Source: an uncultured bacterium (GTDB taxonomy: Bacteria > Abyssobacteria > SURF-5). Taken from it: a DNA stretch of 64,000 nt. The DNA lies in NCBI GenBank assembly GCA_964607485.1, contig CAZSKP010000001.1, forward strand, positions 32,001 through 96,000, written 5' to 3'. This document shows positions 1 through 64,000 of this stretch, in pieces. The position numbers were made by a program, and so were the translations under genes. A model generated the notes under the pieces. It was not told the origin of the DNA. It saw only the letters and a list, made by a program, of their open reading frames with translations, and ran no database searches. Each line of letters begins with the position of its first letter. Within the stretch, counting starts at the first letter, position 1.

Positions 1-1256
1 CCCCATGTGTTGAGCAATCGCTTGTCGCCCGTTCGGATGAACTCCATGATCTCGTGCTCGTAGAGATGCTTGTGGACCATGCCGCCGCCGTAGAAACTGA
101 CGTCCTCCCATTTGAACGGCTTGATGCGTCCCTCCTCCTTCAGCCGTTTGTAAAGCGGCGTGCCGGGGTAGGGGGTCACGCGCGTGAGCTGCGCGGCGGT
201 CGGTTCGCACGTGAGGAAGTATTGAAAATCTTCCTCCAGCGTTTCACGCGTGTGAAAATCGAAGCCGGCCATCCAACCGATCATCGTTGCGATGCCTCGC
301 GCATAGAGCTCATGCACAATCTTCTTCGCATCGCCCACTCGCTTGCCGTACCCCTGGTCGGGCGCGAACTTGGATTCCAGCCCGATGAACATGTTGCGGA
401 CGTTATTGTGGGCCATCTCGTCCAGGTCGTCGTATGTCGAGAGCGTATTGATGCTGATCAGGATGGTTATCATGAACTGGGAAAAGTCGATCTCCGGGTC
501 TTCGCGCATCAGGCGGCCGACTTCATTGATAAACTCTTTGTTCTGGTCTTCCTCGTAAATGATGATGTTCGTTCCCGGCGCGTGTTTCTGCCACATCTTG
601 ATTTCGTTCTTTATCTGTTCGGCTGTGACGAGAAGATGTCGCTTGCCGCCGAAATGAGTCGTCGTCGTGCAGAAATCGCATCCGCGATCGCATCCGACGG
701 CGGCGATGAGCGCGCTCGTGTCTCCGGGAGGCCATCGGTCCAGCCACGGCACGGAGCCGAACGCGCAGCGGGGGAGATAGTGCTGGCGCACGGGGGCGTT
801 CACGTCGTCGCCGAGATGTTCGCGAAACCACCGCACGCCGTCGCCCAGCACGATGTGATCGACGAGCTTTTTCCATTCCTCCTCGGGGTAATATGCGCCC
901 ACGCTCTGCGCGACGAAGCTGCCCAGGATGACCTCGCTCTTGGGTGAATGCCTGCGCGCCATGCGGCACATCTCCATCACGCTCTCGAGATTCGGGGTGA
1001 GCGAGGAAATGCCCACGCAATCGTAGCCCTTCTTGACCTCCTCGACCCAGTTCTCCATCGTCGGATGGTCCAGCACAACGCACGGAGCGGAGATGTTCTG
1101 CGCGATGATAAACGGCCCAACGAGATGCATGTGTGCCTCGACAGTGAAGATCCCCTGCCCTTTGAAAAATCGCTGGCGCATGATATCGGTCGGGGTATCA
1201 TGCCACGGTTGGATGGGATAAGGAGTGACGGGTGTGGAAAGCAGCACGCGCTTCAT
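1..1256 (-). CDS. B12-binding-domain radical SAM protein (3' end runs off the window)
   Basis: Absent from the ORF track because it has no stop inside the window. Manual translation from ATG 1256 gives MKRVLLSTPVTPYPIQPW...YDCVGISSLTPN...VILGSF...GCDRGCDFC (CxxxCxxC)...FIGLES...TPYPGTPLY. AGGAGG RBS at 1267-1272. Confidence 0.85.
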   Translation of the reverse strand, partial: MKRVLLSTPVTPYPIQPWHDTPTDIMRQRFFKGQGIFTVEAHMHLVGPFIIAQNISAPCVVLDHPTMENWVEEVKKGYDCVGISSLTPNLESVMEMCRMARRHSPKSEVILGSFVAQSVGAYYPEEEWKKLVDHIVLGDGVRWFREHLGDDVNAPVRQHYLPRCAFGSVPWLDRWPPGDTSALIAAVGCDRGCDFCTTTTHFGGKRHLLVTAEQIKNEIKMWQKHAPGTNIIIYEEDQNKEFINEVGRLMREDPEIDFSQFMITILISINTLSTYDDLDEMAHNNVRNMFIGLESKFAPDQGYGKRVGDAKKIVHELYARGIATMIGWMAGFDFHTRETLEEDFQYFLTCEPTAAQLTRVTPYPGTPLYKRLKEEGRIKPFKWEDVSFYGGGMVHKHLYEHEIMEFIRTGDKRLLNTW

Positions 1257-1497
1257 TCTGATGCATCCTCCTTGGGTCGCTGCAACCAGGTCCGATAAAT
1301 GAATGACGGTTCAGTCATACAAGACTATAACTCAAGCCCCAATTTGTCAAGCCCTCTCCGGCTGCGGCCGCGCAAGAACCTGGCAACGCACGGCCGTGAT
1401 GGTCGAGCAGCCAAACGTGATTGAGCTGCGGCGGCAGAAATGCACTTATCAAGCTTCACTCGCTCGACTCGACCGGGGCCGCGGGGGCTCAGTTGAC

Positions 1498-1544
1498 AAA
1501 AAAGGCGAGCAGATAAGCGCCCGTACAGCCGCCTATCTGCTCGC
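1498..1544 (-). terminator. Rho-independent terminator after the TSP3/NHL gene
   Basis: Stem GCGAGCAGATA.GCG / CGC.TATCTGCTCGC next to an A-run on + (U-run on -), about 30 nt after the stop at 1576. Confidence 0.7.
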
Positions 1545-1575
1545 ACAGATGAACCGCAACACGCTTCAGCAGAGC

Positions 1576-4260
1576 TTAGAACGTATCATTCTGCTCTACC
1601 ATGGTAATGATGTTTTGCGCGTAGGCAATGAGCATCGCCGCAACTTCCGAGGAGATCTTGTTCCCCGTTTGGGCGTTGACCTCGTTGATGAACGCGTTCA
1701 ACTGGCCTATCGCGGCATTATCCTTGTCCTTGTCAATCGACGTCTGCGCCGCCTGCACTTTTGAGTAGAGACTGGTCTTCGTTTCATCTGACAGGACATC
1801 ATCGGGGAGCGTACTGATGATGTCTGTCAACCCATCGATGCTATCGATGCAGCCGTTCGCGTCAGCGTCAAAGCCGGTTGCGTCTACGTCGGGACAGGTG
1901 TCAACGTTGCCGCAGACACCGTCGTGGTCGGCGTCATTGTAGGGGTCGAGCGGACAACTGTCGCACACATCGCCCAGTCCGTCGGTGTCGGAATCCGTTT
2001 GGTCGGCGTTCGACACTTCGACGCAGTTATCGCAGGCATCTCCGACGTTGTCGCCGTCGGCGTCCGCCTGGTCGGTGTTCGCGTTGACCGGGCAGTTGTC
2101 GGCGTTGCCGCAGATCGTGTCGCCATCGGCGTCGTTGTCTGCATCGAGCGGGCACGCATCGCATGCGTCGCCGATTGCGTCTCCATCGGCGTCGGCCTGG
2201 TCGGCGTTCGGTGTGACAGGGCAATTATCCACGTCGCCGCAGACGGCATCTGTATCTGCATCGTTGTCGGCGTCATTCGGACAACTGTCGCACACATCGC
2301 CCAGTCCGTCGGTGTCGGCGTCACTCTGGTCCGCATTGGAAACGGTCGGACAATTGTCCACGTCGCCGCAGACGGTGTCGGCGTCGATGTCGTTGTCTGC
2401 ATCGAGCGGGCACGCGTCATCGGCGTCGCATATCTCGTCGCCGTCGGAGTCTTGCACGCAGCCCTCGCAGACGTCGCCGACGCCATTGGCGTTTTCATCG
2501 AGCTGGTCGGGATTGTTCACATCGGGACAGTTGTCACATACGTCTCCAACGCCGTCACCGAGGGCGAACTTCTGGATGCGGCAATTGTTGACTTCGGTGA
2601 CGTAGACCAAGCCGGAACGGATCGCGATTCCGTAGGGGTTGAAGAACTGCCCTGCGCCTGTGCCGTAGCTTCCCCACTTGCCCAGGAAGTTTCCATCGGA
2701 GTCAAACATCTCAACGCGGTGATTCTGATAGTCGGTAACATACAGGTGGCCCATGGGATCGAAGGCGATGCCGGACGGGCCGTTGAACTGCCCGTCACCG
2801 GTGCCGAAACTTCCCCACTTGCCCAGGAAGTTTCCGTTCGTATCGAACTCCTGGACGCGGTGGATGTACGTGCCAGACCAATTGCCGCTGTCGCAGACAT
2901 ACACGACATCGGACGAATCGATGGCGATTCCCCTTGGCGAGCCGAATTCGCCGTCACCGGAGCCGTAGGTTCCCCACGAAATTCCCGCGAAGTTGCCGTT
3001 GGCGTCGAACTTCAGAACCCGCCGATTGCCTGCCTCCAGAACGTACCCATTGCCGGAGGAGTCGAAAGCGATTCCCACGGCGCTCCAGATTCCGGCGACG
3101 CCGTACGACGGCGGGGGAGGAAGCGGAGGGGAGGTGGCGGCGGGCCACTTCGTGACGAAACCGCCGTTGCTGTTGAATACCTTGATTTGATTGGAGTCGG
3201 TCACATATATGTTGCCGTCGGGACCGATCGCGATACCCTTCGGATCGCGGAACTGATCATTGGCGGTGCCGTAGCTTCCCCACTGCGTCAGGAGATTCCC
3301 GTTGGCGTCGAACTTCTGGACCCGATAATTCTGCCAATCGGTCGCGTACACGGAGCCGGACTCATCGACTGCGACGCCGTGAGGGAACATGAATTGGCCG
3401 GGGTTGGTTCCCCTGCTCCCCCAGTACAGCTTAGGCGCGAGACCCGGATCCGATTCAGTCTGATCCGGATTCGAGATACCTGGACAATTGTCGCAGACGT
3501 CGCCCAGCCCATCGGCGTCGGCGTCGGCCTGCGACGCATTGGGTGTGGTCGGGCAATTATCCGCCGCGTCGGGGACGCCGTCGCCGTCGGCGTCTGGTTC
3601 CACATAGTCATATGTCAATATCGTGTCGTCGACCAGATGCCACTGTCCGGCGCCCGATTCCACCTGGATGGGCTGAACGGAGAAGGCCGAAGTTCCCGCA
3701 TAAACGGTGTCGATATAGAAGTCGATCCCGGTTGGCGTCTGTTTTATTTCAAAGAGATGCCAGCCGAGCGACCTGGCAATGGTTGTTACAAAATGCGTCC
3801 AGGAGCCCGTGTTGTTGTTTCGGCCGAAGACCGTATAGAAATCCTCGCTCAGGGCTGATTTGCCGATGCCGACGTAATGGTTGGAAGTCTCCTCGACGTT
3901 CATTGAAAACCATCCGCCGACGGTCATATTGTCGTACATCCACGTGCTGAGGACATAATTCTGCCCATCCCAATCGGCGATGCCGGTGGTGTACGTCATA
4001 TAGGTTGCCGACATCGAGCCGCCGTCGTGATAGTACCAATCTCTCCACATGGAGTATGAACCGCTCACCTTATCGTCCGCGTATTGCCCATACGCGGTGT
4101 AATAGGAAAACGCCCAGTTGCTCCAGTCATTATCCTCGTAATCATCGATGATAATTGTTTTTGATGCCGCAAAGGCGGCCGGCGTCCCCCACTGGAATAC
4201 AAAAAACAGAGACAAGACAAAGATGATGATCTTACTGCACGTTGCTACTTGCTTCTTCAT
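1576..4260 (-). CDS. Secreted/surface protein: thrombospondin type-3-like Ca-binding repeats, NHL beta-propeller, C-terminal FIMAH-like helical domain
   Basis: Signal peptide ending AFA-A; many DxDxDGxGDxCDNCP units; six NHL units (GQFxxPxGIAxD...VYVTD..N.RVQKFD); C-terminal AIGQLNAFINEVNAQTGNKI; GGAG RBS. Confidence 0.85.
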   Translation of the reverse strand: MKKQVATCSKIIIFVLSLFFVFQWGTPAAFAASKTIIIDDYEDNDWSNWAFSYYTAYGQYADDKVSGSYSMWRDWYYHDGGSMSATYMTYTTGIADWDGQNYVLSTWMYDNMTVGGWFSMNVEETSNHYVGIGKSALSEDFYTVFGRNNNTGSWTHFVTTIARSLGWHLFEIKQTPTGIDFYIDTVYAGTSAFSVQPIQVESGAGQWHLVDDTILTYDYVEPDADGDGVPDAADNCPTTPNASQADADADGLGDVCDNCPGISNPDQTESDPGLAPKLYWGSRGTNPGQFMFPHGVAVDESGSVYATDWQNYRVQKFDANGNLLTQWGSYGTANDQFRDPKGIAIGPDGNIYVTDSNQIKVFNSNGGFVTKWPAATSPPLPPPPSYGVAGIWSAVGIAFDSSGNGYVLEAGNRRVLKFDANGNFAGISWGTYGSGDGEFGSPRGIAIDSSDVVYVCDSGNWSGTYIHRVQEFDTNGNFLGKWGSFGTGDGQFNGPSGIAFDPMGHLYVTDYQNHRVEMFDSDGNFLGKWGSYGTGAGQFFNPYGIAIRSGLVYVTEVNNCRIQKFALGDGVGDVCDNCPDVNNPDQLDENANGVGDVCEGCVQDSDGDEICDADDACPLDADNDIDADTVCGDVDNCPTVSNADQSDADTDGLGDVCDSCPNDADNDADTDAVCGDVDNCPVTPNADQADADGDAIGDACDACPLDADNDADGDTICGNADNCPVNANTDQADADGDNVGDACDNCVEVSNADQTDSDTDGLGDVCDSCPLDPYNDADHDGVCGNVDTCPDVDATGFDADANGCIDSIDGLTDIISTLPDDVLSDETKTSLYSKVQAAQTSIDKDKDNAAIGQLNAFINEVNAQTGNKISSEVAAMLIAYAQNIITMVEQNDTF
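1885..2560 (-). repeat. Coding tandem repeats (TSP3-like, alternating long and short DxDxD-C units)
   Basis: Recurrent DNA such as ACAACTGTCGCACACATCGCCCAGTCCGTCGGTGTCGG at about 1954 and 2281; protein units NADQxDxDxDGxGDxCDxCP and DADNDADxDTxCG. Confidence 0.85.
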
Positions 4261-4351
4261 GACATGCTCCCTCCTTCAAATGATTCCTGTGACAACCACT
4301 CCCGCACCCGGCGCGGGATAATACCCTCAGCTTCTCGACGGCTCTCTATGC

Positions 4352-4849
4352 TTATGCTCGGTCGTTTTTCGGGATTGTCCCCAGTCTGTCCTTGACGTTC
4401 TGAAGCGTGGTCGTTTCCAGGTATGTGATAAGTGACTGCCGAGTCTTCTTCCACAGGTCGTGCATCGGGCATATGAGGTTGAACCCGCACATCGGAGTCG
4501 GGAGCGTACAGACGTCGCAGCAGAGGGAGCCCCCATCTTTCAATTGAGCCTGACATCTCAATCCCATGGGGCATTCGGCAAAGGCGTATTGTCCGTCGAC
4601 GGCGAACACGATATCCAGGAGCGAAACCTCCGAGGGTTTGCGTATAAGCGCATAGCCCCCACGGGGGCCAGGCACTCCTCTGAGAATTCCGGCCTTGGTC
4701 ATTTCCTGAAGCGCCTTACGGGCATAGGCCTCGGGAATTCCGGCTTTTTCACAGGTGCGCTTTACGCTGAAGGTTGGGAGGGGGCCAGTTTCAAGTGCGC
4801 TCACTACCGTGCGGATGGCGTACTGGCTGGCTTTTGAGAATAGTCTCAT
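4352..4849 (-). CDS. Rrf2-family transcriptional regulator (Cys-rich)
   Basis: MRLFSKASQYAIR...GPRGGYALIRKPSEVSLLDIVFAVDG winged-helix signature; Cys cluster ending CPMHDLW; start taken at ATG 4849. Confidence 0.9.
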   Translation of the reverse strand: MRLFSKASQYAIRTVVSALETGPLPTFSVKRTCEKAGIPEAYARKALQEMTKAGILRGVPGPRGGYALIRKPSEVSLLDIVFAVDGQYAFAECPMGLRCQAQLKDGGSLCCDVCTLPTPMCGFNLICPMHDLWKKTRQSLITYLETTTLQNVKDRLGTIPKNDRA

Positions 4850-4882
4850 GTGGAGAATCCCGCGCCAGAGAATAACCCACAA

Positions 4883-4904
4883 ATCTGGATATTTGTATCC
4901 AGAT
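4883..4904. promoter_or_regulatory. Palindromic operator, probably the Rrf2 autoregulatory site
   Basis: Perfect inverted repeat ATCTGGATA-TTTG-TATCCAGAT between the -10 box and the rrf2 start. Confidence 0.65.
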
Positions 4905-4912
4905 AGGCGGAA

Positions 4913-4940
4913 TCATACCACAGCCTATCACTCAAGTCAA
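4913..4940 (-). promoter_or_regulatory. sigma70-type promoter of rrf2
   Basis: On - strand TTGACT-N17-TATGAT with an extended TGn before the -10 box. Confidence 0.65.
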
Positions 4941-5208
4941 GGCTATTTTCGCTTGTGGTTCTTCAGCAAGAGAGAACACCGAGGCTGATTGGCTGTGTAA
5001 GCTCCCTTCTGCAAGACGTTGACGCTACTCTATTCTTGCAATTAGCTGCGGTCTCGTGCGGCTGAGCAGCGGGGTCCTCTCACTGACCCACGGCAGCGCA
5101 CCCGCGCCTCCAAGCCGGCGGGAATCATGCGGCCTGTCCCGGTCGCCAAGATGGAAAGGACCGGCCCGGACAAACGAACCCTAACTGGCGAAGACCAGTC
5201 TCCCCCCC

Positions 5209-5246
5209 TGTCAGCTTTCTTTATAGCCTTGTAAAGAATCCTGTCG
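5209..5246. promoter_or_regulatory. Enhancer-like (UAS) inverted repeat, copy 1
   Basis: TGTCAGCTTTCTTTATA-gcct-TGTAAAGAATCCTGTCG; matches the copies at 21642 and 30659; about 83 bp upstream of a sigma54 site. Confidence 0.7.
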
Positions 5247-5327
5247 GCAGGCCGCTTCACTGTATCGGTCAGCGTGAAAAGCAGTGTATTTATTGGGCAT
5301 TAACGTTCGTTCGACCGTGTTTTTCCG

Positions 5328-5343
5328 TGGCATGTTATTTGCT
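5328..5343 (+). promoter_or_regulatory. sigma54 (-24/-12) promoter of the diguanylate cyclase gene
   Basis: TGGCATGTTATTTGCT = GG-N10-GC consensus. Confidence 0.8.
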
Positions 5344-5447
5344 CATATTCTGGGAGCAAAGGGCCGTGAGAAGGACTCGATGTGCAGCGGATGCGGCATG
5401 GCCCACAGGCAGGCACATAGGGGGGGTGGATTGTCGGAACGTTCTCC

Positions 5448-6611
5448 ATGGCTGTGGAGTTTGCGACAGGCGTATCGCTGCACCTGGAGAAACGCATGAA
5501 CCGAATCGTAGAAGACAACCTGCGTCCCGGCGATGACCCCGGGATGCCATCGTACGAACAGCTCCATTTACCCAAGATGGAAACAGCGAGCGGCTTATCG
5601 CCAGACGACATTGCCGAAGGGCGCGGTTCGAAGGGTATCCACGGAGAGGGCAACGTGTATCGGTCCTTCAACTTTGCCCAATTTCTCATTTACAACAACA
5701 GCCGCACGCTGCGGGCGCTCGCGATTGACGGGAACGATGCTGAGCGTTCCCTCATCGCCGACACGCTCGCCGGCTGCGGTGCGGAGGTGAGCTTTGCAGG
5801 AGACGGTGTCGAGGCGGCTCAAAAAATGCGGCAAGCGCATTTCGACATGGTCTTCGCGGAGCGCCACGTGGTCGCAAAGGATAAGTTCAGGCTGATTTCT
5901 CTCGCAAGGGAGACATCTCCCGATACCGAGATATTCGTGGTGTGTAAATACGAGGAAATGAGCAACGCCGTGGAGTGCACGAGAAGAGGAGCCGAAGGAC
6001 TCATCATCAAGCCGGACGTTAAGGAGCAGGTCGCCGTGGCCGCAGGCAAGACAAGGGAGCGAAAAGACCTGAGACTGCTGGCATATACTGACGGACTGAC
6101 CTCGCTGTTCAACCGCAGCACTTTCGAATATTTTCTCCTGCAGGAATGCCATCGAAGCACCCGCCACGGACATTCCTTTGCGTTGATGATGCTGGACATC
6201 GACGATTTCAAACAGTACAACGATATGAACGGCCATCTGGTCGGCGACATCGCCCTGATCAAGCTGGGAAGGCTGCTGAGACAGTGCACGCGCGCCTCGG
6301 ACATCCCCGCCCGTTACGGCGGGGATGAATTTGCGGTTATCCTGACGGAAATCACCCGCTCCGAAGCGTTGCACAGAGCGACTCGCTTGAACCGGACCGT
6401 TTTTCTCACGCCGTTCCAGTATGAGAAGAACATGGGCGCCAAGAAACTGACGGCAAGCGTCGGGCTGGCGCTGTACCCGGAGCATGGGAAAGACCATCAC
6501 GAGATCGTCGCAAGCGCGGACCGCGCCCTCTACCGGGCGAAGGCCGAGGGAAAGAACCGGGTTTGCGTCTTTGACAAATCAGACAAGCCGGCCGGGTCGG
6601 GCCGCTGGTGA
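5448..6611 (+). CDS. Diguanylate cyclase with degenerate receiver domain
   Basis: DGLTSLFNR, DIDDFKQYNDMNGH, RASD I-site and intact GGDEF; upstream REC-like fold. Start uncertain (5448 or 5496). Confidence 0.9.
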   Translation: MAVEFATGVSLHLEKRMNRIVEDNLRPGDDPGMPSYEQLHLPKMETASGLSPDDIAEGRGSKGIHGEGNVYRSFNFAQFLIYNNSRTLRALAIDGNDAERSLIADTLAGCGAEVSFAGDGVEAAQKMRQAHFDMVFAERHVVAKDKFRLISLARETSPDTEIFVVCKYEEMSNAVECTRRGAEGLIIKPDVKEQVAVAAGKTRERKDLRLLAYTDGLTSLFNRSTFEYFLLQECHRSTRHGHSFALMMLDIDDFKQYNDMNGHLVGDIALIKLGRLLRQCTRASDIPARYGGDEFAVILTEITRSEALHRATRLNRTVFLTPFQYEKNMGAKKLTASVGLALYPEHGKDHHEIVASADRALYRAKAEGKNRVCVFDKSDKPAGSGRW

Positions 6612-6616
6612 TCGTT

Positions 6617-7684
6617 TCACAAACCGCGCGAGGAACTTGTGACCGGGCACATCGAGGCGCGGCCGCCGGGACCGCGGCCGGGCCGTCGGCCGATGGATTG
6701 AATCCGTTGGCGCAAGCCTGAGTGGGATTCGGATCCCGTCTCCCTGATGCACACCTTGCCCGGATAGACCTCATACTTCGCGCGATAGCTGAGCGGCGTC
6801 ATGTTTGGCATGATGACGTTGGCTCCCCGCCCGAGGCCGAGCTCGCGTCCGACGGCGGAGTTGACCGTCGCCAACGCCGTCGTGGCGGGGATGTTGGCTT
6901 CGGGACAGACGATGCGCGTGAGCGCGATCACCTTGTACGTCATCTCTTCCGTGTTGGGCGCCTGTTCGTTCTCAGGGATGGGCCGTCGCCATTCACCCGA
7001 GCCGACGGGCGTATCCGGGTGGGGAATGTAGGGGCCCACTCCGACCATGTCGAGGTCGAGCTTCCGGAAGAGGTCGATGTCGTCGGCGAGGCCGGCAAAC
7101 GTCTGTCCGGGGATGCCGATCATGACACCGCCTCCGATTTCGTAGCCCATCTCCCTTAGTCTTAGCAACGCAGCCAGGCGGTCCGACACCCTTCCCGGAA
7201 GCGACGGATGGATTAACCGATAGAGGTCGGGGTCGGAGGTCTCAAACCGGAGAAGGTACCTGTCGGCCCCGGCCCGCCGCCAGGCCTGCAGGTCTTTGTC
7301 GGGACGCTCTCCCATGCTCAGCGTGACGGCCAGCCGGGTCTCGGCCTTTATGCGGCGAATGACGGCGGCAAGCCAACCGGTTCCGATACCGTAGTCTTCG
7401 CCCGACTGGAGGACGACCGTGCCGTAGCCGTATCCCACGGCTGCACGGACGCACGTCATGATCTCGCCCTCTGTCATTCGGTAGCGTTCGACCTTCTTGT
7501 TGTCACGCCGCAGGCCGCAATAGCCGCACTGCCGCACACAGTGGTTGGAGATCTCAATCAGGCCGCGCAGGTGCACCTCGTCGCCGACGGTTTCGCGCCT
7601 CACCCCGTCGGCCCAGCGCCAGAGCTGCGCAAGGCGTTCTTCGTCCTCTTCCCGCAGCCATGCGAGTATTTCGCTCCGGTTCAT
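6617..7684 (-). CDS. hydE: [FeFe]-hydrogenase maturase HydE (radical SAM)
   Basis: LRGLIEISNHCVRQCGYCGLR, ADRYLLRFET, NIPATTALAT, GANVIMPN, YEVYPGK; ATG at 7684 overlaps the hydF stop (ATGA). Confidence 0.93.
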   Translation of the reverse strand: MNRSEILAWLREEDEERLAQLWRWADGVRRETVGDEVHLRGLIEISNHCVRQCGYCGLRRDNKKVERYRMTEGEIMTCVRAAVGYGYGTVVLQSGEDYGIGTGWLAAVIRRIKAETRLAVTLSMGERPDKDLQAWRRAGADRYLLRFETSDPDLYRLIHPSLPGRVSDRLAALLRLREMGYEIGGGVMIGIPGQTFAGLADDIDLFRKLDLDMVGVGPYIPHPDTPVGSGEWRRPIPENEQAPNTEEMTYKVIALTRIVCPEANIPATTALATVNSAVGRELGLGRGANVIMPNMTPLSYRAKYEVYPGKVCIRETGSESHSGLRQRIQSIGRRPGRGPGGRASMCPVTSSSRGL

Positions 7685-8922
7685 TGTTGCTGCCTTTTCA
7701 CTTCCCGATACACTTCCAGCGCGGCCGGGAACGGATCGAGCGCGCGCTCGAGGATGCCGAGTGAGTAGGCTATCGCCAGTCCATAATTGGTTATCGGCGC
7801 CTTCGCCTGGCGGCATCGCAGCAGCCGCGTCAGCATCTCGCGCCGGTTCAGCATGCAGGCGCCGCAGTGGACGATGAGATTGTAGCGCGAGATGTCGTCG
7901 GGGAAGTCGTGTCCCTGAATGGTGTCGAACTCCAGTTTTCCGCCCACGTATTGAGTCAGCCAGCGGGGAATTTTCACGCGGCCGATGTCCTCGGCTATCG
8001 GATGATGCGAGCATGCCTCGCAAATCAATATGCGGTCTCCCGGCTTCAGTCGTTCGACGGCCAATGTCCCCATAACCTGTTGTACAAGGTCGCCCTTGAA
8101 ACGTGCGTAGAGAATCGAGAACGAAGTCAACTTGATTTCGCGCGGGGTGTCGGCGGCCACTTTCAGAAACACCTGTGAATCGGTCACCACGAGTTTTGGG
8201 GGACGCTTCTGTCGTTCCAGCGCGTCGCGCAGCTCGCGCTCCTTGACAACCATGCAATAGGCGTCGCTATCCAGCAGGTCGCGGATTGCCTGAACCTGAG
8301 GCAGAATCAGCCGTCCTTTTGGCGCCTCCTTGTCAATGGGAACCACAAGCACCGCCATCTCTCCCGCGCCAACCAGGTCACCGAGGATTATCGGGTTGTT
8401 GATAAATTCCGCAGGAGCCGTATCGAGCAACGCCCGACGAAAATCCAGTATTCCCATGTTCAGAGTGGCAGCGGTTCTTACGACGGGGATTTTCCGCGAT
8501 TGCAGCCGTTCAACGACTCCGCCGTTCGGCTGAGCGAGGTCAATCTTGTTAAGGACCACTATGCTCGGGATTTTCTGGTTGGCGAGCTCATCCAGCAGTC
8601 GTTCCTCGAAGGTTCCCCATTTGCGGGCCTCGCACACGACGACGCCGAGGTCTGTACGGTCAAACACCTGGCGCGTTCTCTTGACACGAAGCTCGCCGAG
8701 TGCGCCTTCGTCGTCTATTCCCGCGGTGTCGATGAACAGCACAGGCCCCAGCGGCAGAAGCTCCATAGGTTTCTCGACCGGGTCGGTCGTGGTGCCCGCC
8801 TGCTCGGACACAATGGAGACCTGCTGTCGCGTTATCGCGTTGAGCAGGCTCGACTTTCCGACGTTGCGGCGGCCAAACAGCCCGATGTGGAGTCGGAGTC
8901 CTTTTGGAGCGCGTTCACCCAT
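7681..8922 (-). CDS. hydF: [FeFe]-hydrogenase maturation GTPase HydF
   Basis: GRRNVGKSS, GTTTDPV, DTAG, NKID, APKGRLILPQVQ, EACSHH...HCGAC Fe-S motif. Confidence 0.96.
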   Translation of the reverse strand: MGERAPKGLRLHIGLFGRRNVGKSSLLNAITRQQVSIVSEQAGTTTDPVEKPMELLPLGPVLFIDTAGIDDEGALGELRVKRTRQVFDRTDLGVVVCEARKWGTFEERLLDELANQKIPSIVVLNKIDLAQPNGGVVERLQSRKIPVVRTAATLNMGILDFRRALLDTAPAEFINNPIILGDLVGAGEMAVLVVPIDKEAPKGRLILPQVQAIRDLLDSDAYCMVVKERELRDALERQKRPPKLVVTDSQVFLKVAADTPREIKLTSFSILYARFKGDLVQQVMGTLAVERLKPGDRILICEACSHHPIAEDIGRVKIPRWLTQYVGGKLEFDTIQGHDFPDDISRYNLIVHCGACMLNRREMLTRLLRCRQAKAPITNYGLAIAYSLGILERALDPFPAALEVYREVKRQQQ

Positions 8923-10342
8923 TGTTTCCCCTTTTCGGCGCACCGGGCGAACCGAGGCGGCAAACGGCTTCCGGGCTCACCAATTCGTCAAATTTTTCGG
9001 CAGTGAGCAGTCCCTCGGCGATGGCCGTTTCCTTGATGCTCCTGCCGGTTTCATCGGCCAACTTCACGAGACGGCAAGCGCCCTCGTAACCGATTGCCCG
9101 TAGTAACGCCGTTGCCGTAGCGGTCGAACTTTCCACGTGTCCGCGGCAACGCTCTTCATCGGCCTCGATGCCCTCGACGCAGAGGCGCCTCAGGATATCG
9201 CAGCCGCGAGCGAGCAGCGTGCAGCTCTCCAACAGGCAGTTGGCAATGAGAGGGAGAAAGGGATTGAGCTCCAAGTTGCCCGACGCTGCGGCCAGGGCAA
9301 TCGTCTGGTCGTATCCCATTACCAACATGGCCAACTGCGAGACCGCCTCGGGGATCACCGGATTGACTTTGCCGGGCATGATCGAAGAGCCCGCCTGTCG
9401 CGACGGCAGACGAATCTCGCCGAACCCCGCTTCCGGCCCCGAAGCCAGCAGGCGAAGGTCCGTGCAGACCTTCAGGAGAGATGTCGCGCAGGCTTTCAAA
9501 ATGCCCGAAACCTCGACGAACACGTCGGCGTTCTGCGTTGCTTCGACCATGTTCTCGGCTCGGGCCAGACCGATTCCGGTCAGTTCGCGCAGGGTGTCCA
9601 CTACGCGAAAGATAAATTGGCGAGGCGAGGTGATGCCCGTGCCGATGGCGGTGCCGCCAAGATTGACCACGCGCAGCCGTTCTTCGCACTTATAGATGCG
9701 CCATCTGTCGCGGCTGAACGCTTCGGCATAGGCACTCATCTCCCGCCCCAATGTGGTGAGGACGGCGTCCTGCAATTCGGTGCGACCGACCTTCACAATA
9801 TGAGCGAACTGCTTCTCTTTGGACTGAAACGCTTCCTGTAGTGAAACCACCCGGTCTTCGAGTTCGCGGAGCAGTCGAATCGACGCCACCCTTAATGCAG
9901 TCGGATAGGTGTCGTTGGTGGATTGGTGCAGGTTGATATCGTCGAGCGGGGAAACGCAGTCGTAGTTGCCCGGAGTTTCTCCCAGAATCGCCAGAGCGCG
10001 GTTCGCCAGCACCTCATTCACATTCATATTGGTCGAGGTCCCGGCACCACCTTGCAGGCAGTCCACAATGATGAAGTCGTTCAACAAGCCATCCGCCATT
10101 TCCTTGCAGGCGCGTTCTATTGCGTCGGCCTTGGCTTCATCCTTCCAGACGCCCAACGCCCGGTTTGTCATGGCACAGGCGAGCTTCACGCTGCCGTAGG
10201 CGCGCACCAACTCCGGATGCACCCGTCGCCCGGCGAGGGGGAAGTTTTCGACAGACCTGGCGGTGTGGATACCGTGCAGGGAATCGGCCGGCAGACGCAC
10301 CTCACCGATTAGGTCGTGCTCGGAACGGTACCGTTCACTCAT
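8915..10342 (-). CDS. aspA: Aspartate ammonia-lyase
   Basis: GGAGTSTNMNVNEV, QSTNDTYPTA, GRTELQDA, GSSIMPGKVNP; start ATG 10342 (MSERYRSEHDLIG). Confidence 0.9.
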   Translation of the reverse strand: MSERYRSEHDLIGEVRLPADSLHGIHTARSVENFPLAGRRVHPELVRAYGSVKLACAMTNRALGVWKDEAKADAIERACKEMADGLLNDFIIVDCLQGGAGTSTNMNVNEVLANRALAILGETPGNYDCVSPLDDINLHQSTNDTYPTALRVASIRLLRELEDRVVSLQEAFQSKEKQFAHIVKVGRTELQDAVLTTLGREMSAYAEAFSRDRWRIYKCEERLRVVNLGGTAIGTGITSPRQFIFRVVDTLRELTGIGLARAENMVEATQNADVFVEVSGILKACATSLLKVCTDLRLLASGPEAGFGEIRLPSRQAGSSIMPGKVNPVIPEAVSQLAMLVMGYDQTIALAAASGNLELNPFLPLIANCLLESCTLLARGCDILRRLCVEGIEADEERCRGHVESSTATATALLRAIGYEGACRLVKLADETGRSIKETAIAEGLLTAEKFDELVSPEAVCRLGSPGAPKRGNNG

Positions 10343-10434
10343 GGTCGTCTCTTTGACAGCGGTGTCTGTTCTACAGACTTTAGCCGCCGTCCGTCGTCTC
10401 AGTGCAGCCAATGCAACTCCTCACCGACGCGTCC

Positions 10435-11733
10435 TCAAAATCTGTAGATGAGCGACGTTTGAACTCGGACGCTGTCTCCGTCTTCGAGGTTCTTGTAGTC
10501 GGTCTCCCAGCGCGACAGCTCAATTCCCGCCTGCACTGCCTCGTTCACGTCGTAGATGACGTTTCCCCAGACCGCGCAGTTGCGCGAGCGGTCGCCGTCG
10601 TTCAGGTCGCCGTTGTCGGGGTCGTCGAGGCCGGCGCCGAGGTTGTAGTGCCACCGGCCAAACGGGCCGAGGCTCAACGCCACCCAGCCGCCTGCGCTTT
10701 GTATCTCATCCATCGTGGTCTGGTTCACCCCTTGGCCGATGCCGCCCAAGTAATCGTCCAGATTCTCGCCCGTCCAGAATTCTCCCTTTGCGGTCAGCCA
10801 CTGGAAAATCGGCAGGGTGACGTCCACATTCGCCGACCAGGAGTCGAACTTCTTGTTGTTGTCCGACGCGTCCATGTCGAACTCTTCCTGTCCCCAGTGA
10901 CCGGAGACCCCCACCGTCGCCTTCTCGTCCGTCAAGAAGGGGAACGACAGGGCCGTCCTGCCCTGGAAGGTGGGGAATCCCGTGTCTTCGCCGGTGTCTC
11001 CGGGGTCGTAGGCGATGTCGTCTCCTATCGTACGCGTGGCCGCGGCCTGAAACACGAGATGCGAGTCGGCGCCTACGTCGAATCCCTTCGTCAAACGGAA
11101 CTGGGGTCGCCGGTAGCCGATGTTCCCGACCCACCAGGCGACCGAGTAGTTCAACGTGTACGGATAGAGCGGAGAGATCACGTCGGACGTCTGACCCGCC
11201 AGGATGCTGAAGTCTCGTTCGGGCCAATTCAGTTCGAGGTAGGCGTGCCGAAGCATCACTCGGTTCTTGTTTTCGCCGCCGCCCTCGTAGAAGTCAATCT
11301 CGACTCTTCCCCGTGTCGAAGCGCCTCCAAACTCGGGGCCGTCGAATTTCAGTCCCAGCCTCGATTCCCGCGCGGTCGCGTTGAACTGGTCGTCGTCCTC
11401 GCGGTCCTCTTCGGATTCCACCCATCGGGCGAAATTGCCGACATCGGTGCGCGCGCTGTCATAGGCGGCGTCAAACTTCAGGTATCCGTAAAGCACGACG
11501 GGATACGACGACCGCACTGCCGGCTTATCCTTTCCGGCAACGGGAGCGGGTTGTTCGGGAAGGAGCGACTTGATCTCATCGAGGGCCGCCTCGAGGCGTT
11601 CGACTCTTTGTCGCAGTTCAACATTCTCTCGTTTCAGCCTCTCCATTTCGTCCGCATTCTGGTTCTCCTGTGCCCACGCGTTCCCGAATAGCAGCGCCAT
11701 CACAACCAGCACGGATGTGAGTAGTTTTTTCAT
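10435..11733 (-). CDS. DcaP-like outer-membrane porin
   Basis: Signal peptide, N-terminal coiled coil, LYGYLKFDAAYD, ARESRLG, RVEIDF, LRHAY, LAGQT, C-terminal YRF beta-barrel signal. Confidence 0.75.
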   Translation of the reverse strand: MKKLLTSVLVVMALLFGNAWAQENQNADEMERLKRENVELRQRVERLEAALDEIKSLLPEQPAPVAGKDKPAVRSSYPVVLYGYLKFDAAYDSARTDVGNFARWVESEEDREDDDQFNATARESRLGLKFDGPEFGGASTRGRVEIDFYEGGGENKNRVMLRHAYLELNWPERDFSILAGQTSDVISPLYPYTLNYSVAWWVGNIGYRRPQFRLTKGFDVGADSHLVFQAAATRTIGDDIAYDPGDTGEDTGFPTFQGRTALSFPFLTDEKATVGVSGHWGQEEFDMDASDNNKKFDSWSANVDVTLPIFQWLTAKGEFWTGENLDDYLGGIGQGVNQTTMDEIQSAGGWVALSLGPFGRWHYNLGAGLDDPDNGDLNDGDRSRNCAVWGNVIYDVNEAVQAGIELSRWETDYKNLEDGDSVRVQTSLIYRF

Positions 11734-12193
11734 GATTCATCCTCGCGAATCCTGAAGCGCGCCGCAGCCGTGGGTCATTTCCCGTGCGAATCCTCCCCGT
11801 GAGCCTTCTCGCAGGACCGCCGGCGTGCGGCGCTTCGCCGGGTCCCCTCGTCTGCTTTTCTCGTGACTCCAGCCGATCGGATATGAGCCGGTTGAGAAAC
11901 TCGACCAGCCTGGCGCGGTCGGCCTCGGCCAGCCGCTCCCAGGAATCCGAAACCAGTCCGATGTTGTTTTGCAATTCGATTCGCTCGACGCCGCCCCTCG
12001 GCGGGTGTTCCGGCATCTGGCCCGCCAGGTAGGACCAGCGTCGCCCGAATATCTCGACGAACCACAGCCTGAGATCAAAGCGCTCTTGTGCACGCAGGGC
12101 AAGCCTGCCAAGCGAATCGGCGAGCGAGCGCCCCTTGGTCTCACCCGCAACGATTCGGAGCCAGTCGTCAAACCCTGAGGTCTCTCTCTCCAT
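11618..12193 (-). CDS. Hypothetical protein; only the first ~110 aa look protein-like
   Basis: Start overlaps the hydG 3' end; globular-looking core (LWFVEIFGRRWSYLAG). The Arg/Gly-rich tail overlaps the porin gene, so the 3' boundary is doubtful. Confidence 0.55.
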   Translation of the reverse strand: MERETSGFDDWLRIVAGETKGRSLADSLGRLALRAQERFDLRLWFVEIFGRRWSYLAGQMPEHPPRGGVERIELQNNIGLVSDSWERLAEADRARLVEFLNRLISDRLESREKQTRGPGEAPHAGGPARRLTGRIRTGNDPRLRRASGFARMNHEKTTHIRAGCDGAAIRERVGTGEPECGRNGEAETREC

Positions 12194-13634
12194 TCTCGAT
12201 TGCCTTCAGCATTTGCCCGAGGGCGAGCCGCATCGCTTCCGGGACATCGCCCATTCTGCGCTCAATCAATTTCTCGCCGACCTTCCTCGTTTCCTCCGAG
12301 GCGTAGTCGAGCAGGTATTCCTTGAACGTCAGGATGGCGTTCGGTATGCAGAACTGGTGAACCTTGCCGGCCTTGGCGATTTTCATGAAATAGCTTCCGG
12401 TTCTGCCACACCGGTAGCCCGCCGTGCAGAACGAGGTGAGGTAGCCCATGTCGGCGATTTCGCGGACGACTTCGTCGAGGCCCCTTGTGTCGCCGAGCAT
12501 GAACTGCTGCCGCTCCGCCTCCTGTATTCCCGTGGCCTCGCTGTAGGCGCCGATGCCTATCTTCGTGGAAGCGTCGGTCTGGGTGCAGCCAACGTTGAGC
12601 ACGTCGCGCCTGATATGCGCCGGCTCCCTGGCCGTGAGGATCATGCCTGTATAAGGCACAGAGAGTCTAATGACGGCGACCAGTCGCTTGAAATCCCTGT
12701 CGCTCACCTTGTGGGGCGAATTTTCGCAAATCGGCGCGTTCGCCGCCGGTTCGAGCCTTGGGAACGAGATGGTGTGAGGGCCGATTCCGTCGAACCTCTT
12801 TTCGAGGTCGATGGCGTGATACAGGAGGCCAAGCACCTCGAATTTCCAGTCATACAGCCCGAAGAGCGCGCCTATCGCCACGTCGTCCACCCCGGCGTCA
12901 AGCGCCCTGTGGAGCGCATAGAGACGCCATCGGTAATTCGACTTGCTCCCTCGCGGGTGCATCTTCTTGTACGTCTCATGGTGGTAAGTTTCCTGAAAGA
13001 CCTGGAACGTTCCGATTCCCACGTCGCGGAGAAGCTTCAGGTTGGCGACGGTTTGGGGCGCGGCGTTTATGTTGACGCGCCTGATCTCGCCGTTGCCTAC
13101 CCTGGTTTCGTAGACGGCGCGGATGGTATCGGCGATGTAGTTCACGTCGCTTGCAGGGTGCTCACCATACACCATGATCAGCCTCTTGTGGCCGAGCGAG
13201 ACCAATGCCTTCGTTTCCCTGCGGACCTCGTCGATGGTCAGTTTGCGCCTCTTTTCGGCCGTGTTTTCTCTCCGGAAGCCGCAGTATAGGCACGAGTTGA
13301 CACACAAGTTGCTGCAGTAGAGGGGTGCGAACGTGACGATGCGGGGGCCGTACACCTTCAGCTTGACGCTGAGCGCGGTTTCAAACATCTCTTCCCACAG
13401 GCCCTCGTCTTCGACGTTGAGCAGCGCCGCGGTCTCGCGCGGTTCGAGCCTCTGCAGCGCGAGCGAACGGTCGAGGATGTCGCGAATCCTTTCCCGCTCG
13501 GGTTTTCTGTTCTCTTCTATGAGTCGTTCGATTTCCGCGTCGTCGATGAAATCCTCGCCGCCCTTAAGGTACCGGGTGATCTCATCGTCGTGCACCACCG
13601 AATCGACCCATTTTTCAACTGCCAAGGACTGCAT
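12168..13634 (-). CDS. hydG: [FeFe]-hydrogenase maturase HydG (radical SAM tyrosine lyase)
   Basis: FAPLYCSNLCVNSCLYCGF, GTFQVFQETYH, GPHTISFPR, C-terminal FCTAGYRC...FCIPNA auxiliary-cluster motif, GERDL end. Confidence 0.96.
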   Translation of the reverse strand: MQSLAVEKWVDSVVHDDEITRYLKGGEDFIDDAEIERLIEENRKPERERIRDILDRSLALQRLEPRETAALLNVEDEGLWEEMFETALSVKLKVYGPRIVTFAPLYCSNLCVNSCLYCGFRRENTAEKRRKLTIDEVRRETKALVSLGHKRLIMVYGEHPASDVNYIADTIRAVYETRVGNGEIRRVNINAAPQTVANLKLLRDVGIGTFQVFQETYHHETYKKMHPRGSKSNYRWRLYALHRALDAGVDDVAIGALFGLYDWKFEVLGLLYHAIDLEKRFDGIGPHTISFPRLEPAANAPICENSPHKVSDRDFKRLVAVIRLSVPYTGMILTAREPAHIRRDVLNVGCTQTDASTKIGIGAYSEATGIQEAERQQFMLGDTRGLDEVVREIADMGYLTSFCTAGYRCGRTGSYFMKIAKAGKVHQFCIPNAILTFKEYLLDYASEETRKVGEKLIERRMGDVPEAMRLALGQMLKAIENGERDLRV

Positions 13635-15540
13635 CTTTCATATCCTCTTTGGGTATCGCCTTGAGATCAACGATGAAAATACTTCCAAGCCCCTCCTCGC
13701 TCTCTGCAAGGATTCGCCCACCGTGCCGTTCGACGATTTCCTTGACAATGGCGAGGCCGAGGCCGGTGCCGTGCTCCTCGACCTTGCGGGCGTTCTCGGC
13801 CCGGAAGAACTCCGAGAACAGCCGCGACATATCGCCCTTGGGAATTCCGATGCCGTTGTCCCTGACCTCGATGCGTACCATGTCATTGGCCGCGCGGGAG
13901 AAGGCGACCCGCACGGTTCCGCCCTCGGGCGTATATTTGACGGCGTTGGAGACGAGATTCTCGAGCATCTGCTCGATCGTCTCGAAGTCGCCCCATATAT
14001 CCGGGACGTCGTCGGGCAGGGTGATTTCAAAGGTAAGCCCCTTCCTCGCGGCTCCGTCCTGGAAGGTGCGGCGTATGCGGCGGGTGAGCACGGAGAGGTC
14101 CACGCGTCCGTGGGCGGCCTCCCGTTTCTCGGCCCGCTCGGTGGCCAGCGTCATGAGTTCATTGATAATCGAGAGCATCGTTCGAGCCCTGCGGTCGACG
14201 CGACGCAGGTATTCGTTCTGTTCGGCGGTGAGACTGCCGTGGTATCCCCCGCGGACGACCTCCAGGATGCTGAGGATGGCCGACAGGGGGGCGCGCAGGT
14301 TATGCGCGACCCGCATCATGAACCACGAGCGGTCCTGCACCATGCGCTCGATGGCCTCATACGCGCGCGCGTTTTCGATTGCGATGGCCACGAGTCCCGC
14401 GGCCAGTTGGAAGAACTCCATCTCCTCTCTGTCGAACCGGTCAGCGAGATTGCAGTAAGCGCCCAGGATGCCGATGACCTTGTCCTCGATCGCCAGGGGC
14501 ACAAACAGGACCGATTGCAGGTTCGCCGCGGCGAGGTCTTCGCCGAACTGAAACATCTCGCGCTCGGTCACCCGGCCGGTGACGAACGGCTCGCCCTCGA
14601 TGACTCTGCGGTTGAGTGGACTCTTCGCCACCTCCACGACCCTGCTCTTGATGAATTCGGCGGGGAGTCCGTGAGCCGCCGCGTATCGCAACTCCTTGCC
14701 GTCCTCGCTGAGGAGCTTGACCGAAATGGCCACTACGTCCATCACCTTGGCCAGCTCGGCGGCCATCGTGTTCAGCACTTCGTCGAGATGCTGACTCGAG
14801 AGGATGGCCTGGGTCACGACGTACAGGCTGTTGAGCTTGTTGTTGAGCTCCGTCAGCGCTTCGGTGACATCGGCGAGATTCACGATTCGCATCCGGAGCA
14901 TTCTCATGATGGCGGTCGTGGAGAAGGCTGTGATGAAGACCGACGTCGCGAAGAACGCGAGGCTCACAATTATGTGGAACGGCCGTTCCATCACGTTGAG
15001 GGAGTTTCCCCGGAACACGACGGGGTGCTGCGGCATCCAGCCTTCATATTCCGCCAGGGCGATCAGACACATGCCCGCCACGGCCAACGCGGAAAAACCA
15101 TAAGCCGACCGCGGCCTGAGCAGGATGGAGGCGAAGATGATGTGGAAGATGAAGAAGAATATGAACGGGCTCGCCGCGCCGCCGGTAAGATGGATGAGGA
15201 GAAACATGGCGACGTAGTCGAGACCCACCTGCCAGTAAGTGAAGCGCTGGATGTACGTGGGCTGCCAGCCCACCTCCTGTTGCACCCACACGCTCTGCAG
15301 GTAGAACACGACGTTGTAGGCGAAGATGAATGCGGCCACCGCCAGCAGCGGACCCGCGGCCAGCTCGACGCCGATCAATCTGGCGACGCCTACTCCCGCC
15401 ACGATGCTGGGCGGCACCCACCACCGCAGCCGCACGAACCAGAGGGTTCGGTCCCTCAGTTCACCCAGGATGACTCGCTTGCGCTTGTCGATTTCGTCGT
15501 GGACGTTCTGGAGGGCAGTCTGTTTCACCTCACTGGTCAT
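13615..15540 (-). CDS. Membrane sensor histidine kinase with GAF domain
   Basis: About 5-6 hydrophobic helices, GAF (VPLAIEDKVIGIL...AIAIENARAY), H-box AHNLRAPL, NLVSNAVKY, DNGIGI, GTGLGL. Confidence 0.92.
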   Translation of the reverse strand: MTSEVKQTALQNVHDEIDKRKRVILGELRDRTLWFVRLRWWVPPSIVAGVGVARLIGVELAAGPLLAVAAFIFAYNVVFYLQSVWVQQEVGWQPTYIQRFTYWQVGLDYVAMFLLIHLTGGAASPFIFFFIFHIIFASILLRPRSAYGFSALAVAGMCLIALAEYEGWMPQHPVVFRGNSLNVMERPFHIIVSLAFFATSVFITAFSTTAIMRMLRMRIVNLADVTEALTELNNKLNSLYVVTQAILSSQHLDEVLNTMAAELAKVMDVVAISVKLLSEDGKELRYAAAHGLPAEFIKSRVVEVAKSPLNRRVIEGEPFVTGRVTEREMFQFGEDLAAANLQSVLFVPLAIEDKVIGILGAYCNLADRFDREEMEFFQLAAGLVAIAIENARAYEAIERMVQDRSWFMMRVAHNLRAPLSAILSILEVVRGGYHGSLTAEQNEYLRRVDRRARTMLSIINELMTLATERAEKREAAHGRVDLSVLTRRIRRTFQDGAARKGLTFEITLPDDVPDIWGDFETIEQMLENLVSNAVKYTPEGGTVRVAFSRAANDMVRIEVRDNGIGIPKGDMSRLFSEFFRAENARKVEEHGTGLGLAIVKEIVERHGGRILAESEEGLGSIFIVDLKAIPKEDMKDAVLGS

Positions 15541-15568
15541 ACGCAGCCTCCGACGCGAGCCGTCGCGG

Positions 15569-15976
15569 TCAGGCTCTGGTCAAAATGCCCCTTATCTTGT
15601 CAAGAAGCTTCTTGCTGTCGACAGGCTTTTCGAACATCCACTTGGCCGGCCATTCTTCTCCGAGGATATGCTGAAATTTTTCCGGCCCCTCGCTCCGGAC
15701 CCTCTCGAGGAAACTGGTCAGAATGATGATGGGAAGGTTTGCGAATTCGGGCTTGCTTTTCAGCTCATAGGCCAGGTCGAAACCTTCGGTGTCGGTAGCC
15801 ATCATAATGTCCAGGATCATCAGGTCGGGCATCTTGGCCTTCAGCTCGGAGAGGGCCTCGCGCCCGTTTGCCGCGGTGCGGACGCTGAAGCCGTTGCTCT
15901 CCAAAATGATCCCGATGGAATCTCGGATGTCCCGGTCGTCATCTACCAGGAGAATTTCGCCTTCGCTCGCCATCAT
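15569..15976 (-). CDS. Single-domain response regulator
   Basis: ILLVDDD, ILDIMM, IILTS, FEKP. Confidence 0.92.
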   Translation of the reverse strand: MMASEGEILLVDDDRDIRDSIGIILESNGFSVRTAANGREALSELKAKMPDLMILDIMMATDTEGFDLAYELKSKPEFANLPIIILTSFLERVRSEGPEKFQHILGEEWPAKWMFEKPVDSKKLLDKIRGILTRA

Positions 15977-16011
15977 TGCCTCCTTCTGTGGGCGTCCCCC
16001 CAGAAATTCGC

Positions 16012-17739
16012 TCAGACGCCTCGCTCGACATAGTGGGTGTGAAGCAGTTTATGCGACGTTTCGCCCAGGGGCTCCTCAAGGAATTTTTCATAGAGTTCCT
16101 TGATAGCGGGGTTTTCGTGAGATTGCCGGTACTCTTGTATTCCGCCGTCGTCGTGGTAGAGGGCTTTCGCGCGAAGAACCCGCTTCTCATTGCTGACGGG
16201 CAGCGGCTGCCCGCCGCCGCCGACACAGCCTCCGGGACACGCCATCACTTCGATGAAGTGGTAGTCGGCGGTGCCGTTCACCACCTTGTCGAGAATCTTT
16301 TTTGCGTTGGCCAGACCATGAGTCACCGCCACGCGAACCTGCCCCAGTTCGCCTACTTCGATGGCGGCCTCCTTGACTCCATCGAGTCCCCGGACGGGCA
16401 TGATGTCGAGGCTGGGCATGTTCCCGCCGGTGACGACCGCGTACACGGTCCTGAGCGCCGCCTCCATGACGCCGCCCGTGGCTCCGAATATCGTGCCCGC
16501 GCCCGTGTACTGGCCCATGGGCGGGTCGTACGTTTCCTCGGGGAGGTTCACGAAGTCGATTCCCGCCTGCCGTATCATGCGGCCGAGCTCGCGCGTGGTC
16601 AGCACGGCGTCGACGTCGCGGTGGCCGGACGAACACATCTCGGGCCTGGAGGCCTCGTACTTCTTCGCCGTACACGGCATGACGGAGACGACGAAGATGT
16701 CTGCCGGGTCGATGCCGGCGAACCGGGCGTAATAGGTCTTCGCCAGGGCGCCGAACATCTGCTGGGGCGATTTGCACGTGCTCAAGTGAGGCAGAAGCGA
16801 GGGGTAATAGTGTTCGATGAACTTAATCCAGCCGGGACTGCACGAGGTAATCATCGGCAGTTTTCCGCCGGTCCTTGCCCGCTTCAGCAGCTCGTGCCCT
16901 TCCTCTATGATCGTGAGGTCCGCGGCGAAATTGGTGTCGAACACCCTGTCGAACCCCAAACGCCGGAGCGCCGCGATCATCTTGCCGGTCACCAGCGTGC
17001 CCGGCGGCATGTCGAACTCTTCGCCCAGCGTGGCGCGGATGGCGGGCGCCTCCTGGACGACGACGTGCTTGCGCGGGTCCTCGAGGGCGGCCACGACTTT
17101 GTCCACGTCGTCGCGCTCGATGATGGCGCCGGTGGGGCACACGACGGCACACTGGCCGCAGAAGGTGCAGGCCGAATCGGCCAGGTTGGCGCTCATCGCC
17201 GGCACAACTTTCGAATCGAAACCGCGGCCCTCGGGCGTGAGCAGGCTTACGCCCTGAACTTCGGCGCAGACGGTCACGCAGCGCAGGCAGTTGATGCACT
17301 TGGAGGCGTCACGGATGAGCGAGGGCGAAGAGTCGTCGACCCGATGGGTCGTGAAGTCGGTGCGAGGCACTCGGATCGTGCGCACGCCCACCAACTCCGC
17401 AACCGCCTCGAGTTCGCAGTGTCCGTGTTTCTGGCAGATGGTGCAATCCTGCGGGTGGTCGGAGAGCAGGAGCTCGACGACGGCCCGCCGACCCCGGCGT
17501 ACTCGTTCGGAGTTGGTCTTGACCTTCATCCCTTCAGCCACCGGATAGACGCAGCTTGCCACCAGCGTGCGGCTCCTCTCGACTTCCACGACGCACACGC
17601 GACATGCGCCGGGCGTATGGTTCAGCTCCGGCAGCGCGCAGAGCGTGGGAATGCGGATACCCACCTCCCGTGCCGCCTCCAAGATGGTCGTGCCTTCGGG
17701 AACCTGCACCTCTCGATTGTCGATTGTCAAGGTAACCAT
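16012..17739 (-). CDS. hydA: [FeFe]-hydrogenase catalytic subunit (group A, multimeric type)
   Basis: N-terminal [2Fe-2S], His-ligated [4Fe-4S] (HPQDCTIC..C) and 2x[4Fe-4S]; H-cluster motifs ITSCSPGW, MPCTAKKYE, EVMACPGGCVGGGGQP; fused small-subunit tail (SHENP...LHTHY). Confidence 0.96.
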   Translation of the reverse strand: MVTLTIDNREVQVPEGTTILEAAREVGIRIPTLCALPELNHTPGACRVCVVEVERSRTLVASCVYPVAEGMKVKTNSERVRRGRRAVVELLLSDHPQDCTICQKHGHCELEAVAELVGVRTIRVPRTDFTTHRVDDSSPSLIRDASKCINCLRCVTVCAEVQGVSLLTPEGRGFDSKVVPAMSANLADSACTFCGQCAVVCPTGAIIERDDVDKVVAALEDPRKHVVVQEAPAIRATLGEEFDMPPGTLVTGKMIAALRRLGFDRVFDTNFAADLTIIEEGHELLKRARTGGKLPMITSCSPGWIKFIEHYYPSLLPHLSTCKSPQQMFGALAKTYYARFAGIDPADIFVVSVMPCTAKKYEASRPEMCSSGHRDVDAVLTTRELGRMIRQAGIDFVNLPEETYDPPMGQYTGAGTIFGATGGVMEAALRTVYAVVTGGNMPSLDIMPVRGLDGVKEAAIEVGELGQVRVAVTHGLANAKKILDKVVNGTADYHFIEVMACPGGCVGGGGQPLPVSNEKRVLRAKALYHDDGGIQEYRQSHENPAIKELYEKFLEEPLGETSHKLLHTHYVERGV

Positions 17740-17773
17740 GCTGCTTCTCCTTCATCGAGATGGAATTCCGATT

Positions 17774-20700
17774 TCATTCGACCTTTGCGTCACAGCGCAT
17801 GCACCGACGCGCTTCGGCCAGTGCGGTTTGTCGAGTGTAGCCAAGCTCCACTTCCCGAAAATCTTTTCGCCGCTCGGATGCGGCTGTTTCAGGCATCGGG
17901 GCCTGCGGCTGTTCCACGGGCTCCTCGTCAACTTCGAAAGGAATGTCGATGGTGTCATCGGCTGGAGACACCCACGGTTTCTCTCCGTTTTCCGCTCGGA
18001 TAGCGGCGTCGATCTGCCGGGCCGCATCCTGGCCCGCCCTGATCGCGTCGATGACCATCGCGGGGCCGGTGACCGCGTCGCCTCCGGCCCAGACCTTGGC
18101 ATTGGCGGTCCGCTGTCCGCTCTGGACCTTTATGGCGGACCGAGTCGTCTCCACGCCGCTATGATCCTGCAGGAAATTCAGGTCCGCCATTTGGCCGATG
18201 GCGGCGATGACGGTGTCCACCTGTGTGGTGAACTCCGAGCCGGGTATCGGTTCGGGCCGCCTGCGCCCGCTGCGGTCGAACTGGCCGAGCTTCATCCGGG
18301 TGAGTTCGAGGCCCGACACCTTCCCGTTTCCGGTTATCACTTTTGAAGGCGCCACGAGGAGTTCGATCTTTACTCCCTCCTCCTCTGCGGCGCGAATCTC
18401 CGCTTCCTCGGCGGGCATGTCGTTCCGCTGGCGGCGGTAGTAGATGGTCACCTCTTCGGCGCCCATCCGAACGGCGGTTCGGGCGGAGTCGATGGCGGAG
18501 TTGCCGCCGCCGATGACGGCGACGCGCTTGCCGATATTGATCTCCTGGTCCAAGTTGTGGGACCTGAGCATCTCAACCGCCCCGAACACGCCCTCGGCCT
18601 CCTCACCGGGAACGTTCAGCGCATAGCTCTTCTGAGCTCCGACCGCCAGGTAGATAATGTCGAATTCTCTGTCCAGTTCTTCGAAACTCACATCGCGTCC
18701 GACGCGCGTGTTGGTGCGAAGCTCCACGCCGGTGTCGAGGATGTCCTTAATCTCGCGGTCGAGCACCTCACGGGGGAGACGATACATTGGAATCCCCCAT
18801 CGGAGCATGCCGCCCGCCTGAGGCAATTCTTCAAACACGGTCACAGCGTAGCCGCGCCTCTTGAGTTCGAGCGCGGCGGTCAGACCCGATGGGCCAGCGC
18901 CGATGACCGCCACCCGCTCCTTGCGGGTCACGGGAATAGGCTCGACCTTCGGCTTCATCGCGTTGTCGGCGACGAATCGTTTGATGAACTTGATCGCCAA
19001 TGGCTCGTCGAGCTGTCCGCGGCGGCATTTCGACTGGCACGGATGCCCGCACACGCGGCCGCACACGCTGGGGAACGGATTCGTGCGCGTGAGCACTTGA
19101 TAGGCGTCGTCGATGCGGTCGGCGCGAACGAGCGCGATGTAGGCGGGGATGTCCATCTCCACCGGGCAGGTGTGCTGGCACGAACTCTTGAACAACGCCG
19201 AGCAGACCGCAGCCGGACAATGTTTTTCATGGATGTGCGCCTCGTATTCGTCGCGGAAATAGCGGATGGTGCTGAGCACGGGGTTGGGCGCGGTTTGGCC
19301 GAGGCCGCAGAGCGCCGTATCCTTGATGCTCTGAGCCAGGTCCTGGAGGAGCTCTATGTCTCCCTCGCGTCCCTGGCCGTTGCATATTCTCTGGAGGATC
19401 TCCAGCATCCTCTTTGTTCCCACGCGACACGGCGTGCATTTGCCGCACGACTCGTCCTGGCAGAAGTCCATGAAGTAGCGGGCCATGTCCACCATGCAGT
19501 TGTCTTCGTCCATCACGATCATGCCGCCGGAGCCCATAATGGCGCCCGCCTTGGCGATGGCCTCGTAGTCGGTAGGAGTGTTCAGGTGTTCGGCGGGTAT
19601 GCATCCTCCCGATGGGCCGCCAAGCTGGGCCGCCTTGAACTTCTTTCCTCCGGGGATGCCGCCGCCGATGTCGAAGATAATCTCTCCGATGGAGGTGCCC
19701 ATGGGCACTTCCACGAGGCCGGTATTGTACACCTTACCCGTGAGCGAGAATATCTTTGTGCCCTTGGATGACTCGGTCCCGATTTTCTCGTACTCTTCTC
19801 CGCCCTCAAGGATGATGTGAGGAGTATTGGAGAACGTCTCGACGTTGTTGAGAATGGTGGGCTTCTTCCACAGTCCGGAGACAGCCGGAAACGGCGGCCG
19901 GGGCCGGGGCATGCCGCGGCGACCCTCGATGGAGGTCATCAGAGCCGTCTCCTCGCCGCAGACGAATGCGCCCGCGCCCTGGTACACTTCCACGTCGAAA
20001 TGGAACCCGGAGCCGAGGATGTCTCTGCCCAGCAGGCCGTGCTCTCTGGCCTGGCCGATGGCTGTATTGAGCCTTTGCACTGCCAAGGGGTACTCGGCAC
20101 GACAGTAGATGTATCCCTTGTGTGAGTTGATCGCCTTTGCGGCTATGATCATGCCCTCTAGCACGGAATGCGGGTTGCCTTCCATGACGCTGCGGTCCAT
20201 GAACGCACCCGGGTCACCCTCATCCGCGTTGCAGAGAACATACTTGACGTTTTCCTTTGAGTGAGCGCAGAACTCCCACTTGAGTCCCGTGGGGAATCCC
20301 GCGCCGCCCCGGCCGCGCAGCCCGGAGACCTTCACCTCGGCGATGATTTCGGCCCATGTCATGCTGAGCAGCGCCTTGGCCGCCGCGCGGTAGCCGTCTC
20401 GCCAGATGTAGTCTTCGATCTTCTCGGGATCGATCAATCCCTTGTTTCGAAGGACCCAGAGCCGTTGGTTTGCGAAGAAAGGGATCTCATCTATATAGGG
20501 GATCACCTTGCCGGAAACCGGGTCGGAGTAAAGCAATCGTTCCACCGGTCGCCCATTCAGAAAATGTTCTTCCACTAACTCTGGTATGTCAGCCGGTGTC
20601 AGCTTCTGATAGAAAATCCTCTCCGGCAGGACAGTCATCACCGGACCGGCACTGCACAGGCCGATGCAGCCGGTCGCGACTATCCGGACTTCTTGCGCAA

Positions 20701-20872
20701 TCCCGCGCTTTTCAACTTCATTGGCCAAGACGCTCGAAACGGGCTTGCCCCCACAGGCAATACAGCCCGTGTCGCCACACAGCATGGCGTGTATGCGAAA
20801 TCTTGCCCTTTCCTTCGCTACCCGTTCGCGAATTGCTTCTAAATCGGCTGCTTTGAGCTTTTCTTGAGCCAT
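17774..20872 (-). CDS. hydB: HydB/NuoF-like NADH/FMN subunit fused to a C-terminal GltD/NfnB-like FAD/Fe-S oxidoreductase
   Basis: Thioredoxin-like [2Fe-2S] N-terminus; GRGGAGFPTG, NADEGDPGAFMDR, GEETAL, GGPSGG, ESCGKCTPCR; then CQHTCP, CGRVCGHPCQSKC, IGAGPSG, GGMLRWGIP, IGGGNSAID...YYRR, GGDAVTGP, ARRCMRC. Confidence 0.9.
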   Translation of the reverse strand: MAQEKLKAADLEAIRERVAKERARFRIHAMLCGDTGCIACGGKPVSSVLANEVEKRGIAQEVRIVATGCIGLCSAGPVMTVLPERIFYQKLTPADIPELVEEHFLNGRPVERLLYSDPVSGKVIPYIDEIPFFANQRLWVLRNKGLIDPEKIEDYIWRDGYRAAAKALLSMTWAEIIAEVKVSGLRGRGGAGFPTGLKWEFCAHSKENVKYVLCNADEGDPGAFMDRSVMEGNPHSVLEGMIIAAKAINSHKGYIYCRAEYPLAVQRLNTAIGQAREHGLLGRDILGSGFHFDVEVYQGAGAFVCGEETALMTSIEGRRGMPRPRPPFPAVSGLWKKPTILNNVETFSNTPHIILEGGEEYEKIGTESSKGTKIFSLTGKVYNTGLVEVPMGTSIGEIIFDIGGGIPGGKKFKAAQLGGPSGGCIPAEHLNTPTDYEAIAKAGAIMGSGGMIVMDEDNCMVDMARYFMDFCQDESCGKCTPCRVGTKRMLEILQRICNGQGREGDIELLQDLAQSIKDTALCGLGQTAPNPVLSTIRYFRDEYEAHIHEKHCPAAVCSALFKSSCQHTCPVEMDIPAYIALVRADRIDDAYQVLTRTNPFPSVCGRVCGHPCQSKCRRGQLDEPLAIKFIKRFVADNAMKPKVEPIPVTRKERVAVIGAGPSGLTAALELKRRGYAVTVFEELPQAGGMLRWGIPMYRLPREVLDREIKDILDTGVELRTNTRVGRDVSFEELDREFDIIYLAVGAQKSYALNVPGEEAEGVFGAVEMLRSHNLDQEINIGKRVAVIGGGNSAIDSARTAVRMGAEEVTIYYRRQRNDMPAEEAEIRAAEEEGVKIELLVAPSKVITGNGKVSGLELTRMKLGQFDRSGRRRPEPIPGSEFTTQVDTVIAAIGQMADLNFLQDHSGVETTRSAIKVQSGQRTANAKVWAGGDAVTGPAMVIDAIRAGQDAARQIDAAIRAENGEKPWVSPADDTIDIPFEVDEEPVEQPQAPMPETAASERRKDFREVELGYTRQTALAEARRCMRCDAKVE

Positions 20873-20877
20873 GACTT

Positions 20878-21408
20878 CTACTCCTTTGGGTTCGGAGAGC
20901 TGTCTCGATATTCCTTCAATATACTGTCGAGCTTGGCCACCTTCACCTGCCTATGGGTATGCCCATCGACGACCATTACGGGTGAGAGCCCGCACGCTCC
21001 GACGCAGCGAACCGTGTCGAGGCTGAAATTTCTGTCCTCCGTGCACTCGCCGGGCTCGATTCCCAATTTATGCTCGAGCTCGTCGAGCACTCTGTTGGAA
21101 CCCCGCACGTGACAAGCCGTGCCGAGGCACACGCGCACCTGATGCTTGCCGCGGGGGGTCATCGTGAAGAAGGAGTAGAACGTCACCACTCCGTACACCT
21201 GGCTCAGAGGCAACGAGAGCCCCTTCGCGACCCGACGCTGGACCGATTCCGGCAGATACCCGGTAATATTCTGAACTTCCTCCAGCACCGGAATCAGGGC
21301 GCCGGGCTTGTCGCGGTGACTCGCTATCACCTCATCGACCTTCCTCCACTGTTCCTCAGTGAATTCGTTTTCGGACTTCTTCTCATTGCACACGCATCGA
21401 AGGCTCAT
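20878..21408 (-). CDS. hydC: HydC/NuoE-like [2Fe-2S] subunit
   Basis: VYGVVTFYSFF, VCLGTACHVRG, VRCVGACGLSP; ATG 21408 with AGGAGA RBS. Confidence 0.93.
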   Translation of the reverse strand: MSLRCVCNEKKSENEFTEEQWRKVDEVIASHRDKPGALIPVLEEVQNITGYLPESVQRRVAKGLSLPLSQVYGVVTFYSFFTMTPRGKHQVRVCLGTACHVRGSNRVLDELEHKLGIEPGECTEDRNFSLDTVRCVGACGLSPVMVVDGHTHRQVKVAKLDSILKEYRDSSPNPKE

Positions 21409-21530
21409 ATCGTTTCTCCTTGTGTCAGCGACGGGAAAAGCGCTGCATCGCCCCTTCAAGGAATGCGCTCAATTCGCGCCGGACATCTTTATCGATAGTC
21501 ACTCAGACCCACTTCTCTCTCTTCCTAACG

Positions 21531-21546
21531 AGCAATAAGCATGCCG
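21531..21546 (-). promoter_or_regulatory. sigma54 promoter of the hydrogenase operon
   Basis: On - strand CGGCATGCTTATTGCT (GG-N10-GC). Confidence 0.8.
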
Positions 21547-21641
21547 AGCGCAATCGGCGGGCACATGCCCGAAACCTTGCGGATTCAGGCAGGTTCGTGT
21601 GCTCGTCTTGAGCCGACGCGCCCCTGTTTTTGCCCGCTCGG

Positions 21642-21678
21642 TGTCAGGATTTTTTTCGACCTGTAAAGATTTCCGACA
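21642..21678. promoter_or_regulatory. Enhancer-like (UAS) inverted repeat, copy 2, shared by divergent promoters
   Basis: TGTCAGGATTTTTTTCG-acc-TGTAAAGATTTCCGACA; about 97 bp from the GG of each flanking sigma54 site. Confidence 0.75.
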
Positions 21679-21773
21679 GTTTTATCCCGCCATTTCGGCA
21701 TAACATCTGTTCGCCGACGCAAAAAGAACCTCATTTTCTGCGATTGCGCTCCTTTCCCCGGGCATCCTCGTCT

Positions 21774-21789
21774 CGGCACGGAATTTGCC
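21774..21789 (+). promoter_or_regulatory. sigma54 promoter of the REC-CBS/acs cluster
   Basis: CGGCACGGAATTTGCC (GGCACG-N4-TTGC). Confidence 0.8.
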
Positions 21790-21970
21790 CGTATTTAAGA
21801 CGGGAGTAGAAGGCTAGCTTTACCATACGACAACCGAGGGCAGGCGAAGGCTTTGTCCGAGTGGATGCGGCGCGAGTTGCTCGAAAGCGAAGGACAGAGC
21901 GCGGGAGCGAGGAGGAAACGAGCGGTGCGCGAAGTAGTGGCTGTTGACGTGTTGGAAAGGAGAATGAATA

Positions 21971-22933
21971 ATGGAGAAGCGCCAAGATATAAATGTCCTT
22001 CTCGTTGACGACGAGGAAAGCTTCCGCACCACCGCCTCGATTCTTTTCAGGAAGCGCAGCATCAATCTGACGGCCGCCGCCAGCGGGAAGCAGGCGATTG
22101 AGGAAATCAAGAAGGGCAAGACCGACGTCGTCGTGCTCGACCTCAAGATGCCGGACATGGACGGCAACGAGGTGCTGCACGCGATAAAGAAGCTCAGCCC
22201 TCGCGTCGAGGTCATCATACTTACCGGTCACGGGACATCGGAGTCGGTTTTCTACGGGCTGCGCGAGGGAGCGTTTGCGTATCTTACCAAGCCGTGCGAT
22301 ATCGACCTCCTCACCGTGAAAATCCGGGAGGCGTTTTTCAGGAAGAAAGGTCTGGCCGAAGTTGACCGCCGCGTAAGAGATGTCATGGTGCCGCTCTCCT
22401 CGTTCAGTTCGGTGGGGGAAGACTGGACCGTGGCCGAAGCGATCGTCGTGATCCTCGGACAGAAGACCATCGTTGCCGACACGGTGGATGAGGAACCTGT
22501 CGAAGTCGTCATAGGAAACAGGACCGTCATCACTACCACGGTCGATGAAGGCGTGCACCGGTGTGTGCTCGTCCGCGACACGGACGACCAGGTGACCGGC
22601 ATCGTCAGTTTCACGGATTTTCTGCAGGGGCTGGAGTCAACGTACATGCGGCTGCTCGTTGAGAAGCCCGAGACGGTCAGCGCCAAACTTGGACCTGCCC
22701 AGAGTTATTCGGGCGTGTTCAACAGCATGGTACGCGAACTCGGCACGAAGCGAATTCGCGACCTGATGCTCGACACGCCTCCTACAATTGACGCCGACGC
22801 TTCCCTTCTGGAGGCCACCAACCGGCTCCTGTCCCTTAACGTGCGAAGGCTTCTGGTCATGGAGGGGGATGACATCGTCGGTGTAATCCGCGAAAAGGAC
22901 ATCATGTTTGAGATGGCGAATATAGTGAGGTAA
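21971..22933 (+). CDS. Response regulator with tandem CBS domains (REC-CBS, copy 1)
   Basis: VDDEE, LDLKMP, LTGHG, LTKP; then VRDVMVP...VTGIVSFTD and IRDLM...IVGVIREKD. Confidence 0.9.
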   Translation: MEKRQDINVLLVDDEESFRTTASILFRKRSINLTAAASGKQAIEEIKKGKTDVVVLDLKMPDMDGNEVLHAIKKLSPRVEVIILTGHGTSESVFYGLREGAFAYLTKPCDIDLLTVKIREAFFRKKGLAEVDRRVRDVMVPLSSFSSVGEDWTVAEAIVVILGQKTIVADTVDEEPVEVVIGNRTVITTTVDEGVHRCVLVRDTDDQVTGIVSFTDFLQGLESTYMRLLVEKPETVSAKLGPAQSYSGVFNSMVRELGTKRIRDLMLDTPPTIDADASLLEATNRLLSLNVRRLLVMEGDDIVGVIREKDIMFEMANIVR

Positions 22934-23069
22934 CATGCCCGATATGAGCGCGGGCTCTCCAATGAGGGAGACCCGCGTTATAATAGTAGGGTAAGGAAAG
23001 ACTTCTTGATTTGAACGTGAGACTACAAGGAAATCCCGCAATGGCCGATGGTCCATAGGAGAAGGGAGT

Positions 23070-25067
23070 GTGGTTATGCAGAAGGAAAAAGGCATTACCT
23101 CGATGATGGATGAGCAGAGGAAGTTTCCCCCACCCGAGGATTTTCGAAAGAAGGCAAAGATCAAGTCCGTCGAGGAATACGAGGCGCTGTACAAGGAATC
23201 GCTCGAACACCCTGATAGTTTCTGGGGCAGACTGGCCGAGGAACTGGACTGGATCAAGAAGTGGGACCGGGTGTATTACTGGGATCCCAAGAAGGTTGAA
23301 TGCAGATGGTTCGAGGGAGGGAAGCTGAACGTTTCCTACAACTGCCTCGACCGTCATTTGAAGACGCCGATAAGAGACAAGGTCGCGATCATCTGGGAAG
23401 GCGAGCCGATGGGCGAGAGCCGGTCTTACACGTATCAGCAACTCCATCGCGAGGTGTGCCGGTTCGCGAACGTCCTCAAGAAGAAAGGGATCAAGAAGGG
23501 CGACCGCGTCTGCATCTACCTGCCGATGATTCCGGAACTCCCCATCGCAATGCTTGCCTGCGCCCGGATCGGCGCCATCCACAGCGTCGTCTTCGGCGGG
23601 TTCAGCGCGGAATCGCTGCGCGACCGAATCCAGGACAGCGGGGCGAGGATGCTGATTACTGTGAATGCCGGCTACCGGAACGGTCGTGTGATCGATCTCA
23701 AGAAGAACGCCGACGAGGCGGTCGAAAAGTGTCCCGTGGTCGAACACGTCATCTTGGTGCGACGGGTCGAGAAGGATGTGCCGATGAACCCCGAACGGGA
23801 GAGCTGGTGGCACGATGAAATGAGCGCTCCCGACATCAAGGACGAGTGCGAGCCCGAGGCGATGGATGCGGAGGATCCGCTGTTCATCCTGTACACAAGC
23901 GGCAGCACGGGAAAACCCAAAGGGGTGCTCCACACGACCGCCGGCTACCTCGTGTACACCTCGCAGACGTTCAAGTACATCTTCGACTATCGCGACGAAG
24001 ACATCTTCTGGTGCACGGCGGATATCGGATGGGTCACGGGGCACAGCTACATCGTTTACGGCCCGCTGTGCGAGGGCGCGACGAGCCTGATGTATGAAGG
24101 CGTCCCGTTCTATCCGGAGAAGGATCGGTTCTGGGCGATAGTCGAAAAATACAAGGTCAACATCTTCTACACCGCCCCCACCGCCATCCGCGCAATCGCA
24201 CGAGAGGGCGACGAGTGGCCGAAAAAGCACGACCTCTCCAGCCTTCGACTGCTCGGCACGGTCGGCGAACCGATCAACCCGGAGGCGTGGATGTGGTATT
24301 ACACTAACATCGGCAAGGAGGAGTGTCCCATCGTGGACACGTGGTGGCAGACCGAAACCGGCGGCATCCTCATCACGCCGCTTCCGGGGGCGTTCACCCT
24401 CAAGCCTGCCTCCGCGAACAAGCCGTTCTTCGGCGTGGAACCGGCCGTCATTCGCGAGGACGGTTCCGAGGCGCGGCCCAACGAAGGCGGGTACCTGGTA
24501 ATCAAGAGGCCCTGGCCGGGCATGATGCGCACGGTCTATGGCGACCCCAAGCGGTTCAAGGAAACCTACTTCACCCTGTACCCGGGAATCTATTTCACCG
24601 GCGACGGCGCGAGGAAGGACGAAGACGGCGACTACTGGCTGATGGGACGCATCGACGACGTTATCAACGTCTCCGGACACCGGCTCGGAACCGCTGAAAT
24701 CGAGAGCGCGCTCGTGGCGGACCCCGCGGTTTCCGAGGCGGCGGTTGTGCCGATTCCGCATGAAATCAAGGGTCAGGGCATATACGCCTTCGTCATCCTG
24801 AAGGCGGGTGTGGAGCCTTCCGAGGAAATGAAGAAGAAGCTCATCGCCCACGTAAGAAAAGAGATCGGGCCCATCGCGACGCCCGATGAAATGCAATTCG
24901 CCGACGCCCTCCCCAAGACGAGGAGCGGCAAGATCATGAGGAGAATCCTCCGGAAGATTGCGGAAGGAAGCGAGCAGCTTGGCGACACCACGACCCTGGC
25001 AGACACCGGCGTGGTCGAGAGCCTGCTTCAAGGAAAGAAAGAAGCCGGCTCGACGGCCGAGAAATGA
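23070..25067 (+). CDS. acs: Acetyl-CoA synthetase (AMP-forming)
   Basis: [50 protein letters not shown]. Confidence 0.96.
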
Positions 25068-25295
25068 TGCGGGTCCGGGGGACGGGCGGCGTCAGGCTCG
25101 TCGATTTTTCGCGGTCCACGGACCCGACACCTCATGAGCCTTCGGTGGCACACCACCCCTGCCGCCCTTCTCTCTCGCGAGCCCAGAGGGCGAGGGTCTG
25201 CGGGAGCATGCCCCCCATACGCTCCCGCAGGCCCGATGCTCGCCGCCTTCCGTTCGCACACTGCCGCGGCGCCATCTGCCCGCGAGGAGGCAATC

Positions 25296-26537
25296 ATGGA
25301 GAAAGATACGAGCATCAGCGGTTGGACCGTCGCACTGAGTGGGACCGGCATCAATCTCGCTCTTGGAGTACTCTACACCTGGAGCGTCATTTCCAAGGCG
25401 ATTCCGGACGAATGGGGATGGAATGAGGCACAGCGCGCGCTTCCGTATTCGGTCGCATGCATAGTTTTTGCGCTCGTCATGGTGGCCGCGGGTCGGATGC
25501 AGGACAAGATCGGCCCGCGCATCGTCGCAACGCTGGGCGGAGTGCTCACGGGCGCGGGCTTCATCGTAGCAAGCGCAACCGCTTCGCTTGCGCTGTTCGT
25601 TCTCGGGTTTGGCGTGCTCGCCGGAGCCGGAATCGGGTTCGGCTATGCTTCGGCCACGCCGCCCGCGGTGAAGTGGTTTCCCCCGGAGCGGACGGGCCTG
25701 ATCGCCGGCGTCGTCGTGGCGGGCTTCGGGCTCGCCTCGGTGTATGCGGCCCCGCTCGCAAAGTACTTGATAGGGGCCAGCGGCCTTCAGTCTGCGATGA
25801 GGATATTCGGGATAGCGTTCCTGATTGTCGTGGTCATCCTGGCACAATTCCTCCGCAATCCGCCGGAGGGAGTCAAGCGGGCCACTGTCGGGCACGCGAA
25901 GCCCCGGAGGAATGCTCCGATTTTCTCGAAGCATGAGAGCGATTGGCTCGAGATGGTGCGCACTCCTCAGTTCTACCTGCTCTGGCTCATGTACGCCTGC
26001 GGGGCGGGCGCCGGCCTGATGATTATCGGCAAGCTGGCGAAGATCGTGGAGCTGCAGAGCGGCTCGAAGGCGGGCTTCATTCTGGTCGCGCTGCTGGCCA
26101 TCGGAAACGCCGGTGGCCGGGTCATCGCCGGGGTGCTGTCTGACAGGATAGGTCGCACGAGCACGATGTTCCTGGTGTTCTCGGTGCAGGCCGTGCTCAT
26201 GTTCACGCTCCGACTGCAGAGCCAGCTCGCTCTGCTGGTCGTGTACTCGATGCTGATCGGGTTCAATTACGGGGCCTGCTTGTCCCTGTTTCCTTCGGTG
26301 ACGAAGGACTATTTCGGCATAAAGAATTTCGGTGTCAATTACGGGCTCGTGTTTACGGCGTGGGGCGCCGGCGGCCTCATCCTTCCCATCCTTTCCGGAA
26401 GGATATTCGACGCCACGGGCTCGTTCAATCGGGCCTATGTCGTGGCGGGTTTCGTGATGATTCTTGCCGCGGGCCTCACGTTTGTGACGAAGGCGCCCCG
26501 GGAAGAGGCTCCCGTGCAGCTCAAGGCTGCGGCGTGA
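25296..26537 (+). CDS. OFA/monocarboxylate-type MFS transporter
   Basis: 12-TM hydrophobic pattern; GVLYTWSV, GRMQDKIGPR, KWFP..TGLIAG, GVLSDRIGR, NYGLVFTAWG; ATG 25296 with GAGGAGG RBS. Confidence 0.9.
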   Translation: MEKDTSISGWTVALSGTGINLALGVLYTWSVISKAIPDEWGWNEAQRALPYSVACIVFALVMVAAGRMQDKIGPRIVATLGGVLTGAGFIVASATASLALFVLGFGVLAGAGIGFGYASATPPAVKWFPPERTGLIAGVVVAGFGLASVYAAPLAKYLIGASGLQSAMRIFGIAFLIVVVILAQFLRNPPEGVKRATVGHAKPRRNAPIFSKHESDWLEMVRTPQFYLLWLMYACGAGAGLMIIGKLAKIVELQSGSKAGFILVALLAIGNAGGRVIAGVLSDRIGRTSTMFLVFSVQAVLMFTLRLQSQLALLVVYSMLIGFNYGACLSLFPSVTKDYFGIKNFGVNYGLVFTAWGAGGLILPILSGRIFDATGSFNRAYVVAGFVMILAAGLTFVTKAPREEAPVQLKAAA

Positions 26538-26603
26538 CTTGACACCCGTGGGGCGACTTGGTGTATTCTGAATCGGGAGGTTGATTCTCAACAATCCTGA
26601 GCG

Positions 26604-28703
26604 ATGCTTGAATCTCTACTGTACCCGCAGACGGTTGCCGTGGTCGGGGCCTCCCGTGTGCCCGGCAAGGTCGGTCACGATATTCTCGCCAACTTGATCG
26701 ACTGCGGCTTCAAGGGTCAGATCGTGCCCGTGAACCCGTTCGCCGACGAGATACGCGGCCTGGCGTGCTGCAAGGACCTGAAGACGTACGAAGGCTCCGT
26801 GGACCTCAGCGTCATCGCGGTGCCGGCGCAGGCGGTTCGAGGCGCGGTGGAAAGCTCGATACAGGCGGGTGCGAAGACTGTCTGCGTCATCACGGCGGGC
26901 TTCAAGGAGGCCTCGCCGGAGGGAGCCGAGCTCGAGGGTGAGATCGCCAGGCTCTGCTCGGCGCACGGCGCACGACTCCTCGGCCCCAACTGTCCGGGCG
27001 TGATCAACACCGACCATTTGATGAATGCGTCGATCATCCCCAACCTTCCTCGCACGGGCGGCATCTCGGTCATATCGCAATCGGGGGCGGTGTGCACCGC
27101 CATCATGGAGTGGGCGGCCCGCGGACAACTCGGCCTGGCAAAGATCGTCGGCATCGGCAACAGGGCCGACCTCACGGAGATCGAGATTCTGGACGCCCTC
27201 TCGGCGGATGAACAGACGAAGGTCATCCTCGGATATCTGGAGAGCATCAGCTCCGGAGATGAGTTCCTGAAGGTCGTCGAGACGGCCGCTTCGGTCAAAC
27301 CCGTGGTCATACTCAAGGCCGGAACAACCCAGGCGGGTATGAGGGCGGCTTCCTCGCACACGGGCAGTCTGGCCGGCTCCGACATCGCATACGGGGCCGC
27401 GTTCAACCGTGCGGGCGTCATACGAGCGGACAGTTTCGAAAAGCTCCTCGACTACGCCGCCGCGCTCGCGACACAGCCCCTGCCCGAGGGCGACCGTGTC
27501 GCGATCATCAGCAACGCGTACGGACCGGGCATCCTGGCCGCCGACGCCGTCGAGCATTCCGGCATGAAGCCGGCGGCGCTGTCGGGCGGCACATCCACCG
27601 CCGTGAGGGGGAAACTCCCCTCGAGCGTGGACAGTCCCATTGACGTCCTCGGAGACGCGGACTGCGAGCGATATCAGGCCGCGGTGAACCAGGCGCAGGA
27701 CGACGATTCGATAGATGCGGTCATCGTCATCCTGACACCCAAGGTGATGAGCAATCCGGCCGAGACGGCCCGCTGCATCGCCGGCTGCGTTCGTGGAACG
27801 AAGCCGGTGCTCGCTTGTTTTATCGGGGGCGACGCGATCATGCCGCCCCGCGACGAAATGCTCCACCTGCATCTGCCCGATTATCCCTCGCCAGAACGCG
27901 CCGTCGCAGCGTTGAAAGCTCTTCGCGAATACGCCACCTGGCGACGCCGTCCGCCGCGGGTCGTCGCGCGGTTTCCCGTTCACCGCCGTCGGGTGGAGCG
28001 GATTATCGCCCGGCACCTGAGGGCGGGGCGGCCGTATGTGAACGAGGTGAAGGCGAAGGAAATACTCCGCGCCTATGGCTTCGCGGTGCCCGAGGGACAC
28101 ATGGTCCTCAGCGCCGACGAGGCCGTCGAAGCTGCGAACAGAATCGGGTTTCCGGTCGCGGTCAAAGTGGTCTCGCCGAACATCGTCCACAAGTCCGATG
28201 TGAGCGGGATCAAGCTGGGACTCGCAGACGCGGAGAGCGTCCGCGACGCATGCGACCTGATGATTCTGAGGATTCGCCAGCGCATGCCCGACGTCGAGCT
28301 GGAGGGCGTTTACGTCGAGAAGATGTGTCCGCCCGGCCGAGAGGTGATCATCGGCATGAACCGCGACCCGCAGTTCGGGCCGATGCTGATGTTCGGGCTG
28401 GGAGGCATCTTCGTCGAAGTCATGCGGGACGTTGCGTTTCATCTTGCTCCCATTACCGCCGAGGAAGCGATGCAGATGCTTTCGGAATCCAGGTCGTACG
28501 CTCTGCTGAAAGGAACGCGCGGACAGTCTGGTGTGGACCTTGGCGCGATTGCTAACGGCTTGCAGCGCATCAGTCAGCTTGTGACCGATTTCCCGCAAAT
28601 CACCGAGCTGGACATCAGCCCGCTCATCGTGGGAGAGGTTGGCACGGAGCCCGTTGTAGCGGATGCACGGATCATTCTATCCGGGAGGGGGACCCGCCCA
28701 TGA
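26604..28703 (+). CDS. ADP-forming acetate/acyl-CoA ligase (fused alpha-beta)
   Basis: VAVVGAS CoA-binding domain, LGPNC, SQSG, SHTGSLAG with catalytic His retained, ATP-grasp (HKSDV, DPQFGP, GLGGIFVE). Confidence 0.88.
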   Translation: MLESLLYPQTVAVVGASRVPGKVGHDILANLIDCGFKGQIVPVNPFADEIRGLACCKDLKTYEGSVDLSVIAVPAQAVRGAVESSIQAGAKTVCVITAGFKEASPEGAELEGEIARLCSAHGARLLGPNCPGVINTDHLMNASIIPNLPRTGGISVISQSGAVCTAIMEWAARGQLGLAKIVGIGNRADLTEIEILDALSADEQTKVILGYLESISSGDEFLKVVETAASVKPVVILKAGTTQAGMRAASSHTGSLAGSDIAYGAAFNRAGVIRADSFEKLLDYAAALATQPLPEGDRVAIISNAYGPGILAADAVEHSGMKPAALSGGTSTAVRGKLPSSVDSPIDVLGDADCERYQAAVNQAQDDDSIDAVIVILTPKVMSNPAETARCIAGCVRGTKPVLACFIGGDAIMPPRDEMLHLHLPDYPSPERAVAALKALREYATWRRRPPRVVARFPVHRRRVERIIARHLRAGRPYVNEVKAKEILRAYGFAVPEGHMVLSADEAVEAANRIGFPVAVKVVSPNIVHKSDVSGIKLGLADAESVRDACDLMILRIRQRMPDVELEGVYVEKMCPPGREVIIGMNRDPQFGPMLMFGLGGIFVEVMRDVAFHLAPITAEEAMQMLSESRSYALLKGTRGQSGVDLGAIANGLQRISQLVTDFPQITELDISPLIVGEVGTEPVVADARIILSGRGTRP

Positions 28704-30592
28704 ACGGACAGCGAAGGACGACGTGGGACCCGGACTGGCAGGAAAAGTACCGGTCCTTGATTGCCTCGCCGGAGGAGGCCGTTGAGCATATCATGCCCGG
28801 CCAGCGCGTCTTTATCGGCACGGGATGCGCACAGCCGCAGGCGCTGGTGAAGGCCCTCACGGCCCGGTCGAACGAACTCGCCGACACGGAGATCGTGCAC
28901 CTGCTGACCATCGGCGAGGCCCCGTATGCCCAAAAGGAGCTGACGGAGCACTTTCGCGTCAACAGCTTCTTCATTGCGGAAAACGTGCGCGACATAATTC
29001 AGGAGGGCCTCGGCGATTACACGCCGATATTCCTATCGGACATCCCGAAACTGTTCAGCTCGGGCCAGCTTCCGCTCGATGCGGCTCTGATACAGGTCAC
29101 GCCGCCGGACAGGATGGGAATGTGCAGCCTGGGCATCTCGGTGGACATCGTCAAGAGCGCAGCCGAAAACGCCGCGTTCGTGGTCGCCCAGGTGAATCCG
29201 CAGATGCCGCGGACGCTGGGCGACAGCTTCCTGAGCGTCAACGACCTCGACATCCTCGTGCCCGTTGATGAGCCACTCTTTGAGGTCAAGCAGGCCGAGC
29301 CCACCGAGGTGACCCGCCGCATCGGCGAATACATAGCTGCCCTGATTGAAGACGGCTCCACGGTCGAATTCGGCATCGGACGCATCCCGCAGGCGGTGCT
29401 GGAATTCTTGACAGATAAGAAAGACCTGGGCATTCACACCGAAATGTTTTCCGACGCCATCGTTGACCTCGTCGAAACGGGCGTGATCACCGGCAAGCGA
29501 AAATCCATCGACCGCGGAAAAATCGTCGCAAGCTTCTGCATGGGGAGCCGGAAGCTGTACGACTACATAGACAGCAATCCCTTCTTCTCATTCCAGCCGA
29601 CGGAATACGTGAACGACATCTTCATCATCGGGCAGCAACAGAAGATGGTGGCCATCAACGTTGCGCTGGAGATCGACCTCACCGGACAGGTGTGTTCGGA
29701 TTCGCTGGGGACGAAGTTCTTCTCCGGCATCGGCGGCCAGGTGGACTTCAATCGGGGCGCCGCCAGGTCGCCCAGCGGAAAGGCGATTATCGCGGTGCCC
29801 TCGACGGCTCGCGACGGCTCTGTTTCCCGGATCGTCGCTCACCTGAGCTCGGGCGCCGGCGTCGTGACGACGCGGGGCGACGTGCACTACGTGGTCACCG
29901 AGTACGGCATCGCCTATCTGCACGGCAAGAGCGTGCAGGACCGCGCTCTGGCGCTCATCAGCATCGCTCATCCGAATTTTCGGGCGGACCTGCTGAAGGA
30001 AGCCATCAAGGCGAAGTACGTTCGTTCGGAGCTTGCCAACGAGTTGGCCGACGCCGATGGAAAGATTCTTCTGGGCTCCCAGGACCTCCGAACGTCTCTC
30101 CTCCTCGACGACGGAACACAGGTCAATTTCAGGCCGATTCATCCGACCGACGAGCCCCGTGTGAGAGACCTCTTCTACGCGCTTTCACAGCAGGCGACGT
30201 ACTATCGCTACATGGCCCACATGAAACGGATTCCGCAGAAGCAGATGCAGGATTTCGTGTACGTCGGCCGACGGAACGACGTCGCCTTGGTCGGCACCGT
30301 TCCGGAGGCGCACGGCGACGACATCATCGCGATCGGCCGCTACTACCTCGACCCGCGAACGAACCGCGCGGAAATCGCCCTGCTCGTTCGCGACGACTGG
30401 CAGAACCGCGGCATCGGAACGTTCCTGCTCAAGTATCTCACCACCATTGCCCGGCGGAACGGAATCGGCGGCTTCATCGCCGAAGTCCTGCGTGAGAACA
30501 AGGCCGCCCAGGCGCTGCTGCAAAAGAGCGGCTTGAAGCTGCGCAGCACCCTCATCGAGGGTATCTACAGCTTCGAGCTGGATTTCGAATAG
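28700..30592 (+). CDS. Acetyl-CoA hydrolase/CoA-transferase fused to a C-terminal GNAT acetyltransferase
   Basis: FGIGRIP, HTEMFSD (catalytic Glu), GIGGQVDF, VVTEYG; C-terminal AEIALLVRDDWQNRGIGTFLL...EVLREN. Confidence 0.9.
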   Translation: MNGQRRTTWDPDWQEKYRSLIASPEEAVEHIMPGQRVFIGTGCAQPQALVKALTARSNELADTEIVHLLTIGEAPYAQKELTEHFRVNSFFIAENVRDIIQEGLGDYTPIFLSDIPKLFSSGQLPLDAALIQVTPPDRMGMCSLGISVDIVKSAAENAAFVVAQVNPQMPRTLGDSFLSVNDLDILVPVDEPLFEVKQAEPTEVTRRIGEYIAALIEDGSTVEFGIGRIPQAVLEFLTDKKDLGIHTEMFSDAIVDLVETGVITGKRKSIDRGKIVASFCMGSRKLYDYIDSNPFFSFQPTEYVNDIFIIGQQQKMVAINVALEIDLTGQVCSDSLGTKFFSGIGGQVDFNRGAARSPSGKAIIAVPSTARDGSVSRIVAHLSSGAGVVTTRGDVHYVVTEYGIAYLHGKSVQDRALALISIAHPNFRADLLKEAIKAKYVRSELANELADADGKILLGSQDLRTSLLLDDGTQVNFRPIHPTDEPRVRDLFYALSQQATYYRYMAHMKRIPQKQMQDFVYVGRRNDVALVGTVPEAHGDDIIAIGRYYLDPRTNRAEIALLVRDDWQNRGIGTFLLKYLTTIARRNGIGGFIAEVLRENKAAQALLQKSGLKLRSTLIEGIYSFELDFE

Positions 30593-30658
30593 CGCTGCGG
30601 AGACCGCCTGCCGGCAGCTTCGTCTCCTCGCACCCCGGCGTCGTGTTCCCCGTATTCC

Positions 30659-30695
30659 TGTCAGGATTCTTTACGCCTTGTAAAGATTTCCGTCA
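30659..30695. promoter_or_regulatory. Enhancer-like (UAS) inverted repeat, copy 3
   Basis: TGTCAGGATTCTTTACG-cct-TGTAAAGATTTCCGTCA; about 87 bp upstream of a sigma54 site. Confidence 0.75.
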
Positions 30696-30780
30696 GCGAT
30701 TCCACTGTTCTTCCTCGCCGCACAAGCAAAAAACGCCGTTTCTCAGCGCGTTTTGGCCTCGCATTTCCCCATTCCGGATT

Positions 30781-30796
30781 CGGCATATCTCTTGCT
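30781..30796 (+). promoter_or_regulatory. sigma54 promoter of the kinase/receiver/DASS operon
   Basis: CGGCATATCTCTTGCT (GG-N10-GC). Confidence 0.78.
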
Positions 30797-30888
30797 CATA
30801 GTATCTTCCGTAACTGCAAAGGCGGGAGATGAAACGTCAAGGACCCCCGAACCCGTCGAGCGAGAGAGGAGAGGACGCGAAGGTTCCC

Positions 30889-32619
30889 ATGTCATCTGCT
30901 AGCGACGAACGCAACTCCACGGGACAGGAGACGGAACAGCCCATGTCGCGTTCGGCGACTGAGGAATACTACCGTCGGCTCCGCAGGCGTCTCCAGATAG
31001 GGCTCCTCGTCGCCTTCATGGTCCCGCTGGCGATTCTCTCGTTGTACTTCCACTTTCAGTTCAACCTGACGCTGAGGGAAAGCGGGAAGCTGCACCTCGC
31101 CACCCTGGCCGAGAGCCAGCGGAATACCATAGACCTTTTCCTGCAGGAGCGCGTGGTCAACATCTTCAATCTGTTTCACGGAAGCGATTTTAGGGTGCCG
31201 CCGACGGACAGCGACATGGCGCGCTACCTGCAGCACCTGCGTGAGACGAGCGATGCGTTTGTCGATGTGGGATTCCTCGACGCCTCGGGCGTGCAGATCG
31301 GCTACCGGGGTCCGTTTCCCTACCTGCAGGGCAAGGATTACAGCAATGAGCCATGGTTCCAGGCGTTGATGCAGCAGGAACGCAATTACCACATTACCGA
31401 CATCTATCTCGGGTTCCGTCAGAAACCTCACTTCACCATCGCCGTCAGGCAGACATTCGAGGGACAGCCGTGCGTGATGCGCGCAACGCTCGACCCCGAC
31501 AAGTTCTATCTCTTTCTGCGCACCATCGGGAAGGGAAAAGTGGCGGATTCGGCGCTGATCAACCGTGAGGGCAGGTATCAGATCATCGACCCGGGACGGG
31601 GCGAATTGCTCGCCCCTTCTCCGTACATGCCGTCCGCCTCGGCCGGTTCGGGCGCAGAAGAGGTGGGGACGAACGGCGACTCTGAGCTGTTCGCCTACGC
31701 ATGGCTCACGGAAGTGCCATGGGTTCTCGTGGTTCGACAGCCTCTCAAGATCGCCTATGCAGACATGTACCGCGTCCGGCGCATCATGATTGCGACCACG
31801 GGAGTGATCGTCGTGGTTCTCATTAGCGTCACGTGGCTGACCACGAACAGGCTGCTGCGTCGGGCGGAAGCGACGGACCAGGCGCGCAAAGAGCTCAAGT
31901 CGCAGCTCTTCCACGCCGCCAAGCTGGTCGCGGCGGGCGAGCTGGCCGGCGGCGTCGCCCACGAGATCAACAACCCGCTCGCAATCATCTCAACCGAGAG
32001 CGGTGTAATCAGGGACATGCTCGACCCGCAATTCGGGCTGGAATGTACGCCCGATACCATCAGGAAAGAGCTGGACTACATCGATGAAGCCGTGTTTCGC
32101 GCCCGGGACATTACACAGAAACTGTTGAACTTTGTGCGGAAGACCGAACCGCGGCTGGTCCCGTGCAACATCAACCAGGTGCTGGAGGACATCATTGGCG
32201 GCCTCAAAGAGCGTGAGTTGGAGGTTACCGGAATCAAAGTGGTTCGCGATCTCGACCCCGAGCTTCCCGACGTCATGCTCGACCCCGACCAGATGCGGCA
32301 GGTGTTCCTGAACATCGTGAACAACGCGGGCGACGCCGTTGAGGGGCCCGGCACCATCACGCTCACTACACGGTGCAATGACAGCCACATCCGGGCCACC
32401 GTCACCGATACGGGCAAGGGCATGACATCGGAACAGATGGAGAGGATATTCGACCCGTTCTTCACCACGAAAGAAGTCGGCAAAGGGACGGGCCTGGGCT
32501 TGAGCATAAGCCTGAGCATCGTACAGTCGATGCACGGTGAGATAGAGGTTCAGAGCATGCCGGGGGCGGGAAGTTCGTTTACGGTAGTGCTCCCGCGATA
32601 TCGAGCGGAGGAAAACTAA
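30889..32619 (+). CDS. Cache-domain sensor histidine kinase (NtrB/DctB-like) 1
   Basis: Two TMs around a Cache-like domain (DYSNEPWF); GELAGGVAHEINNPL, QVFLNIVNNA, DPFFTTK, GTGLGL. Start could be 30829, 30889 or 30943. Confidence 0.92.
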   Translation: MSSASDERNSTGQETEQPMSRSATEEYYRRLRRRLQIGLLVAFMVPLAILSLYFHFQFNLTLRESGKLHLATLAESQRNTIDLFLQERVVNIFNLFHGSDFRVPPTDSDMARYLQHLRETSDAFVDVGFLDASGVQIGYRGPFPYLQGKDYSNEPWFQALMQQERNYHITDIYLGFRQKPHFTIAVRQTFEGQPCVMRATLDPDKFYLFLRTIGKGKVADSALINREGRYQIIDPGRGELLAPSPYMPSASAGSGAEEVGTNGDSELFAYAWLTEVPWVLVVRQPLKIAYADMYRVRRIMIATTGVIVVVLISVTWLTTNRLLRRAEATDQARKELKSQLFHAAKLVAAGELAGGVAHEINNPLAIISTESGVIRDMLDPQFGLECTPDTIRKELDYIDEAVFRARDITQKLLNFVRKTEPRLVPCNINQVLEDIIGGLKERELEVTGIKVVRDLDPELPDVMLDPDQMRQVFLNIVNNAGDAVEGPGTITLTTRCNDSHIRATVTDTGKGMTSEQMERIFDPFFTTKEVGKGTGLGLSISLSIVQSMHGEIEVQSMPGAGSSFTVVLPRYRAEEN

Positions 32620-32620
32620 C

Positions 32621-34687
32621 ATGTCGAACAGCGTTGCAACAAACCACATAGACGGCAGGGCAAGAGTGTTGCTCGTCGATGACGAGGATAAATTCAGGCA
32701 GGCGATGAGACGGCAGCTCGAAGTCCGCGACTATAAGGTCTGGGACGTGAACAACGGCGAGGACGCCATCAAGATTGTCCGCCACAAGAATCCCGAGGTC
32801 GTCATCCTCGACCAGCGCATGCCGAAGATGGACGGCATCCAGACCCTGCGCGAGATCAAGAAGATTCGGCCCGAGATGCAGGTGATCATGCTGACCGGCT
32901 ATGGGAGCACCGAATCGGCGCGCGTGACGGGCAAGTACGACGTGTTTCATTACATGCAGAAACCGTGCGTGCTGGAAGAGCTGATCACGGTTATCGAGGC
33001 GGCCCGACAGGAACGGGTGTACGCCATGGCCCGGCACGAGATACCCGACGTCAAGCGGGGCACGCTCGGGCAGTGGCTTATCGGCGCGCACAACGCGAGG
33101 CCCGGCTTCATCATCCTGGGTTTCCTGCTGTTCGCCATCATACTCGCTGCGCCGCCGCCCAGGAAACTCGTGACGCTGCTCAGCACGGAGAAGGCCAGCG
33201 ACGCGGGCCAGAGCATTATGGGCTATGCCGAGTATCGCAAGATGAAACCCGGCCAGACGATATCCGACTATTACAGCGACAAGGAAGGCTGGACAAAGAA
33301 GGTCACGAAAGAAGACGGGACGTCCGCATCCGTTCCGCTGAGCCCGCGGCAGACTGCGTTTCGGGCGCGCGTCATGATCGGGACGCTGGTCGTCGCCGCG
33401 CTCTTTTGGGCCACGGGCGCGATGCCGGTGGGAGTGACCGCGCTCCTGGTCGGGATGTTGATGTATTTCCTCGGGGTCATGCCGCCCGACAAGGTGGCGG
33501 CCGCCTATGCGAAGGATTCGGTCGTGTTCATCTTCGGCGTGCTGGCGATTTCGGCCGCCATATCGAAAACCGGCCTCGACCGCCGCATCGGCCTGCTGCT
33601 ACTCGGCACGAGCACGTCGCTGGCCCGGCTGGCGTTCATCTTCTGCCCGCTCTTGGCGGTCTCCGCGTCGTTCCTGTCCGAGCACGCGCTGGTCGCGTTC
33701 ATCGCACCCATTTTCATTCTCGTATACAGCGGCGCCATTCGCGCGGCCAACATCACGAAGGACCGCAGCCTGGCCGTCATGATGATTCTCATGCTTTCAT
33801 TCGTGGCGAACGTGGGCGGACCGGGCTCTCCGGCCGCAGGCGGACGCAACGCGGTCATGCTCGGCATCCTCGCCGACTACGGTCTCGCGCCCACATTCGG
33901 ACGGTGGGTGATGTACGGACTGCCCTGCGTGCCGGTCATGGCGTTGGCCATCAGCTCGTACTTCTTCCTCGCGTTCCGGCGCAAAATCCAAATCAAGAAT
34001 CTTGACGTCGCCGCCGAGGTCAGGCGCGAGGCGCAGAAGATCGGCAAGATGACCCGCAACGAATATCGAACGGCCGCAGTTCTCGTGCTGCTGGTCGTGT
34101 TGTGGTCAACGGTCTCGAACCGTTTCGGCATGGGCGGACCAGTGCTCCTCTGCATCGTGCTGCTTAACATCCTCGGCATTCTTCGCTGGCGCGACATCAA
34201 CCATATTCACTGGGACGTCGTGGCGCTCTACGCGAGCGCGAGCGCGATGGGCGCCGGCCTTGCCGTCACGGGGGCCGCCCTCTGGATGGCCGACGCCTTC
34301 GTCAGCATCCTGCCCGGCTTCATGAAGAGCGGCGAGGGACTGTGCATCGCCACGAGCATATTCACCGGCGTCATCACCAATTTCATGAGCGATGGAGCCA
34401 CCGTCGCCGCCATCGGGCCGATTACCGTCCCCATGGCCGCCCTGTCTCAGACGCCGCCGCTGATGGTCGGCCTGGCCACGGCGTTCGCCTCGTCGTTCGC
34501 CTTCATGTTGATTATCGGGACTCCCAACAACGCGATCGCATACAGCATGGCCAGGGACCCGGAAACGGGCGAACAGCTCGTGACCGTCACGGACTTTCTC
34601 AAACACGGCGCGGTCGCGCTCGTGCTCTCGTTGGCCGTGCTGTGGATATGGGTGTTCTTCGGATACTGGCGATGGGTCGGCTTCTGA
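32621..34687 (+). CDS. Receiver domain fused to a DASS/SLC13-family transporter
   Basis: N-terminal REC (VDDED, LDQRMP, LTGYG, QKP); multi-TM body with KTGLDRRIG, ANVGGPGSPAAGGRN, IHWDVV, IGTPNNAI. Confidence 0.88.
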   Translation: MSNSVATNHIDGRARVLLVDDEDKFRQAMRRQLEVRDYKVWDVNNGEDAIKIVRHKNPEVVILDQRMPKMDGIQTLREIKKIRPEMQVIMLTGYGSTESARVTGKYDVFHYMQKPCVLEELITVIEAARQERVYAMARHEIPDVKRGTLGQWLIGAHNARPGFIILGFLLFAIILAAPPPRKLVTLLSTEKASDAGQSIMGYAEYRKMKPGQTISDYYSDKEGWTKKVTKEDGTSASVPLSPRQTAFRARVMIGTLVVAALFWATGAMPVGVTALLVGMLMYFLGVMPPDKVAAAYAKDSVVFIFGVLAISAAISKTGLDRRIGLLLLGTSTSLARLAFIFCPLLAVSASFLSEHALVAFIAPIFILVYSGAIRAANITKDRSLAVMMILMLSFVANVGGPGSPAAGGRNAVMLGILADYGLAPTFGRWVMYGLPCVPVMALAISSYFFLAFRRKIQIKNLDVAAEVRREAQKIGKMTRNEYRTAAVLVLLVVLWSTVSNRFGMGGPVLLCIVLLNILGILRWRDINHIHWDVVALYASASAMGAGLAVTGAALWMADAFVSILPGFMKSGEGLCIATSIFTGVITNFMSDGATVAAIGPITVPMAALSQTPPLMVGLATAFASSFAFMLIIGTPNNAIAYSMARDPETGEQLVTVTDFLKHGAVALVLSLAVLWIWVFFGYWRWVGF

Positions 34688-34709
34688 GGAAGCTGGAGGA
34701 AATCGAACA

Positions 34710-35201
34710 ATGGCTAAAGAGAAGATCAACCTGTTGATTGTGGACGACGAGGAGCGGTTCCTCGAATCCACGAAGAAGAGGCTCGAAGTCAGGGATTTCA
34801 ACGTCATTGCCGTGAACAGGGGTGACAAGGCCATCGAGGCCGCGCGCAACCACCCCGTCGACGTTGCTCTGGTGGACCTCAAGATGCCCGGCATGAACGG
34901 AGAACAGACCCTGGAGGCGCTGAAGAAGGAGCACAAGTGGCTGGAGGTCGTCATCCTCACCGGCCACGGCTCCACCGAATCCGCCGTGGAATGCACGAAG
35001 AAGGGAGCGTACTTCTACCTGCAGAAACCCTGCGAACTCGAGCGGCTCCTCTCCGTGCTGACCGACGCCTACAAACGACGAGTCATGAACAAGATGACGA
35101 TCAAGCAGGATCGCATGGAGGAGATTCTCGGCATGGCCGACTCGGGGTCGCCGCTGGGAATCCTGCGCAGGATACGGGAACTGGACGAAGAAGGGGAATG
35201 A
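34710..35201 (+). CDS. Stand-alone response regulator with short C-terminal extension
   Basis: VDDEE, VDLKMP, LTGHG, LQKP. Confidence 0.92.
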   Translation: MAKEKINLLIVDDEERFLESTKKRLEVRDFNVIAVNRGDKAIEAARNHPVDVALVDLKMPGMNGEQTLEALKKEHKWLEVVILTGHGSTESAVECTKKGAYFYLQKPCELERLLSVLTDAYKRRVMNKMTIKQDRMEEILGMADSGSPLGILRRIRELDEEGE

Positions 35202-35205
35202 CGCC

Positions 35206-36936
35206 GTGGAGGCGAGCAACTTCAAAATCACTCGGCGCATCATCCTGCGGCGAGTCCTTCTGGTGCCGTTCGTAACGATGACGCTCGTGTTCTGCACGCT
35301 GGTTTACTATTTCGCGACCGACCTCCGTTCCGCCGTCGAGGCGGAGCTGGTGCGCATCGCCGGCGCTCACCGCGACGTAATCGAACAATTTCTCCGCGAA
35401 CGGTGCCTCGACCTTCAATACGTTGGCGCCTCCTGTTCCTACGAAGAGATCGCCCGCGAGGACCGGCTTGAAGAGATTTTCGAAAACCTGCAGATGCGGT
35501 CGCCGGCGTTTTTCGACATCGGCGTCTTCGACGCGGACGGAAACCACGTCGCCTACGTCGGACCGTACGACCTTCGGGGCAAAAACTACGCGCAGGCCGA
35601 ATGGTTTCGGCAGTCCCAGACAAAGAGCCCCTACGTCTCCGACCTGTTCTACGGATACCGCAGCGTGCCCCATTTCGTCATCGCCGTACGCCGTGAGGAA
35701 GGCGGCCGCACGTGGTTCCTCCGGACGACCATCGACTGGTTCTTTTTCAATGATCTTGTCGGAAACATCCGTGTCGGAAAAACGGGCGAAGCATACCTGA
35801 TAAACCAGGAGGGTCAGTTCCAAACGCGCCGTCGCACGGGTGGCGACCTGATGGAGCCCGACCCTGACTATGCCGTTTATGAAATCGATGAGAACGATGT
35901 CTCCTACTTTACGGCGTCTGATTCGACGGGCGAGCGGCATCTGTATGCCACCGGCCGAATTCCTTCGACGGACTGGCTCCTGGTGGTTCGGCAGGAAGTC
36001 GGCGACGCCTACGCCTCGCTCATCCGCGCCGTCCTCATTGCCGTCGCCATGATCGTCGCCGGCGGAGCCGTGGCAGTCTTTATGGCTTTCATGCTCGCCT
36101 CCGGCGTCGCCAATCAGCTCACCGTGGCCGACCTGGAGAGACGCCGGATGGGCACACAGTTAATCATGGCGGGCAAGCTCGCCGAGATTGGCGAGATGAG
36201 CGCCGGAGTCGCACACGAGATGAACAACCCGCTCCAGGTAATAAAGGGGGAAGAGACGTACATCAAGGATATCTTGGACGATATGGAGACAAACGGGAGC
36301 GGAAACAATTCCGAGAATTTCCGGTTGCTTCGGGAATCTATTGACCAGATAGCGCTTCAGGTCGATAGGGGAAAGCAGATCACCGAAGGGCTGCTGGGGT
36401 TCGCGCGCAAGGCAGACACGAGGATCGAGCCAATCGAGCTGCGGTCATTGATACCCGACGTCGTCGGAATGATCGAGCGACGCGCTCAGGTGGAAAACAT
36501 CCGCATCGTTCAGGAATTCGAAGCAGACCTGCCCACGGTGCCCAGCGACCCCGTTCAGCTTCAGCAGGTATTCCTCAACCTGCTCAACAACGCGATTGAC
36601 GCGCTCAAGGAAAAGGGCGGAGGAGAGATTCGGATCACGGCGACGCAGGAGGCCGATGACCTGATGGTATCGGTTACGGACAACGGCTGCGGCATCCCGC
36701 CCGAGCACATGGAGAAGATATTCCTCCCCTTCTTCACCACGAAACCGGTGGGACAGGGCACGGGGCTGGGCTTGAGCACGTGTTACGGCATCGTGGAGCA
36801 CCTGGGTGGGCAGATCACGGTCGCGAGCGAGGTGAACGTGGGAACCGTCTTCACGATACGGCTTCCCCTGTCCGGCCCTCCCGAACAACGAGAACGCGAG
36901 CCGATGGGCCAGATGCAAGGAGGTTCGGCGAAGTGA
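35206..36936 (+). CDS. Cache-domain sensor histidine kinase 2
   Basis: GKNYAQAEWF Cache segment, AHEMNNPL, QVFLNLLNNA, PFFTTKP, GTGLGL. Confidence 0.92.
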   Translation: MEASNFKITRRIILRRVLLVPFVTMTLVFCTLVYYFATDLRSAVEAELVRIAGAHRDVIEQFLRERCLDLQYVGASCSYEEIAREDRLEEIFENLQMRSPAFFDIGVFDADGNHVAYVGPYDLRGKNYAQAEWFRQSQTKSPYVSDLFYGYRSVPHFVIAVRREEGGRTWFLRTTIDWFFFNDLVGNIRVGKTGEAYLINQEGQFQTRRRTGGDLMEPDPDYAVYEIDENDVSYFTASDSTGERHLYATGRIPSTDWLLVVRQEVGDAYASLIRAVLIAVAMIVAGGAVAVFMAFMLASGVANQLTVADLERRRMGTQLIMAGKLAEIGEMSAGVAHEMNNPLQVIKGEETYIKDILDDMETNGSGNNSENFRLLRESIDQIALQVDRGKQITEGLLGFARKADTRIEPIELRSLIPDVVGMIERRAQVENIRIVQEFEADLPTVPSDPVQLQQVFLNLLNNAIDALKEKGGGEIRITATQEADDLMVSVTDNGCGIPPEHMEKIFLPFFTTKPVGQGTGLGLSTCYGIVEHLGGQITVASEVNVGTVFTIRLPLSGPPEQREREPMGQMQGGSAK

Positions 36937-37385
36937 ATGCCATCAATCTGCTCATTGTGGACGACGAAGAACGGCTTCTGGCAACTCATAAGAAGCTCCT
37001 GGACAAGCGCGGGCTAAACACGGCCACGTGTACCAACGGGCTCGATGCGCTGAAGATTCTGAAAGAGCAGCCCATCGACGTCGTGCTCCTCGACGTGAAA
37101 ATGCCCGGAATGGACGGCATGGAGGTCCTGCGCCGAATCAAGCAGGATGCGTCCGGAGTCGAGGTGATTCTGATCACGGGAAATCTGTCCGTCGAATCGG
37201 AGGTCGCGGGGTTGCAGGAGGGAGCGTTCGGCTATTTGAAGAAGCCGGTCACCATTACGGAAATTCAGAAAAAGGTGGAAGAGGCCTTCGTTCACAGGCA
37301 GGCGCGGTCGGGAAACGTCCGTGAAACCGCGCTCCAAGCGACCGACTCAGACCGAGGGCTTCCGCGCACAGAAGAAGGAAACTAG
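36933..37385 (+). CDS. Stand-alone response regulator
   Basis: GTG start overlaps the kinase stop (GTGA); IVDDEE, LDVKMP, ITG, KKP. Confidence 0.9.
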   Translation: MNAINLLIVDDEERLLATHKKLLDKRGLNTATCTNGLDALKILKEQPIDVVLLDVKMPGMDGMEVLRRIKQDASGVEVILITGNLSVESEVAGLQEGAFGYLKKPVTITEIQKKVEEAFVHRQARSGNVRETALQATDSDRGLPRTEEGN

Positions 37386-37406
37386 GAACGGGGGAGTAAG
37401 GGACAC

Positions 37407-39140
37407 ATGGAAACCGCCGATTTCAAAGGCACCCGGATGATGATTCTCAGCAGGGTTCTGCTGGTTCCATTCGTGGCGGTCATGCTCGTGTTCGGCACGC
37501 TCGTCTATTACTTCGCCACCAATCTTCGGAGCCAGGTGGAGGAAAGACTTGCGTACGTCGCCGACGGACACCGCCAGATTATCGAACAGTTTCTGCATGA
37601 ACGATGTTCCGACCTTGAATACGCCGCGAGTTCGCACAGCTTCGAGGAACTCAGCGGTGCCCGACGCCTGGCCGAAGTCTTTGAAGCATTGCAGACGCGG
37701 ACGCAGGCGTTCTTTGACCTGGGACTCTTTGACGCTCAGGGCAACCATGTCGCCTACGTCGGGCCGTATGACCTGAAAGGCAAGAACTATGCACAGGCGG
37801 AGTGGTTTCTCCAGGTTCGGGAAAAGGGACAATACATCTCCGACGTGTTTCTCGGCTATCGCAATATTCCCCACTTCGTCATCGCGGTTCGTCGTGAAGA
37901 ATCCAGCCGCGTCTGGTACCTCCGCGCGACGATAGACACGCTTTTCTTCAACGATCTGGTTGAAAACATCCGCATTGGAAAGACGGGAGAGGCCTACCTT
38001 GTGAACCGTGGGGGAGTGTTCCAGACGCCGAGGCGTTCCGGAGGAGCGTTGATGGGGATCGACCCGGATTACGGCGTTTACCAGGTCCACGAAGGCGCCG
38101 TCGCCTCCTTTGCGGCCGATGACGACGCCGGCTCTCGACATCTCTACGCCACGTGCCGTCTCGCATCCACCGGATGGCTTCTGGTGGTGCGTCAGGAAAT
38201 CGGCGAGGCCTACGCGCCTCTCGTTCGCGCCGTGTTTCTCGCAATCGCAATAATCCTAGCGGGAGGCGTGGTGGTGGTCACGATGGGCTTCCTGCTCGCC
38301 ACCGGCGTCACGAATCAACTGAGCGCCGCCGACATGGAGAGACGCCGAATGGGAAGCCAGTTGATCATTGCGGGCAAGCTCGCCGAGGTCGGCGAGATGA
38401 GCGCCGGACTGGCGCACGAGATCAACAATCCCCTCCAGGTGATGAAATCGGAGGAGGCGCTCGCCGTAGAGATTCTGGACGAAATGAAGGCGAACGGCAA
38501 TCCCGGCCAGGCCGAAAATATCCAGATGGTCCGGGATTGCATAACCCGAATGGGCGGTCAGATTGACCGATGCAAGAGGATAACCCTGGGGCTCCTGAAG
38601 TTTGCCCGCGAATCCGAAGCGGCCATCCAGCAGATAGACCTGAAGCCATTCATGCGAGAGGTCGTCGCGATGGTGGAGCGCAGGGCCGCCGTCGAGAATA
38701 TACACCTTCTGCAGGAATTCGCCCCGGACCTGCCTCGATTTCAGAGCGACCCGGCTCAACTGCAACAGGTGTTCCTCAATCTGCTCAACAACGCCATTGA
38801 CGCGCTTGCCGACAAGAATGAAGGCGAGATACGGGTCACAGCGTCCCGTGGCGATGATGAGGTGGTCATATCGGTGGCGGACAATGGCTGCGGCATCGCC
38901 CCCGAACATATGGAAAAGATATTTCTGCCGTTCTTCACTACGAAACCGGTCGGGCGGGGAACGGGGCTGGGGCTGAGCACGTGTTACGGCATCGTGACGC
39001 GCCTCGGCGGAAGGATTACCGTGAGCAGCGAACCGAATGCGGGGTCGGTTTTCACCCTGCACTTTCCGCTCAGCGATCCTTCCGAGCAGTCCAAAGCGTG
39101 GCTGCCCGCCCGCGAACGAGGACAAGGAGGAGCAACATGA
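37407..39140 (+). CDS. Cache-domain sensor histidine kinase 3 (paralog of kinase 2)
   Basis: Same motifs as 35206-36936; AHEINNPL. Confidence 0.92.
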   Translation: METADFKGTRMMILSRVLLVPFVAVMLVFGTLVYYFATNLRSQVEERLAYVADGHRQIIEQFLHERCSDLEYAASSHSFEELSGARRLAEVFEALQTRTQAFFDLGLFDAQGNHVAYVGPYDLKGKNYAQAEWFLQVREKGQYISDVFLGYRNIPHFVIAVRREESSRVWYLRATIDTLFFNDLVENIRIGKTGEAYLVNRGGVFQTPRRSGGALMGIDPDYGVYQVHEGAVASFAADDDAGSRHLYATCRLASTGWLLVVRQEIGEAYAPLVRAVFLAIAIILAGGVVVVTMGFLLATGVTNQLSAADMERRRMGSQLIIAGKLAEVGEMSAGLAHEINNPLQVMKSEEALAVEILDEMKANGNPGQAENIQMVRDCITRMGGQIDRCKRITLGLLKFARESEAAIQQIDLKPFMREVVAMVERRAAVENIHLLQEFAPDLPRFQSDPAQLQQVFLNLLNNAIDALADKNEGEIRVTASRGDDEVVISVADNGCGIAPEHMEKIFLPFFTTKPVGRGTGLGLSTCYGIVTRLGGRITVSSEPNAGSVFTLHFPLSDPSEQSKAWLPARERGQGGAT

Positions 39141-39589
39141 GCGCATTGCATTTGCTGCTGGTGGATGATGAGGAGCAGTTCCTGTCCACAACCAAGAAGC
39201 TCCTGGAGAAACGCGGCGTCGACACGATCACCTGCACGAACGGGTTCGACGCGTTGGAGATTCTCCGGAAGCGTCGCATCGACGTGGTGGTTCTCGACAT
39301 CAAGATGCCGGGGATCGACGGGATCGACGTGTTGACCAGGATCAAGCGCGATCATCCCGTCGTCGAAGTCATCCTGCTCACCGGCCATGCGTCCGTGGAA
39401 TCGGCGGTGGAGGGGCTGAAACTGGGCGCCTTCGACTACTTGACGAAACCGTCCAAGGTTTCGGAGATCATGGCCAAGGTGGAGGAGGCCTTCGAGAGGA
39501 AAAAGGCCAAGGAGGAGAAGGCCCGGAAGACCAAATTCGACAACATCATCCGTCATCCCATGGCCGTGTATGAAAAAGACGAGGAGTGA
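39137..39589 (+). CDS. Stand-alone response regulator
   Basis: ATGA overlap with the kinase stop; VDDEE, LDIKMP, LTGHA, GAFDYLTKP. Confidence 0.92.
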   Translation: MSALHLLLVDDEEQFLSTTKKLLEKRGVDTITCTNGFDALEILRKRRIDVVVLDIKMPGIDGIDVLTRIKRDHPVVEVILLTGHASVESAVEGLKLGAFDYLTKPSKVSEIMAKVEEAFERKKAKEEKARKTKFDNIIRHPMAVYEKDEE

Positions 39590-39623
39590 CCCTGGTCCGT
39601 GTGGCGCCATCGGAGTGTAACCA

Positions 39624-41471
39624 ATGACCACAGAGAAGCGAAAAGCGACAGGTTACGATAAGTACATCGATTGGAAAATCTTCGTCATTCCCGTGCTGCT
39701 GCTGTTTGCGATCATGTACGCGCCGGCCACCGACGGCATGCGTGATGTGGGAACCGAGTACGGCGTCGGTCCGCAAAAGGTCATCGACTATCTTTCCGAG
39801 CAGATGTTCAAGAGACCGACCGCCGACCTCGACCAGTGGCAGTTGTTGACATGTCGGATCATCGAACAGTCGATGCGCGGCGGCGCGATGGGCCGCGCCA
39901 GGTTCCTGAAACGCGACGAGAAGTGGTGCAGGAGCAACGGCATTCCCGTGGACTCGACGAACCTCGCGCGCGCCAAGGAGTTTGTCGGCGGCATGGATGA
40001 CGACTCGTACCGGGAGCTTCTGATGTCGGCGGCGAAGCTGCGCACCGAGGAGCTGCATTATGAAGGACTCTCCGGGGCCGACCGCAAGCTCGCCGACAAA
40101 GCCACGTGGAAGCTGAAGGTAGCGCTGGCCGTGACGGTGTTCACGGTATTCTGCTTCGTGAGCGGATGCATACCGCTGCCCGCCGTGGCGTTCTGCATCG
40201 GGTTGGCGTTTACGTTCACCGGCGTCGTCTCACGCACCGAGGTGGCGGCGTTCTACTGGAGCGACGCGGTCTGGTTCATCATGGGCAGCCTGATGTTCGC
40301 CTCCGCGTTCGTCAAGACGGGGGTGGACCGCCGCATATGCCTCATGCTGTTCAGCAAGCTGGCCCGGCCGAGCGTCGCGGCCATCACGCTCGTAATGATT
40401 ACCGTCATAGCTCCCGCCGCCTCGTTCATCTCCGACCACGCGCTTGCGGCCATCTTTCTCCCAATCGCCATCATCCTGCATCGCGGCAGTCAGGTGGAGG
40501 GCAACCCTACCGACTTGGAGCTCGGGAAAATGCTCGTGATCACCGTGGCGATGGCATGCAACATCGGCGGCTTCGGCGCGCCGAGCGGCGGGGCTCGCAA
40601 TGTGATCATGATGACCTACCTCGAGGACATGTTCGGGATGGACATCGGGTATTTCACGTGGATGACGTATGCCATGCCGTTCGTGCTCGTCATGATGCCG
40701 CTCACGTGGCTCGCCATCCAATGGCGGTTCAAGCCTGCCACGCGCGACCTCTCCACCGCGATGAGATTCCTCAAAGACGACATCACTCGAATGGGAAGGT
40801 GGAGCCGGCAGCAGGTCGTCACGCTGATTATCTTCGCGGTAATGGTGTGGTTCTGGTTCACCGAGAAATCATTCTTCGATATCGGCATCTATCCCGTCCG
40901 CCTCGGCATCGGCGTGGTTGCCGTGGCCGGGGGAGTCGCATACATCCTGGCTGGTGTGGTCAACTGGCGCGACTATCAAGAAAAGGTTGACTGGGGCGTC
41001 GTATGGCTTTATGCGGGGGCTATCATTTTCGGCAAGGTCCTCGACGAAACGGGCGCCGCCTACTTCATCGCCCGAACGGCCGTGAACGGGCTCGCTCACT
41101 TCGGCATCGCCGCCGGCATTCCGCTCATCGCGATGGCGAGCGTGCTAACCGGATGCATCACGCAGATCATGGCCGACGGACCGGCAGCGGCCGCCGTCGG
41201 GCCAATTACGCTGAATATGGCGGGCATCGTTCATCCGGGCACGGTCATGCTTCCGTTCATGACCATGGCCACCGCCGCGGCTTCGAGCTTCGCCTACTGC
41301 CTGGTCATCGGCACTCCGCCCAATGCGATCGTGTACGCAAGCGGATACCTCGAGCCGAAGGATTACCTCCGGGTCGGTATCCCGGTGTGGTTTCTGTCGA
41401 ACATCGTGCTCTTCCTGTTGGTTGGAGTGTATTGGATGGCCCGGGGATTCGGCGGACTGCCGGGTTTTTAG
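39624..41471 (+). CDS. DASS/SLC13-family transporter
   Basis: KTGVDRRI, CNIGGFGAPSGGARN, VDWGVV, IGTPPNAIVYASG; multi-TM with a large soluble loop after TM1. Confidence 0.9.
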   Translation: MTTEKRKATGYDKYIDWKIFVIPVLLLFAIMYAPATDGMRDVGTEYGVGPQKVIDYLSEQMFKRPTADLDQWQLLTCRIIEQSMRGGAMGRARFLKRDEKWCRSNGIPVDSTNLARAKEFVGGMDDDSYRELLMSAAKLRTEELHYEGLSGADRKLADKATWKLKVALAVTVFTVFCFVSGCIPLPAVAFCIGLAFTFTGVVSRTEVAAFYWSDAVWFIMGSLMFASAFVKTGVDRRICLMLFSKLARPSVAAITLVMITVIAPAASFISDHALAAIFLPIAIILHRGSQVEGNPTDLELGKMLVITVAMACNIGGFGAPSGGARNVIMMTYLEDMFGMDIGYFTWMTYAMPFVLVMMPLTWLAIQWRFKPATRDLSTAMRFLKDDITRMGRWSRQQVVTLIIFAVMVWFWFTEKSFFDIGIYPVRLGIGVVAVAGGVAYILAGVVNWRDYQEKVDWGVVWLYAGAIIFGKVLDETGAAYFIARTAVNGLAHFGIAAGIPLIAMASVLTGCITQIMADGPAAAAVGPITLNMAGIVHPGTVMLPFMTMATAAASSFAYCLVIGTPPNAIVYASGYLEPKDYLRVGIPVWFLSNIVLFLLVGVYWMARGFGGLPGF

Positions 41472-41488
41472 AAAGGGAGGAACCGTTT

Positions 41489-42427
41489 GTGGATAAGGCC
41501 GATGCCATAAGGGTCCTGATCGTTGACGACGAAGAGCGCTTTCGCGCCAACACCGCCGCCATCCTCAATCGGCGCGGCTTTGTAGCGACGGCCGTCGGCA
41601 GCGGGATCGAAGCAATACAGGAGATCAAGAAGCAGCCGTTCGACGTCGTCATCCTCGACGTGAAGATGCCGGGCATGGACGGACACGAGGCGCTGCGCGA
41701 GATCAAGAAAATCCGGCCGGAGCTCGAGGTGATCATGCTCACGGGCCACGGCACGCTCACCTCGGCGCTTGTCAGTCTGCGCGGCGGCGTGTTCGACTAT
41801 CTCGCCAAGCCGTGCGACATCGATGTCCTTGCCGCGAAGGTCCGCAGCGCTTATGCGAAGGAAAAAGGATTGGCGGAAGTGGAGCGTCGCGCGAGAGACA
41901 TCATGGTGCCGCTCTCCTCGTTCAGCGCCGTCCACGACGACCAGACCGTGGCCGGGGCGATTCAGGTGATTCTTCGTTCGTTCAAGACGATCATGAGCAC
42001 GGCGACAGTGCACGAGACGGTGCACCGTTCCACGCTCATACTCGACAGGAACGACAACGTCATCGGCGTGCTCAGTTTTGCCGACCTCCTGCAAGGCCTG
42101 CAGCCCGTCTATATGCGGCTCCTCAAGGAGCGGCCGCCGCTGGCCGACTCTTTGCACCTGGAACCGTTCAGCTATTCAGGAATGTTTACGATTATGGTGC
42201 GCGACCTGGCCAACAAGCGGGTCCGCGACCTGATGTCAGAGGCGCCTCCCGATATCGACGCCGACGCGAACCTGATGGAGGCTGCAAGCCGGCTGTTGGT
42301 GCTGAGAGTGCCGCGGATGCTGGTCATCGAGGGCGGGAAGACAATCGGCGTTCTTCGGGAACAGGACCTCTTCTTCGAGATAGCGAGGATCGTAGGGGAG
42401 CGTGAGGGGGAAGAGAGGGACTCATAG
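41489..42427 (+). CDS. REC-CBS protein, copy 2
   Basis: GTG start with GGGAGG RBS; intact REC; ARDIMVP...IGVLSFAD and VRDLM...IGVLREQD. Confidence 0.9.
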   Translation: MDKADAIRVLIVDDEERFRANTAAILNRRGFVATAVGSGIEAIQEIKKQPFDVVILDVKMPGMDGHEALREIKKIRPELEVIMLTGHGTLTSALVSLRGGVFDYLAKPCDIDVLAAKVRSAYAKEKGLAEVERRARDIMVPLSSFSAVHDDQTVAGAIQVILRSFKTIMSTATVHETVHRSTLILDRNDNVIGVLSFADLLQGLQPVYMRLLKERPPLADSLHLEPFSYSGMFTIMVRDLANKRVRDLMSEAPPDIDADANLMEAASRLLVLRVPRMLVIEGGKTIGVLREQDLFFEIARIVGEREGEERDS

Positions 42428-42498
42428 AAACCACGAACATGAATGGAAGTTCCGTCGACGCCCGGGGCGCCGAAGATTTCGAAAGGAGTGAGAACGCC

Positions 42499-42936
42499 AT
42501 GAGCAAGCAAAAGAACATCCGCGTACTGATCGTGGACGACGAGGAGCGCTTCCGCACGACGGCAACGGCCACGCTCGCAAAGCGCGGTTTCGATGTCAAG
42601 GCGGTGGAGGGCGGAGCCGAGGCGCTCGAAGAGATACGGAAGGATGCGGTCGATGTCGTGGTGCTCGACGTCAAGATGCCCGGCATGGATGGAAACGAGG
42701 CCCTCCGAGAGATGAAGATACTCCGGCCGGACCTCGAGGTGATCATGCTCACCGGTCACGGCACCGTGGACTCGGCCCTCGAAGGATGGCGTGACGAGGC
42801 GTTCGCGTACCTCACAAAGCCGTATGACATGGAATTGCTCGCGGAGAAGATTCGCGACGCATACGGCAAGAAGAAGGGACTGGACGGGACAGTGTGGTAC
42901 TCCGTATGGTCTAAGGACCAGCCTCCCGGACATTGA
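42499..42936 (+). CDS. Stand-alone response regulator
   Basis: AGGAG RBS before ATG 42499; VDDEE, LDVKMP, LTGHG, LTKP. Confidence 0.9.
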   Translation: MSKQKNIRVLIVDDEERFRTTATATLAKRGFDVKAVEGGAEALEEIRKDAVDVVVLDVKMPGMDGNEALREMKILRPDLEVIMLTGHGTVDSALEGWRDEAFAYLTKPYDMELLAEKIRDAYGKKKGLDGTVWYSVWSKDQPPGH

Positions 42937-42990
42937 CCACGCGTCGCCGGCCCGGAAGAGCGGCGGATTGTCCTTATTGGAGCATCGGAC

Positions 42991-43932
42991 ATGGAAAAGG
43001 ACGAAACAGTTCACGTTCTCGTCGTAGACGATGAGGACCGTTTCCGGATCACCACTACGGTCAGCCTCAAGAGGCGCGGGTTTGCCGTCAGAGCCGTGGC
43101 TGGCGGCGACGAAGCCATCGAGGAAGTGAAGAAGGGCGACGTGGATGTCGTAATTCTCGACGTGAAGATGCCCGGCATTGACGGGCACGAGACCCTGCGG
43201 GAGATACGGCGCCTCAGGCCGGGTATTCAGGTGATAATGCTGACCGGATATGGGTCGGTCGGTTCGGCGCTGGAGGGCTGGCACGAGGGAGTGTTTGCGT
43301 ATCTGACGAAGCCGTCGAGCATCGATTTCCTTGCAGAGAGAATCAGGGAGGCGTACGCGAAGAAGAAGGGCGCCCCATGTGAGGAGCGCCGAGTGAAGGA
43401 CATCATGGAGCCGCTGTCGGCGTTCATCAGCACGGTTCGCCGGGACCAGTCGGTAGCCGAAGCCATTCAGGAGATGCACCGTTTCTTTGCACACACCATT
43501 GCGGCCACGAAACGCAAAGAAGCCCTGCTCCGTTCTCTGTTAGTCACGGATGAGCGGAGCAGGGTCATCGGTGTGATCGGTCTCACCGACCTCCTGCGCG
43601 GACTGCAGCCGTCCTGCATGCGGTTGCCCGACGACCGGCCGGCCGCGGCGGATACGACGTACCTCGACCCGTCGAGCTGCCTGGGAAACTTTGCCACGAT
43701 GGTCCGCGGCCTGGCCACGAAGAAGGTCGGGGAACTGATGTCGGAGAGGCCCGCTACCATCGACGCCAATGCCGGTCTCATAGAAGCCACGAACCGGCTC
43801 TTATCGCTCAGGGTCCATAGTCTGTTGGTGATGGATGACGGCGAGGCGGTGGGAGTGGTCAGGGACAAGGACCTGTTTCTGGAAATGGCGAACATCGTGA
43901 GAGAGCGTCCTGCGGAGGCCGGGGCCTCATGA
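42991..43932 (+). CDS. REC-CBS protein, copy 3
   Basis: Intact REC; VKDIMEP...IGVIGLTD and VGELM...VGVVRDKD. Confidence 0.9.
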   Translation: MEKDETVHVLVVDDEDRFRITTTVSLKRRGFAVRAVAGGDEAIEEVKKGDVDVVILDVKMPGIDGHETLREIRRLRPGIQVIMLTGYGSVGSALEGWHEGVFAYLTKPSSIDFLAERIREAYAKKKGAPCEERRVKDIMEPLSAFISTVRRDQSVAEAIQEMHRFFAHTIAATKRKEALLRSLLVTDERSRVIGVIGLTDLLRGLQPSCMRLPDDRPAAADTTYLDPSSCLGNFATMVRGLATKKVGELMSERPATIDANAGLIEATNRLLSLRVHSLLVMDDGEAVGVVRDKDLFLEMANIVRERPAEAGAS

Positions 43933-44017
43933 TGAACCACGGACGCCTCAGGCTCGACCGGCATGGCGTGTCCGACCGTTTCTTGATCGGCCTTTGGCCA
44001 AGAGAGAGGAGCCAACC

Positions 44018-44707
44018 ATGAAAGCGCCGGCGTTCAACAACAAGACCTACCAGGTGGATGCGGGTGGGTTTCTGACGGACCCCGAGCAATGGGACGAGGA
44101 TTTTGCGGCTAGGCTCGCGCCGGAATTAGGAATTCCCCACGGACTGACGGAAGAGCACTGGAAAGTCATCCGCTTCATCCGGGGGACGTATGAGCGAGAA
44201 GGGAGATGCCCGCTGATATTCACGACCTGCAGGGCCAACGACCTTCACCTCAAGGACTTGCAGAAGCTCTTTCCCGCCGGGTACTTGCGAGGGGCCTGCA
44301 AGCTCGCGGGCATCACGTATAAGGAGGCGTGCTTCGCTCCGGGCCTCGTTTCGATAGGAGACCGGACCGCCGCTCCACGAGCCGCCGAGGAGGGCCGCCG
44401 CGCCGTTCCTCCCGTGGCCGAGAAGACCTATACGATAGACACGCAGGGATTCCTCGTGAATCCCGACGACTGGGACCAGCGGTTTGCGCTGCTCAAAGCG
44501 TACGAGATGGGGATTTTGGAGACATTCTCGAACAGGCATTGGGAAGTCATCTACTTCATTCGCGACAGCTATGACGAGAACGGTGTCGTCCCGACGGTGT
44601 ACGAAACCTGCGAGGCAAACAACCTGGACATCGAGAGTCTCGAAAAACTCTTCCCTCACGGGTATCACCGCGGCGCGATCAAGATGGCCGGTCTGAGGGT
44701 CCGATAG
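44018..44707 (+). CDS. Tandem (two-domain) TusE/DsrC/DsvC-family sulfur-relay-like protein
   Basis: Two repeats of D..GFL..P..WD..FA...HW.VI.FIR..Y...P...L.KLFP.GY.RGA.K.AG; GAGGAG RBS before ATG 44018. Confidence 0.88.
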   Translation: MKAPAFNNKTYQVDAGGFLTDPEQWDEDFAARLAPELGIPHGLTEEHWKVIRFIRGTYEREGRCPLIFTTCRANDLHLKDLQKLFPAGYLRGACKLAGITYKEACFAPGLVSIGDRTAAPRAAEEGRRAVPPVAEKTYTIDTQGFLVNPDDWDQRFALLKAYEMGILETFSNRHWEVIYFIRDSYDENGVVPTVYETCEANNLDIESLEKLFPHGYHRGAIKMAGLRVR

Positions 44708-44785
44708 ATGATGCCGTTCCGGGTTCGCGGAACAGAGGGCAGCTTGTCTTCGGAGACATGGAGACAGGAAGGAGGAAGAGTGCAA

Positions 44786-45184
44786 ATGAACGCCCGCAAA
44801 TCCGTGCTTTTCGTCGATGACAACAAGGAGTTTCGAAAAGCGATGAGAAAAGTGTTCGAGAGGTCAGGCTACGCATTCACAGAGGCCTGCGACGGGCTGG
44901 AGGCGCTTGCTCTCCTTTCGCAGAACAGGTTCGACCTCATCCTTTCCGACCTCAGGATGCCTAACCTGGACGGAATGGGACTGATGGAGGAGCTCAGCAG
45001 GCAGGAGCTGGACGTGCCCGTTATCTTCATCACGGCATACGGAGACGTCGAGTCGTACTTGGAGCTGATGAACATGGGCGCTTACGACTACCTTAACAAG
45101 CCCTTCGGCACGGAGGAGATTCTCAGCGTCGTCGGAAGCGCACTCGATACACACAGAACTCCGCTCCACAGCCCGAGCCGCTGA
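44786..45184 (+). CDS. Stand-alone response regulator
   Basis: FVDDN, LSDLRMP, ITAYG, GAYDYLNKP; AGGAGG RBS. Confidence 0.9.
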   Translation: MNARKSVLFVDDNKEFRKAMRKVFERSGYAFTEACDGLEALALLSQNRFDLILSDLRMPNLDGMGLMEELSRQELDVPVIFITAYGDVESYLELMNMGAYDYLNKPFGTEEILSVVGSALDTHRTPLHSPSR

Positions 45185-45217
45185 CCCCCACACGGGCCGG
45201 ACAGCGGGCCCATTTCC

Positions 45218-46543
45218 TCAAAGGTCTTTGATGCGGGCGTTCTTCGAGGAGTTTGCCAGAACACCCCGGAAGCTGTCGAGGGATGAAGATATTTTCTCCA
45301 CAGCTTCAGATTCAACAAGAGGGACAGCGGCGACGCCGCTGTTTTCAAGTCGGTCCACAACTCCCTGGAGCGTCAGGTTGTCAATGTCGAGTGCCGGCTG
45401 GTAGGAAGGCACCTTTCCTTCATCACCGCAGATTTCAGAGAGAATTCCCGCCTCAATCAGTTCAAAGACGGTCTGGTTTACCAGTCTTATGGGGGTCTTC
45501 AGCTCTTTCGAGATGTCGTCGGCCGTAGGAGATGGAAGCCCCTCGCGGAACTTCCTGACACACAAATGCGCGACGGCGAGCGTGACCAATCGCTTGAACG
45601 CCGGGCTGATTTTCATACAATCCTGCTCGAACTCGTACGTCCCCACGTTCTGGTGAGCGAAGGAGACCTCGGCCCCGTAGAGCAGTATCAACCAGCTCAA
45701 CTGCAGCCAAATCAAGAAGAGGGGCAATGCGGCGAAGCTTCCGTAGATGGCGTTGTAACGATTAATCCCGATCTGAAACGTGATGTAGGCCCACTGCACA
45801 ATCTGGTAGATAGTACCCGCCAGAATCCCGCCCAGCAAAGCCGAGCGCGCGTTCACTTTTCCGTTGGGCAAGAAGAGATATACGAAAGCAAAAAGTCCCC
45901 ACAGGAGACCGAAAGGAAGTACTTTGAGCAGAATCAGGATGGGCTCGGCAATGAATGCAAGGTAGCTGTGAGTTAACAGAATGTTCTTAACCTGGCTGCT
46001 CACTGCGACAGTCATGCCTCCCGCCATTATGAACAAAATCGGAGCGATAAGCATGAATGAAAGATAATCGCTGAACTTGCGTGTCCAGCTTCGCTGCTTT
46101 TTGATGCCCCAAATTTCGTTGAACGACCGCTCCATGTTTCCCAGCACTTTGATGACCGTCCAGAAAAGGAATACCACGCCGATGCCGGCTATCAGGCCTC
46201 CCTTTGTGTTGTCGAGCATATTGCGCGCAAAAATGATAGCCCGGGAAACTACTTCCTCATGTCCGTGAAACTGCTCTCTGACCCGCTCTTCGAGGACATG
46301 ATCGAACCCGAAGCCTTTTGCAATTCCGAAGGCCATGGCCAGGATCGGGACGATGGAAAGCAGAGTGTAGAAGGTCAACGCGGAGGCCCGCAGCGTGCAC
46401 TTGTCTTTGTCGAACCCTTTGACGGATAAGGTGATCACTCGCAGCAGCTTGATCCATAGCGACCTTCGCCGCGGTTGCTCGTCCAAACGGATACGCCACA
46501 GATCCTCACGGAGAAACTTGTGTAATTCACGCGGCTTCACCAT
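45218..46543 (-). CDS. YihY/BrkB-family inner-membrane protein with C-terminal winged-helix-like domain
   Basis: ASALTFYTLLSIVP, ERSFNEIW, YNAIYGSFAALPLFLIWLQLSWLILLYGAE. Confidence 0.9.
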   Translation of the reverse strand: MVKPRELHKFLREDLWRIRLDEQPRRRSLWIKLLRVITLSVKGFDKDKCTLRASALTFYTLLSIVPILAMAFGIAKGFGFDHVLEERVREQFHGHEEVVSRAIIFARNMLDNTKGGLIAGIGVVFLFWTVIKVLGNMERSFNEIWGIKKQRSWTRKFSDYLSFMLIAPILFIMAGGMTVAVSSQVKNILLTHSYLAFIAEPILILLKVLPFGLLWGLFAFVYLFLPNGKVNARSALLGGILAGTIYQIVQWAYITFQIGINRYNAIYGSFAALPLFLIWLQLSWLILLYGAEVSFAHQNVGTYEFEQDCMKISPAFKRLVTLAVAHLCVRKFREGLPSPTADDISKELKTPIRLVNQTVFELIEAGILSEICGDEGKVPSYQPALDIDNLTLQGVVDRLENSGVAAVPLVESEAVEKISSSLDSFRGVLANSSKNARIKDL

Positions 46544-46647
46544 CTCTTCACCTCCGCACAGAAGGGACGTTCACGCGCGGTTCACCTGCCCTTCTCGCGA
46601 GCGTAGTCTCTTAGTTCTTGTCCCCAGGCCTACTGCTCCCCAGAAAT

Positions 46648-49008
46648 TTACTGCCGCGCCATGGCTTGTTTCATTTCGGCGCTTGAATCCTGTGTCGCCT
46701 CGCCGTCAACGTCCACGGTAACGCTGTGAATCGTTCCCGTGAACGCGAACGGCGCTGTGAGTTCGGGAGTTATCGGGGCGCCCGGCAAAGCGCCTACGCT
46801 GACTCCGCCGGATAGTCCCATCGAAAACGGAGTGGTGAACGGCATATCGAGCTGTCCGGCCGGTTTGCCATCGATGTAGAGCGTACCGCGTCCCGGCGCG
46901 CCTTTTCCTCCGGCCAAATCCGGCTCTCCCGTCGGTTCGAACACGTATCGCAACTGGTGGCGGCCTTCGGGAACGCCGTCGTTTGACTCGACATGATAGA
47001 TAACTCTGGCGACGTAGTTATGGGCATAGTGAAGTTTTCGGTTCTTCACAAAGACCACGTAGCCTCCTTCATTGTCGCCATGACACAGCAGCACGCCTTC
47101 GGCGCCGCCCTTGGGAATTTCGACGTCGGCGGTGATGCTGTGCGGCCGATTGAGCACCCTCACGCCGGCGAAGGTCGGCACCGGCTGTGTGTCGGGGTAG
47201 TAAACATACTTCTTGCGTTCAGGAGCGACCAGCGGACGCTCTACCAGCACCCGTATTATGCCCCGGCTGTCGATGGGCAGCACGTTGTACTTGCCCGCCT
47301 CGACGTACCACTGTGCGATCATCTCGGTGAGCTTGCCGGGTTCCTTGTCGGCCAGGTTATGGTTCTCCGCGAAGTCCTCTGTAACGTGATAGAGTTCCCA
47401 ATGCTTTGCGTCGAGCTCCGTCAGCGTCTCGGCATACATTGGCGCGCCGAAAGGCATGCCCGCCTCCGTAAACGATGTGCCCGGCCACGGGCAGACCGCG
47501 CGCCAGCCGTCGTGGTAAATCGAGCGATGGCCCAACATCTCGAAGTACTGCGTGTGATGCCGGGAGGAAGCGTCTGCATCGTCAAACGTATGCGCCAAGC
47601 TCACGCCTTCCATGGGCGACTGCGTGACACCTTTGATAACCGTCGGCGGCTCGACGCCCAACGCTTGCAATACCGTCGGCGTCATGTCGGTCGCATGGGC
47701 ATACTGCGTGCGGATTTCTCCCTTCGCTTTGATGCCTTTCGGCCAATGCACAATGAACGGGTCGCTGATGCCGCCGCGATAGGTCTCTCGCTTCCAGCGG
47801 CGGAACGGCGTGTTGCCCGCCCATGTCCATCCCCAGGAGTAGTGGTTGAAGACCTCCGGCCCGCCCAGTTTATCGATAAGCTTGAGGTTTTCCTCGAGGC
47901 TCTCGGGCACATTGTTGAAAAAGAGATTTTCGTTCACCGAGCCGGTGGGGCCGCCCTCGGCGCTTGCGCCGTTGTCTGAGAGCACCATGATGATGGTGTT
48001 CTCAAATTCGCCGATGCTCTTGAGGAAATCGAGGAGGCGGCCGATGTGGTGGTCGGTGTGCGTCAGGAATCCGGCGTACACTTCCATCATGCGCGCGTAC
48101 AATTTCTTTTCTTCGGCCGAGCATTCATCCCACGGTTTCACGTCCGGGTCGTGGCGGGAAAGCTCTGTTTCCTTGGGAATGATGCCCAGCTCTTTCTGTC
48201 TGCAGAACACCTTCTCGCGGTATGCTTCCCATCCGTCGTCGAACTTGCCCTTGTATTTGTCGGCCCATTCCTTCGGAACATGATGGGGCGCATGCGTCGC
48301 GCCGGGGCAGAAGTACATGAAGAATGGCTTGTCGGGGGTCACCTGCTTGGCGTCGGCGATGAAGCTGATGGCCCTGTCGGCGAGGTCCTCCGTCAAATGA
48401 TAGCCTTCTTCGGGTTTCTTAGGTGGGCTGACGTGGTGGTTATCGTACGTCAGGTCGGGATAGTACTGATGTGTGTCTGCGCCAAGGAAACCGTAATAGC
48501 GCTCGAATCCGCGCCCCAAAGGCCATCGATCAAACGGTCCCGCGGCGGAGAGCTGATCGGGCGGCGTCAGGTGCCACTTGCCGACGGCAAACGTGTTGTA
48601 GCCGTGCTGCAAGAGAATTTCCGAGAGAAATCCATTCTCGAACGGGATGTTTCCGTTGGAGCCCGGATATCCCATCGACCCTTCGGTGATGCAAGCCATC
48701 GCATTCGAGTGGTGGTTGTGACCGGTCAGAACGCAGGAGCGCGTGGGCGAGCACAGCGCCGTGGTGTGCATATTGTTGTAGCGCAGGCCGTTGGCAGCGA
48801 GGCGGTCGAGATTCGGCGTCTCAATCGGGGCGCCATAGCAACCGATTTGGCCGAAGCCGGTGTCGTCAAGGATGATGAACAACACGTTAGGCGCGCCATC
48901 CTTCGCGCGCGGCGGCATCGGCCATGCGGGTGTCGAGACCTCAAACGTACGCCCCATCACTCCGGGGAATGCGGTTCCAGGCTTGTACTCTCTCAGACTC
49001 ATCATCAT
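46648..49008 (-). CDS. Arylsulfatase (Cys-type, long form with C-terminal beta domain)
   Basis: PNVLFIILDDTG, CSPTRSCVLTG (CxPxR), GKWHL, SDNG, GGISDPFIVHWP; no signal peptide seen. Confidence 0.93.
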   Translation of the reverse strand: MMMSLREYKPGTAFPGVMGRTFEVSTPAWPMPPRAKDGAPNVLFIILDDTGFGQIGCYGAPIETPNLDRLAANGLRYNNMHTTALCSPTRSCVLTGHNHHSNAMACITEGSMGYPGSNGNIPFENGFLSEILLQHGYNTFAVGKWHLTPPDQLSAAGPFDRWPLGRGFERYYGFLGADTHQYYPDLTYDNHHVSPPKKPEEGYHLTEDLADRAISFIADAKQVTPDKPFFMYFCPGATHAPHHVPKEWADKYKGKFDDGWEAYREKVFCRQKELGIIPKETELSRHDPDVKPWDECSAEEKKLYARMMEVYAGFLTHTDHHIGRLLDFLKSIGEFENTIIMVLSDNGASAEGGPTGSVNENLFFNNVPESLEENLKLIDKLGGPEVFNHYSWGWTWAGNTPFRRWKRETYRGGISDPFIVHWPKGIKAKGEIRTQYAHATDMTPTVLQALGVEPPTVIKGVTQSPMEGVSLAHTFDDADASSRHHTQYFEMLGHRSIYHDGWRAVCPWPGTSFTEAGMPFGAPMYAETLTELDAKHWELYHVTEDFAENHNLADKEPGKLTEMIAQWYVEAGKYNVLPIDSRGIIRVLVERPLVAPERKKYVYYPDTQPVPTFAGVRVLNRPHSITADVEIPKGGAEGVLLCHGDNEGGYVVFVKNRKLHYAHNYVARVIYHVESNDGVPEGRHQLRYVFEPTGEPDLAGGKGAPGRGTLYIDGKPAGQLDMPFTTPFSMGLSGGVSVGALPGAPITPELTAPFAFTGTIHSVTVDVDGEATQDSSAEMKQAMARQ

Positions 49009-49333
49009 TTCTCCTTACGTGTTGCTGTTGTGTAGATAGTGTAAGCCGGTTTCCATAATGGGAGAGAAGCCGGGCTTGTGCTCCACTCTTATTGTCACGG
49101 CAAAATGGGAGAAAGGATAGCCACAGAGAAGTATAGCTCATATCTTGGAGCGCTTCAAGCGAAGGTCGAAAGAGCCACTTTGTCCACAACAACTCGGCCC
49201 CGCTTTCGGCTTCTGAACCATAAGGCCACATTTGAACATCCTAATGGGCGATATGTTGACTCTTAAGGTGTCGGGAATAGTGCAGATTTCGCCAAGGAGT
49301 GTATTGTACCTTTTGTTTTTGCGAAATCCCCGA

Positions 49334-49363
49334 TTGACAAACTTTCTCTCCCGCATGTATCAT
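49334..49363 (+). promoter_or_regulatory. Possible sigma70 promoter of the TAXI-TRAP operon
   Basis: TTGACA-N18-TATCAT. Confidence 0.5.
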
Positions 49364-49448
49364 TATGTCGCCACAAATTATAAGGAAATGTCTTTCACCT
49401 GGTGTTGCCAATCGCGAACGTGGGGCGCCGCCCCAAGAAATGGTCAGT

Positions 49449-50411
49449 ATGATGAGGAAGCTCTTTAAGCCCATAAGCGCCATCTGTATTGCCCTGCTGC
49501 TATCCGGTACCTTAAGCATTGAGTCGTTCGCCGAAGTCTACAGATTCTCCGGCGGCCCGGCCGGGGGGACCTTTCAGTACTACGCAAGTGCAATTTCCAC
49601 CCTTTCCAGAAAGCACGGAATGAGGGTGTTGGCAAGTTCTTCCGGCGGCTCTATCGAAAATATCAGACTTGTCAATGCGGGAAAATCCGATTTCGCCGTG
49701 GCATATTCGGGACACGTATACCAGGGAAGAAACGGGTTGATGGAAGGCGACCCGGCGAAATACGAAGATGTTTTGGCCGTGGCATATCTCTATGGCGCTC
49801 CTGCTCAATTGATAGTGAGGGCGAACTCGGGCATTAGGAGTGCAAGAGAGCTTGAGGGCAAGAGAGTAGGGGTCGGAAACGCAGGGTCCGGCGCTGCGGC
49901 CAATGCCGAGATTTTCTTCTCAGAACTCGGCATCTGGGACAAAATCGAGAGAGACTTCTTGGGGTACCGGGAGGCGGCGTCTGCTTTCAACAACAGGCAA
50001 TTGGATGCATTTTGGGTATTTGCGGGTTTTCCGAATGCCTCAGTGATAGAGGCGGCGCTCCAGAACAAGATCAGGTTGGTCAATGTGTACACCGATGCTG
50101 AAGAAATCGGAATGTTTAAGAAATATCCCTATTTCTCGAAGGCAACCATTCCTGCCGGCGTCTATAAGGGTGTGACGAGAGAAACTCTCACCTTCGACGA
50201 TTCGGCGTTGTTGGTGGCTAACAGCAAAGTGCCTGCCGACGTGGTCTATTCACTCCTGAAGACTATCTTCAGCAAAGAAGGGCTCGCGCACATGGTGGAG
50301 GTGCACAAATCGGCAAAAGCGATGAGTATCGAAAATGGGCTCAAGGGGATTGTCACGCCTCTTCATCCCGGCGCCGAAAGATTCTGGCAGGAGAAAGGGA
50401 AGCTCAAATAG
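49449..50411 (+). CDS. TAXI-family TRAP transporter solute-binding protein
   Basis: Signal peptide; GGPAGGTFQYY, SSGGSIENI, GNAGSG, PLHPGAERFW. Start at 49440-49452. Confidence 0.92.
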   Translation: MMRKLFKPISAICIALLLSGTLSIESFAEVYRFSGGPAGGTFQYYASAISTLSRKHGMRVLASSSGGSIENIRLVNAGKSDFAVAYSGHVYQGRNGLMEGDPAKYEDVLAVAYLYGAPAQLIVRANSGIRSARELEGKRVGVGNAGSGAAANAEIFFSELGIWDKIERDFLGYREAASAFNNRQLDAFWVFAGFPNASVIEAALQNKIRLVNVYTDAEEIGMFKKYPYFSKATIPAGVYKGVTRETLTFDDSALLVANSKVPADVVYSLLKTIFSKEGLAHMVEVHKSAKAMSIENGLKGIVTPLHPGAERFWQEKGKLK

Positions 50412-50431
50412 GAGCGACATTGCAATAGGAG

Positions 50432-50465
50432 AAAAGGCAGTGGGGTTGCCTGCTGCCTTTTTTTG
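50432..50465 (+). terminator. Terminator-like hairpin between the TAXI binding-protein and permease genes
   Basis: AAAAGGCAG...CTGCCTTTTTTT stem followed by a U-tract. Confidence 0.65.
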
Positions 50466-50501
50466 TTTACCTCACGGGTTGTCTGAGCAGGGGTTGAGCG
50501 G

Positions 50502-52223
50502 GTGTACGATGAACTGAACAGGATAGAAAAAGCCGTCTTTGATGTTCTGTCGGTCATCCTGGTCCTTTTCTACGCCTATTCCGCCGTTTTGAGGCCGGCT
50601 GCGACTCAGTATCACCGAGGCATCTATTGCCTCATAACGTATGTCCTTGTCTTTCTCGTCTACAAATCACACCACAAGTTCTTGCGAGCTGTTGACTACG
50701 TCCTGATTGTCTTTTCGATCGTGACCATCGGATATTGGATTCTGAACTTCGAGGCAATCAATTATCGGGCCGGAGCAGAAACAGTACTTGACCAGACAAT
50801 TGCCGTAATCGGTGTCCTGACCGGAATAGAACTGGCCAGAAGGGTAGTGGGGCTTCCTTTTGTGATTATCGGCAGTGTGCTCCTGGTCTACGGTGTCTTT
50901 GGGCCGTACATGCCTGACCTTATTGCTCATCCCGGCGACACGTTCGTAGGATTGTGCACCACCTGCTTCTTCAAGAGCGACGGTGTGTTCGGCATTATGG
51001 CAAATGTGCTCGCGACGTATGTGCTTTTGTTTGTGCTGTTCGGCGCATTTCTGGAAAAGTCGGGCGCACAGCGCTTCTTCCTTGATTTTCCCTTGGCGGC
51101 GGTAGGGCACAGGACAGGGGGACCGGCCAAAGTATCCGTCCTGGCAAGCGCGCTCTTCGGTTCGATATCCGGCAGCGCCATCGCCAATACGGTGTCCACG
51201 GGCGCTTTCACCATTCCCATGATGAAAAAGGCGGGATTTCGCCCGCATGTGGCCGGCGGAATCGAGCCCGCTGCGTCCATTGCGGGAATGTTCCTTCCTC
51301 CAATCATGGGCGCCGGCGGCTTCATCATGGCGGAGCTTACGGGTGTTCCGTATTCCAGGATCATGCTCATCGCCGTTTTCCCCGCTCTTATGTATGTGTT
51401 CAGCGTATTCGTCATGGTGCATTTTGAGGCCAAGATGCATAACATTAGGGGCGAGAAAAGCGAACATAGCGCCATGCAGATTTTGAAGAAGGAATGGTAC
51501 TACACGCTGCCATTGATTATCATCTTCATTTTGATGCTGAAGGGCTACTCTGCGGGTTTTGCGGCCGTGATGGGAATTCTTTCATGTCTCGTGTTAAGTT
51601 GGCTGAAAAGAGAAACAAGAATCGGCCCAAGGAGATTTGTGGAGGCCTCGAGAGCCGGGGCGGAAAACAGCCTGAGAATAGGAGCCACCGTCGGAGTGAT
51701 CGGAATCATAATAGCCGTTCTGACATTTTCCGGGCTCATCCTGACTTTTGCCGATATAGTTATCCAACTCGCGGCCGGAAGGCTGTGGCTGACGATTCTT
51801 CTTATTGCACTGGCCTCCCTGGTTCTCGGAATGGGGGTACCTGTCACGGCCGCGTATCTCATCACCGCTGTGGTTGCGGTCCCGGCTCTTGTTCATCTTG
51901 GCGTGAACGAGGTCGCAGCTCACATGATCGTCTATTGGCTGTCGCAAGATTCCAACATTACTCCGCCGGTGTGCATAGCTGTCTTCGCCGGCGCTACGAT
52001 TGCCAAGGCGAACATGTGGAGAACCGCATTCTCCTCGTTCAAATTTGCGAAGTTTCTGTATCTATCACCCTTCTTGTTCGGATATGTCCCCGGCTACACG
52101 CTGAATGGGAGCAACATGGACATATTGAAAAGCTTCGTGTTGATTATAGTCGGAACCTATTTGTTCTCCTACATCACAAGCTTCCACTGGTGGTACTATT
52201 TGAAAGGAAGGAAGAATCGCTGA
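50502..52223 (+). CDS. TRAP transporter fused permease (4TM/12TM, TAXI type)
   Basis: GGPAKVSV, GSAIANTVSTG, PPIMGAGGF, LGMGVPVTAAY, SNITPPV. Confidence 0.93.
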   Translation: MYDELNRIEKAVFDVLSVILVLFYAYSAVLRPAATQYHRGIYCLITYVLVFLVYKSHHKFLRAVDYVLIVFSIVTIGYWILNFEAINYRAGAETVLDQTIAVIGVLTGIELARRVVGLPFVIIGSVLLVYGVFGPYMPDLIAHPGDTFVGLCTTCFFKSDGVFGIMANVLATYVLLFVLFGAFLEKSGAQRFFLDFPLAAVGHRTGGPAKVSVLASALFGSISGSAIANTVSTGAFTIPMMKKAGFRPHVAGGIEPAASIAGMFLPPIMGAGGFIMAELTGVPYSRIMLIAVFPALMYVFSVFVMVHFEAKMHNIRGEKSEHSAMQILKKEWYYTLPLIIIFILMLKGYSAGFAAVMGILSCLVLSWLKRETRIGPRRFVEASRAGAENSLRIGATVGVIGIIIAVLTFSGLILTFADIVIQLAAGRLWLTILLIALASLVLGMGVPVTAAYLITAVVAVPALVHLGVNEVAAHMIVYWLSQDSNITPPVCIAVFAGATIAKANMWRTAFSSFKFAKFLYLSPFLFGYVPGYTLNGSNMDILKSFVLIIVGTYLFSYITSFHWWYYLKGRKNR

Positions 52224-52259
52224 ATCCCGGGTGCCGCAAAATACACTGTTGCTCGTTAG

Positions 52260-52288
52260 TTGACACCCTGCGGGTTCAGAGTTATAGT
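52260..52288 (+). promoter_or_regulatory. sigma70 promoter of the hydrolase gene
   Basis: TTGACA-N17-TATAGT. Confidence 0.65.
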
Positions 52289-52377
52289 ATCTCCTATTCA
52301 TCGTTCGCTTGTGACGGGAGATGTAAGCCTGTGACGGAGATGCTCAACCGCAAGATTCAGTTGAAGGAGCCCTGACA

Positions 52378-53931
52378 ATGTCCCTGATAAAGAAGATAGG
52401 CGCTCTCGTTGTCACCGTAGCTCTTCTCGTAGTCCTCTTTGTCTACTATGGGCGGATGACCGCCTACCGGGATTCGTTCGACCGTCGCGACGTTTTGATC
52501 GCGGGCTCCATACCCGCACAGATATACCTGCCCGCGACGGAGAAGCCGCCCATCGTAGTTGTCGCGCACGGATTCACTGCGGACAAAGAGATGATGCAAT
52601 CGCTTGCATACAGCCTGGTCCGAGACGGATTCGCCGTCGTGACGTTTGATTTCCGAGGACACGGACAGAACGTCACGGGCTTCGACCCTAACCGGCTTCA
52701 AGAGGATATGGCGCATGTTGTCGCTTTTTGTAGAAACTTGGACAAGAACATGCCCGTGCCCTTCGGCCGGAGGTTCAAAGAAGTCGATACGAAGCGAATC
52801 GCTATAATCGGCCACTCGATGGGTGGCGGCGCGGTGGTGACCTACGGTGTCGGCGATCCGACCATCGATGCGACCGTGCCCATTTCCGGTGTCGCCGCCA
52901 GAGTGACGGACATCCGGCCAAAAGATCTCTTCATCATTTACGCCGAGAATGATCCCCCCGACCTTCGTCAAGCGGCCAGGAAAATGCTGGAGGATTCCAC
53001 TGACGAGGAACAGACCGCCCCCGATACGACGTACGGTTCATTCGACAACGGCTCGGCACGCCGGCTGAGCATGGTCAAAGGGACGGACCACCTCACGATC
53101 TTGATTTCTGCGGACGCTCAAGGACAGATACTGAACTGGCTGCATCAGGTGTGGAATATTCCATCCACGAATACAAAGGTCTCAGACCCCAGGCTGGCTT
53201 GGGCGGGATGGGCGTACGTTTTCTCGTTCCTGCTGTTCTTCTGTTGCTGCTATGCGTTGTCCTGGTACCTGCCCACTATCCCCACACGGTCCGGCCTCGC
53301 GGTGGTGCTGAATCTGGTCCTTTTTGCGATTGTCTGTTTCCTGACGCTGTTCGTCATCATGCTGGCGCTGCCGCTGTCGTTCCTGCCGATGCCCGTGGGA
53401 GACTACCTCGTCTCGTACTTCTTCGTCGCGGGGATTATCTATTTCCTGGTGGCGTCATGGAGGGGAAACATCGAGTTCGCCGACTTCGCCTCGCATCCGG
53501 CGAGGACGCTCTTCGCGGCATTTGTGCTGTTCCTGCTCGTTTACCTGACCTTTGGGTCGATCACGACGGAGACATGGTTTCGCCAGCTCTTCACGGGTCA
53601 AAGGCTTCTCTGGGCGCTGGTGATGCTGCCGCTGCTTCTCCCGTTCTTCATTGCGTTCGAGGCTTCCTTCAAGCGCGGGAACACGCTAGTGGCTCTGATC
53701 GCTTCGCTGCTCGGAGTCTTCATTGCTCTTGGGATGATCGTTGTGAGCGTCGGGCTGCGATTGACCGACGATTTTGTCATGCTGATCATCATTCCGATGG
53801 TGCTCTACAACATCATCTTTCAATTATTCTCGGTATATATTTACCACCTGAGCAGGAATTACTTTATCACAGCCGTGTTTAATGCCATGATTATGGCGTG
53901 GCAGTACGCCGTCCTGTTCCCGATCCGTTGA
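52378..53931 (+). CDS. Membrane-anchored alpha/beta hydrolase with C-terminal multi-TM domain
   Basis: N-terminal TM; HGF, DFRGHG, GHSMGG nucleophile elbow, END, DH; about 8 C-terminal TM helices. Confidence 0.85.
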   Translation: MSLIKKIGALVVTVALLVVLFVYYGRMTAYRDSFDRRDVLIAGSIPAQIYLPATEKPPIVVVAHGFTADKEMMQSLAYSLVRDGFAVVTFDFRGHGQNVTGFDPNRLQEDMAHVVAFCRNLDKNMPVPFGRRFKEVDTKRIAIIGHSMGGGAVVTYGVGDPTIDATVPISGVAARVTDIRPKDLFIIYAENDPPDLRQAARKMLEDSTDEEQTAPDTTYGSFDNGSARRLSMVKGTDHLTILISADAQGQILNWLHQVWNIPSTNTKVSDPRLAWAGWAYVFSFLLFFCCCYALSWYLPTIPTRSGLAVVLNLVLFAIVCFLTLFVIMLALPLSFLPMPVGDYLVSYFFVAGIIYFLVASWRGNIEFADFASHPARTLFAAFVLFLLVYLTFGSITTETWFRQLFTGQRLLWALVMLPLLLPFFIAFEASFKRGNTLVALIASLLGVFIALGMIVVSVGLRLTDDFVMLIIIPMVLYNIIFQLFSVYIYHLSRNYFITAVFNAMIMAWQYAVLFPIR

Positions 53932-53981
53932 GTTACCAAGGGAACCTATCCGCCGGCGGACTTGAACAACCGCGCCGAGAA

Positions 53982-54545
53982 TCAAGCCGATTTGCTGAGC
54001 TTGACGGCTGTGCCGTAGGCAAAGAGCTCGGCGGCGGTTCCTACAACGCTGGTGGTCATGTAGCGGACATTTATTACTGCGTCCGCTCCCATTTCTTGCG
54101 CCTGGGCAATCATCCTGTCGGTTGCTACCTTGCGCGCTCTCCCCATCATGTCCGTATATTCGGTTATCTCGCCGCCAAGGATCAACCGAATCAGGGCAGA
54201 CAGGTCTTTCCCGAGCCAGATTGCATATATCGTGTTTCCCTGGACCATGCCTAGGCTCTCGCTTATTTCCTGGCCCGGCAGCTCCCAGAAGCTCGACAGC
54301 ACCATCGATGGGCGGGGCTCAACGGCCGCAGGCTCAGGCGGCGGCAACCTTCTTCCACTCTGTTCAACAGCCACCGTCAGTAGGACCAAGAGTATGCCGC
54401 CCAACAGGGAGTAGACCGCTATCCTGAGCCACCAGGGTATGACCGGATCGTCCGAAACAGTCACGTGCCAGGGCACCCCGATAAACACGACCGTGAACAG
54501 TCCGATGACAAAGCCAAGCGTACCTACGTATCTCAGTGTTTTCAT
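53982..54545 (-). CDS. YbjQ/UPF0145-family protein with two N-terminal TMs
   Basis: LGMVQG, GGEITEY, GADAVINVR, ELFAYGTAVK. Confidence 0.85.
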   Translation of the reverse strand: MKTLRYVGTLGFVIGLFTVVFIGVPWHVTVSDDPVIPWWLRIAVYSLLGGILLVLLTVAVEQSGRRLPPPEPAAVEPRPSMVLSSFWELPGQEISESLGMVQGNTIYAIWLGKDLSALIRLILGGEITEYTDMMGRARKVATDRMIAQAQEMGADAVINVRYMTTSVVGTAAELFAYGTAVKLSKSA

Positions 54546-54573
54546 AAACCCTCCCACAAAGTTGTCTTCACGC

Positions 54574-55632
54574 TTACGTTGGTTTCCTCGCCGTGATGGC
54601 GCTCCGATGCGCCGCCGTCGGTGTGAACCTCACGTCGGAAAAGCCCGCCTCTTCGAGCATGGCTTGCATTTCCGATATCGAATAGCATTTCCCTTCGGTT
54701 GAGAACATCAGAAGCACAGAGTATTCGGCCACCGGCAAGGGGCCGTCTTTCTCAGCGCGAAGATGAGCGTCGTGGATTACTACCATTCCCCCCGGCTCGA
54801 GGTTCCGGTATGAATTCTCCAGGAGTCTTCTCACGTTGTCACAGTCCCAGTCGTGCAGTACGTGCGAGAACAGATGAACGTCGAATCCCGCAGGAAGTTC
54901 GTCGTCAAACATGTCACCTGGTATGACTGATATTCGAGTGGAGAGATTTCTCTTCTCCATCAAGGATTTGGCGATACCGTCCACCGGCGACTTTTCAAAA
55001 ACAGCAGCCGAGAGATGAGGGTGTTGCAGCGCGAAGGCCGACGCATAGACTCCGGACCCGCCGGCGACATCTAATAATCGCTGATGCTTCGATAGGTCGA
55101 TTGCTCTTGCCAGCGCGGGCGCAAGATACGCGCCCCGGCTGTCCATGCCGGCCGTGAAGGATTCGGCAAAGTCCCCCCGTGCCATTGCGTGAACCCATTC
55201 CTTTTCGTCCTTCTTCGCTCCCCAGGACGCCGGCTTTCCCGTTCTCAGGACATTCAGCATATCGTGGCAAATGGGCCGCTCCTTCAATGAAGCGACATAA
55301 GGACCCAGATACCACTGGGACGAATCGGTCAGGTGCTCGTGCGCGAGCGCGGTCAGATGAAACCGGCCGTCCTTCTCTTGTATGAGATCCCACGACTTGA
55401 AAAGGGTGAGCATCACATCGGCGGGTCGTTGTTGAATGCGAAGCGAGGAGCTGATTTCGTCCACGGTGGCCGGATTGCCCCGAAGCCAGGAAAAGAAGTT
55501 GAGATGGCCGACGGCTGCTATAAACAGATCAGGAGCGTACACGCTGTCCCTGAGCCTGAAAAGACTGGCTGGGTCCGATGATGGGAACGCAGCGGAATTG
55601 TCCGCCTCCATGGCCGGCCTCCCTTTGCCCAT
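54574..55632 (-). CDS. SAM-dependent methyltransferase (O-methyltransferase family 2, with dimerisation domain)
   Basis: LLDVAGGSG, GDMF, SHVLHDW, LEPGG. Start 55632 or 55611. Confidence 0.88.
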   Translation of the reverse strand: MGKGRPAMEADNSAAFPSSDPASLFRLRDSVYAPDLFIAAVGHLNFFSWLRGNPATVDEISSSLRIQQRPADVMLTLFKSWDLIQEKDGRFHLTALAHEHLTDSSQWYLGPYVASLKERPICHDMLNVLRTGKPASWGAKKDEKEWVHAMARGDFAESFTAGMDSRGAYLAPALARAIDLSKHQRLLDVAGGSGVYASAFALQHPHLSAAVFEKSPVDGIAKSLMEKRNLSTRISVIPGDMFDDELPAGFDVHLFSHVLHDWDCDNVRRLLENSYRNLEPGGMVVIHDAHLRAEKDGPLPVAEYSVLLMFSTEGKCYSISEMQAMLEEAGFSDVRFTPTAAHRSAITARKPT

Positions 55633-55659
55633 CGGCGCGCGAGCCGCTCCTGTTTCACA

Positions 55660-57054
55660 TCAGCTATTCTGTCCGACCAACTCCCTCACGAACTCGTCGA
55701 AGACCTTGGCGTATTGCTCGACGTCGGCCCGCGTGCTGTCGGTGGAAACGAGCGCCATCTCGTGAACCGGCGTGAGCATGATGCCTCGATTCATGAAGTA
55801 TATGTGAGAGAGCGCCTCGACGGGCCCGGTCAAGGTCTGCGTGATGTCTTCGGCGTCCATGGTGAGCAGAGCTTCGCCACCGTTCTTGGGGGGTTCCGGG
55901 GTGAAGCGGAATTCCACTCTGCAGCCGACGCGGCCCACGTACCACGGCAGGTCCACGGACTGTATGGATTCGATCATGCTCTTCTGCAGCCATTCGGCCA
56001 GCGCAATCGTGTGCCCGTACACTTCCTCGGTCATGAGGTTTTCGAGCGTCGCTCTCATCGCGGCAATCGCCATGGGATTCCCCGACAATGTTCCTCCGAA
56101 GCCGAAGAAGTTCCCCCACGCCGGCCGGGCATTCAGCATCTCGCCGATTTCCTTGTTGACGCCTCCAACAGCGCCGGGGATGCCGCCGCCGAGAGGCTTC
56201 CCGAGCGTGAGCATGTCAGGCTCCAGCTTGAGAATTCCCGTGAGCCCTGCCGGGCCGGCGCAGATCGTATGCGTCTCGTCGATCAGCAACACCGTCCCGT
56301 AGCGGCGCGTCAATTCCCTCATCGCCTCGTGATAGCCGGGGTCGGGCTGTATTATTCCAATGTTGGTCATTGCCGGCTCGGTTATCATAATAGCGATATC
56401 TTGCGGCGCCAGCGCCTTTTCGAGGGCGTCCACGTCGTTGAATTCGACGATGCGCGTCACCTTCGAGGGGTCCTCAAACGCAGGCCCCATCTGAAGAGGC
56501 AGGTAGGTCGGATCCTCATCGAAACCGAGAAAGCACAGCGTCTCGTCCACGCTTCCGTGGTACGTGCCGTTCACCGTCAGGACCATCCTTCTGCCCGTGA
56601 ATTCGCGCGCCACCTTGATGAGCATTCGGTTCACGTCGCTCGCCGTCATGAAGACGTGCCAGTATGGAAGGCCGAAACGATTTGTCAACTCCTCCGCCAC
56701 GTAGATGGCGTCTTCTGTGGGAAGCATCGTCGTGATGCCCCGCTTGCTTATCTGCTCCATCACCGCCTTGATCACCGGCTCCGGCGAATGCCCGTACAAC
56801 GCCCCCGTGTCGCCCAGACACAGGTCGAGATACTCATGCCCGTCGACATCAGTCAGCCGAGACCCCCGTGCTTCCTTCACAAAGACGGGAAACGGCCCCA
56901 CCCAGATGCGCATCCAGCTCATCGGAACGCCGCCAAGCAGCGATTTCTTCGCTCTCTCGTGCAATTTTTTCGACTTCGGCCGCTCTGCGACGTACCGTTC
57001 GACCTCACGCTCCATCAGCGTCTCTACTCTTGCTTTGTCAATTTCCTGCACCAA
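55660..57054 (-). CDS. Class III PLP-dependent aminotransferase (GSA-aminomutase-like)
   Basis: DVDGHEYLD, YHG, TEP, LLIDETHT, TLGKPLGGG, GTLSGNP. Confidence 0.88.
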   Translation of the reverse strand: MVQEIDKARVETLMEREVERYVAERPKSKKLHERAKKSLLGGVPMSWMRIWVGPFPVFVKEARGSRLTDVDGHEYLDLCLGDTGALYGHSPEPVIKAVMEQISKRGITTMLPTEDAIYVAEELTNRFGLPYWHVFMTASDVNRMLIKVAREFTGRRMVLTVNGTYHGSVDETLCFLGFDEDPTYLPLQMGPAFEDPSKVTRIVEFNDVDALEKALAPQDIAIMITEPAMTNIGIIQPDPGYHEAMRELTRRYGTVLLIDETHTICAGPAGLTGILKLEPDMLTLGKPLGGGIPGAVGGVNKEIGEMLNARPAWGNFFGFGGTLSGNPMAIAAMRATLENLMTEEVYGHTIALAEWLQKSMIESIQSVDLPWYVGRVGCRVEFRFTPEPPKNGGEALLTMDAEDITQTLTGPVEALSHIYFMNRGIMLTPVHEMALVSTDSTRADVEQYAKVFDEFVRELVGQNS

Positions 57055-57200
57055 CGGAACAACCTCCTCTCAACTTTTCCCACTACCTCATGTCGAGCCT
57101 GCTCTGACCGACGCGGTCAGCAACCGATTGAACTGTGCTCGGCCCGGCCAGCTTCTCGGTAAAGTATACACCATCCGGGGCCATTCAACCAAGCATACTG

Positions 57201-57229
57201 TTGACAGGCTTCGCAAACAATCATATACT
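57201..57229 (+). promoter_or_regulatory. sigma70 promoter of the maturase-sulfatase pair
   Basis: TTGACA-N17-TATACT. Confidence 0.7.
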
Positions 57230-57318
57230 GCGAGTCAGTGATGCTCGAAGCTCAACGCCGGCCAAGCGGTGTTGTTCGAGCGAATCCGGGAACAGAAGAC
57301 AAATGCTGAAGAGAATCG

Positions 57319-58608
57319 ATGCCGACCGCTGACGCCCCGCCCGCTTTTCATGTGATGGCCAAGCCTCGGGGAGCCGTCTGCAACCTCGAGTGCCGGTACT
57401 GTTTCTTTCTCAAGAAAGAGAAGCTCTACCCGGGCAGCGATTTTCGGATGTCCGACGAGGTACTCGAAAGCTATATCCGCCAGATGCTCGAGGCGCATCA
57501 AGCACAGCGCGTGACCATCGCGTGGCAGGGTGGCGAGCCGACTCTCATGGGCCTCGATTTCTTTCGGAAATCCATTGAATACCAACGCAAATATCAGAAG
57601 CCCGGCACTGTTATCGAAAACACGATCCAGACTAACGGCGTTCTCATCGATGAAGAGTGGTGCCGGTTCCTCCACGAGCACACGTTTCTGGTCGGGCTCA
57701 GCCTCGATGGCCCCGAGGAATTGCACAACGCCTATCGAATGGACAAGGCCGGCCGGCCGGTTTTTGATAAGGTGATGCGGGCGGCTCGGCTGATGCAGCA
57801 GCACGAGGTGGAATTCAACATCCTGGCGACCGTCAACGCCGCCAATGCCGACCATCCTCTGGAGGTGTACCGGTTTTTTCGCGACGTGGTCGGAGCACGG
57901 TTCATTCAGTTCATACCCATTGTCGAGCGCGACAACGAGTCGGGCTTCGTCGAGGGGAACGCGGTCACGGAACGCTCCGTGAAGCCGGAGCAATACGGTC
58001 GTTTTCTCATCGCTATCTTTGACGAATGGGTACGACGAGACGTCGGCCGCATGTTTGTCAATCACTTCGACGCGGCGCTGGCCTCGTGGGCGGGAGCGCC
58101 TCCTGCGACGTGCGTCACCGCGCCCACGTGCGGTTTTGCGATGGTGCTGGAGCACAACGGCGATCTCTACTCGTGCGACCATTTCGTCGAGCCGAAGTAC
58201 CTTTTGGGCAACATCGTCGAACAACCCCTGACTGAACTTGCGACGTCTGAGAAGCAGCGCACATTCGGCCGGGACAAGCGGGACACGCTGCCCCGCCACT
58301 GCCGCGATTGCGAGTTTCTTTTCGCGTGTCATGGCGAGTGTCCGAAGAATCGACTCCTGGAAACGCCGGATGGCGAGCCGGGCCTCAACTATCTCTGTGC
58401 CGGTTTGAAATTGCTTTTCGCTCATATCGACCGGCCCATGAAGATCATGACGGAACTCTTGCGGAGGAGGCAGCCGCCTGCGGAAATCATGCGCATCCTT
58501 GCGGGGGAGGAGGCCCAGCTGAAGCGCGCCCTCGCAGCGGCGAAGCGGAACGACCCATGCCCGTGCGGAAGTGGACTCAAATTCAAGCGCTGCCACGGAA
58601 AGGGCTGA
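57319..58608 (+). CDS. Anaerobic sulfatase-maturating enzyme (radical SAM/SPASM) with C-terminal SEC-C motif
   Basis: CNLECRYCF, WQGGEPTL, YSCDHFV, CRDC...CHGECPK...LC, RNDPCPCGSGLKFKRCHG. Confidence 0.93.
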   Translation: MPTADAPPAFHVMAKPRGAVCNLECRYCFFLKKEKLYPGSDFRMSDEVLESYIRQMLEAHQAQRVTIAWQGGEPTLMGLDFFRKSIEYQRKYQKPGTVIENTIQTNGVLIDEEWCRFLHEHTFLVGLSLDGPEELHNAYRMDKAGRPVFDKVMRAARLMQQHEVEFNILATVNAANADHPLEVYRFFRDVVGARFIQFIPIVERDNESGFVEGNAVTERSVKPEQYGRFLIAIFDEWVRRDVGRMFVNHFDAALASWAGAPPATCVTAPTCGFAMVLEHNGDLYSCDHFVEPKYLLGNIVEQPLTELATSEKQRTFGRDKRDTLPRHCRDCEFLFACHGECPKNRLLETPDGEPGLNYLCAGLKLLFAHIDRPMKIMTELLRRRQPPAEIMRILAGEEAQLKRALAAAKRNDPCPCGSGLKFKRCHGKG

Positions 58609-58639
58609 TGCAGGCGACATGCCGGACGGAGGAGAGGAA

Positions 58640-60013
58640 ATGAAAAAAGATTCCAAGCGCCCCAACATCGTCTATTTCCTGTGCGACAACCTCGGTTTCG
58701 GAGAGCTGGGGTGTTACGGCGGCGGGATTCTGCGGGGGGTCGAGACGAAACGTCTTGACCAATTCGCCGATGAAGGGCTCAAGCTGCTCAACTTCGCGCC
58801 CGAGGCGCAGTGCACGCCCACCCGTTCCGCGCTGATGACGGGCCGCTACGCCATTCGCTCCGGCACGCATACCGTTGCGCTGGCGGGTTCCGGCGGAGGC
58901 ATCGTGGCATGGGAGCGGACGATGGGCGACATCTTGGCGGAGGCGGGTTACGCCACCGCGATCTACGGCAAATGGCACATCGGGACGGAAAAGGGGCGCT
59001 GGCCGACCGACCACGGCTTCGATGAGTGGTACGGCATACCGCGCAGCTACGACGAGTGTCTCTGGCCGGACGACCCGTGGTACGACCCCAACCGCGACCC
59101 CGCCTCGCATGTGCTCGAATGCCGAAAGGGCGAGGACGTGCAGGCGGTGAAGCAACAGACTCTTGAGGTCCGGCGCAACATCGACGTCGAATACATGGAG
59201 CGGGCAAAGAAATTCCTCAAGCGGAGCGTGAAGGCAAGCACGCCGTTCTTCCTCTATTTCAACCACTCGATGCTTCACCTGCCGACTGTGCCGCGAGACG
59301 AATTCAAGGGGAAGACCGGCAACGACGACTATGCCGACTCTACGCTGGAGCTCGACTCGGACTTCGGCGTCCTGCTCGACTATCTCGACGAGCTGGGAGT
59401 CGCCGACAATACCATCGTCGTCTTCTCGGGAGACAACGGCCCCGAGGAGCTGGAGCCGTGGCGGGGCACTTCGGGATTTTTCGAGGGCTCATATTTCACG
59501 GGAATGGAGGGCTCGCTGCGGACGCCATGCCTCGTTCGTTACCCGGGCAGAGTGCCGGCAGGCCGCCAGAGCAACGAGATCGTTCACATCACCGATATGT
59601 TTACCACGCTGCTGAGATGGGCCGGCTGCGAGATACCGTCCGACCGCGCCATCGACGGCATCGACCAGCGGGCGTTCTTCGAGGGCAGGCAGGAGAATTC
59701 AAGTCGGGAGGGGTTCCCCTTCTGGAACGGGCCGACGCTTTACGGAGTCAAGTGGCGCAACTTCAAGGCCAAGATGATGGAGCAGCGGTACTACACCGAC
59801 CCGGCCCTTCCGATTCCCAACCCGAATCTGGTGAACCTGACCGTTGACCCGAAGGAGCGAAAGCCGCTCAACTATCCGCACCTGCACTCGTGGGTGGGTT
59901 TCCACATGATGCTCATCCTCATGCAATTTCAGGAGAGCGTGCAGAGGGAGCCGCTCATCCCGCCCGGAGCGCCCGTGGACTATGTGCCCAGGCCGCCGAA
60001 ATCGACGCAATGA
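58640..60013 (+). CDS. Arylsulfatase (Cys-type)
   Basis: PNIVYFLCDNLG, CTPTRSALMTGR, GKWHIG, GDNG, EGSLRTP; start ATG 58640; no signal peptide. Confidence 0.92.
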   Translation: MKKDSKRPNIVYFLCDNLGFGELGCYGGGILRGVETKRLDQFADEGLKLLNFAPEAQCTPTRSALMTGRYAIRSGTHTVALAGSGGGIVAWERTMGDILAEAGYATAIYGKWHIGTEKGRWPTDHGFDEWYGIPRSYDECLWPDDPWYDPNRDPASHVLECRKGEDVQAVKQQTLEVRRNIDVEYMERAKKFLKRSVKASTPFFLYFNHSMLHLPTVPRDEFKGKTGNDDYADSTLELDSDFGVLLDYLDELGVADNTIVVFSGDNGPEELEPWRGTSGFFEGSYFTGMEGSLRTPCLVRYPGRVPAGRQSNEIVHITDMFTTLLRWAGCEIPSDRAIDGIDQRAFFEGRQENSSREGFPFWNGPTLYGVKWRNFKAKMMEQRYYTDPALPIPNPNLVNLTVDPKERKPLNYPHLHSWVGFHMMLILMQFQESVQREPLIPPGAPVDYVPRPPKSTQ

Positions 60014-60205
60014 GGCATTTCGCAGGTTTTACTATTTCGGCTCTTGGCAAGGTGCAGAATAGAAAACGTTACCTGCATTTCACTGGAAACGGAAACAACT
60101 GAAGAATCCCGGCGTAACCTTATAATATTTGCTTCGGCAGTTATTTTTCGCCTCCTTCAGAACGGCACCCTCGTCTGAAAGGTATGCGTGCTCGCTGCTG
60201 ACAGC

Positions 60206-61324
60206 TTACCTTTTGGCGCCGGCTGCCGCCAGCAATCTCACAATATCGGTGTGGTTCCCGTATGCGGCGTACTTCATCGCGGTATTGCCATTCTCGGTCT
60301 GCAATGTGTAATCGGCCCCCCTCGCAAGCAATTCATCGACCACATCGGCGTGGCCGTTGACGGCCGCCATCATCAGGGCCGTATTACCGTACATGTCCCG
60401 AGCGTTCAGAGAGGCGCCTCTGTCCAACAGGGCAGTCGCGACTTCGATATCGCCCGTTTGCGCAGCCTGCATCAGCGCCGTCCAATTTCTCAAGTTTGTC
60501 GCATTCACGTCGGCCCCGTTCTCCAGCAAGAGCAGAGCGGTCTCGGTACGACCTTTTTGAGTCGCTTCCATTACGGCGGTCCAATTCGCCTGTCTCGGAT
60601 TTGTTGCATTTGCTGACGCTCCTTTGTCAAGCAGCATTCTTATGATTTCGGTTCGGCCCCACTGGGATGCGACCATGACGAGGCCGTTCATATATTTCGT
60701 ATCTTCCGTAAGCTGAGGAGCTTCTTCCAACAGAGTTCTGACTGTTTCGGTGCGTCCCGCGCGCACTGCGAGCCCGCAGGCCGACCAGCCGCCGCTTTTC
60801 TGGCGGGGGTCGGCGCCGTCTTTCAACAACGCCTTCACTTTTTCCGTGTCACCTGCCTCCGCGGCTTTCATCAAGGGCGTTCGAGGCGAGGAATCCATTC
60901 CCCGGAATCCTCTGCTCCGCATAACGTAGTGTCTCCTCCCGGACAGTGTGGGAAACAGTTCCAGCGTGGACCCATACCAGGCGTGTGTCAACGTCGGCGT
61001 ACCGACCGCAAGCAGACCAACGACAAGCGAGCAGCCGGCGAGAGTCTTGCTCGCTCGCATCGCGTATGCCGCGATGAGGGCGGTCAGGCACAGCAGTATG
61101 GCGGCAATCCCCAGGAAGTAGGTAAGGATGTTGGCCGCTGAGAAGAGCGAACCGATCAACTCCAGGGGGATGTAAAGTCTTCGCAAACTCGGGCCGAATA
61201 CCGCCACGCCAAGGAGCGGGACCGCGGCGCACCCGAGCGCAAGTAACCCGAAGACCAATCCAACGGCGCTGAGAGCGGTCACCAGATCGGACCTCTTCGC
61301 GGGGACCTTTTGAGCTTCATTCAT
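60206..61324 (-). CDS. Membrane protein with C-terminal ankyrin repeats
   Basis: Three hydrophobic segments, then about 7 ankyrin repeats (TPLMKAA..G, TALMQAA..G, LL..GA.VN). Confidence 0.88.
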   Translation of the reverse strand: MNEAQKVPAKRSDLVTALSAVGLVFGLLALGCAAVPLLGVAVFGPSLRRLYIPLELIGSLFSAANILTYFLGIAAILLCLTALIAAYAMRASKTLAGCSLVVGLLAVGTPTLTHAWYGSTLELFPTLSGRRHYVMRSRGFRGMDSSPRTPLMKAAEAGDTEKVKALLKDGADPRQKSGGWSACGLAVRAGRTETVRTLLEEAPQLTEDTKYMNGLVMVASQWGRTEIIRMLLDKGASANATNPRQANWTAVMEATQKGRTETALLLLENGADVNATNLRNWTALMQAAQTGDIEVATALLDRGASLNARDMYGNTALMMAAVNGHADVVDELLARGADYTLQTENGNTAMKYAAYGNHTDIVRLLAAAGAKR

Positions 61325-63711
61325 GATTTGTTTTCTCCCTCGCTTGCCGAGGGCGCCGATACCGCATCCGCGCTCGGAGGGTCAGTGGTCAAGTTCTTTT
61401 GGAGAAATTTCGATCCGATTGAGAACTTGGAGAAGTGCTTGATCTCGACGGTGATTTCGTTGTGGTCGGGATCGACAGTACCGCCGAGCGGCACCCATAC
61501 GGGGTGTTCGGGGTTGGACTCGTCGTAGTAGTAGATTTCGAGCATGCCCTCGTCGAGGCCGGTCACTTCTTCGTCGGTGTATCGAATCGTGAGCGTCATT
61601 GGCTCGATGAATTTCGGCTTCTCGACTCCTTCGGCGTCCAGCAGGCGCAGAGCGACTACCTGTTGTTCTCCTTCTTCCAGCTCAGCTTCTTCACCAACGG
61701 AAAGCGGCGTGCTGATTTTCACTTTGAAGTTTTCTTGCAGCGTGCCGGGCGGGACAATCAAGTTGGTGCCGCTGTTGTCGATCAACACGCCGCCGAGGTC
61801 CATATCCATGTCGGCCTCGATATCGAAACTGACAATTCTCAATTCGTATACCGGGTCCTGGTACTGGGTGTACACGAGCCGGTTGCCCTCCGGCGAGAGC
61901 CGCAAAAAGAGCTGGTTGCCGGGCAGGTGTATCTGCGTGTAGCGGCTCGGCTGGTCGGGACGGGCGTCGGCGTAGAACATGTCGAAATCGCACTCGTACA
62001 TATAGGTCGGGTTTATGGCTTTCCACGCCCCGTTGACGTCTTCCGCGAAGAACGCGAGGGATTCGTCGAACGAGAAGTTGCTGGGCAACTGCGGGTTTCG
62101 CGACGGGGCCACCTTCTTGAGCCGCGGGTCCTTGGGCGAGCGAGGCGGCTCGGCGAATCCATCGAGAATGTCCTCGACGTCATACAGGATGTAGGTATTC
62201 AGATGGTCGAAATCGAGGTCTTCCGCGGCTGTGAAGAGCACCATGCTCCCGGAATACGACCAGCCGCCGCCCATGACAAAGAATTCTCTTGGGTTGAAAT
62301 TCGTGAGGAACAGCCCCGGCGCCGTCGGCACCGACTGTCCATCCTGTTCGATGGGAATGTATGCGAGGTTGCCCCAATTTGCGCAGAGCATTGCATCGCC
62401 CCATGGGAGCTTCAATATCCACGGCGAGAGTGTCTTGCCCACTGGGAGCGGAAGAAACATGGGGATATCGTGAAACGGGCTGTCGAACTCCCGGATGGGT
62501 CCCTCGACGGGGTCTATGGGAGCTATCTTTATGTGATACGGTCCGCTCCACCACCAGTTCCAGCCCCATTTGTTGAAGTCCATGTGGTCGGCGACCATGA
62601 AGAGAACATGGCGGTTGTCGGGAGCCCACGTGATGGGGAAGAACGGCAGCACCGTGTCATACTCCTGCGAGATGTCCCATGGGTTGTTCGGGTCGTCGAG
62701 GCGCACGACTCGCACGCGCGCCGGCCACGAGACCGTCGAGGCCTCGATGAAGGCTATCATCGAGCCGTCGTGAGACCAGACTGGGCAGCTCGCGGCATAA
62801 TAGGGCGTCAGGGGAACGGCCTTCTGCTTTCCGATTGATATGGTGCGGTTGGACGGCGCAAAGAGCTTCTCGTAATAGTTCGCGGCGACATCCGCCGGCA
62901 TCGCCTGCGCGAGATTGAGAAAGTCTCCCCGCGTGAACGATGTGAATTGCCAGCCGGCTCCGGCCGCATGCGAGCTCCGAGGGTCATTCAGCAAGGTCGC
63001 GCTCGCTTTTTCCGCTTGCGCCGCGGCGCGAGATACATAAGTTGATATCATCTTATCGAAGCGTTCGCGTATGCGCTCGAGCGTCGAAGCTTTTGCGACG
63101 GCAAACGGATTATGCGGCTCCACCGCGGCGAAGTGAACCGTATCCCCTCTCAGTATCGCCTGGTGAGCGAAAGCCAGATTGTGTTCGGCGCCGCTTTGCG
63201 TGTTCAGCTCGATGTTTCCGGATATGCAGGTAACGGTAGAGGAGTCTTCGTTGACGGAAACGTTGAAGACCGACCTTCCAGCCGTCAGCACACTGGTTCC
63301 GACGGAGACTCTCAGCGGGTCGTCCATTTCTGCAACTGCGACCGTGACGTTCCCGTCCACGACCGACAAGCGGCGAGCGCCCATGATTTCTATTTCTGAC
63401 GCGCCATCGGCAAGCAGCCTCAGGCCATCGAAAGACATAAACGATTGGCGCGATTCCGGCGTTTCAATCCTCATTCCCTTTGTCAAACGCTGTCCGCTCC
63501 TGAGCGGCCGCCAATCACCTCCGGCAGGCTTGGCCTGAATGGCCTCGGAACCTCGAATGAGTACGCCGGTGAGCTGATAGGAGAACGTCCTGCTGAAGTA
63601 GAAGTGGAGGAACAGGCATGCGGAGATGACAAGCAAGATCAGACATGCACCCACACCAATCAGCAGCTTCTTCAGAATCTTGCCTGAACGGTTCGCAGCC
63701 TTCATGGTCAT
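61321..63711 (-). CDS. Membrane-anchored protein: FecR-like N-terminal domain, TolB/PD40-like propeller, C-terminal ZU5-like domain
   Basis: N-terminal TM; W.PL..G..L..G..I.T FecR-like start; PVWSHDGS, ITWAPDN, LSPEGN propeller motifs; LIVPPGTL...LTIRY...IYYYDE...W.PL...HFS. Confidence 0.65.
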   Translation of the reverse strand: MTMKAANRSGKILKKLLIGVGACLILLVISACLFLHFYFSRTFSYQLTGVLIRGSEAIQAKPAGGDWRPLRSGQRLTKGMRIETPESRQSFMSFDGLRLLADGASEIEIMGARRLSVVDGNVTVAVAEMDDPLRVSVGTSVLTAGRSVFNVSVNEDSSTVTCISGNIELNTQSGAEHNLAFAHQAILRGDTVHFAAVEPHNPFAVAKASTLERIRERFDKMISTYVSRAAAQAEKASATLLNDPRSSHAAGAGWQFTSFTRGDFLNLAQAMPADVAANYYEKLFAPSNRTISIGKQKAVPLTPYYAASCPVWSHDGSMIAFIEASTVSWPARVRVVRLDDPNNPWDISQEYDTVLPFFPITWAPDNRHVLFMVADHMDFNKWGWNWWWSGPYHIKIAPIDPVEGPIREFDSPFHDIPMFLPLPVGKTLSPWILKLPWGDAMLCANWGNLAYIPIEQDGQSVPTAPGLFLTNFNPREFFVMGGGWSYSGSMVLFTAAEDLDFDHLNTYILYDVEDILDGFAEPPRSPKDPRLKKVAPSRNPQLPSNFSFDESLAFFAEDVNGAWKAINPTYMYECDFDMFYADARPDQPSRYTQIHLPGNQLFLRLSPEGNRLVYTQYQDPVYELRIVSFDIEADMDMDLGGVLIDNSGTNLIVPPGTLQENFKVKISTPLSVGEEAELEEGEQQVVALRLLDAEGVEKPKFIEPMTLTIRYTDEEVTGLDEGMLEIYYYDESNPEHPVWVPLGGTVDPDHNEITVEIKHFSKFSIGSKFLQKNLTTDPPSADAVSAPSASEGENKS

Positions 63712-63846
63712 TCCCCCCTCCTGGAATGCACAATGTGCTGGTCTGAGTGCTCAGTTGTGGTTGTTTAGCAGGCTCTCTTCGGCAGTGTATCTCCTTGTTG
63801 GCAGGTTGTCCGTTGATTCTTGTACGAAAATCTGTATAGTATGGAG

Positions 63847-63875
63847 AGAATATCACTTCTGTTAATCTCTGTCAA
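63847..63875 (-). promoter_or_regulatory. sigma70 promoter of the FecR-like/ankyrin pair
   Basis: On - strand TTGACA-N17-TATTCT. Confidence 0.6.
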
Positions 63876-64000
63876 GACTGCCTTTGGCTCGCTCTCCAAT
63901 GAGAAGTCCGGCCGAATCTTATCCCGCCTCTCCACCCTGCAATAGGAATGCTCTCACCATGGGCGCGCGCCCACAGTGGTTTTGAAGCTGGAGAGAAAGC

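Follow-up and report, generated by a model that had tools for sequence, protein, structure and literature searches.

In enteric bacteria, the NtrB/NtrC system operates at glnAp2 from adjacent dimer sites located roughly 100–140 bp upstream of a −24/−12 promoter. FhlA and HyfR control formate hydrogenlyase, and HoxA the [NiFe] uptake hydrogenase, via sigma-54. Components of Ni,Fe-hydrogenase and formate hydrogenlyase are also named as sigma-54 targets in PMC12316311. In Desulfovibrio (Nitratidesulfovibrio) vulgaris Hildenborough and its relatives, according to Kazakov et al. (2015; PMC4641369), the regulators DVU0110 and DVUA0057 are associated with 17-bp sites that have a TGT-N11-ACA layout and the consensus TGTCGGA-N5-TTTACA. 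Several of these sites are in tandem, 19–20 bp apart, upstream of −24/−12 promoters, and the regulon consists of exopolysaccharide, biofilm and permease genes. Here, we describe a similar site in a 64,000-nucleotide stretch of DNA, referred to as the window, from an uncultured bacterium. Unlike Desulfovibrio, this organism belongs to a separate, small phylum-level group.

The element is bipartite: two 17-bp TGT-N11-ACA-like sites, spaced by 20 or 21 bp, make up an imperfect 38–39-bp palindrome. Three copies were found on the plus strand of the window. Copy 1 (5209..5247) has two 17/18-bp half-sites 21 bp apart and scored 37.1 bits with a matrix derived from relatives only. Copy 2 (21642..21679), also seen in a footprint alignment, scored 39.1 bits with this matrix. 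Copy 3 (30659..30696), the closest match to the family consensus among the copies, scored 61.6 bits with the bipartite matrix and 51.1 bits with the relatives-only matrix. The pattern TGTCAG-N13-15-TGTAAAGA matched three times in the window and not once in each of 100 dinucleotide shuffles. The half-site, TGTCAGGATTCTTTACA, is very like the DVU0110/DVUA0057 site and, compared by eye, shares 14 of 17 positions with the published DVU0132 site.

The promoters associated with these copies are of the TGGCAC-N5-TTGC type, with the GG and GC 10 bp apart (5328+, 21774+, 30781+ and, on the minus strand, 21546–21531). Measured from where the element begins, the promoter TGGCAT-N5-TTGCT (5328..5343, +), a strict match, is 119 bp from copy 1, and CGGCAT-N5-TTGCT (30781..30796, +) is 122 bp from copy 3. 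Copy 2 is common to two divergent promoters, each 132 bp away. These are the hydrogenase-unit promoter CGGCAT-N5-TTGCT (21531..21546, −), measured from the far end of copy 2 and conserved in four relatives (G003, G007, G008 and G009), and the acetate-unit promoter CGGCAC-N5-TTGCC (21774..21789, +), identified by pattern match and footprint alignment. Thus the three bipartite elements and four −24/−12 promoters of the original prediction lie where it had placed them; the gap from element end to promoter, given there as 83–97 bp, measured 82–96 bp.

Counting both strands, the strict −24/−12 pattern occurs only 94 times in the 4.7-Mb genome; the window accounts for four of these, each adjoining an element. 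At any one site, a strict match would fall within a 21-nt range of start positions by chance with a probability of ~2e-4. Genome-wide, five of the six element-linked promoters fit the strict pattern, and the sixth, TGGAAT-N5-TTGCT on contig C37, fits a looser one. The rpoN gene on which the prediction depended is present, as a 486-aa open frame on C74 with a Sigma54_DBD match of 220.5 bits.

Using the bipartite matrix, exactly five copies of the element were found in the genome (52–62 bits), the next unrelated match scoring 23 bits. A matrix built solely from 18 sites of other genomes ranked the same five at the top (37–51 bits), with the next unrelated match at 15.4 bits. Each copy has a −24/−12 match 119–133 bp downstream, and copy 2 has another on the opposite strand. 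The genome-wide scan thus yielded sites that are not scattered and are all coupled to −24/−12 promoters. Two copies lie outside the window, at C3:150816 and C37:3406. Accordingly, of the proposed sigma-54 regulon of ~40 kb, the window sites stand and the confinement to 40 kb does not. One contig carries three of the five within a 25-kb span. The 23-bit match, on C81, was dropped because the relatives-only matrix gave it less than 10 bits. An isolated strong half-site on C51, which lacks a −24/−12 promoter, was not counted.

The gene content listed in the prediction for the four window units was confirmed by Pfam. Downstream of copy 1 is a gene for a receiver-GGDEF diguanylate cyclase (5448..6611, +) whose product is 54% identical to that of its receiver-GGDEF counterpart in G001, a gene located after glgC and likewise under this element. 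The hydrogenase unit (6617..21459, −; Pfam and NCBIfam) contains 11 tightly packed genes. The first transcribed is NuoE/HoxE-like (20878–21459), followed by a NuoF-GltD fusion (17774–20872), a group A6 [FeFe] hydrogenase (16012–17739; NCBIfam FeFe_hydrog_A6, 893 bits, over the cut-off), a receiver (15569–15976), a GAF histidine kinase (13615–15540), HydG (12168–13634), a 144-aa protein of no assigned function (11737–12171), a porin-like protein (10435–11733), an aspartate ammonia-lyase-like protein (8915–10411), HydF (7681–8943) and, ending at 6617, HydE. Judged by the short intergenic gaps only, the hydrogenase genes may form a single transcript.

On the other side of copy 2, the acetate/acyl-CoA unit (21971..30592, +; Pfam and NCBIfam) encodes a receiver-CBS protein (21971–22933), an AMP-forming acetyl-CoA synthetase (acs; 23070–25067), an MFS transporter (25134–26537), an ADP-forming acyl-CoA synthetase (26604–28703) and a CoA-transferase fused to a GNAT acetyltransferase (28700–30592). 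Copy 3 precedes a signalling/transport cassette (30829..45184, +; Pfam) that comprises, in order, a dCache kinase, a receiver-DASS transporter fusion, a receiver, two dCache kinases, a DASS transporter, a receiver-CBS protein, a receiver, a second receiver-CBS protein, a tandem DsrC-like protein and a final receiver. The cassette has two gaps of ~470 bp (36936–37407 and 39140–39624), and the genes beyond them are candidate members only. Scans of 5000–24900 and 30500–45600 for terminators and sigma-70 promoters gave results at shuffle background, uninformative on transcript ends. No match to dsrA was found among the 11 species genomes of the phylum-level collection examined. Outside the window, the candidate target of the C37 copy is a stand-alone receiver next to an activator gene, and that of the C3 copy is a 108-aa protein of no known family.

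Eight of the nine other species genomes of the family conserve the motif, its promoter distance and several target operons. In these eight genomes, which represent seven genera, the element occurs at orthologous and non-orthologous promoters, and 19 of the 21 sites detected in relatives are followed by a −24/−12 match. A reversed-pattern control gave one match, as compared with 23 for the true pattern. Alignment of intergenic regions showed conservation of the enhancer and promoters only, and not of the flanks. Different genera share target operons: the order receiver-CBS, acs, MFS is found behind the element in G006, G007 and G008, and the first three cassette genes (dCache kinase, receiver-DASS fusion and receiver) also recur behind it in relatives. 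Additional targets in relatives are glgC (G001, G002 and G009), a PEP-synthase-like gene and, in G003, a TSUP/TauE permease, a target class also present in the DVU0110/DVUA0057 regulon. The glgC gene of the genome studied here has no element upstream.

The spacing between enhancer and promoter is phased. The 28 distances, in which orthologous promoters are counted several times, cluster at 119–123 and 130–134 bp, with outliers at 152, 164, 164, 236, 255 and 280 bp. Among periods of 6–16 bp, the strongest was 10.5 bp (R = 0.74, n = 28, with the same multiple counting). The IHF consensus WATCAA-N4-TTR, with one core mismatch allowed, was found in none of the six spacers of this genome.

The original prediction noted that no sigma-54 activator is encoded in the window and that the activator must act in trans. 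Consistent with this, none of the 29 strong activator-domain matches in the genome is on contig C1. Gene linkage and co-occurrence now allow a candidate to be named: an NtrC-type response regulator on C37. This protein contains Response_reg (116.7 bits), Sigma54_activat (246.5 bits), AAA_lid_14 and HTH_8 domains according to Pfam, and its translation includes the GAFTGA and Walker A motifs. It scored 502.7 bits against the NCBIfam equivalog ntrC (cut-off 558.6) and 472.9 bits against AtoC (cut-off 714), and is a member of the family that is neither NtrC proper nor AtoC. Just upstream is a histidine kinase gene (4HB_MCP_1, HisKA and HATPase_c), conserved at 61–70% identity upstream of six regulator orthologues. 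The 157-aa sensor stretch of the kinase gave no match among solved structures at E values of up to 1.

The C37 element begins 18 bp past the stop codon of the regulator gene. Regulator orthologues of 77–85% identity are present in eight of the nine other family genomes, paralogues being at most 50% identical, and the enhancer closely follows the regulator gene in each of the eight genomes with this region assembled (G000, the genome studied here, and G001, G002, G005, G006, G007, G008 and G009). Two genomes of the phylum set, G004 and G010, lack both the regulator orthologue and the motif; G004 is fragmented into 830 contigs, and its absences may be gaps. A 65%-identical regulator in locus L035, outside the phylum set, has no element in its 13-kb locus. 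From this gene neighbourhood and co-occurrence, among related and non-independent genomes, the C37 regulator is most likely the activator of the element, an assignment that we make with fair confidence.

Alternatively, the element could be a sigma-54 enhancer bound by another activator, such as the C16 regulator or the closest paralogue of the C37 protein, on C23 (48% identical), with the C37 genes merely adjoining a target. The resemblance of the half-site to the published DVU0110/DVUA0057 site, including the tandem arrangement, speaks for this possibility. Compared by eye, the recognition helix of the C16 regulator is the most like that of DVUA0057 among the 29 activators, and C16 orthologues occur in all 10 family genomes. 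The DNA-binding helix of the C37 regulator is itself unlike those of DVU0110 and DVUA0057. By eye, its DNA-binding stretch is identical to DVU0110 at ~12 of 42 positions and to DVUA0057 at ~10 of 42; it is closer to DVU0118 (~23 of 42), whose site differs. DVU0110, DVUA0057 and the C37 regulator are all two-component sigma-54 activators, but, given this dissimilarity judged by eye, the C37 regulator may not be an orthologue of either. By contrast, none of nine C16 orthologues is on an enhancer-bearing contig, whereas the C37 orthologue has an enhancer beside it in eight of eight assessable genomes; moreover, G004 has a C16 orthologue and no motif, and the C16 protein has GAFTTA instead of GAFTGA. 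We therefore consider a different activator unlikely.

Explanations that dispense with an enhancer fare worse. The palindrome might serve as an operator bound by a repressor or an architectural protein, or fold into an RNA hairpin that acts as a terminator or attenuator, and be situated near sigma-54 promoters by coincidence. Two of the three window copies do fold better as RNA than shuffles (z = −3.8 and −4.0), and copy 3 and the C37 copy are just after a same-strand stop codon. However, copy 2 shows no such folding advantage (z = −1.0), no copy is followed by a T-run, and copy 2 is between divergent promoters and therefore upstream of both transcripts. In addition, the fixed, helically phased distance to −24/−12 in the 28 cases is expected of looping activation and would not arise from a terminator or a promoter-overlapping operator, which makes this explanation quite improbable. 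Even less credible is the idea that the copies lack a regulatory role and derive from a repeat or mobile element or from chance similarity. The location of three of five copies within 25 kb on one contig could be read in this way, but such an origin is at odds with the shuffle and reversed-pattern controls, with the conservation of the 38 bp and promoters and not the flanks, and with the recurrence of the element at non-orthologous as well as orthologous promoters across seven genera.

None of the sequence-level tests named in the original prediction contradicted it. Overall, these sequence data indicate that the element is probably the upstream activator site of one NtrC-type bacterial enhancer-binding protein, most likely the C37 regulator, that would switch on the operons together. 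In the proposed mechanism, the C37 membrane kinase would perceive a signal through its extracytoplasmic four-helix-bundle sensor and phosphorylate the regulator. Two regulator dimers would then sit on the adjacent 17-bp sites, which, being 20 bp apart, share one face of the DNA. The dimers would build the active ring, the DNA would loop over roughly 100 bp, and ATP hydrolysis would remodel the closed sigma-54 holoenzyme complex at −24/−12. In this way, five enhancers may drive six promoters, those of the receiver-GGDEF cyclase, the [FeFe] hydrogenase with HydEFG, the receiver-CBS/acs/MFS/acyl-CoA unit, the dCache-kinase/receiver-DASS cassette, the C37 receiver and the C3 108-aa protein.

The proposed system resembles NtrB/NtrC in the domain order of the regulator, in its best NCBIfam similarities, to ntrC and AtoC, in the paired neighbouring sites upstream of a −24/−12 promoter and in the adjacent kinase gene. 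It differs in its 4HB-containing membrane sensor kinase, NtrB being cytoplasmic, and in that there are no nitrogen genes among the targets. As with FhlA, HyfR and HoxA, a hydrogenase operon and maturation genes are under a sigma-54 promoter with a dedicated candidate activator. The hydrogenase here, however, is a group A6 NADH-type [FeFe] enzyme accompanied by HydEFG, and the enhancer would also serve carbon and signalling operons. The regulon likewise differs from that published for DVU0110/DVUA0057 in comprising the [FeFe] hydrogenase and maturases, acetate activation, a diguanylate cyclase and the kinase/receiver-transporter cassette. Among the matches listed in our short literature searches, none describes the regulon and, for the combined-term search, none has an [FeFe] hydrogenase term, a weak indication of novelty. 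The mechanism is textbook, and a similar Desulfovibrio site has been published; the advance is therefore one of content, the gene set and the uncultured lineage being new, and not of principle.

Two physiological readings appear about equally plausible. The cells may take up H2 and acetate for assimilation and storage, as the glgC and PEP-synthase-like targets of relatives suggest. Alternatively, reducing equivalents may be disposed of as H2 and acetate formed, in a fermentative or syntrophic metabolism; the earlier label of a 'syntrophic or fermentative programme' is interpretive.

If correct, the model would add a documented case in which sigma-54 governs both an [FeFe] hydrogenase and HydEFG. 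With a named activator, an exact site and six promoters, work in a heterologous host is feasible without culture. More broadly, the analysis yields a wiring diagram, open to testing, of an uncultured lineage, in which one kinase and one activator would preside over H2, acetate, c-di-GMP and receiver-rich transport. Tentatively, the activator might even be a lineage-specific master switch that couples the NADH-type [FeFe] hydrogenase and its maturation to acetate/acyl-CoA metabolism, c-di-GMP and, in relatives, glycogen synthesis, and that also induces a further tier of signalling, with dCache kinases phosphorylating the receiver domains of receiver-DASS fusions. Were this the case, transport activity itself would be the output of a two-component system.

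Pattern searches located three copies of a bipartite element in the window, at 5209-5247, 21642-21679 and 30659-30696. In every copy, a TGTCAGGATTCTTTAC-like left site and a TGTAAAGATTTCCGTCAG-like right site form an imperfect palindrome, with the half-sites 21 bp apart in copy 1 and 20 bp apart in copies 2 and 3. A simple pattern of the element matched three times in the window and never in any of 100 shuffles. Promoters of the TGGCAC-N5-TTGC type were found at 5328, 21774 and 30781 on the plus strand and at 21546-21531 on the minus strand. The strict promoter pattern has only 94 matches genome-wide, counting both strands, and each of the four in the window adjoins an element. The searches bear out the three elements and four promoters of the original prediction at these sites, and Pfam and NCBIfam its gene list.

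A bipartite weight matrix was then scanned over the assembly (4.7 Mb in 93 contigs), in which the window spans 32001-96000 of contig C1. It recovered exactly five sites, scoring 52-62 bits, with the next unrelated match at 23 bits. The two additional copies lie on other contigs, at C3:150816 and C37:3406. A −24/−12 match occurs 119-133 bp from the start of each of the five copies, and copy 2 has a second one on the opposite strand, 132 bp from its other end. The genome thus contains five enhancers and six promoters; rpoN is also present. A further matrix was built from 18 sites of relatives only, taken by coordinate from the fetched loci. Its five best matches in the genome under study (G000) were the same five sites (37-51 bits; next unrelated match, 15.4 bits), which removes the circularity of the first matrix. 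A lone strong half-site (24.4 bits) at about 3845 on the minus strand of contig C51, upstream of a membrane-protein gene, has no −24/−12 promoter nearby and is probably unrelated to the regulon.

For comparison, the family and the order each offered 10 species genomes, and the class and the phylum-level group 11; the closest named public records carry the labels Syntrophobacterales and Desulfobacterium MAGs. All ten family genomes contain the left half-site, allowing at most two mismatches, and a reversed control was almost empty. A degenerate bipartite pattern yielded 23 matches in nine of the ten, versus one control match. Among 21 sites located in the relatives' fetched DNA, 19 have a downstream −24/−12 match. 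The two exceptions are a doubtful site (locus L158), which has no promoter, and one cut by a contig end (L119). The element is conserved across seven other genera.

The genome encodes 29 strong sigma-54 activators, none of them on C1, the contig that includes the window, in agreement with the original prediction that the activator acts in trans. The enhancer copy on contig C37 begins 18 bp past the stop codon of a gene encoding an NtrC-type response regulator. This protein comprises a receiver, a sigma-54 interaction domain, an AAA lid and HTH_8, and contains the GAFTGA motif. It scores under the NtrC and AtoC equivalog cut-offs of NCBIfam, and the solved proteins closest to it belong to the NtrC family of Aquifex. 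The gene immediately before that of the regulator encodes a membrane histidine kinase whose sensor is of the 4HB_MCP type. Orthologues of the regulator, with 77-85% identity, occur in eight of the nine other family genomes; paralogues do not exceed 50%. In every genome in which the region is assembled (G000, G001, G002, G005, G006, G007, G008 and G009), the element lies directly downstream of the regulator gene and is followed by a −24/−12 promoter; in G003, the contig ends within the orthologue gene. Genomes G004 and G010 possess neither a regulator orthologue (best matches, 48% and 47%, respectively) nor the motif. The kinase is conserved ahead of six of the regulator orthologues. Together, these data make a strong case, on the usual comparative-genomic grounds, for the C37 regulator as the candidate activator of the element.

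Kazakov et al. 2015 (PMC4641369) describe Desulfovibrio sites of DVU0110/DVUA0057 that are 17 bp long and of the TGTCGGA-N5-TTTACA type, several of them 19-20 bp apart. These published sites are very like the half-site described here. Judged by eye, the C37 regulator resembles DVU0118 more closely than DVU0110 or DVUA0057 in its DNA-binding stretch; the site of DVU0118 is a different one. The likeness of the sites therefore does not settle orthology with DVU0110/DVUA0057. A minor alternative is that the element is served by another NtrC-type activator, encoded on contig C16 (L028 1063-2460) and conserved in all ten family genomes. Among the 29 activators, its recognition helix is by eye the most similar to that of DVUA0057, but the protein carries GAFTTA instead of GAFTGA, its orthologues are never near an enhancer, and one of them occurs in G004, a genome without the motif.

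In five relatives (G001, G002, G006, G007 and G009), the C37-type regulator and its enhancer are followed by a dCache kinase and a receiver-DASS fusion, the same cassette that starts at 30829 in the window; in G003, the cassette sits on another contig. Since it adjoins the regulator in most relatives, the genome under study appears to have split the cassette from the regulator, with one enhancer copy retained by each part. In the window, the fusion (32621-34687; 688 aa) joins a receiver N-terminally to a DASS/CitMHS anion transporter, and its position behind the dCache kinase is conserved in at least four relatives (L144, L145, L148 and L153). Such a fusion suggests that transport activity is under direct phosphorylation control.

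In G000, G003 and G009, the hydrogenase and acs operons diverge from one enhancer that they share; in G008, the pair spans a contig break, and in G006 the hydrogenase operon has an additional, weaker element. G006, G007 and G008 have the receiver-CBS/acs/MFS operon behind the element, and G003 has it there in part. The window cyclase is 54% identical to the product of a receiver-GGDEF gene of G001 that follows glgC behind an element. Further targets in the relatives include glgC (G001, G002 and G009), universal stress proteins, receivers and, in G003, a TauE/TSUP permease with a PEP-synthase-like gene; glgC of the genome under study has no element. The fifth member, on C3, encodes a 108-aa acidic protein (L032 8034-8360). 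It had no Pfam or NCBIfam match, the frame scanned being an overlapping one of 202 aa that looks like an off-frame artefact. At 28700-30592, the window encodes a fusion of an acetyl-CoA hydrolase/transferase with a GNAT acetyltransferase that has a weak Pat-like match; the fusion is encoded downstream of Acs and might acetylate it.

Pfam and NCBIfam place the hydrogenase among the NADH-type [FeFe] enzymes of group A6; it has NuoE-like and NuoF-GltD partners and is accompanied by HydEFG. A 1032-aa fusion of a NuoF-like flavoprotein and a GltD-like NAD(P)-binding module (17774-20872) adjoins it. The HydE, HydF and HydG genes (6617-15976) share the hydrogenase operon with other genes, among them those for an aspartate ammonia-lyase-like protein (8915-10411), a porin-like protein, a family-less 144-aa protein and a pair comprising a receiver and a GAF histidine kinase. 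A tandem DsrC/TusE-like protein with two matched stretches is encoded at 43994-44707. No dsrA was found in the genome, which is 97.5% complete; canonical sulfate reduction is therefore unlikely in this organism. The gene set fits a lifestyle in which H2 and acetate feed assimilation and storage, to which Acs, the MFS transporter and, in relatives, glgC and the PEP-synthase-like gene would point. It also fits a fermentative or syntrophic mode that releases both compounds, for which the ADP-forming acyl-CoA synthetase would speak. The H2-organic acid programme originally proposed is reasonable but unproven.

In aligned orthologous hydrogenase/acs intergenic regions, conservation was seen only at the enhancer and the two promoters. 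The 28 enhancer-promoter distances were 119-123, 130-134, 152, 164, 164, 236, 255 and 280 bp, with none in 124-129 or 135-151 bp. The strongest period among 6-16 bp was 10.5 bp (R = 0.74), a descriptive value in which orthologous promoters are counted repeatedly. Activation through a DNA loop from one helix face would predict exactly this phasing. The IHF consensus was not found in the spacers. At 70-82 bp from the start of the site, 7 of 25 spacers (for example, at 21720-21737 in the window and about 150885-150900 on C3) have an A-run with a T-run after it, versus 0.6% of shuffled spacers; this may represent a bending or accessory element. Folding of the window copies as RNA was inconsistent (z = −3.8, −1.0 and −4.0) and no T-run follows them, which, with the copies lying upstream of the promoters, argues against an RNA role.

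Overall, the original observation is real, and its interpretation is both supported and extended, with five enhancers, six promoters, one named candidate activator with its kinase, and helical phasing. The kind of system is textbook, and a similar site has already been published. Its novelty lies in the predicted content, which combines acetate activation and a c-di-GMP cyclase with an [FeFe] hydrogenase plus maturases and a transport cassette rich in receivers and including receiver-transporter fusions, and also in the little-known lineage.

Follow-up and report, generated by a model that had tools for sequence, protein, structure and literature searches.

The hydB/bfuB gene at 17774..20872 of the window, i.e. 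of the whole stretch of 64,000 nucleotides that was analysed, encodes a protein of 1032 aa (P0001) that ends in a complete GltD/NfnB-like module where a 2x[4Fe-4S] ferredoxin-like domain would usually stand (this gene and all other features of the window described below are on the minus strand). Such a replacement was claimed in the initial annotation and is borne out by the Pfam and PDB alignments, which place the switch from HydB-like to GltD-like sequence at residue 563/564 (nt 19184/19183), next to the start at about 19190 proposed there; the motifs on which that annotation relied, GDPGAFMDR, GGPSGG, HIHEKHCPAAVC, GGGNSAID and YYRR, are all present. According to the ORF listing, the gene is a single open reading frame with an ATG start and no internal stops. 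The protein is best explained as the beta (flavin) subunit of an [FeFe]-hydrogenase of the HydABC/BfuABC type, no other hydrogenase having been found in the genome; the subunit possesses the cofactor set given in the definition of BfuB (PMC9304861; PMC11406978), with the exception of the C-terminal B3/B4 domain. The sequence comparisons establish its architecture and conservation, the retention of the NAD(H)/FMN site together with cluster B1 and the N-terminal cluster, the presence of the hinge metal site and of a HydC partner, and what the module is related to.

The Pfam search identified, from the N- to the C-terminus, 2Fe-2S_thioredx (PF01257, residues 26–102, 28.3 bits, cut-off 24.8), Complex1_51K (residues 180–350, 164.7 bits), NADH_4Fe-4S (residues 462–546, 130.4 bits), Fer4_20 (PF14691, residues 552–640, 82.4 bits) and Pyr_redox_2 (residues 653–947, 113.5 bits), all matches except SLBB passing the curated cut-offs. 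No ferredoxin-type Fer4 or Fer4 dicluster domain was detected in the same search at E<=0.01. A chance origin is not an issue: each half matches its own family with E<=1e-23, and the complete architecture is found in many genomes. The AlphaFold2 model of the protein has a mean pLDDT of 90.3 and a pTM of 0.88.

The thioredoxin-like [2Fe-2S] domain (residues 26–102, nt 20567..20797) contains C32, C37, C69 and C73, which we take to be the four cluster ligands by the C-x4-C...C-x3-C spacing of the fold, as well as an extra C40. It is followed by the NuoF core (residues 139–552, nt 19217..20458; TIGR01959, 509 bits over residues 149–547), comprising the NADH/FMN site, the SLBB domain with GGPSGG and the helical bundle with the [4Fe-4S] cluster N3/B1 (C476, C479, C482 and C522). 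The core aligns with the BfuB chains 7t2r_B, 7q4v_B, 8oh5_B and 7p5h_B in the PDB at E<=1e-192, and residues 1–563 score 645–792 bits against BfuB of five structurally solved bifurcating enzymes, with the alignments ending at residues 561–565. Losey et al. 2020 (PMC7311640) give as criteria of bifurcating beta subunits Ala/Glu and Met at T. maritima HydB positions 232/234 and GGPSG in the SLBB region, and further Phe for Tyr at position 367. The bifurcating-type signatures noticed earlier in this sequence agree with the first two: GDPGAFMDR (residues 219–227, nt 20192-20218) provides A223-F224-M225, and GGPSGG (residues 418–423, nt 19604-19621) provides G418-G-P-S-G422, these residues being kept in 26–33 of 33 fused homologues. 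Near T. maritima position 367 the mapping is uncertain, an offset of 9 leading to G358, with F303 of GAGA(F/Y) found in 28/33 and F375 in 29/33 homologues. GGPSGG occurs in 79 of the 80 fetched BfuB ORFs, fused and unfused, so that these residues are a mark of BfuB as a clade rather than of its tail.

The metal site of the initial annotation lies at the hinge (residues 546–557, HIHEKHCPAAVC, nt 19202..19237) and contributes H546, C552 and C557, conserved in 33, 33 and 32 of the 33 fused homologues; C471 (27 of 33) is probably the fourth ligand. [quoted passage not shown]

The two [4Fe-4S] clusters need eight Cys, of which the Fer4_20-type domain itself (PF14691; residues 564–640, nt 18953..19183), which aligns with 9bov_A and 8oh5_C from their residue 103, supplies six (C565, C569, C604, C608, C612 and C616). 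The missing pair, C1024 and C1027 (33/33), is provided by the C-terminal segment FREVELGY...RRCMRC (residues 990–1028, nt 17789..17905), a permuted N-terminal piece of Fer4_20, which yields a second match to positions 1–30 of the profile and aligns with residues 5–43 of T. maritima NfnB (4ylf_B) and 8–47 of P. furiosus NfnL (5jca_L), and in order with 9bov_A/8oh5_C as far as residue 567. The order of parts is therefore not the canonical one of GltD/NfnB, with the CxxC piece ahead of the flavin domains, but that of StnC/NfnA, with the piece at the C-terminus; all eight cluster Cys of the module are kept in 31–33 of the 33 fused homologues. The FAD and NAD(P)H Rossmann domains (residues 653–961, nt 17990..18916) were identified by Pyr_redox_2 and by alignments to NADPH-dependent relatives, and carry GAGPSG (the GxGxxG of the FAD fold, residues 658–663), GGGNSAID (residues 788–795, nt 18488-18511) and YYRR (residues 811–814, nt 18431-18442). 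In the AlphaFold2 model the second Rossmann fold is formed by beta1 (783–787), a helix (791–802) and beta2 (807–812), with R813/R814 directly after beta2, where NADH-type folds have an acidic residue; the position of the basic YRR, as earlier claimed for this protein, is thereby supported. YRR is common to 9bov_A, 9n5u_A, 8oh5_C, 4ylf_B and 5jca_L, all described as NADP(H) enzymes in their papers and PDB entry titles, and among the 33 fused homologues Y812 is found in 31, R813 in 30, R814 in 33 and R698 in 30–33. Homology and the Rossmann-fold rule point to the predicted nucleotide preference at both sites of the protein, while some GltD-like modules are reported to take NADH (PMC8097209). Residues 564–1028 score 434 bits against C. 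saccharolyticus NfnA (9bov_A), 360 against StnC (8oh5_C) and 336 against classical NfnB (4ylf_B), and K631 aligns with K170 of StnC/NfnA, where NfnB (4ylf_B) has Glu. The NADPH/FAD module of Nfn-Bfu (StnC/NfnA), which is non-bifurcating, is a closer match than classical NfnB; the FAD of StnC is reported to be non-bifurcating and its pocket to bind NADPH (PMC10482914).

The gene is flanked by those of HydC and HydA, with the maturase genes nearby. The stop of hydC/bfuC (20878..21459), which encodes a NuoE-like protein with a thioredoxin-type [2Fe-2S] domain (2Fe-2S_thioredx, 174.7 bits, residues 42–185; NCBIfam HoxE/NuoE models), is 5 nt ahead of the hydB start; HydC has 193 aa counted from a TTG start, and its true start may lie further in. 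On the other side, hydA/bfuA (16012..17739) encodes the group A [FeFe]-hydrogenase catalytic subunit (575 aa; Fe_hyd_lg_C, 340 bits; NF040763, 893 bits, cut-off 765), the only Fe_hyd_lg_C match in the 4.7-Mb genome, which the NCBIfam model calls 'NADH-dependent, group A6'. HydA is of the M3 type according to Pfam (2Fe-2S, NuoG-type 4Fe-4S, 2x Fer4, H-domain and small-subunit domain), its H-domain is nearest to 7qv7_D, 7q4v_A and 8a6t_A, and it shares the TSCSPGW motif with A. woodii HydA1. A response-regulator receiver protein (15569..15976; Response_reg, 69.1 bits) is encoded between hydA and the gene of a membrane GAF-HisKA-HATPase histidine kinase (13615..15540; Pfam), followed by the maturase genes hydG (12168..13634; TIGR03955, 489.9 bits, cut-off 312), hydF for the GTPase (7681..8943; TIGR03918, 558 bits, cut-off 326, at window positions 7738-8910, i.e. 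39738-40910 of the contig) and hydE (6617..7700; TIGR03956, 306 bits over residues 188–524 of a 546-aa ORF). The listed hydE ORF extends to 8257; as its initial ~187 residues overlap hydF and match nothing, the gene probably starts near 7700. The Pfam analysis of the neighbours revealed neither a GltB-like gene nor an NfnA-like [2Fe-2S]/FAD partner gene in the operon.

The fusion is widespread and is not specific to hydrogenases. Among the matches listed, all 119 other database proteins (951–1207 aa) cover 89–100% of the fused HydB, and both halves are contiguous in one frame in 43 of 80 genome loci; elsewhere the fused subunit is accompanied by genes for NiFe hydrogenase, GltB-like proteins or MTHFR. 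A Glu_synthase-domain gene lies beside it in 5 of the 10 'small FeS protein' loci examined (L021, L031, L035, L040 and L097), and locus L055 exhibits a true Stn-like arrangement. Five of nine genomes of the same family possess an orthologue with 84–89% identity across the junction, which is also covered with zero differences (nt 18700-19530) by a Logan contig of 6,968 nt from run X1; this run is probably the source sample, so that the contig is a check on the assembler and not on the sample. The same genome encodes a fused paralogue of 53% identity, located between a NuoE-like gene and FdhA (formate dehydrogenase), and three further Complex1_51K frames of 438, 438 and 519 aa, none of HydB length (~600 aa). 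It also encodes a 699-aa relative (L016:1958-4054), of a type present in 8/9 genomes of the family, which consists of the C-terminal cluster domain of NuoF and the same module, lacks the FMN domain and adjoins NuoG-like and NuoK/L genes. In the tree of 72 NuoF cores, fused and unfused proteins interleave, with 15 state changes, of which starred branches force 7 or more, and the AU test rejects a single fused clade (delta lnL 428, p 1e-39). The tail has been swapped repeatedly on closely related cores, which fits one port replacing another.

The architecture was already published in 2024 (mSystems, PMC11406978), as the bioinformatically described sub-type I BfuB of the BfuABC [FeFe]-hydrogenases of Hydrogenedentota; its novelty had thus been overstated, the more so as it is common and has partners beyond hydrogenases. 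In sub-type I, too, B3/B4 is replaced by DPD_II (Fer4_20) and a C-terminal FAD/NAD(P) domain, and an M3a-type BfuA and BfuC are encoded in the cluster, a definition that describes the present operon. The relatives named there, from Spirochaetota, Planctomycetota, Verrucomicrobiota and Thermodesulfobacteriota, were likewise found in our searches. Our locus differs in that bfuD is absent between hydB and hydC. Where it discusses sub-type I, PMC11406978 presents the fusion as a trait of hydrogenases and puts forward a second FAD that bifurcates, whereas the module analysed here is of the permuted StnC/NfnA type and the partners of fused subunits include formate dehydrogenase as well as NiFe hydrogenase, GltB-like proteins and MTHFR. 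With the HydABC enzymes of T. maritima, A. woodii and T. kivui (7p5h, 7q4v and 8a6t) the complex shares HydC, a HydA close to A. woodii HydA1, and in HydB the [2Fe-2S] domain, FMN/NAD site, B1, hinge, A-F-M and GGPSG, but a GltD-like module of ~470 residues stands in place of their 2x[4Fe-4S] tail, the proposed ferredoxin site. The best structural relatives of residues 564–1028 are in the Nfn-Bfu/Stn enzymes (S. ovata StnABC, 8oh5; C. saccharolyticus NfnABC, 9bov; T. sibiricus, 9n5u), which share the order of parts with CxxC after the flavin domains, the Lys at the proximal cluster and YRR, although C604 is replaced by Ile in StnC and C. saccharolyticus NfnA. There, however, the module is inserted in the NuoG-like BfuA (StnC/NfnA) and passes NADPH electrons to the chain, and ferredoxin is reduced by a BfuB that still has B3/B4; in our complex the module sits on BfuB in the place of B3/B4, and BfuA is HydA, which falls outside the Nfn-Bfu definition of BfuA. 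In fold, classical NfnAB (T. maritima 4ylf, P. furiosus 5jca) and GltD (6s6s, 2vdc) agree with the module in having FAD, two [4Fe-4S] clusters and a YRR-bearing NADPH fold, but they are unpermuted (CxxC N-terminal), carry Glu at the proximal cluster, give lower scores and are subunits of their own, partnered by NfnA or GltB. The non-bifurcating NADH-dependent HydAB(C) of S. aciditrophicus and S. wolfei likewise lack the ferredoxin-like B3/B4 clusters, but as described in PMC7311640 their beta subunits have Thr/Ser and Lys/Ser/Ala for Ala and Met, no GGPSG and no extra module, in contrast to the bifurcating-type residues and the whole second flavin module found here. In HydDB, group A2 ('glutamate synthase-linked') requires a GltD domain without NuoF, and A3 ('bifurcating') is assigned if NuoF is found (PMC5037454); the present partner resembles both, having NuoF and GltD domains, which places it outside A2, and such a hybrid would be filed silently as A3.

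For the complex as a whole we tentatively propose, at somewhat less than even confidence, that H2 is coupled to both NAD(H) and NADP(H) without a ferredoxin port. In place of the ferredoxin-docking tail (B3/B4) the subunit would carry a whole NADP(H):iron-sulfur oxidoreductase, composed of FAD, two [4Fe-4S] clusters and a Rossmann fold of the NADPH type, as a module of the permuted kind that passes NADPH electrons into Nfn-Bfu/Stn transhydrogenases; the FMN site would handle NAD(H) and the FAD site NADP(H), and a ferredoxin site would be absent. The net reaction would be 2 H2 + NAD+ + NADP+ <-> NADH + NADPH + 2 H+. If the nucleotides are coupled via the B1-FMN-C1 centre, NADPH (about -380 mV in cells) would take the role that reduced ferredoxin has in ordinary HydABC.

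Some observations sit less easily with this reading: the 699-aa relative without the FMN domain, the pTM, which suggests a module rigidly packed in the model and not a mobile bridge like B3/B4, and the GltB-like neighbours at five loci. The main rival, unlikely but to be taken seriously, is that the module is wired to B1/N3 as a parallel, uncoupled entry, so that NADH (at FMN) and NADPH (at FAD) would each exchange electrons with the H-cluster independently, as in a dual-cofactor non-bifurcating NAD(P)H hydrogenase that could double as a ferredoxin-free transhydrogenase. The straight junction of the NuoF C-terminal [4Fe-4S] domain and the module in the 699-aa relative suggests that the module may connect directly to a B1-type cluster, which there is hardly more than a link between module and chain. 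In the fused HydB the cluster ligand C565 is only 8 residues past the hinge ligand C557, the pTM of 0.88 would agree with fixed packing, and the hydrogenases of S. wolfei and S. aciditrophicus, which lack B3/B4, are non-bifurcating in vitro (PMC7311640). Yet an ungated enzyme would be expected to short-circuit the NADPH/NADH disequilibrium of the cell, and the protein retains A223, M225 and GGPSG, which Losey et al. saw in no beta subunits other than bifurcating ones (PMC7311640). Also kept are the hinge site, the [2Fe-2S] domain at the N-terminus and the HydC partner, features that non-bifurcating enzymes partly lack.

The proposal of PMC11406978, that the FAD of the module bifurcates as in NfnB and thus forms a second centre besides FMN-FeS (with ferredoxin perhaps still binding close to the distal cluster of Fer4_20), seems improbable to us. 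It has been put forward in print and agrees with the NfnB fold, with the presence of all alignable FAD-site residues, including R698 (R201 of NfnB, R239 of StnC), and with C604, which is shared with NfnB, missing from StnC and C. saccharolyticus NfnA, and kept in 31/33 homologues. However, by score and permutation the module is closer to the non-bifurcating StnC/NfnA, residue 631 is Lys and not Glu (PMC10482914), the equivalent FAD of C. saccharolyticus NfnABC ends a linear chain (PMC11829005), and the NfnA-like genes found in the genome are all on other contigs, the operon having no such partner. We would give little credence also to the module being mainly an adaptor through which some other redox partner is docked or wired, in the way that GltD serves GltB, with the nucleotide site secondary or unused. 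GltD-like modules have been described as handing electrons from NAD(P)H on to another protein (PMC8097209), and beside a GltB-like gene, as in the five loci mentioned above, the module may act as a docking/transfer unit and not as a nucleotide port; but the hyd operon has no GltB-like gene, and the glycines of the nucleotide fold and Y812/R813/R814 are present in 30–33 of the 33 homologues, whatever the partner. An assembly or gene-calling artefact that joined hydB to a separate gltD-like gene, as considered in the initial annotation, can be dismissed in view of the 119 homologues listed with 89–100% coverage, the 43/80 contiguous loci, the 5/9 orthologues of the same family spanning the junction and the exact junction contig.

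If H2 is coupled to NAD(H) and NADP(H), as we propose, the likely direction in this organism would be the formation of H2 from NADH and NADPH, and likewise of formate through the paralogue. The genome also contains an adjacent NfnA-like/NfnB-like pair, Rnf and 9 POR_N matches; ferredoxin electrons could pass to NADPH by the NfnAB-like pair and to NADH by Rnf. According to our own calculation, based on E0'(H2) = -414 mV and the cellular potentials quoted in PMC9304861, NADH and NADPH together, with a mean of about -330 mV, would allow H2 to be formed up to roughly 150 Pa, compared with about 3 Pa with NADH alone.

P0001, the fused HydB/BfuB subunit under study, is encoded by one open reading frame (window positions 17774–20872, minus strand), with an ATG start and 1032 codons free of internal stops. 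Pfam delineates six domains along it: a thioredoxin-like [2Fe-2S] domain (aa 26–102), the NuoF FMN domain (aa 180–350), an SLBB stretch scoring below the cut-off (aa 375–423), the NuoF [4Fe-4S] domain (aa 462–546), Fer4_20 (aa 552–640) and Pyr_redox_2 (aa 653–947); no ferredoxin-type dicluster domain was detected by Pfam at E ≤ 0.01. All motifs quoted in the initial annotation were found in their places, and its main proposal, that the NuoF core continues into a GltD-like Fe-S/FAD module and not into a ferredoxin-like tail, is borne out by Pfam and by alignments to chains of solved structures. The gene is flanked on the same strand by those of a NuoE-like HydC (20878–21459) and of a 575-aa group A HydA (16012–17739; NF040763, 893 bits against a cut-off of 765). 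The H-cluster motif of this HydA reads TSCSPGW, where TSCCP might be expected; since A. woodii HydA1 contains the same sequence, we do not regard this as an anomaly. Farther downstream on the same strand follow a receiver protein and a histidine kinase with a GAF domain (both between hydA and hydG), hydG, aspartate ammonia-lyase, hydF and hydE. The maturase genes hydE, hydF and hydG (6617–13634) are thus interrupted by others, including those of the aspartate ammonia-lyase (8915–10411), a DcaP-like outer-membrane protein (10435–11733) and a 191-aa product with no family match (11618–12193).

The possibility that the fusion is an assembly artefact, against which the initial annotation had cautioned, is refuted by homologues, recurrent loci, same-family orthologues and an independently built contig. 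In a search of 5.8 billion proteins, all 119 other proteins among the matches listed are 951–1207 aa long and cover 89–100% of the query at 65–81% identity; the closest of those listed come from Abyssobacteria (77–81% identity), and other sources include Poribacteria, Spirochaetota, Syntrophales, Desulfobacterales and Desulfotomaculum. Nine of the 150 listed representatives of clusters built at 50% identity show a single alignment running from before residue 150 to past residue 1027, with identity down to 36%. A locus scan limited to a single genome for each species gave 80 loci, and in 43 of these the HydB-like half runs on into the GltD-like half within the same frame. A 220-residue junction probe found full-length matches in frames of at least 1000 aa in 9 of 41 genomes, including the source genome, and in one further genome a match interrupted by the contig end; five of nine same-family genomes contain a P0001 orthologue by this probe (84–89% identity). 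Finally, a 6,968-nt Logan contig from sequencing run X1 spans nucleotides 18700–19530 with zero differences; X1 is probably the source sample of the assembly, so this support is independent of the assembler only. In three other runs (X2–X4, searched at 85% likeness) the junction was not spanned by any one contig from a relative; the pieces were short and uninformative either way.

The architecture itself is not new: PMC11406978 already describes it from bioinformatics, with relatives in several phyla, and P0001 is a well-conserved case of this BfuB variant. The fusion is not mentioned in PMC9304861 or in the accessible part of PMC5861303, and we found no published biochemistry of the fused subunit in the literature searched. 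What the present analysis adds is the kinship of the module (a permuted StnC type, after the S. ovata Stn subunit), the range of its partners, the repeated exchange of tails and the metabolic setting of the fusion in a near-complete genome; within the portions of the literature covered by our search, neither the permutation nor the relationship to Stn nor any non-hydrogenase partner is mentioned.

The two halves of P0001 have different relatives. Residues 23–563 align with BfuB/HydB subunits from bifurcating enzymes of known structure, the best match being A. mobile 7t2r_B (792 bits), followed by A. woodii 7q4v_B, StnB 8oh5_B, T. kivui 8a6t_B and T. maritima 7p5h_B (645 bits), and all these matches end at residues 561–565. 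The best relative of residues 564–1028 is the NADPH/FAD module inside the BfuA subunit of Nfn-Bfu enzymes, namely NfnA from C. saccharolyticus (9bov_A, aa 103–567; 434 bits) and from T. sibiricus (383 bits), together with StnC (8oh5_C, 360 bits), while the classical NfnB (4ylf_B, 336 bits) and NfnL (5jca_L, 317 bits) score lower. Judged by these alignments, the module is of the circularly permuted Stn type, because its last 40 residues (990–1028, FREVELGY...RRCMRC) match the N-terminus of classical NfnB and NfnL, whereas they align in order with StnC and NfnA, and because Pfam matches Fer4_20 profile positions 1–30 at the C-terminus of P0001. The permutation settles the cysteine assignment: C1024, C1027, C565, C569, C604, C608, C612 and C616 provide eight ligands for two [4Fe-4S] clusters, and the hinge metal site keeps H546, C552 and C557 (probably with C471); it corresponds to the site in T. 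maritima HydB at which Zn is reported to be bound by three Cys and one His (PMC9499530). The cluster and hinge residues are retained in 27–33 of 33 fused homologues. K631, a lysine in 29 of the 33, is aligned with K170 of StnC/NfnA, an unusual lysine beside the FAD-proximal cluster (PMC10482914), and is replaced by Glu in NfnB; C604, on the other hand, is Cys in P0001 and NfnB and Ile in StnC and C. saccharolyticus NfnA.

The confident AlphaFold2 model of P0001 (pLDDT 90.3, pTM 0.88) places R813 and R814, which belong to the basic YRR of the initial annotation, straight after β2 of the second Rossmann fold. In Rossmann folds, acidic versus basic residues after β2 mark the nucleotide preference. 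The YRR is common to all five relatives aligned to the module, which are NADP(H) enzymes according to their own papers and PDB entry titles. The argument for NADP(H) thus combines the alignment with the general Rossmann rule, and we infer the nucleotide preferences of the P0001 sites from sequence.

The initial annotation also called the core signatures 'bifurcating-type'. This label goes back to Losey et al. 2020 (PMC7311640), whose criteria comprise Ala/Glu and Met at positions 232/234 of T. maritima HydB, GGPSG in the SLBB region, Phe in place of Tyr, and extra clusters. P0001 indeed has A223, M225 and GGPSG, but such residues do not tell the tails apart: GGPSGG occurs in 79 of 80 fetched BfuB ORFs, fused and unfused alike, and these residues are therefore markers of the BfuB clade and not of the tail. 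HydDB would file the P0001 enzyme as A3 'bifurcating' because of its NuoF domain.

Of the 43 fused loci, 14 have HydA as the neighbour, 7 have the formate dehydrogenase subunit FdhA and a further 14 have a small FeS protein resembling NuoG; in 6 the contig ends beside the fused gene, and 2 have another neighbour, one of them with MTHFR genes (L090). Ten of the 14 loci with the small FeS protein were analyzed further: the next gene encodes a Glu_synthase domain in five (L021, L031, L035, L040 and L097), a NiFe large subunit in two and a cut molybdopterin protein in one, with two unclear. In all five, NuoE and NuoF-GltD precede a NuoG-like FeS protein of ~230 aa and a GltB-like protein of ~530 aa with a Glu_synthase domain, and these loci may encode a NuoF-linked glutamate-synthase-like enzyme; in L097, an Asgard archaeon record, a glutamate dehydrogenase gene adjoins the set. 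A quick LG+G4 tree was calculated for 72 NuoF cores, half of them (36) from fused and half (36) from unfused proteins, without the columns of the tail. Ten of the 80 loci were omitted because they were cut or short, two rows were added from the source genome, and L027 and L047 were labelled GltB-type by analogy only. On this tree the fused state requires 15 changes, at least seven of them being forced by starred branches, and a single fused clade is rejected by the AU test (ΔlnL 428, p 1e-39); as the loci had been selected for similarity to fused proteins, the sampling is biased. In L032, L068 and L075 the fused operon stands in tandem with a second NuoE-HydB-HydA set, and these genomes retain both HydB types next to each other. 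The HydB of the second set seems to lack a tail of either kind, because the HydA-like match begins just 30–105 nt past the end of the HydB-core match.

The source genome (4.7 Mb, 97.5% complete) has a single Fe_hyd_lg_C match, the HydA beside P0001, and no match to NiFeSe_Hases. It encodes a second fused subunit (L015:8414–11548; 1045 aa, 53% identical over 1012 residues) between a NuoE-like gene (189 aa) and the gene of a 982-aa formate dehydrogenase alpha subunit (TIGR01591, 861 bits) in an operon at L015:7894–14612 (contig C4 of this genome, G000). This organism's H2 enzyme and its candidate formate enzyme thus both contain the unusual subunit. The remaining three Complex1_51K frames, at 438, 438 and 519 aa, are not of HydB length. 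Also present are an NfnA-like gene adjacent to an NfnB-like one, Rnf genes and nine POR_N matches. On the opposite strand, in the region upstream of the hyd cluster (window 23070–30592), lie genes for an AMP-forming acetyl-CoA synthetase, an MFS transporter, an ADP-forming acyl-CoA synthetase (CoA_binding and ATP-grasp_5) and an acetyl-CoA hydrolase/transferase fused to a GNAT domain, a set that fits an acetate-centred fermentative metabolism. Elsewhere in the window, a receiver domain is fused to a Na_sulph_symp/CitMHS-type transporter (32621–34687, 688 aa), among three histidine kinases with dCache domains and another transporter of the same kind (30829–41471), and a 237-aa ORF with two DsrC-like stretches (43994–44707; PF04358, 152.6 bits) is followed by a receiver protein.

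P0001 belongs to a complete HydC-HydB-HydA set in which the module replaces the ferredoxin-side tail, and in the nearest relatives of known structure the module oxidises NADPH at an FAD that does not bifurcate, with electrons passing singly via two clusters (PMC10482914, PMC11829005). As the best reading, we tentatively suggest that NADP(H) could take the place of ferredoxin as the low-potential partner and be coupled with NAD(H) at the centre formed by the NuoF cluster B1, FMN and the HydC cluster C1; ferredoxin electrons could then enter via NADPH, through the NfnAB-like pair. According to our own arithmetic, with E0'(H2) = −414 mV and potentials in cells as given in PMC9304861, the mean of NADH and NADPH is about −330 mV, and H2 formation would then be possible up to ~150 Pa, versus ~3 Pa from NADH alone.

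The main alternative, which we regard as unlikely, is that the module is wired directly to B1 and provides uncoupled entry for two cofactors. It is favoured by the rigid-looking model and by a 699-aa relative in the source genome, which comprises the NuoF C-terminal [4Fe-4S] domain and the same permuted module without the FMN domain, although the core of P0001 retains bifurcating-type features and a short-circuit from NADPH to NAD+ would be costly. The 699-aa protein is encoded directly before NuoG-like and NuoK/NuoL-like genes (L016:1958–9000, contig C64), in an operon that resembles those of complex I and seems to have a GltD-type module for input, and proteins of this type occur in eight of nine same-family genomes; the NADP-dependent FdhB of M. 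thermoacetica, likened by its domain description only (PMC5736913), is at most a possible biochemical precedent for them. It is improbable that the module FAD is a second bifurcation centre, as suggested in PMC11406978, and similarly improbable that the module serves as an adaptor for another partner.

In the most far-reaching reading, which we consider somewhat doubtful, the NuoF-GltD subunit would be a general, swappable Bfu 'NADPH port', relieving ferredoxin-dependent bifurcating enzymes, namely FeFe and NiFe hydrogenases, formate dehydrogenase, MTHFR and GltB-like reductases, of their need for ferredoxin. A low-potential substrate would be coupled to NAD(H) and NADP(H) together, with NADPH as the low-potential partner, i.e. 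by electron con- or bifurcation between two pyridine nucleotides, and fermenters and syntrophs would make H2 or formate from NADH at a ~50-fold higher H2 pressure than NADH alone permits. If the nucleotide sites are uncoupled, P0001 would belong to a dual-cofactor hydrogenase, less fundamental but of use, e.g. for NADPH regeneration from H2. If they are coupled, electron bifurcation would need no ferredoxin, and the fused subunits would be a natural experiment on the role of the Bfu branch formed by the usual ferredoxin-side clusters B3/B4. The reading of genomes, in which HydDB-style rules see an ordinary ferredoxin/NAD bifurcating 'A3' enzyme, would change, as would the H2 and formate thresholds predicted for sediment fermenters and syntrophs.
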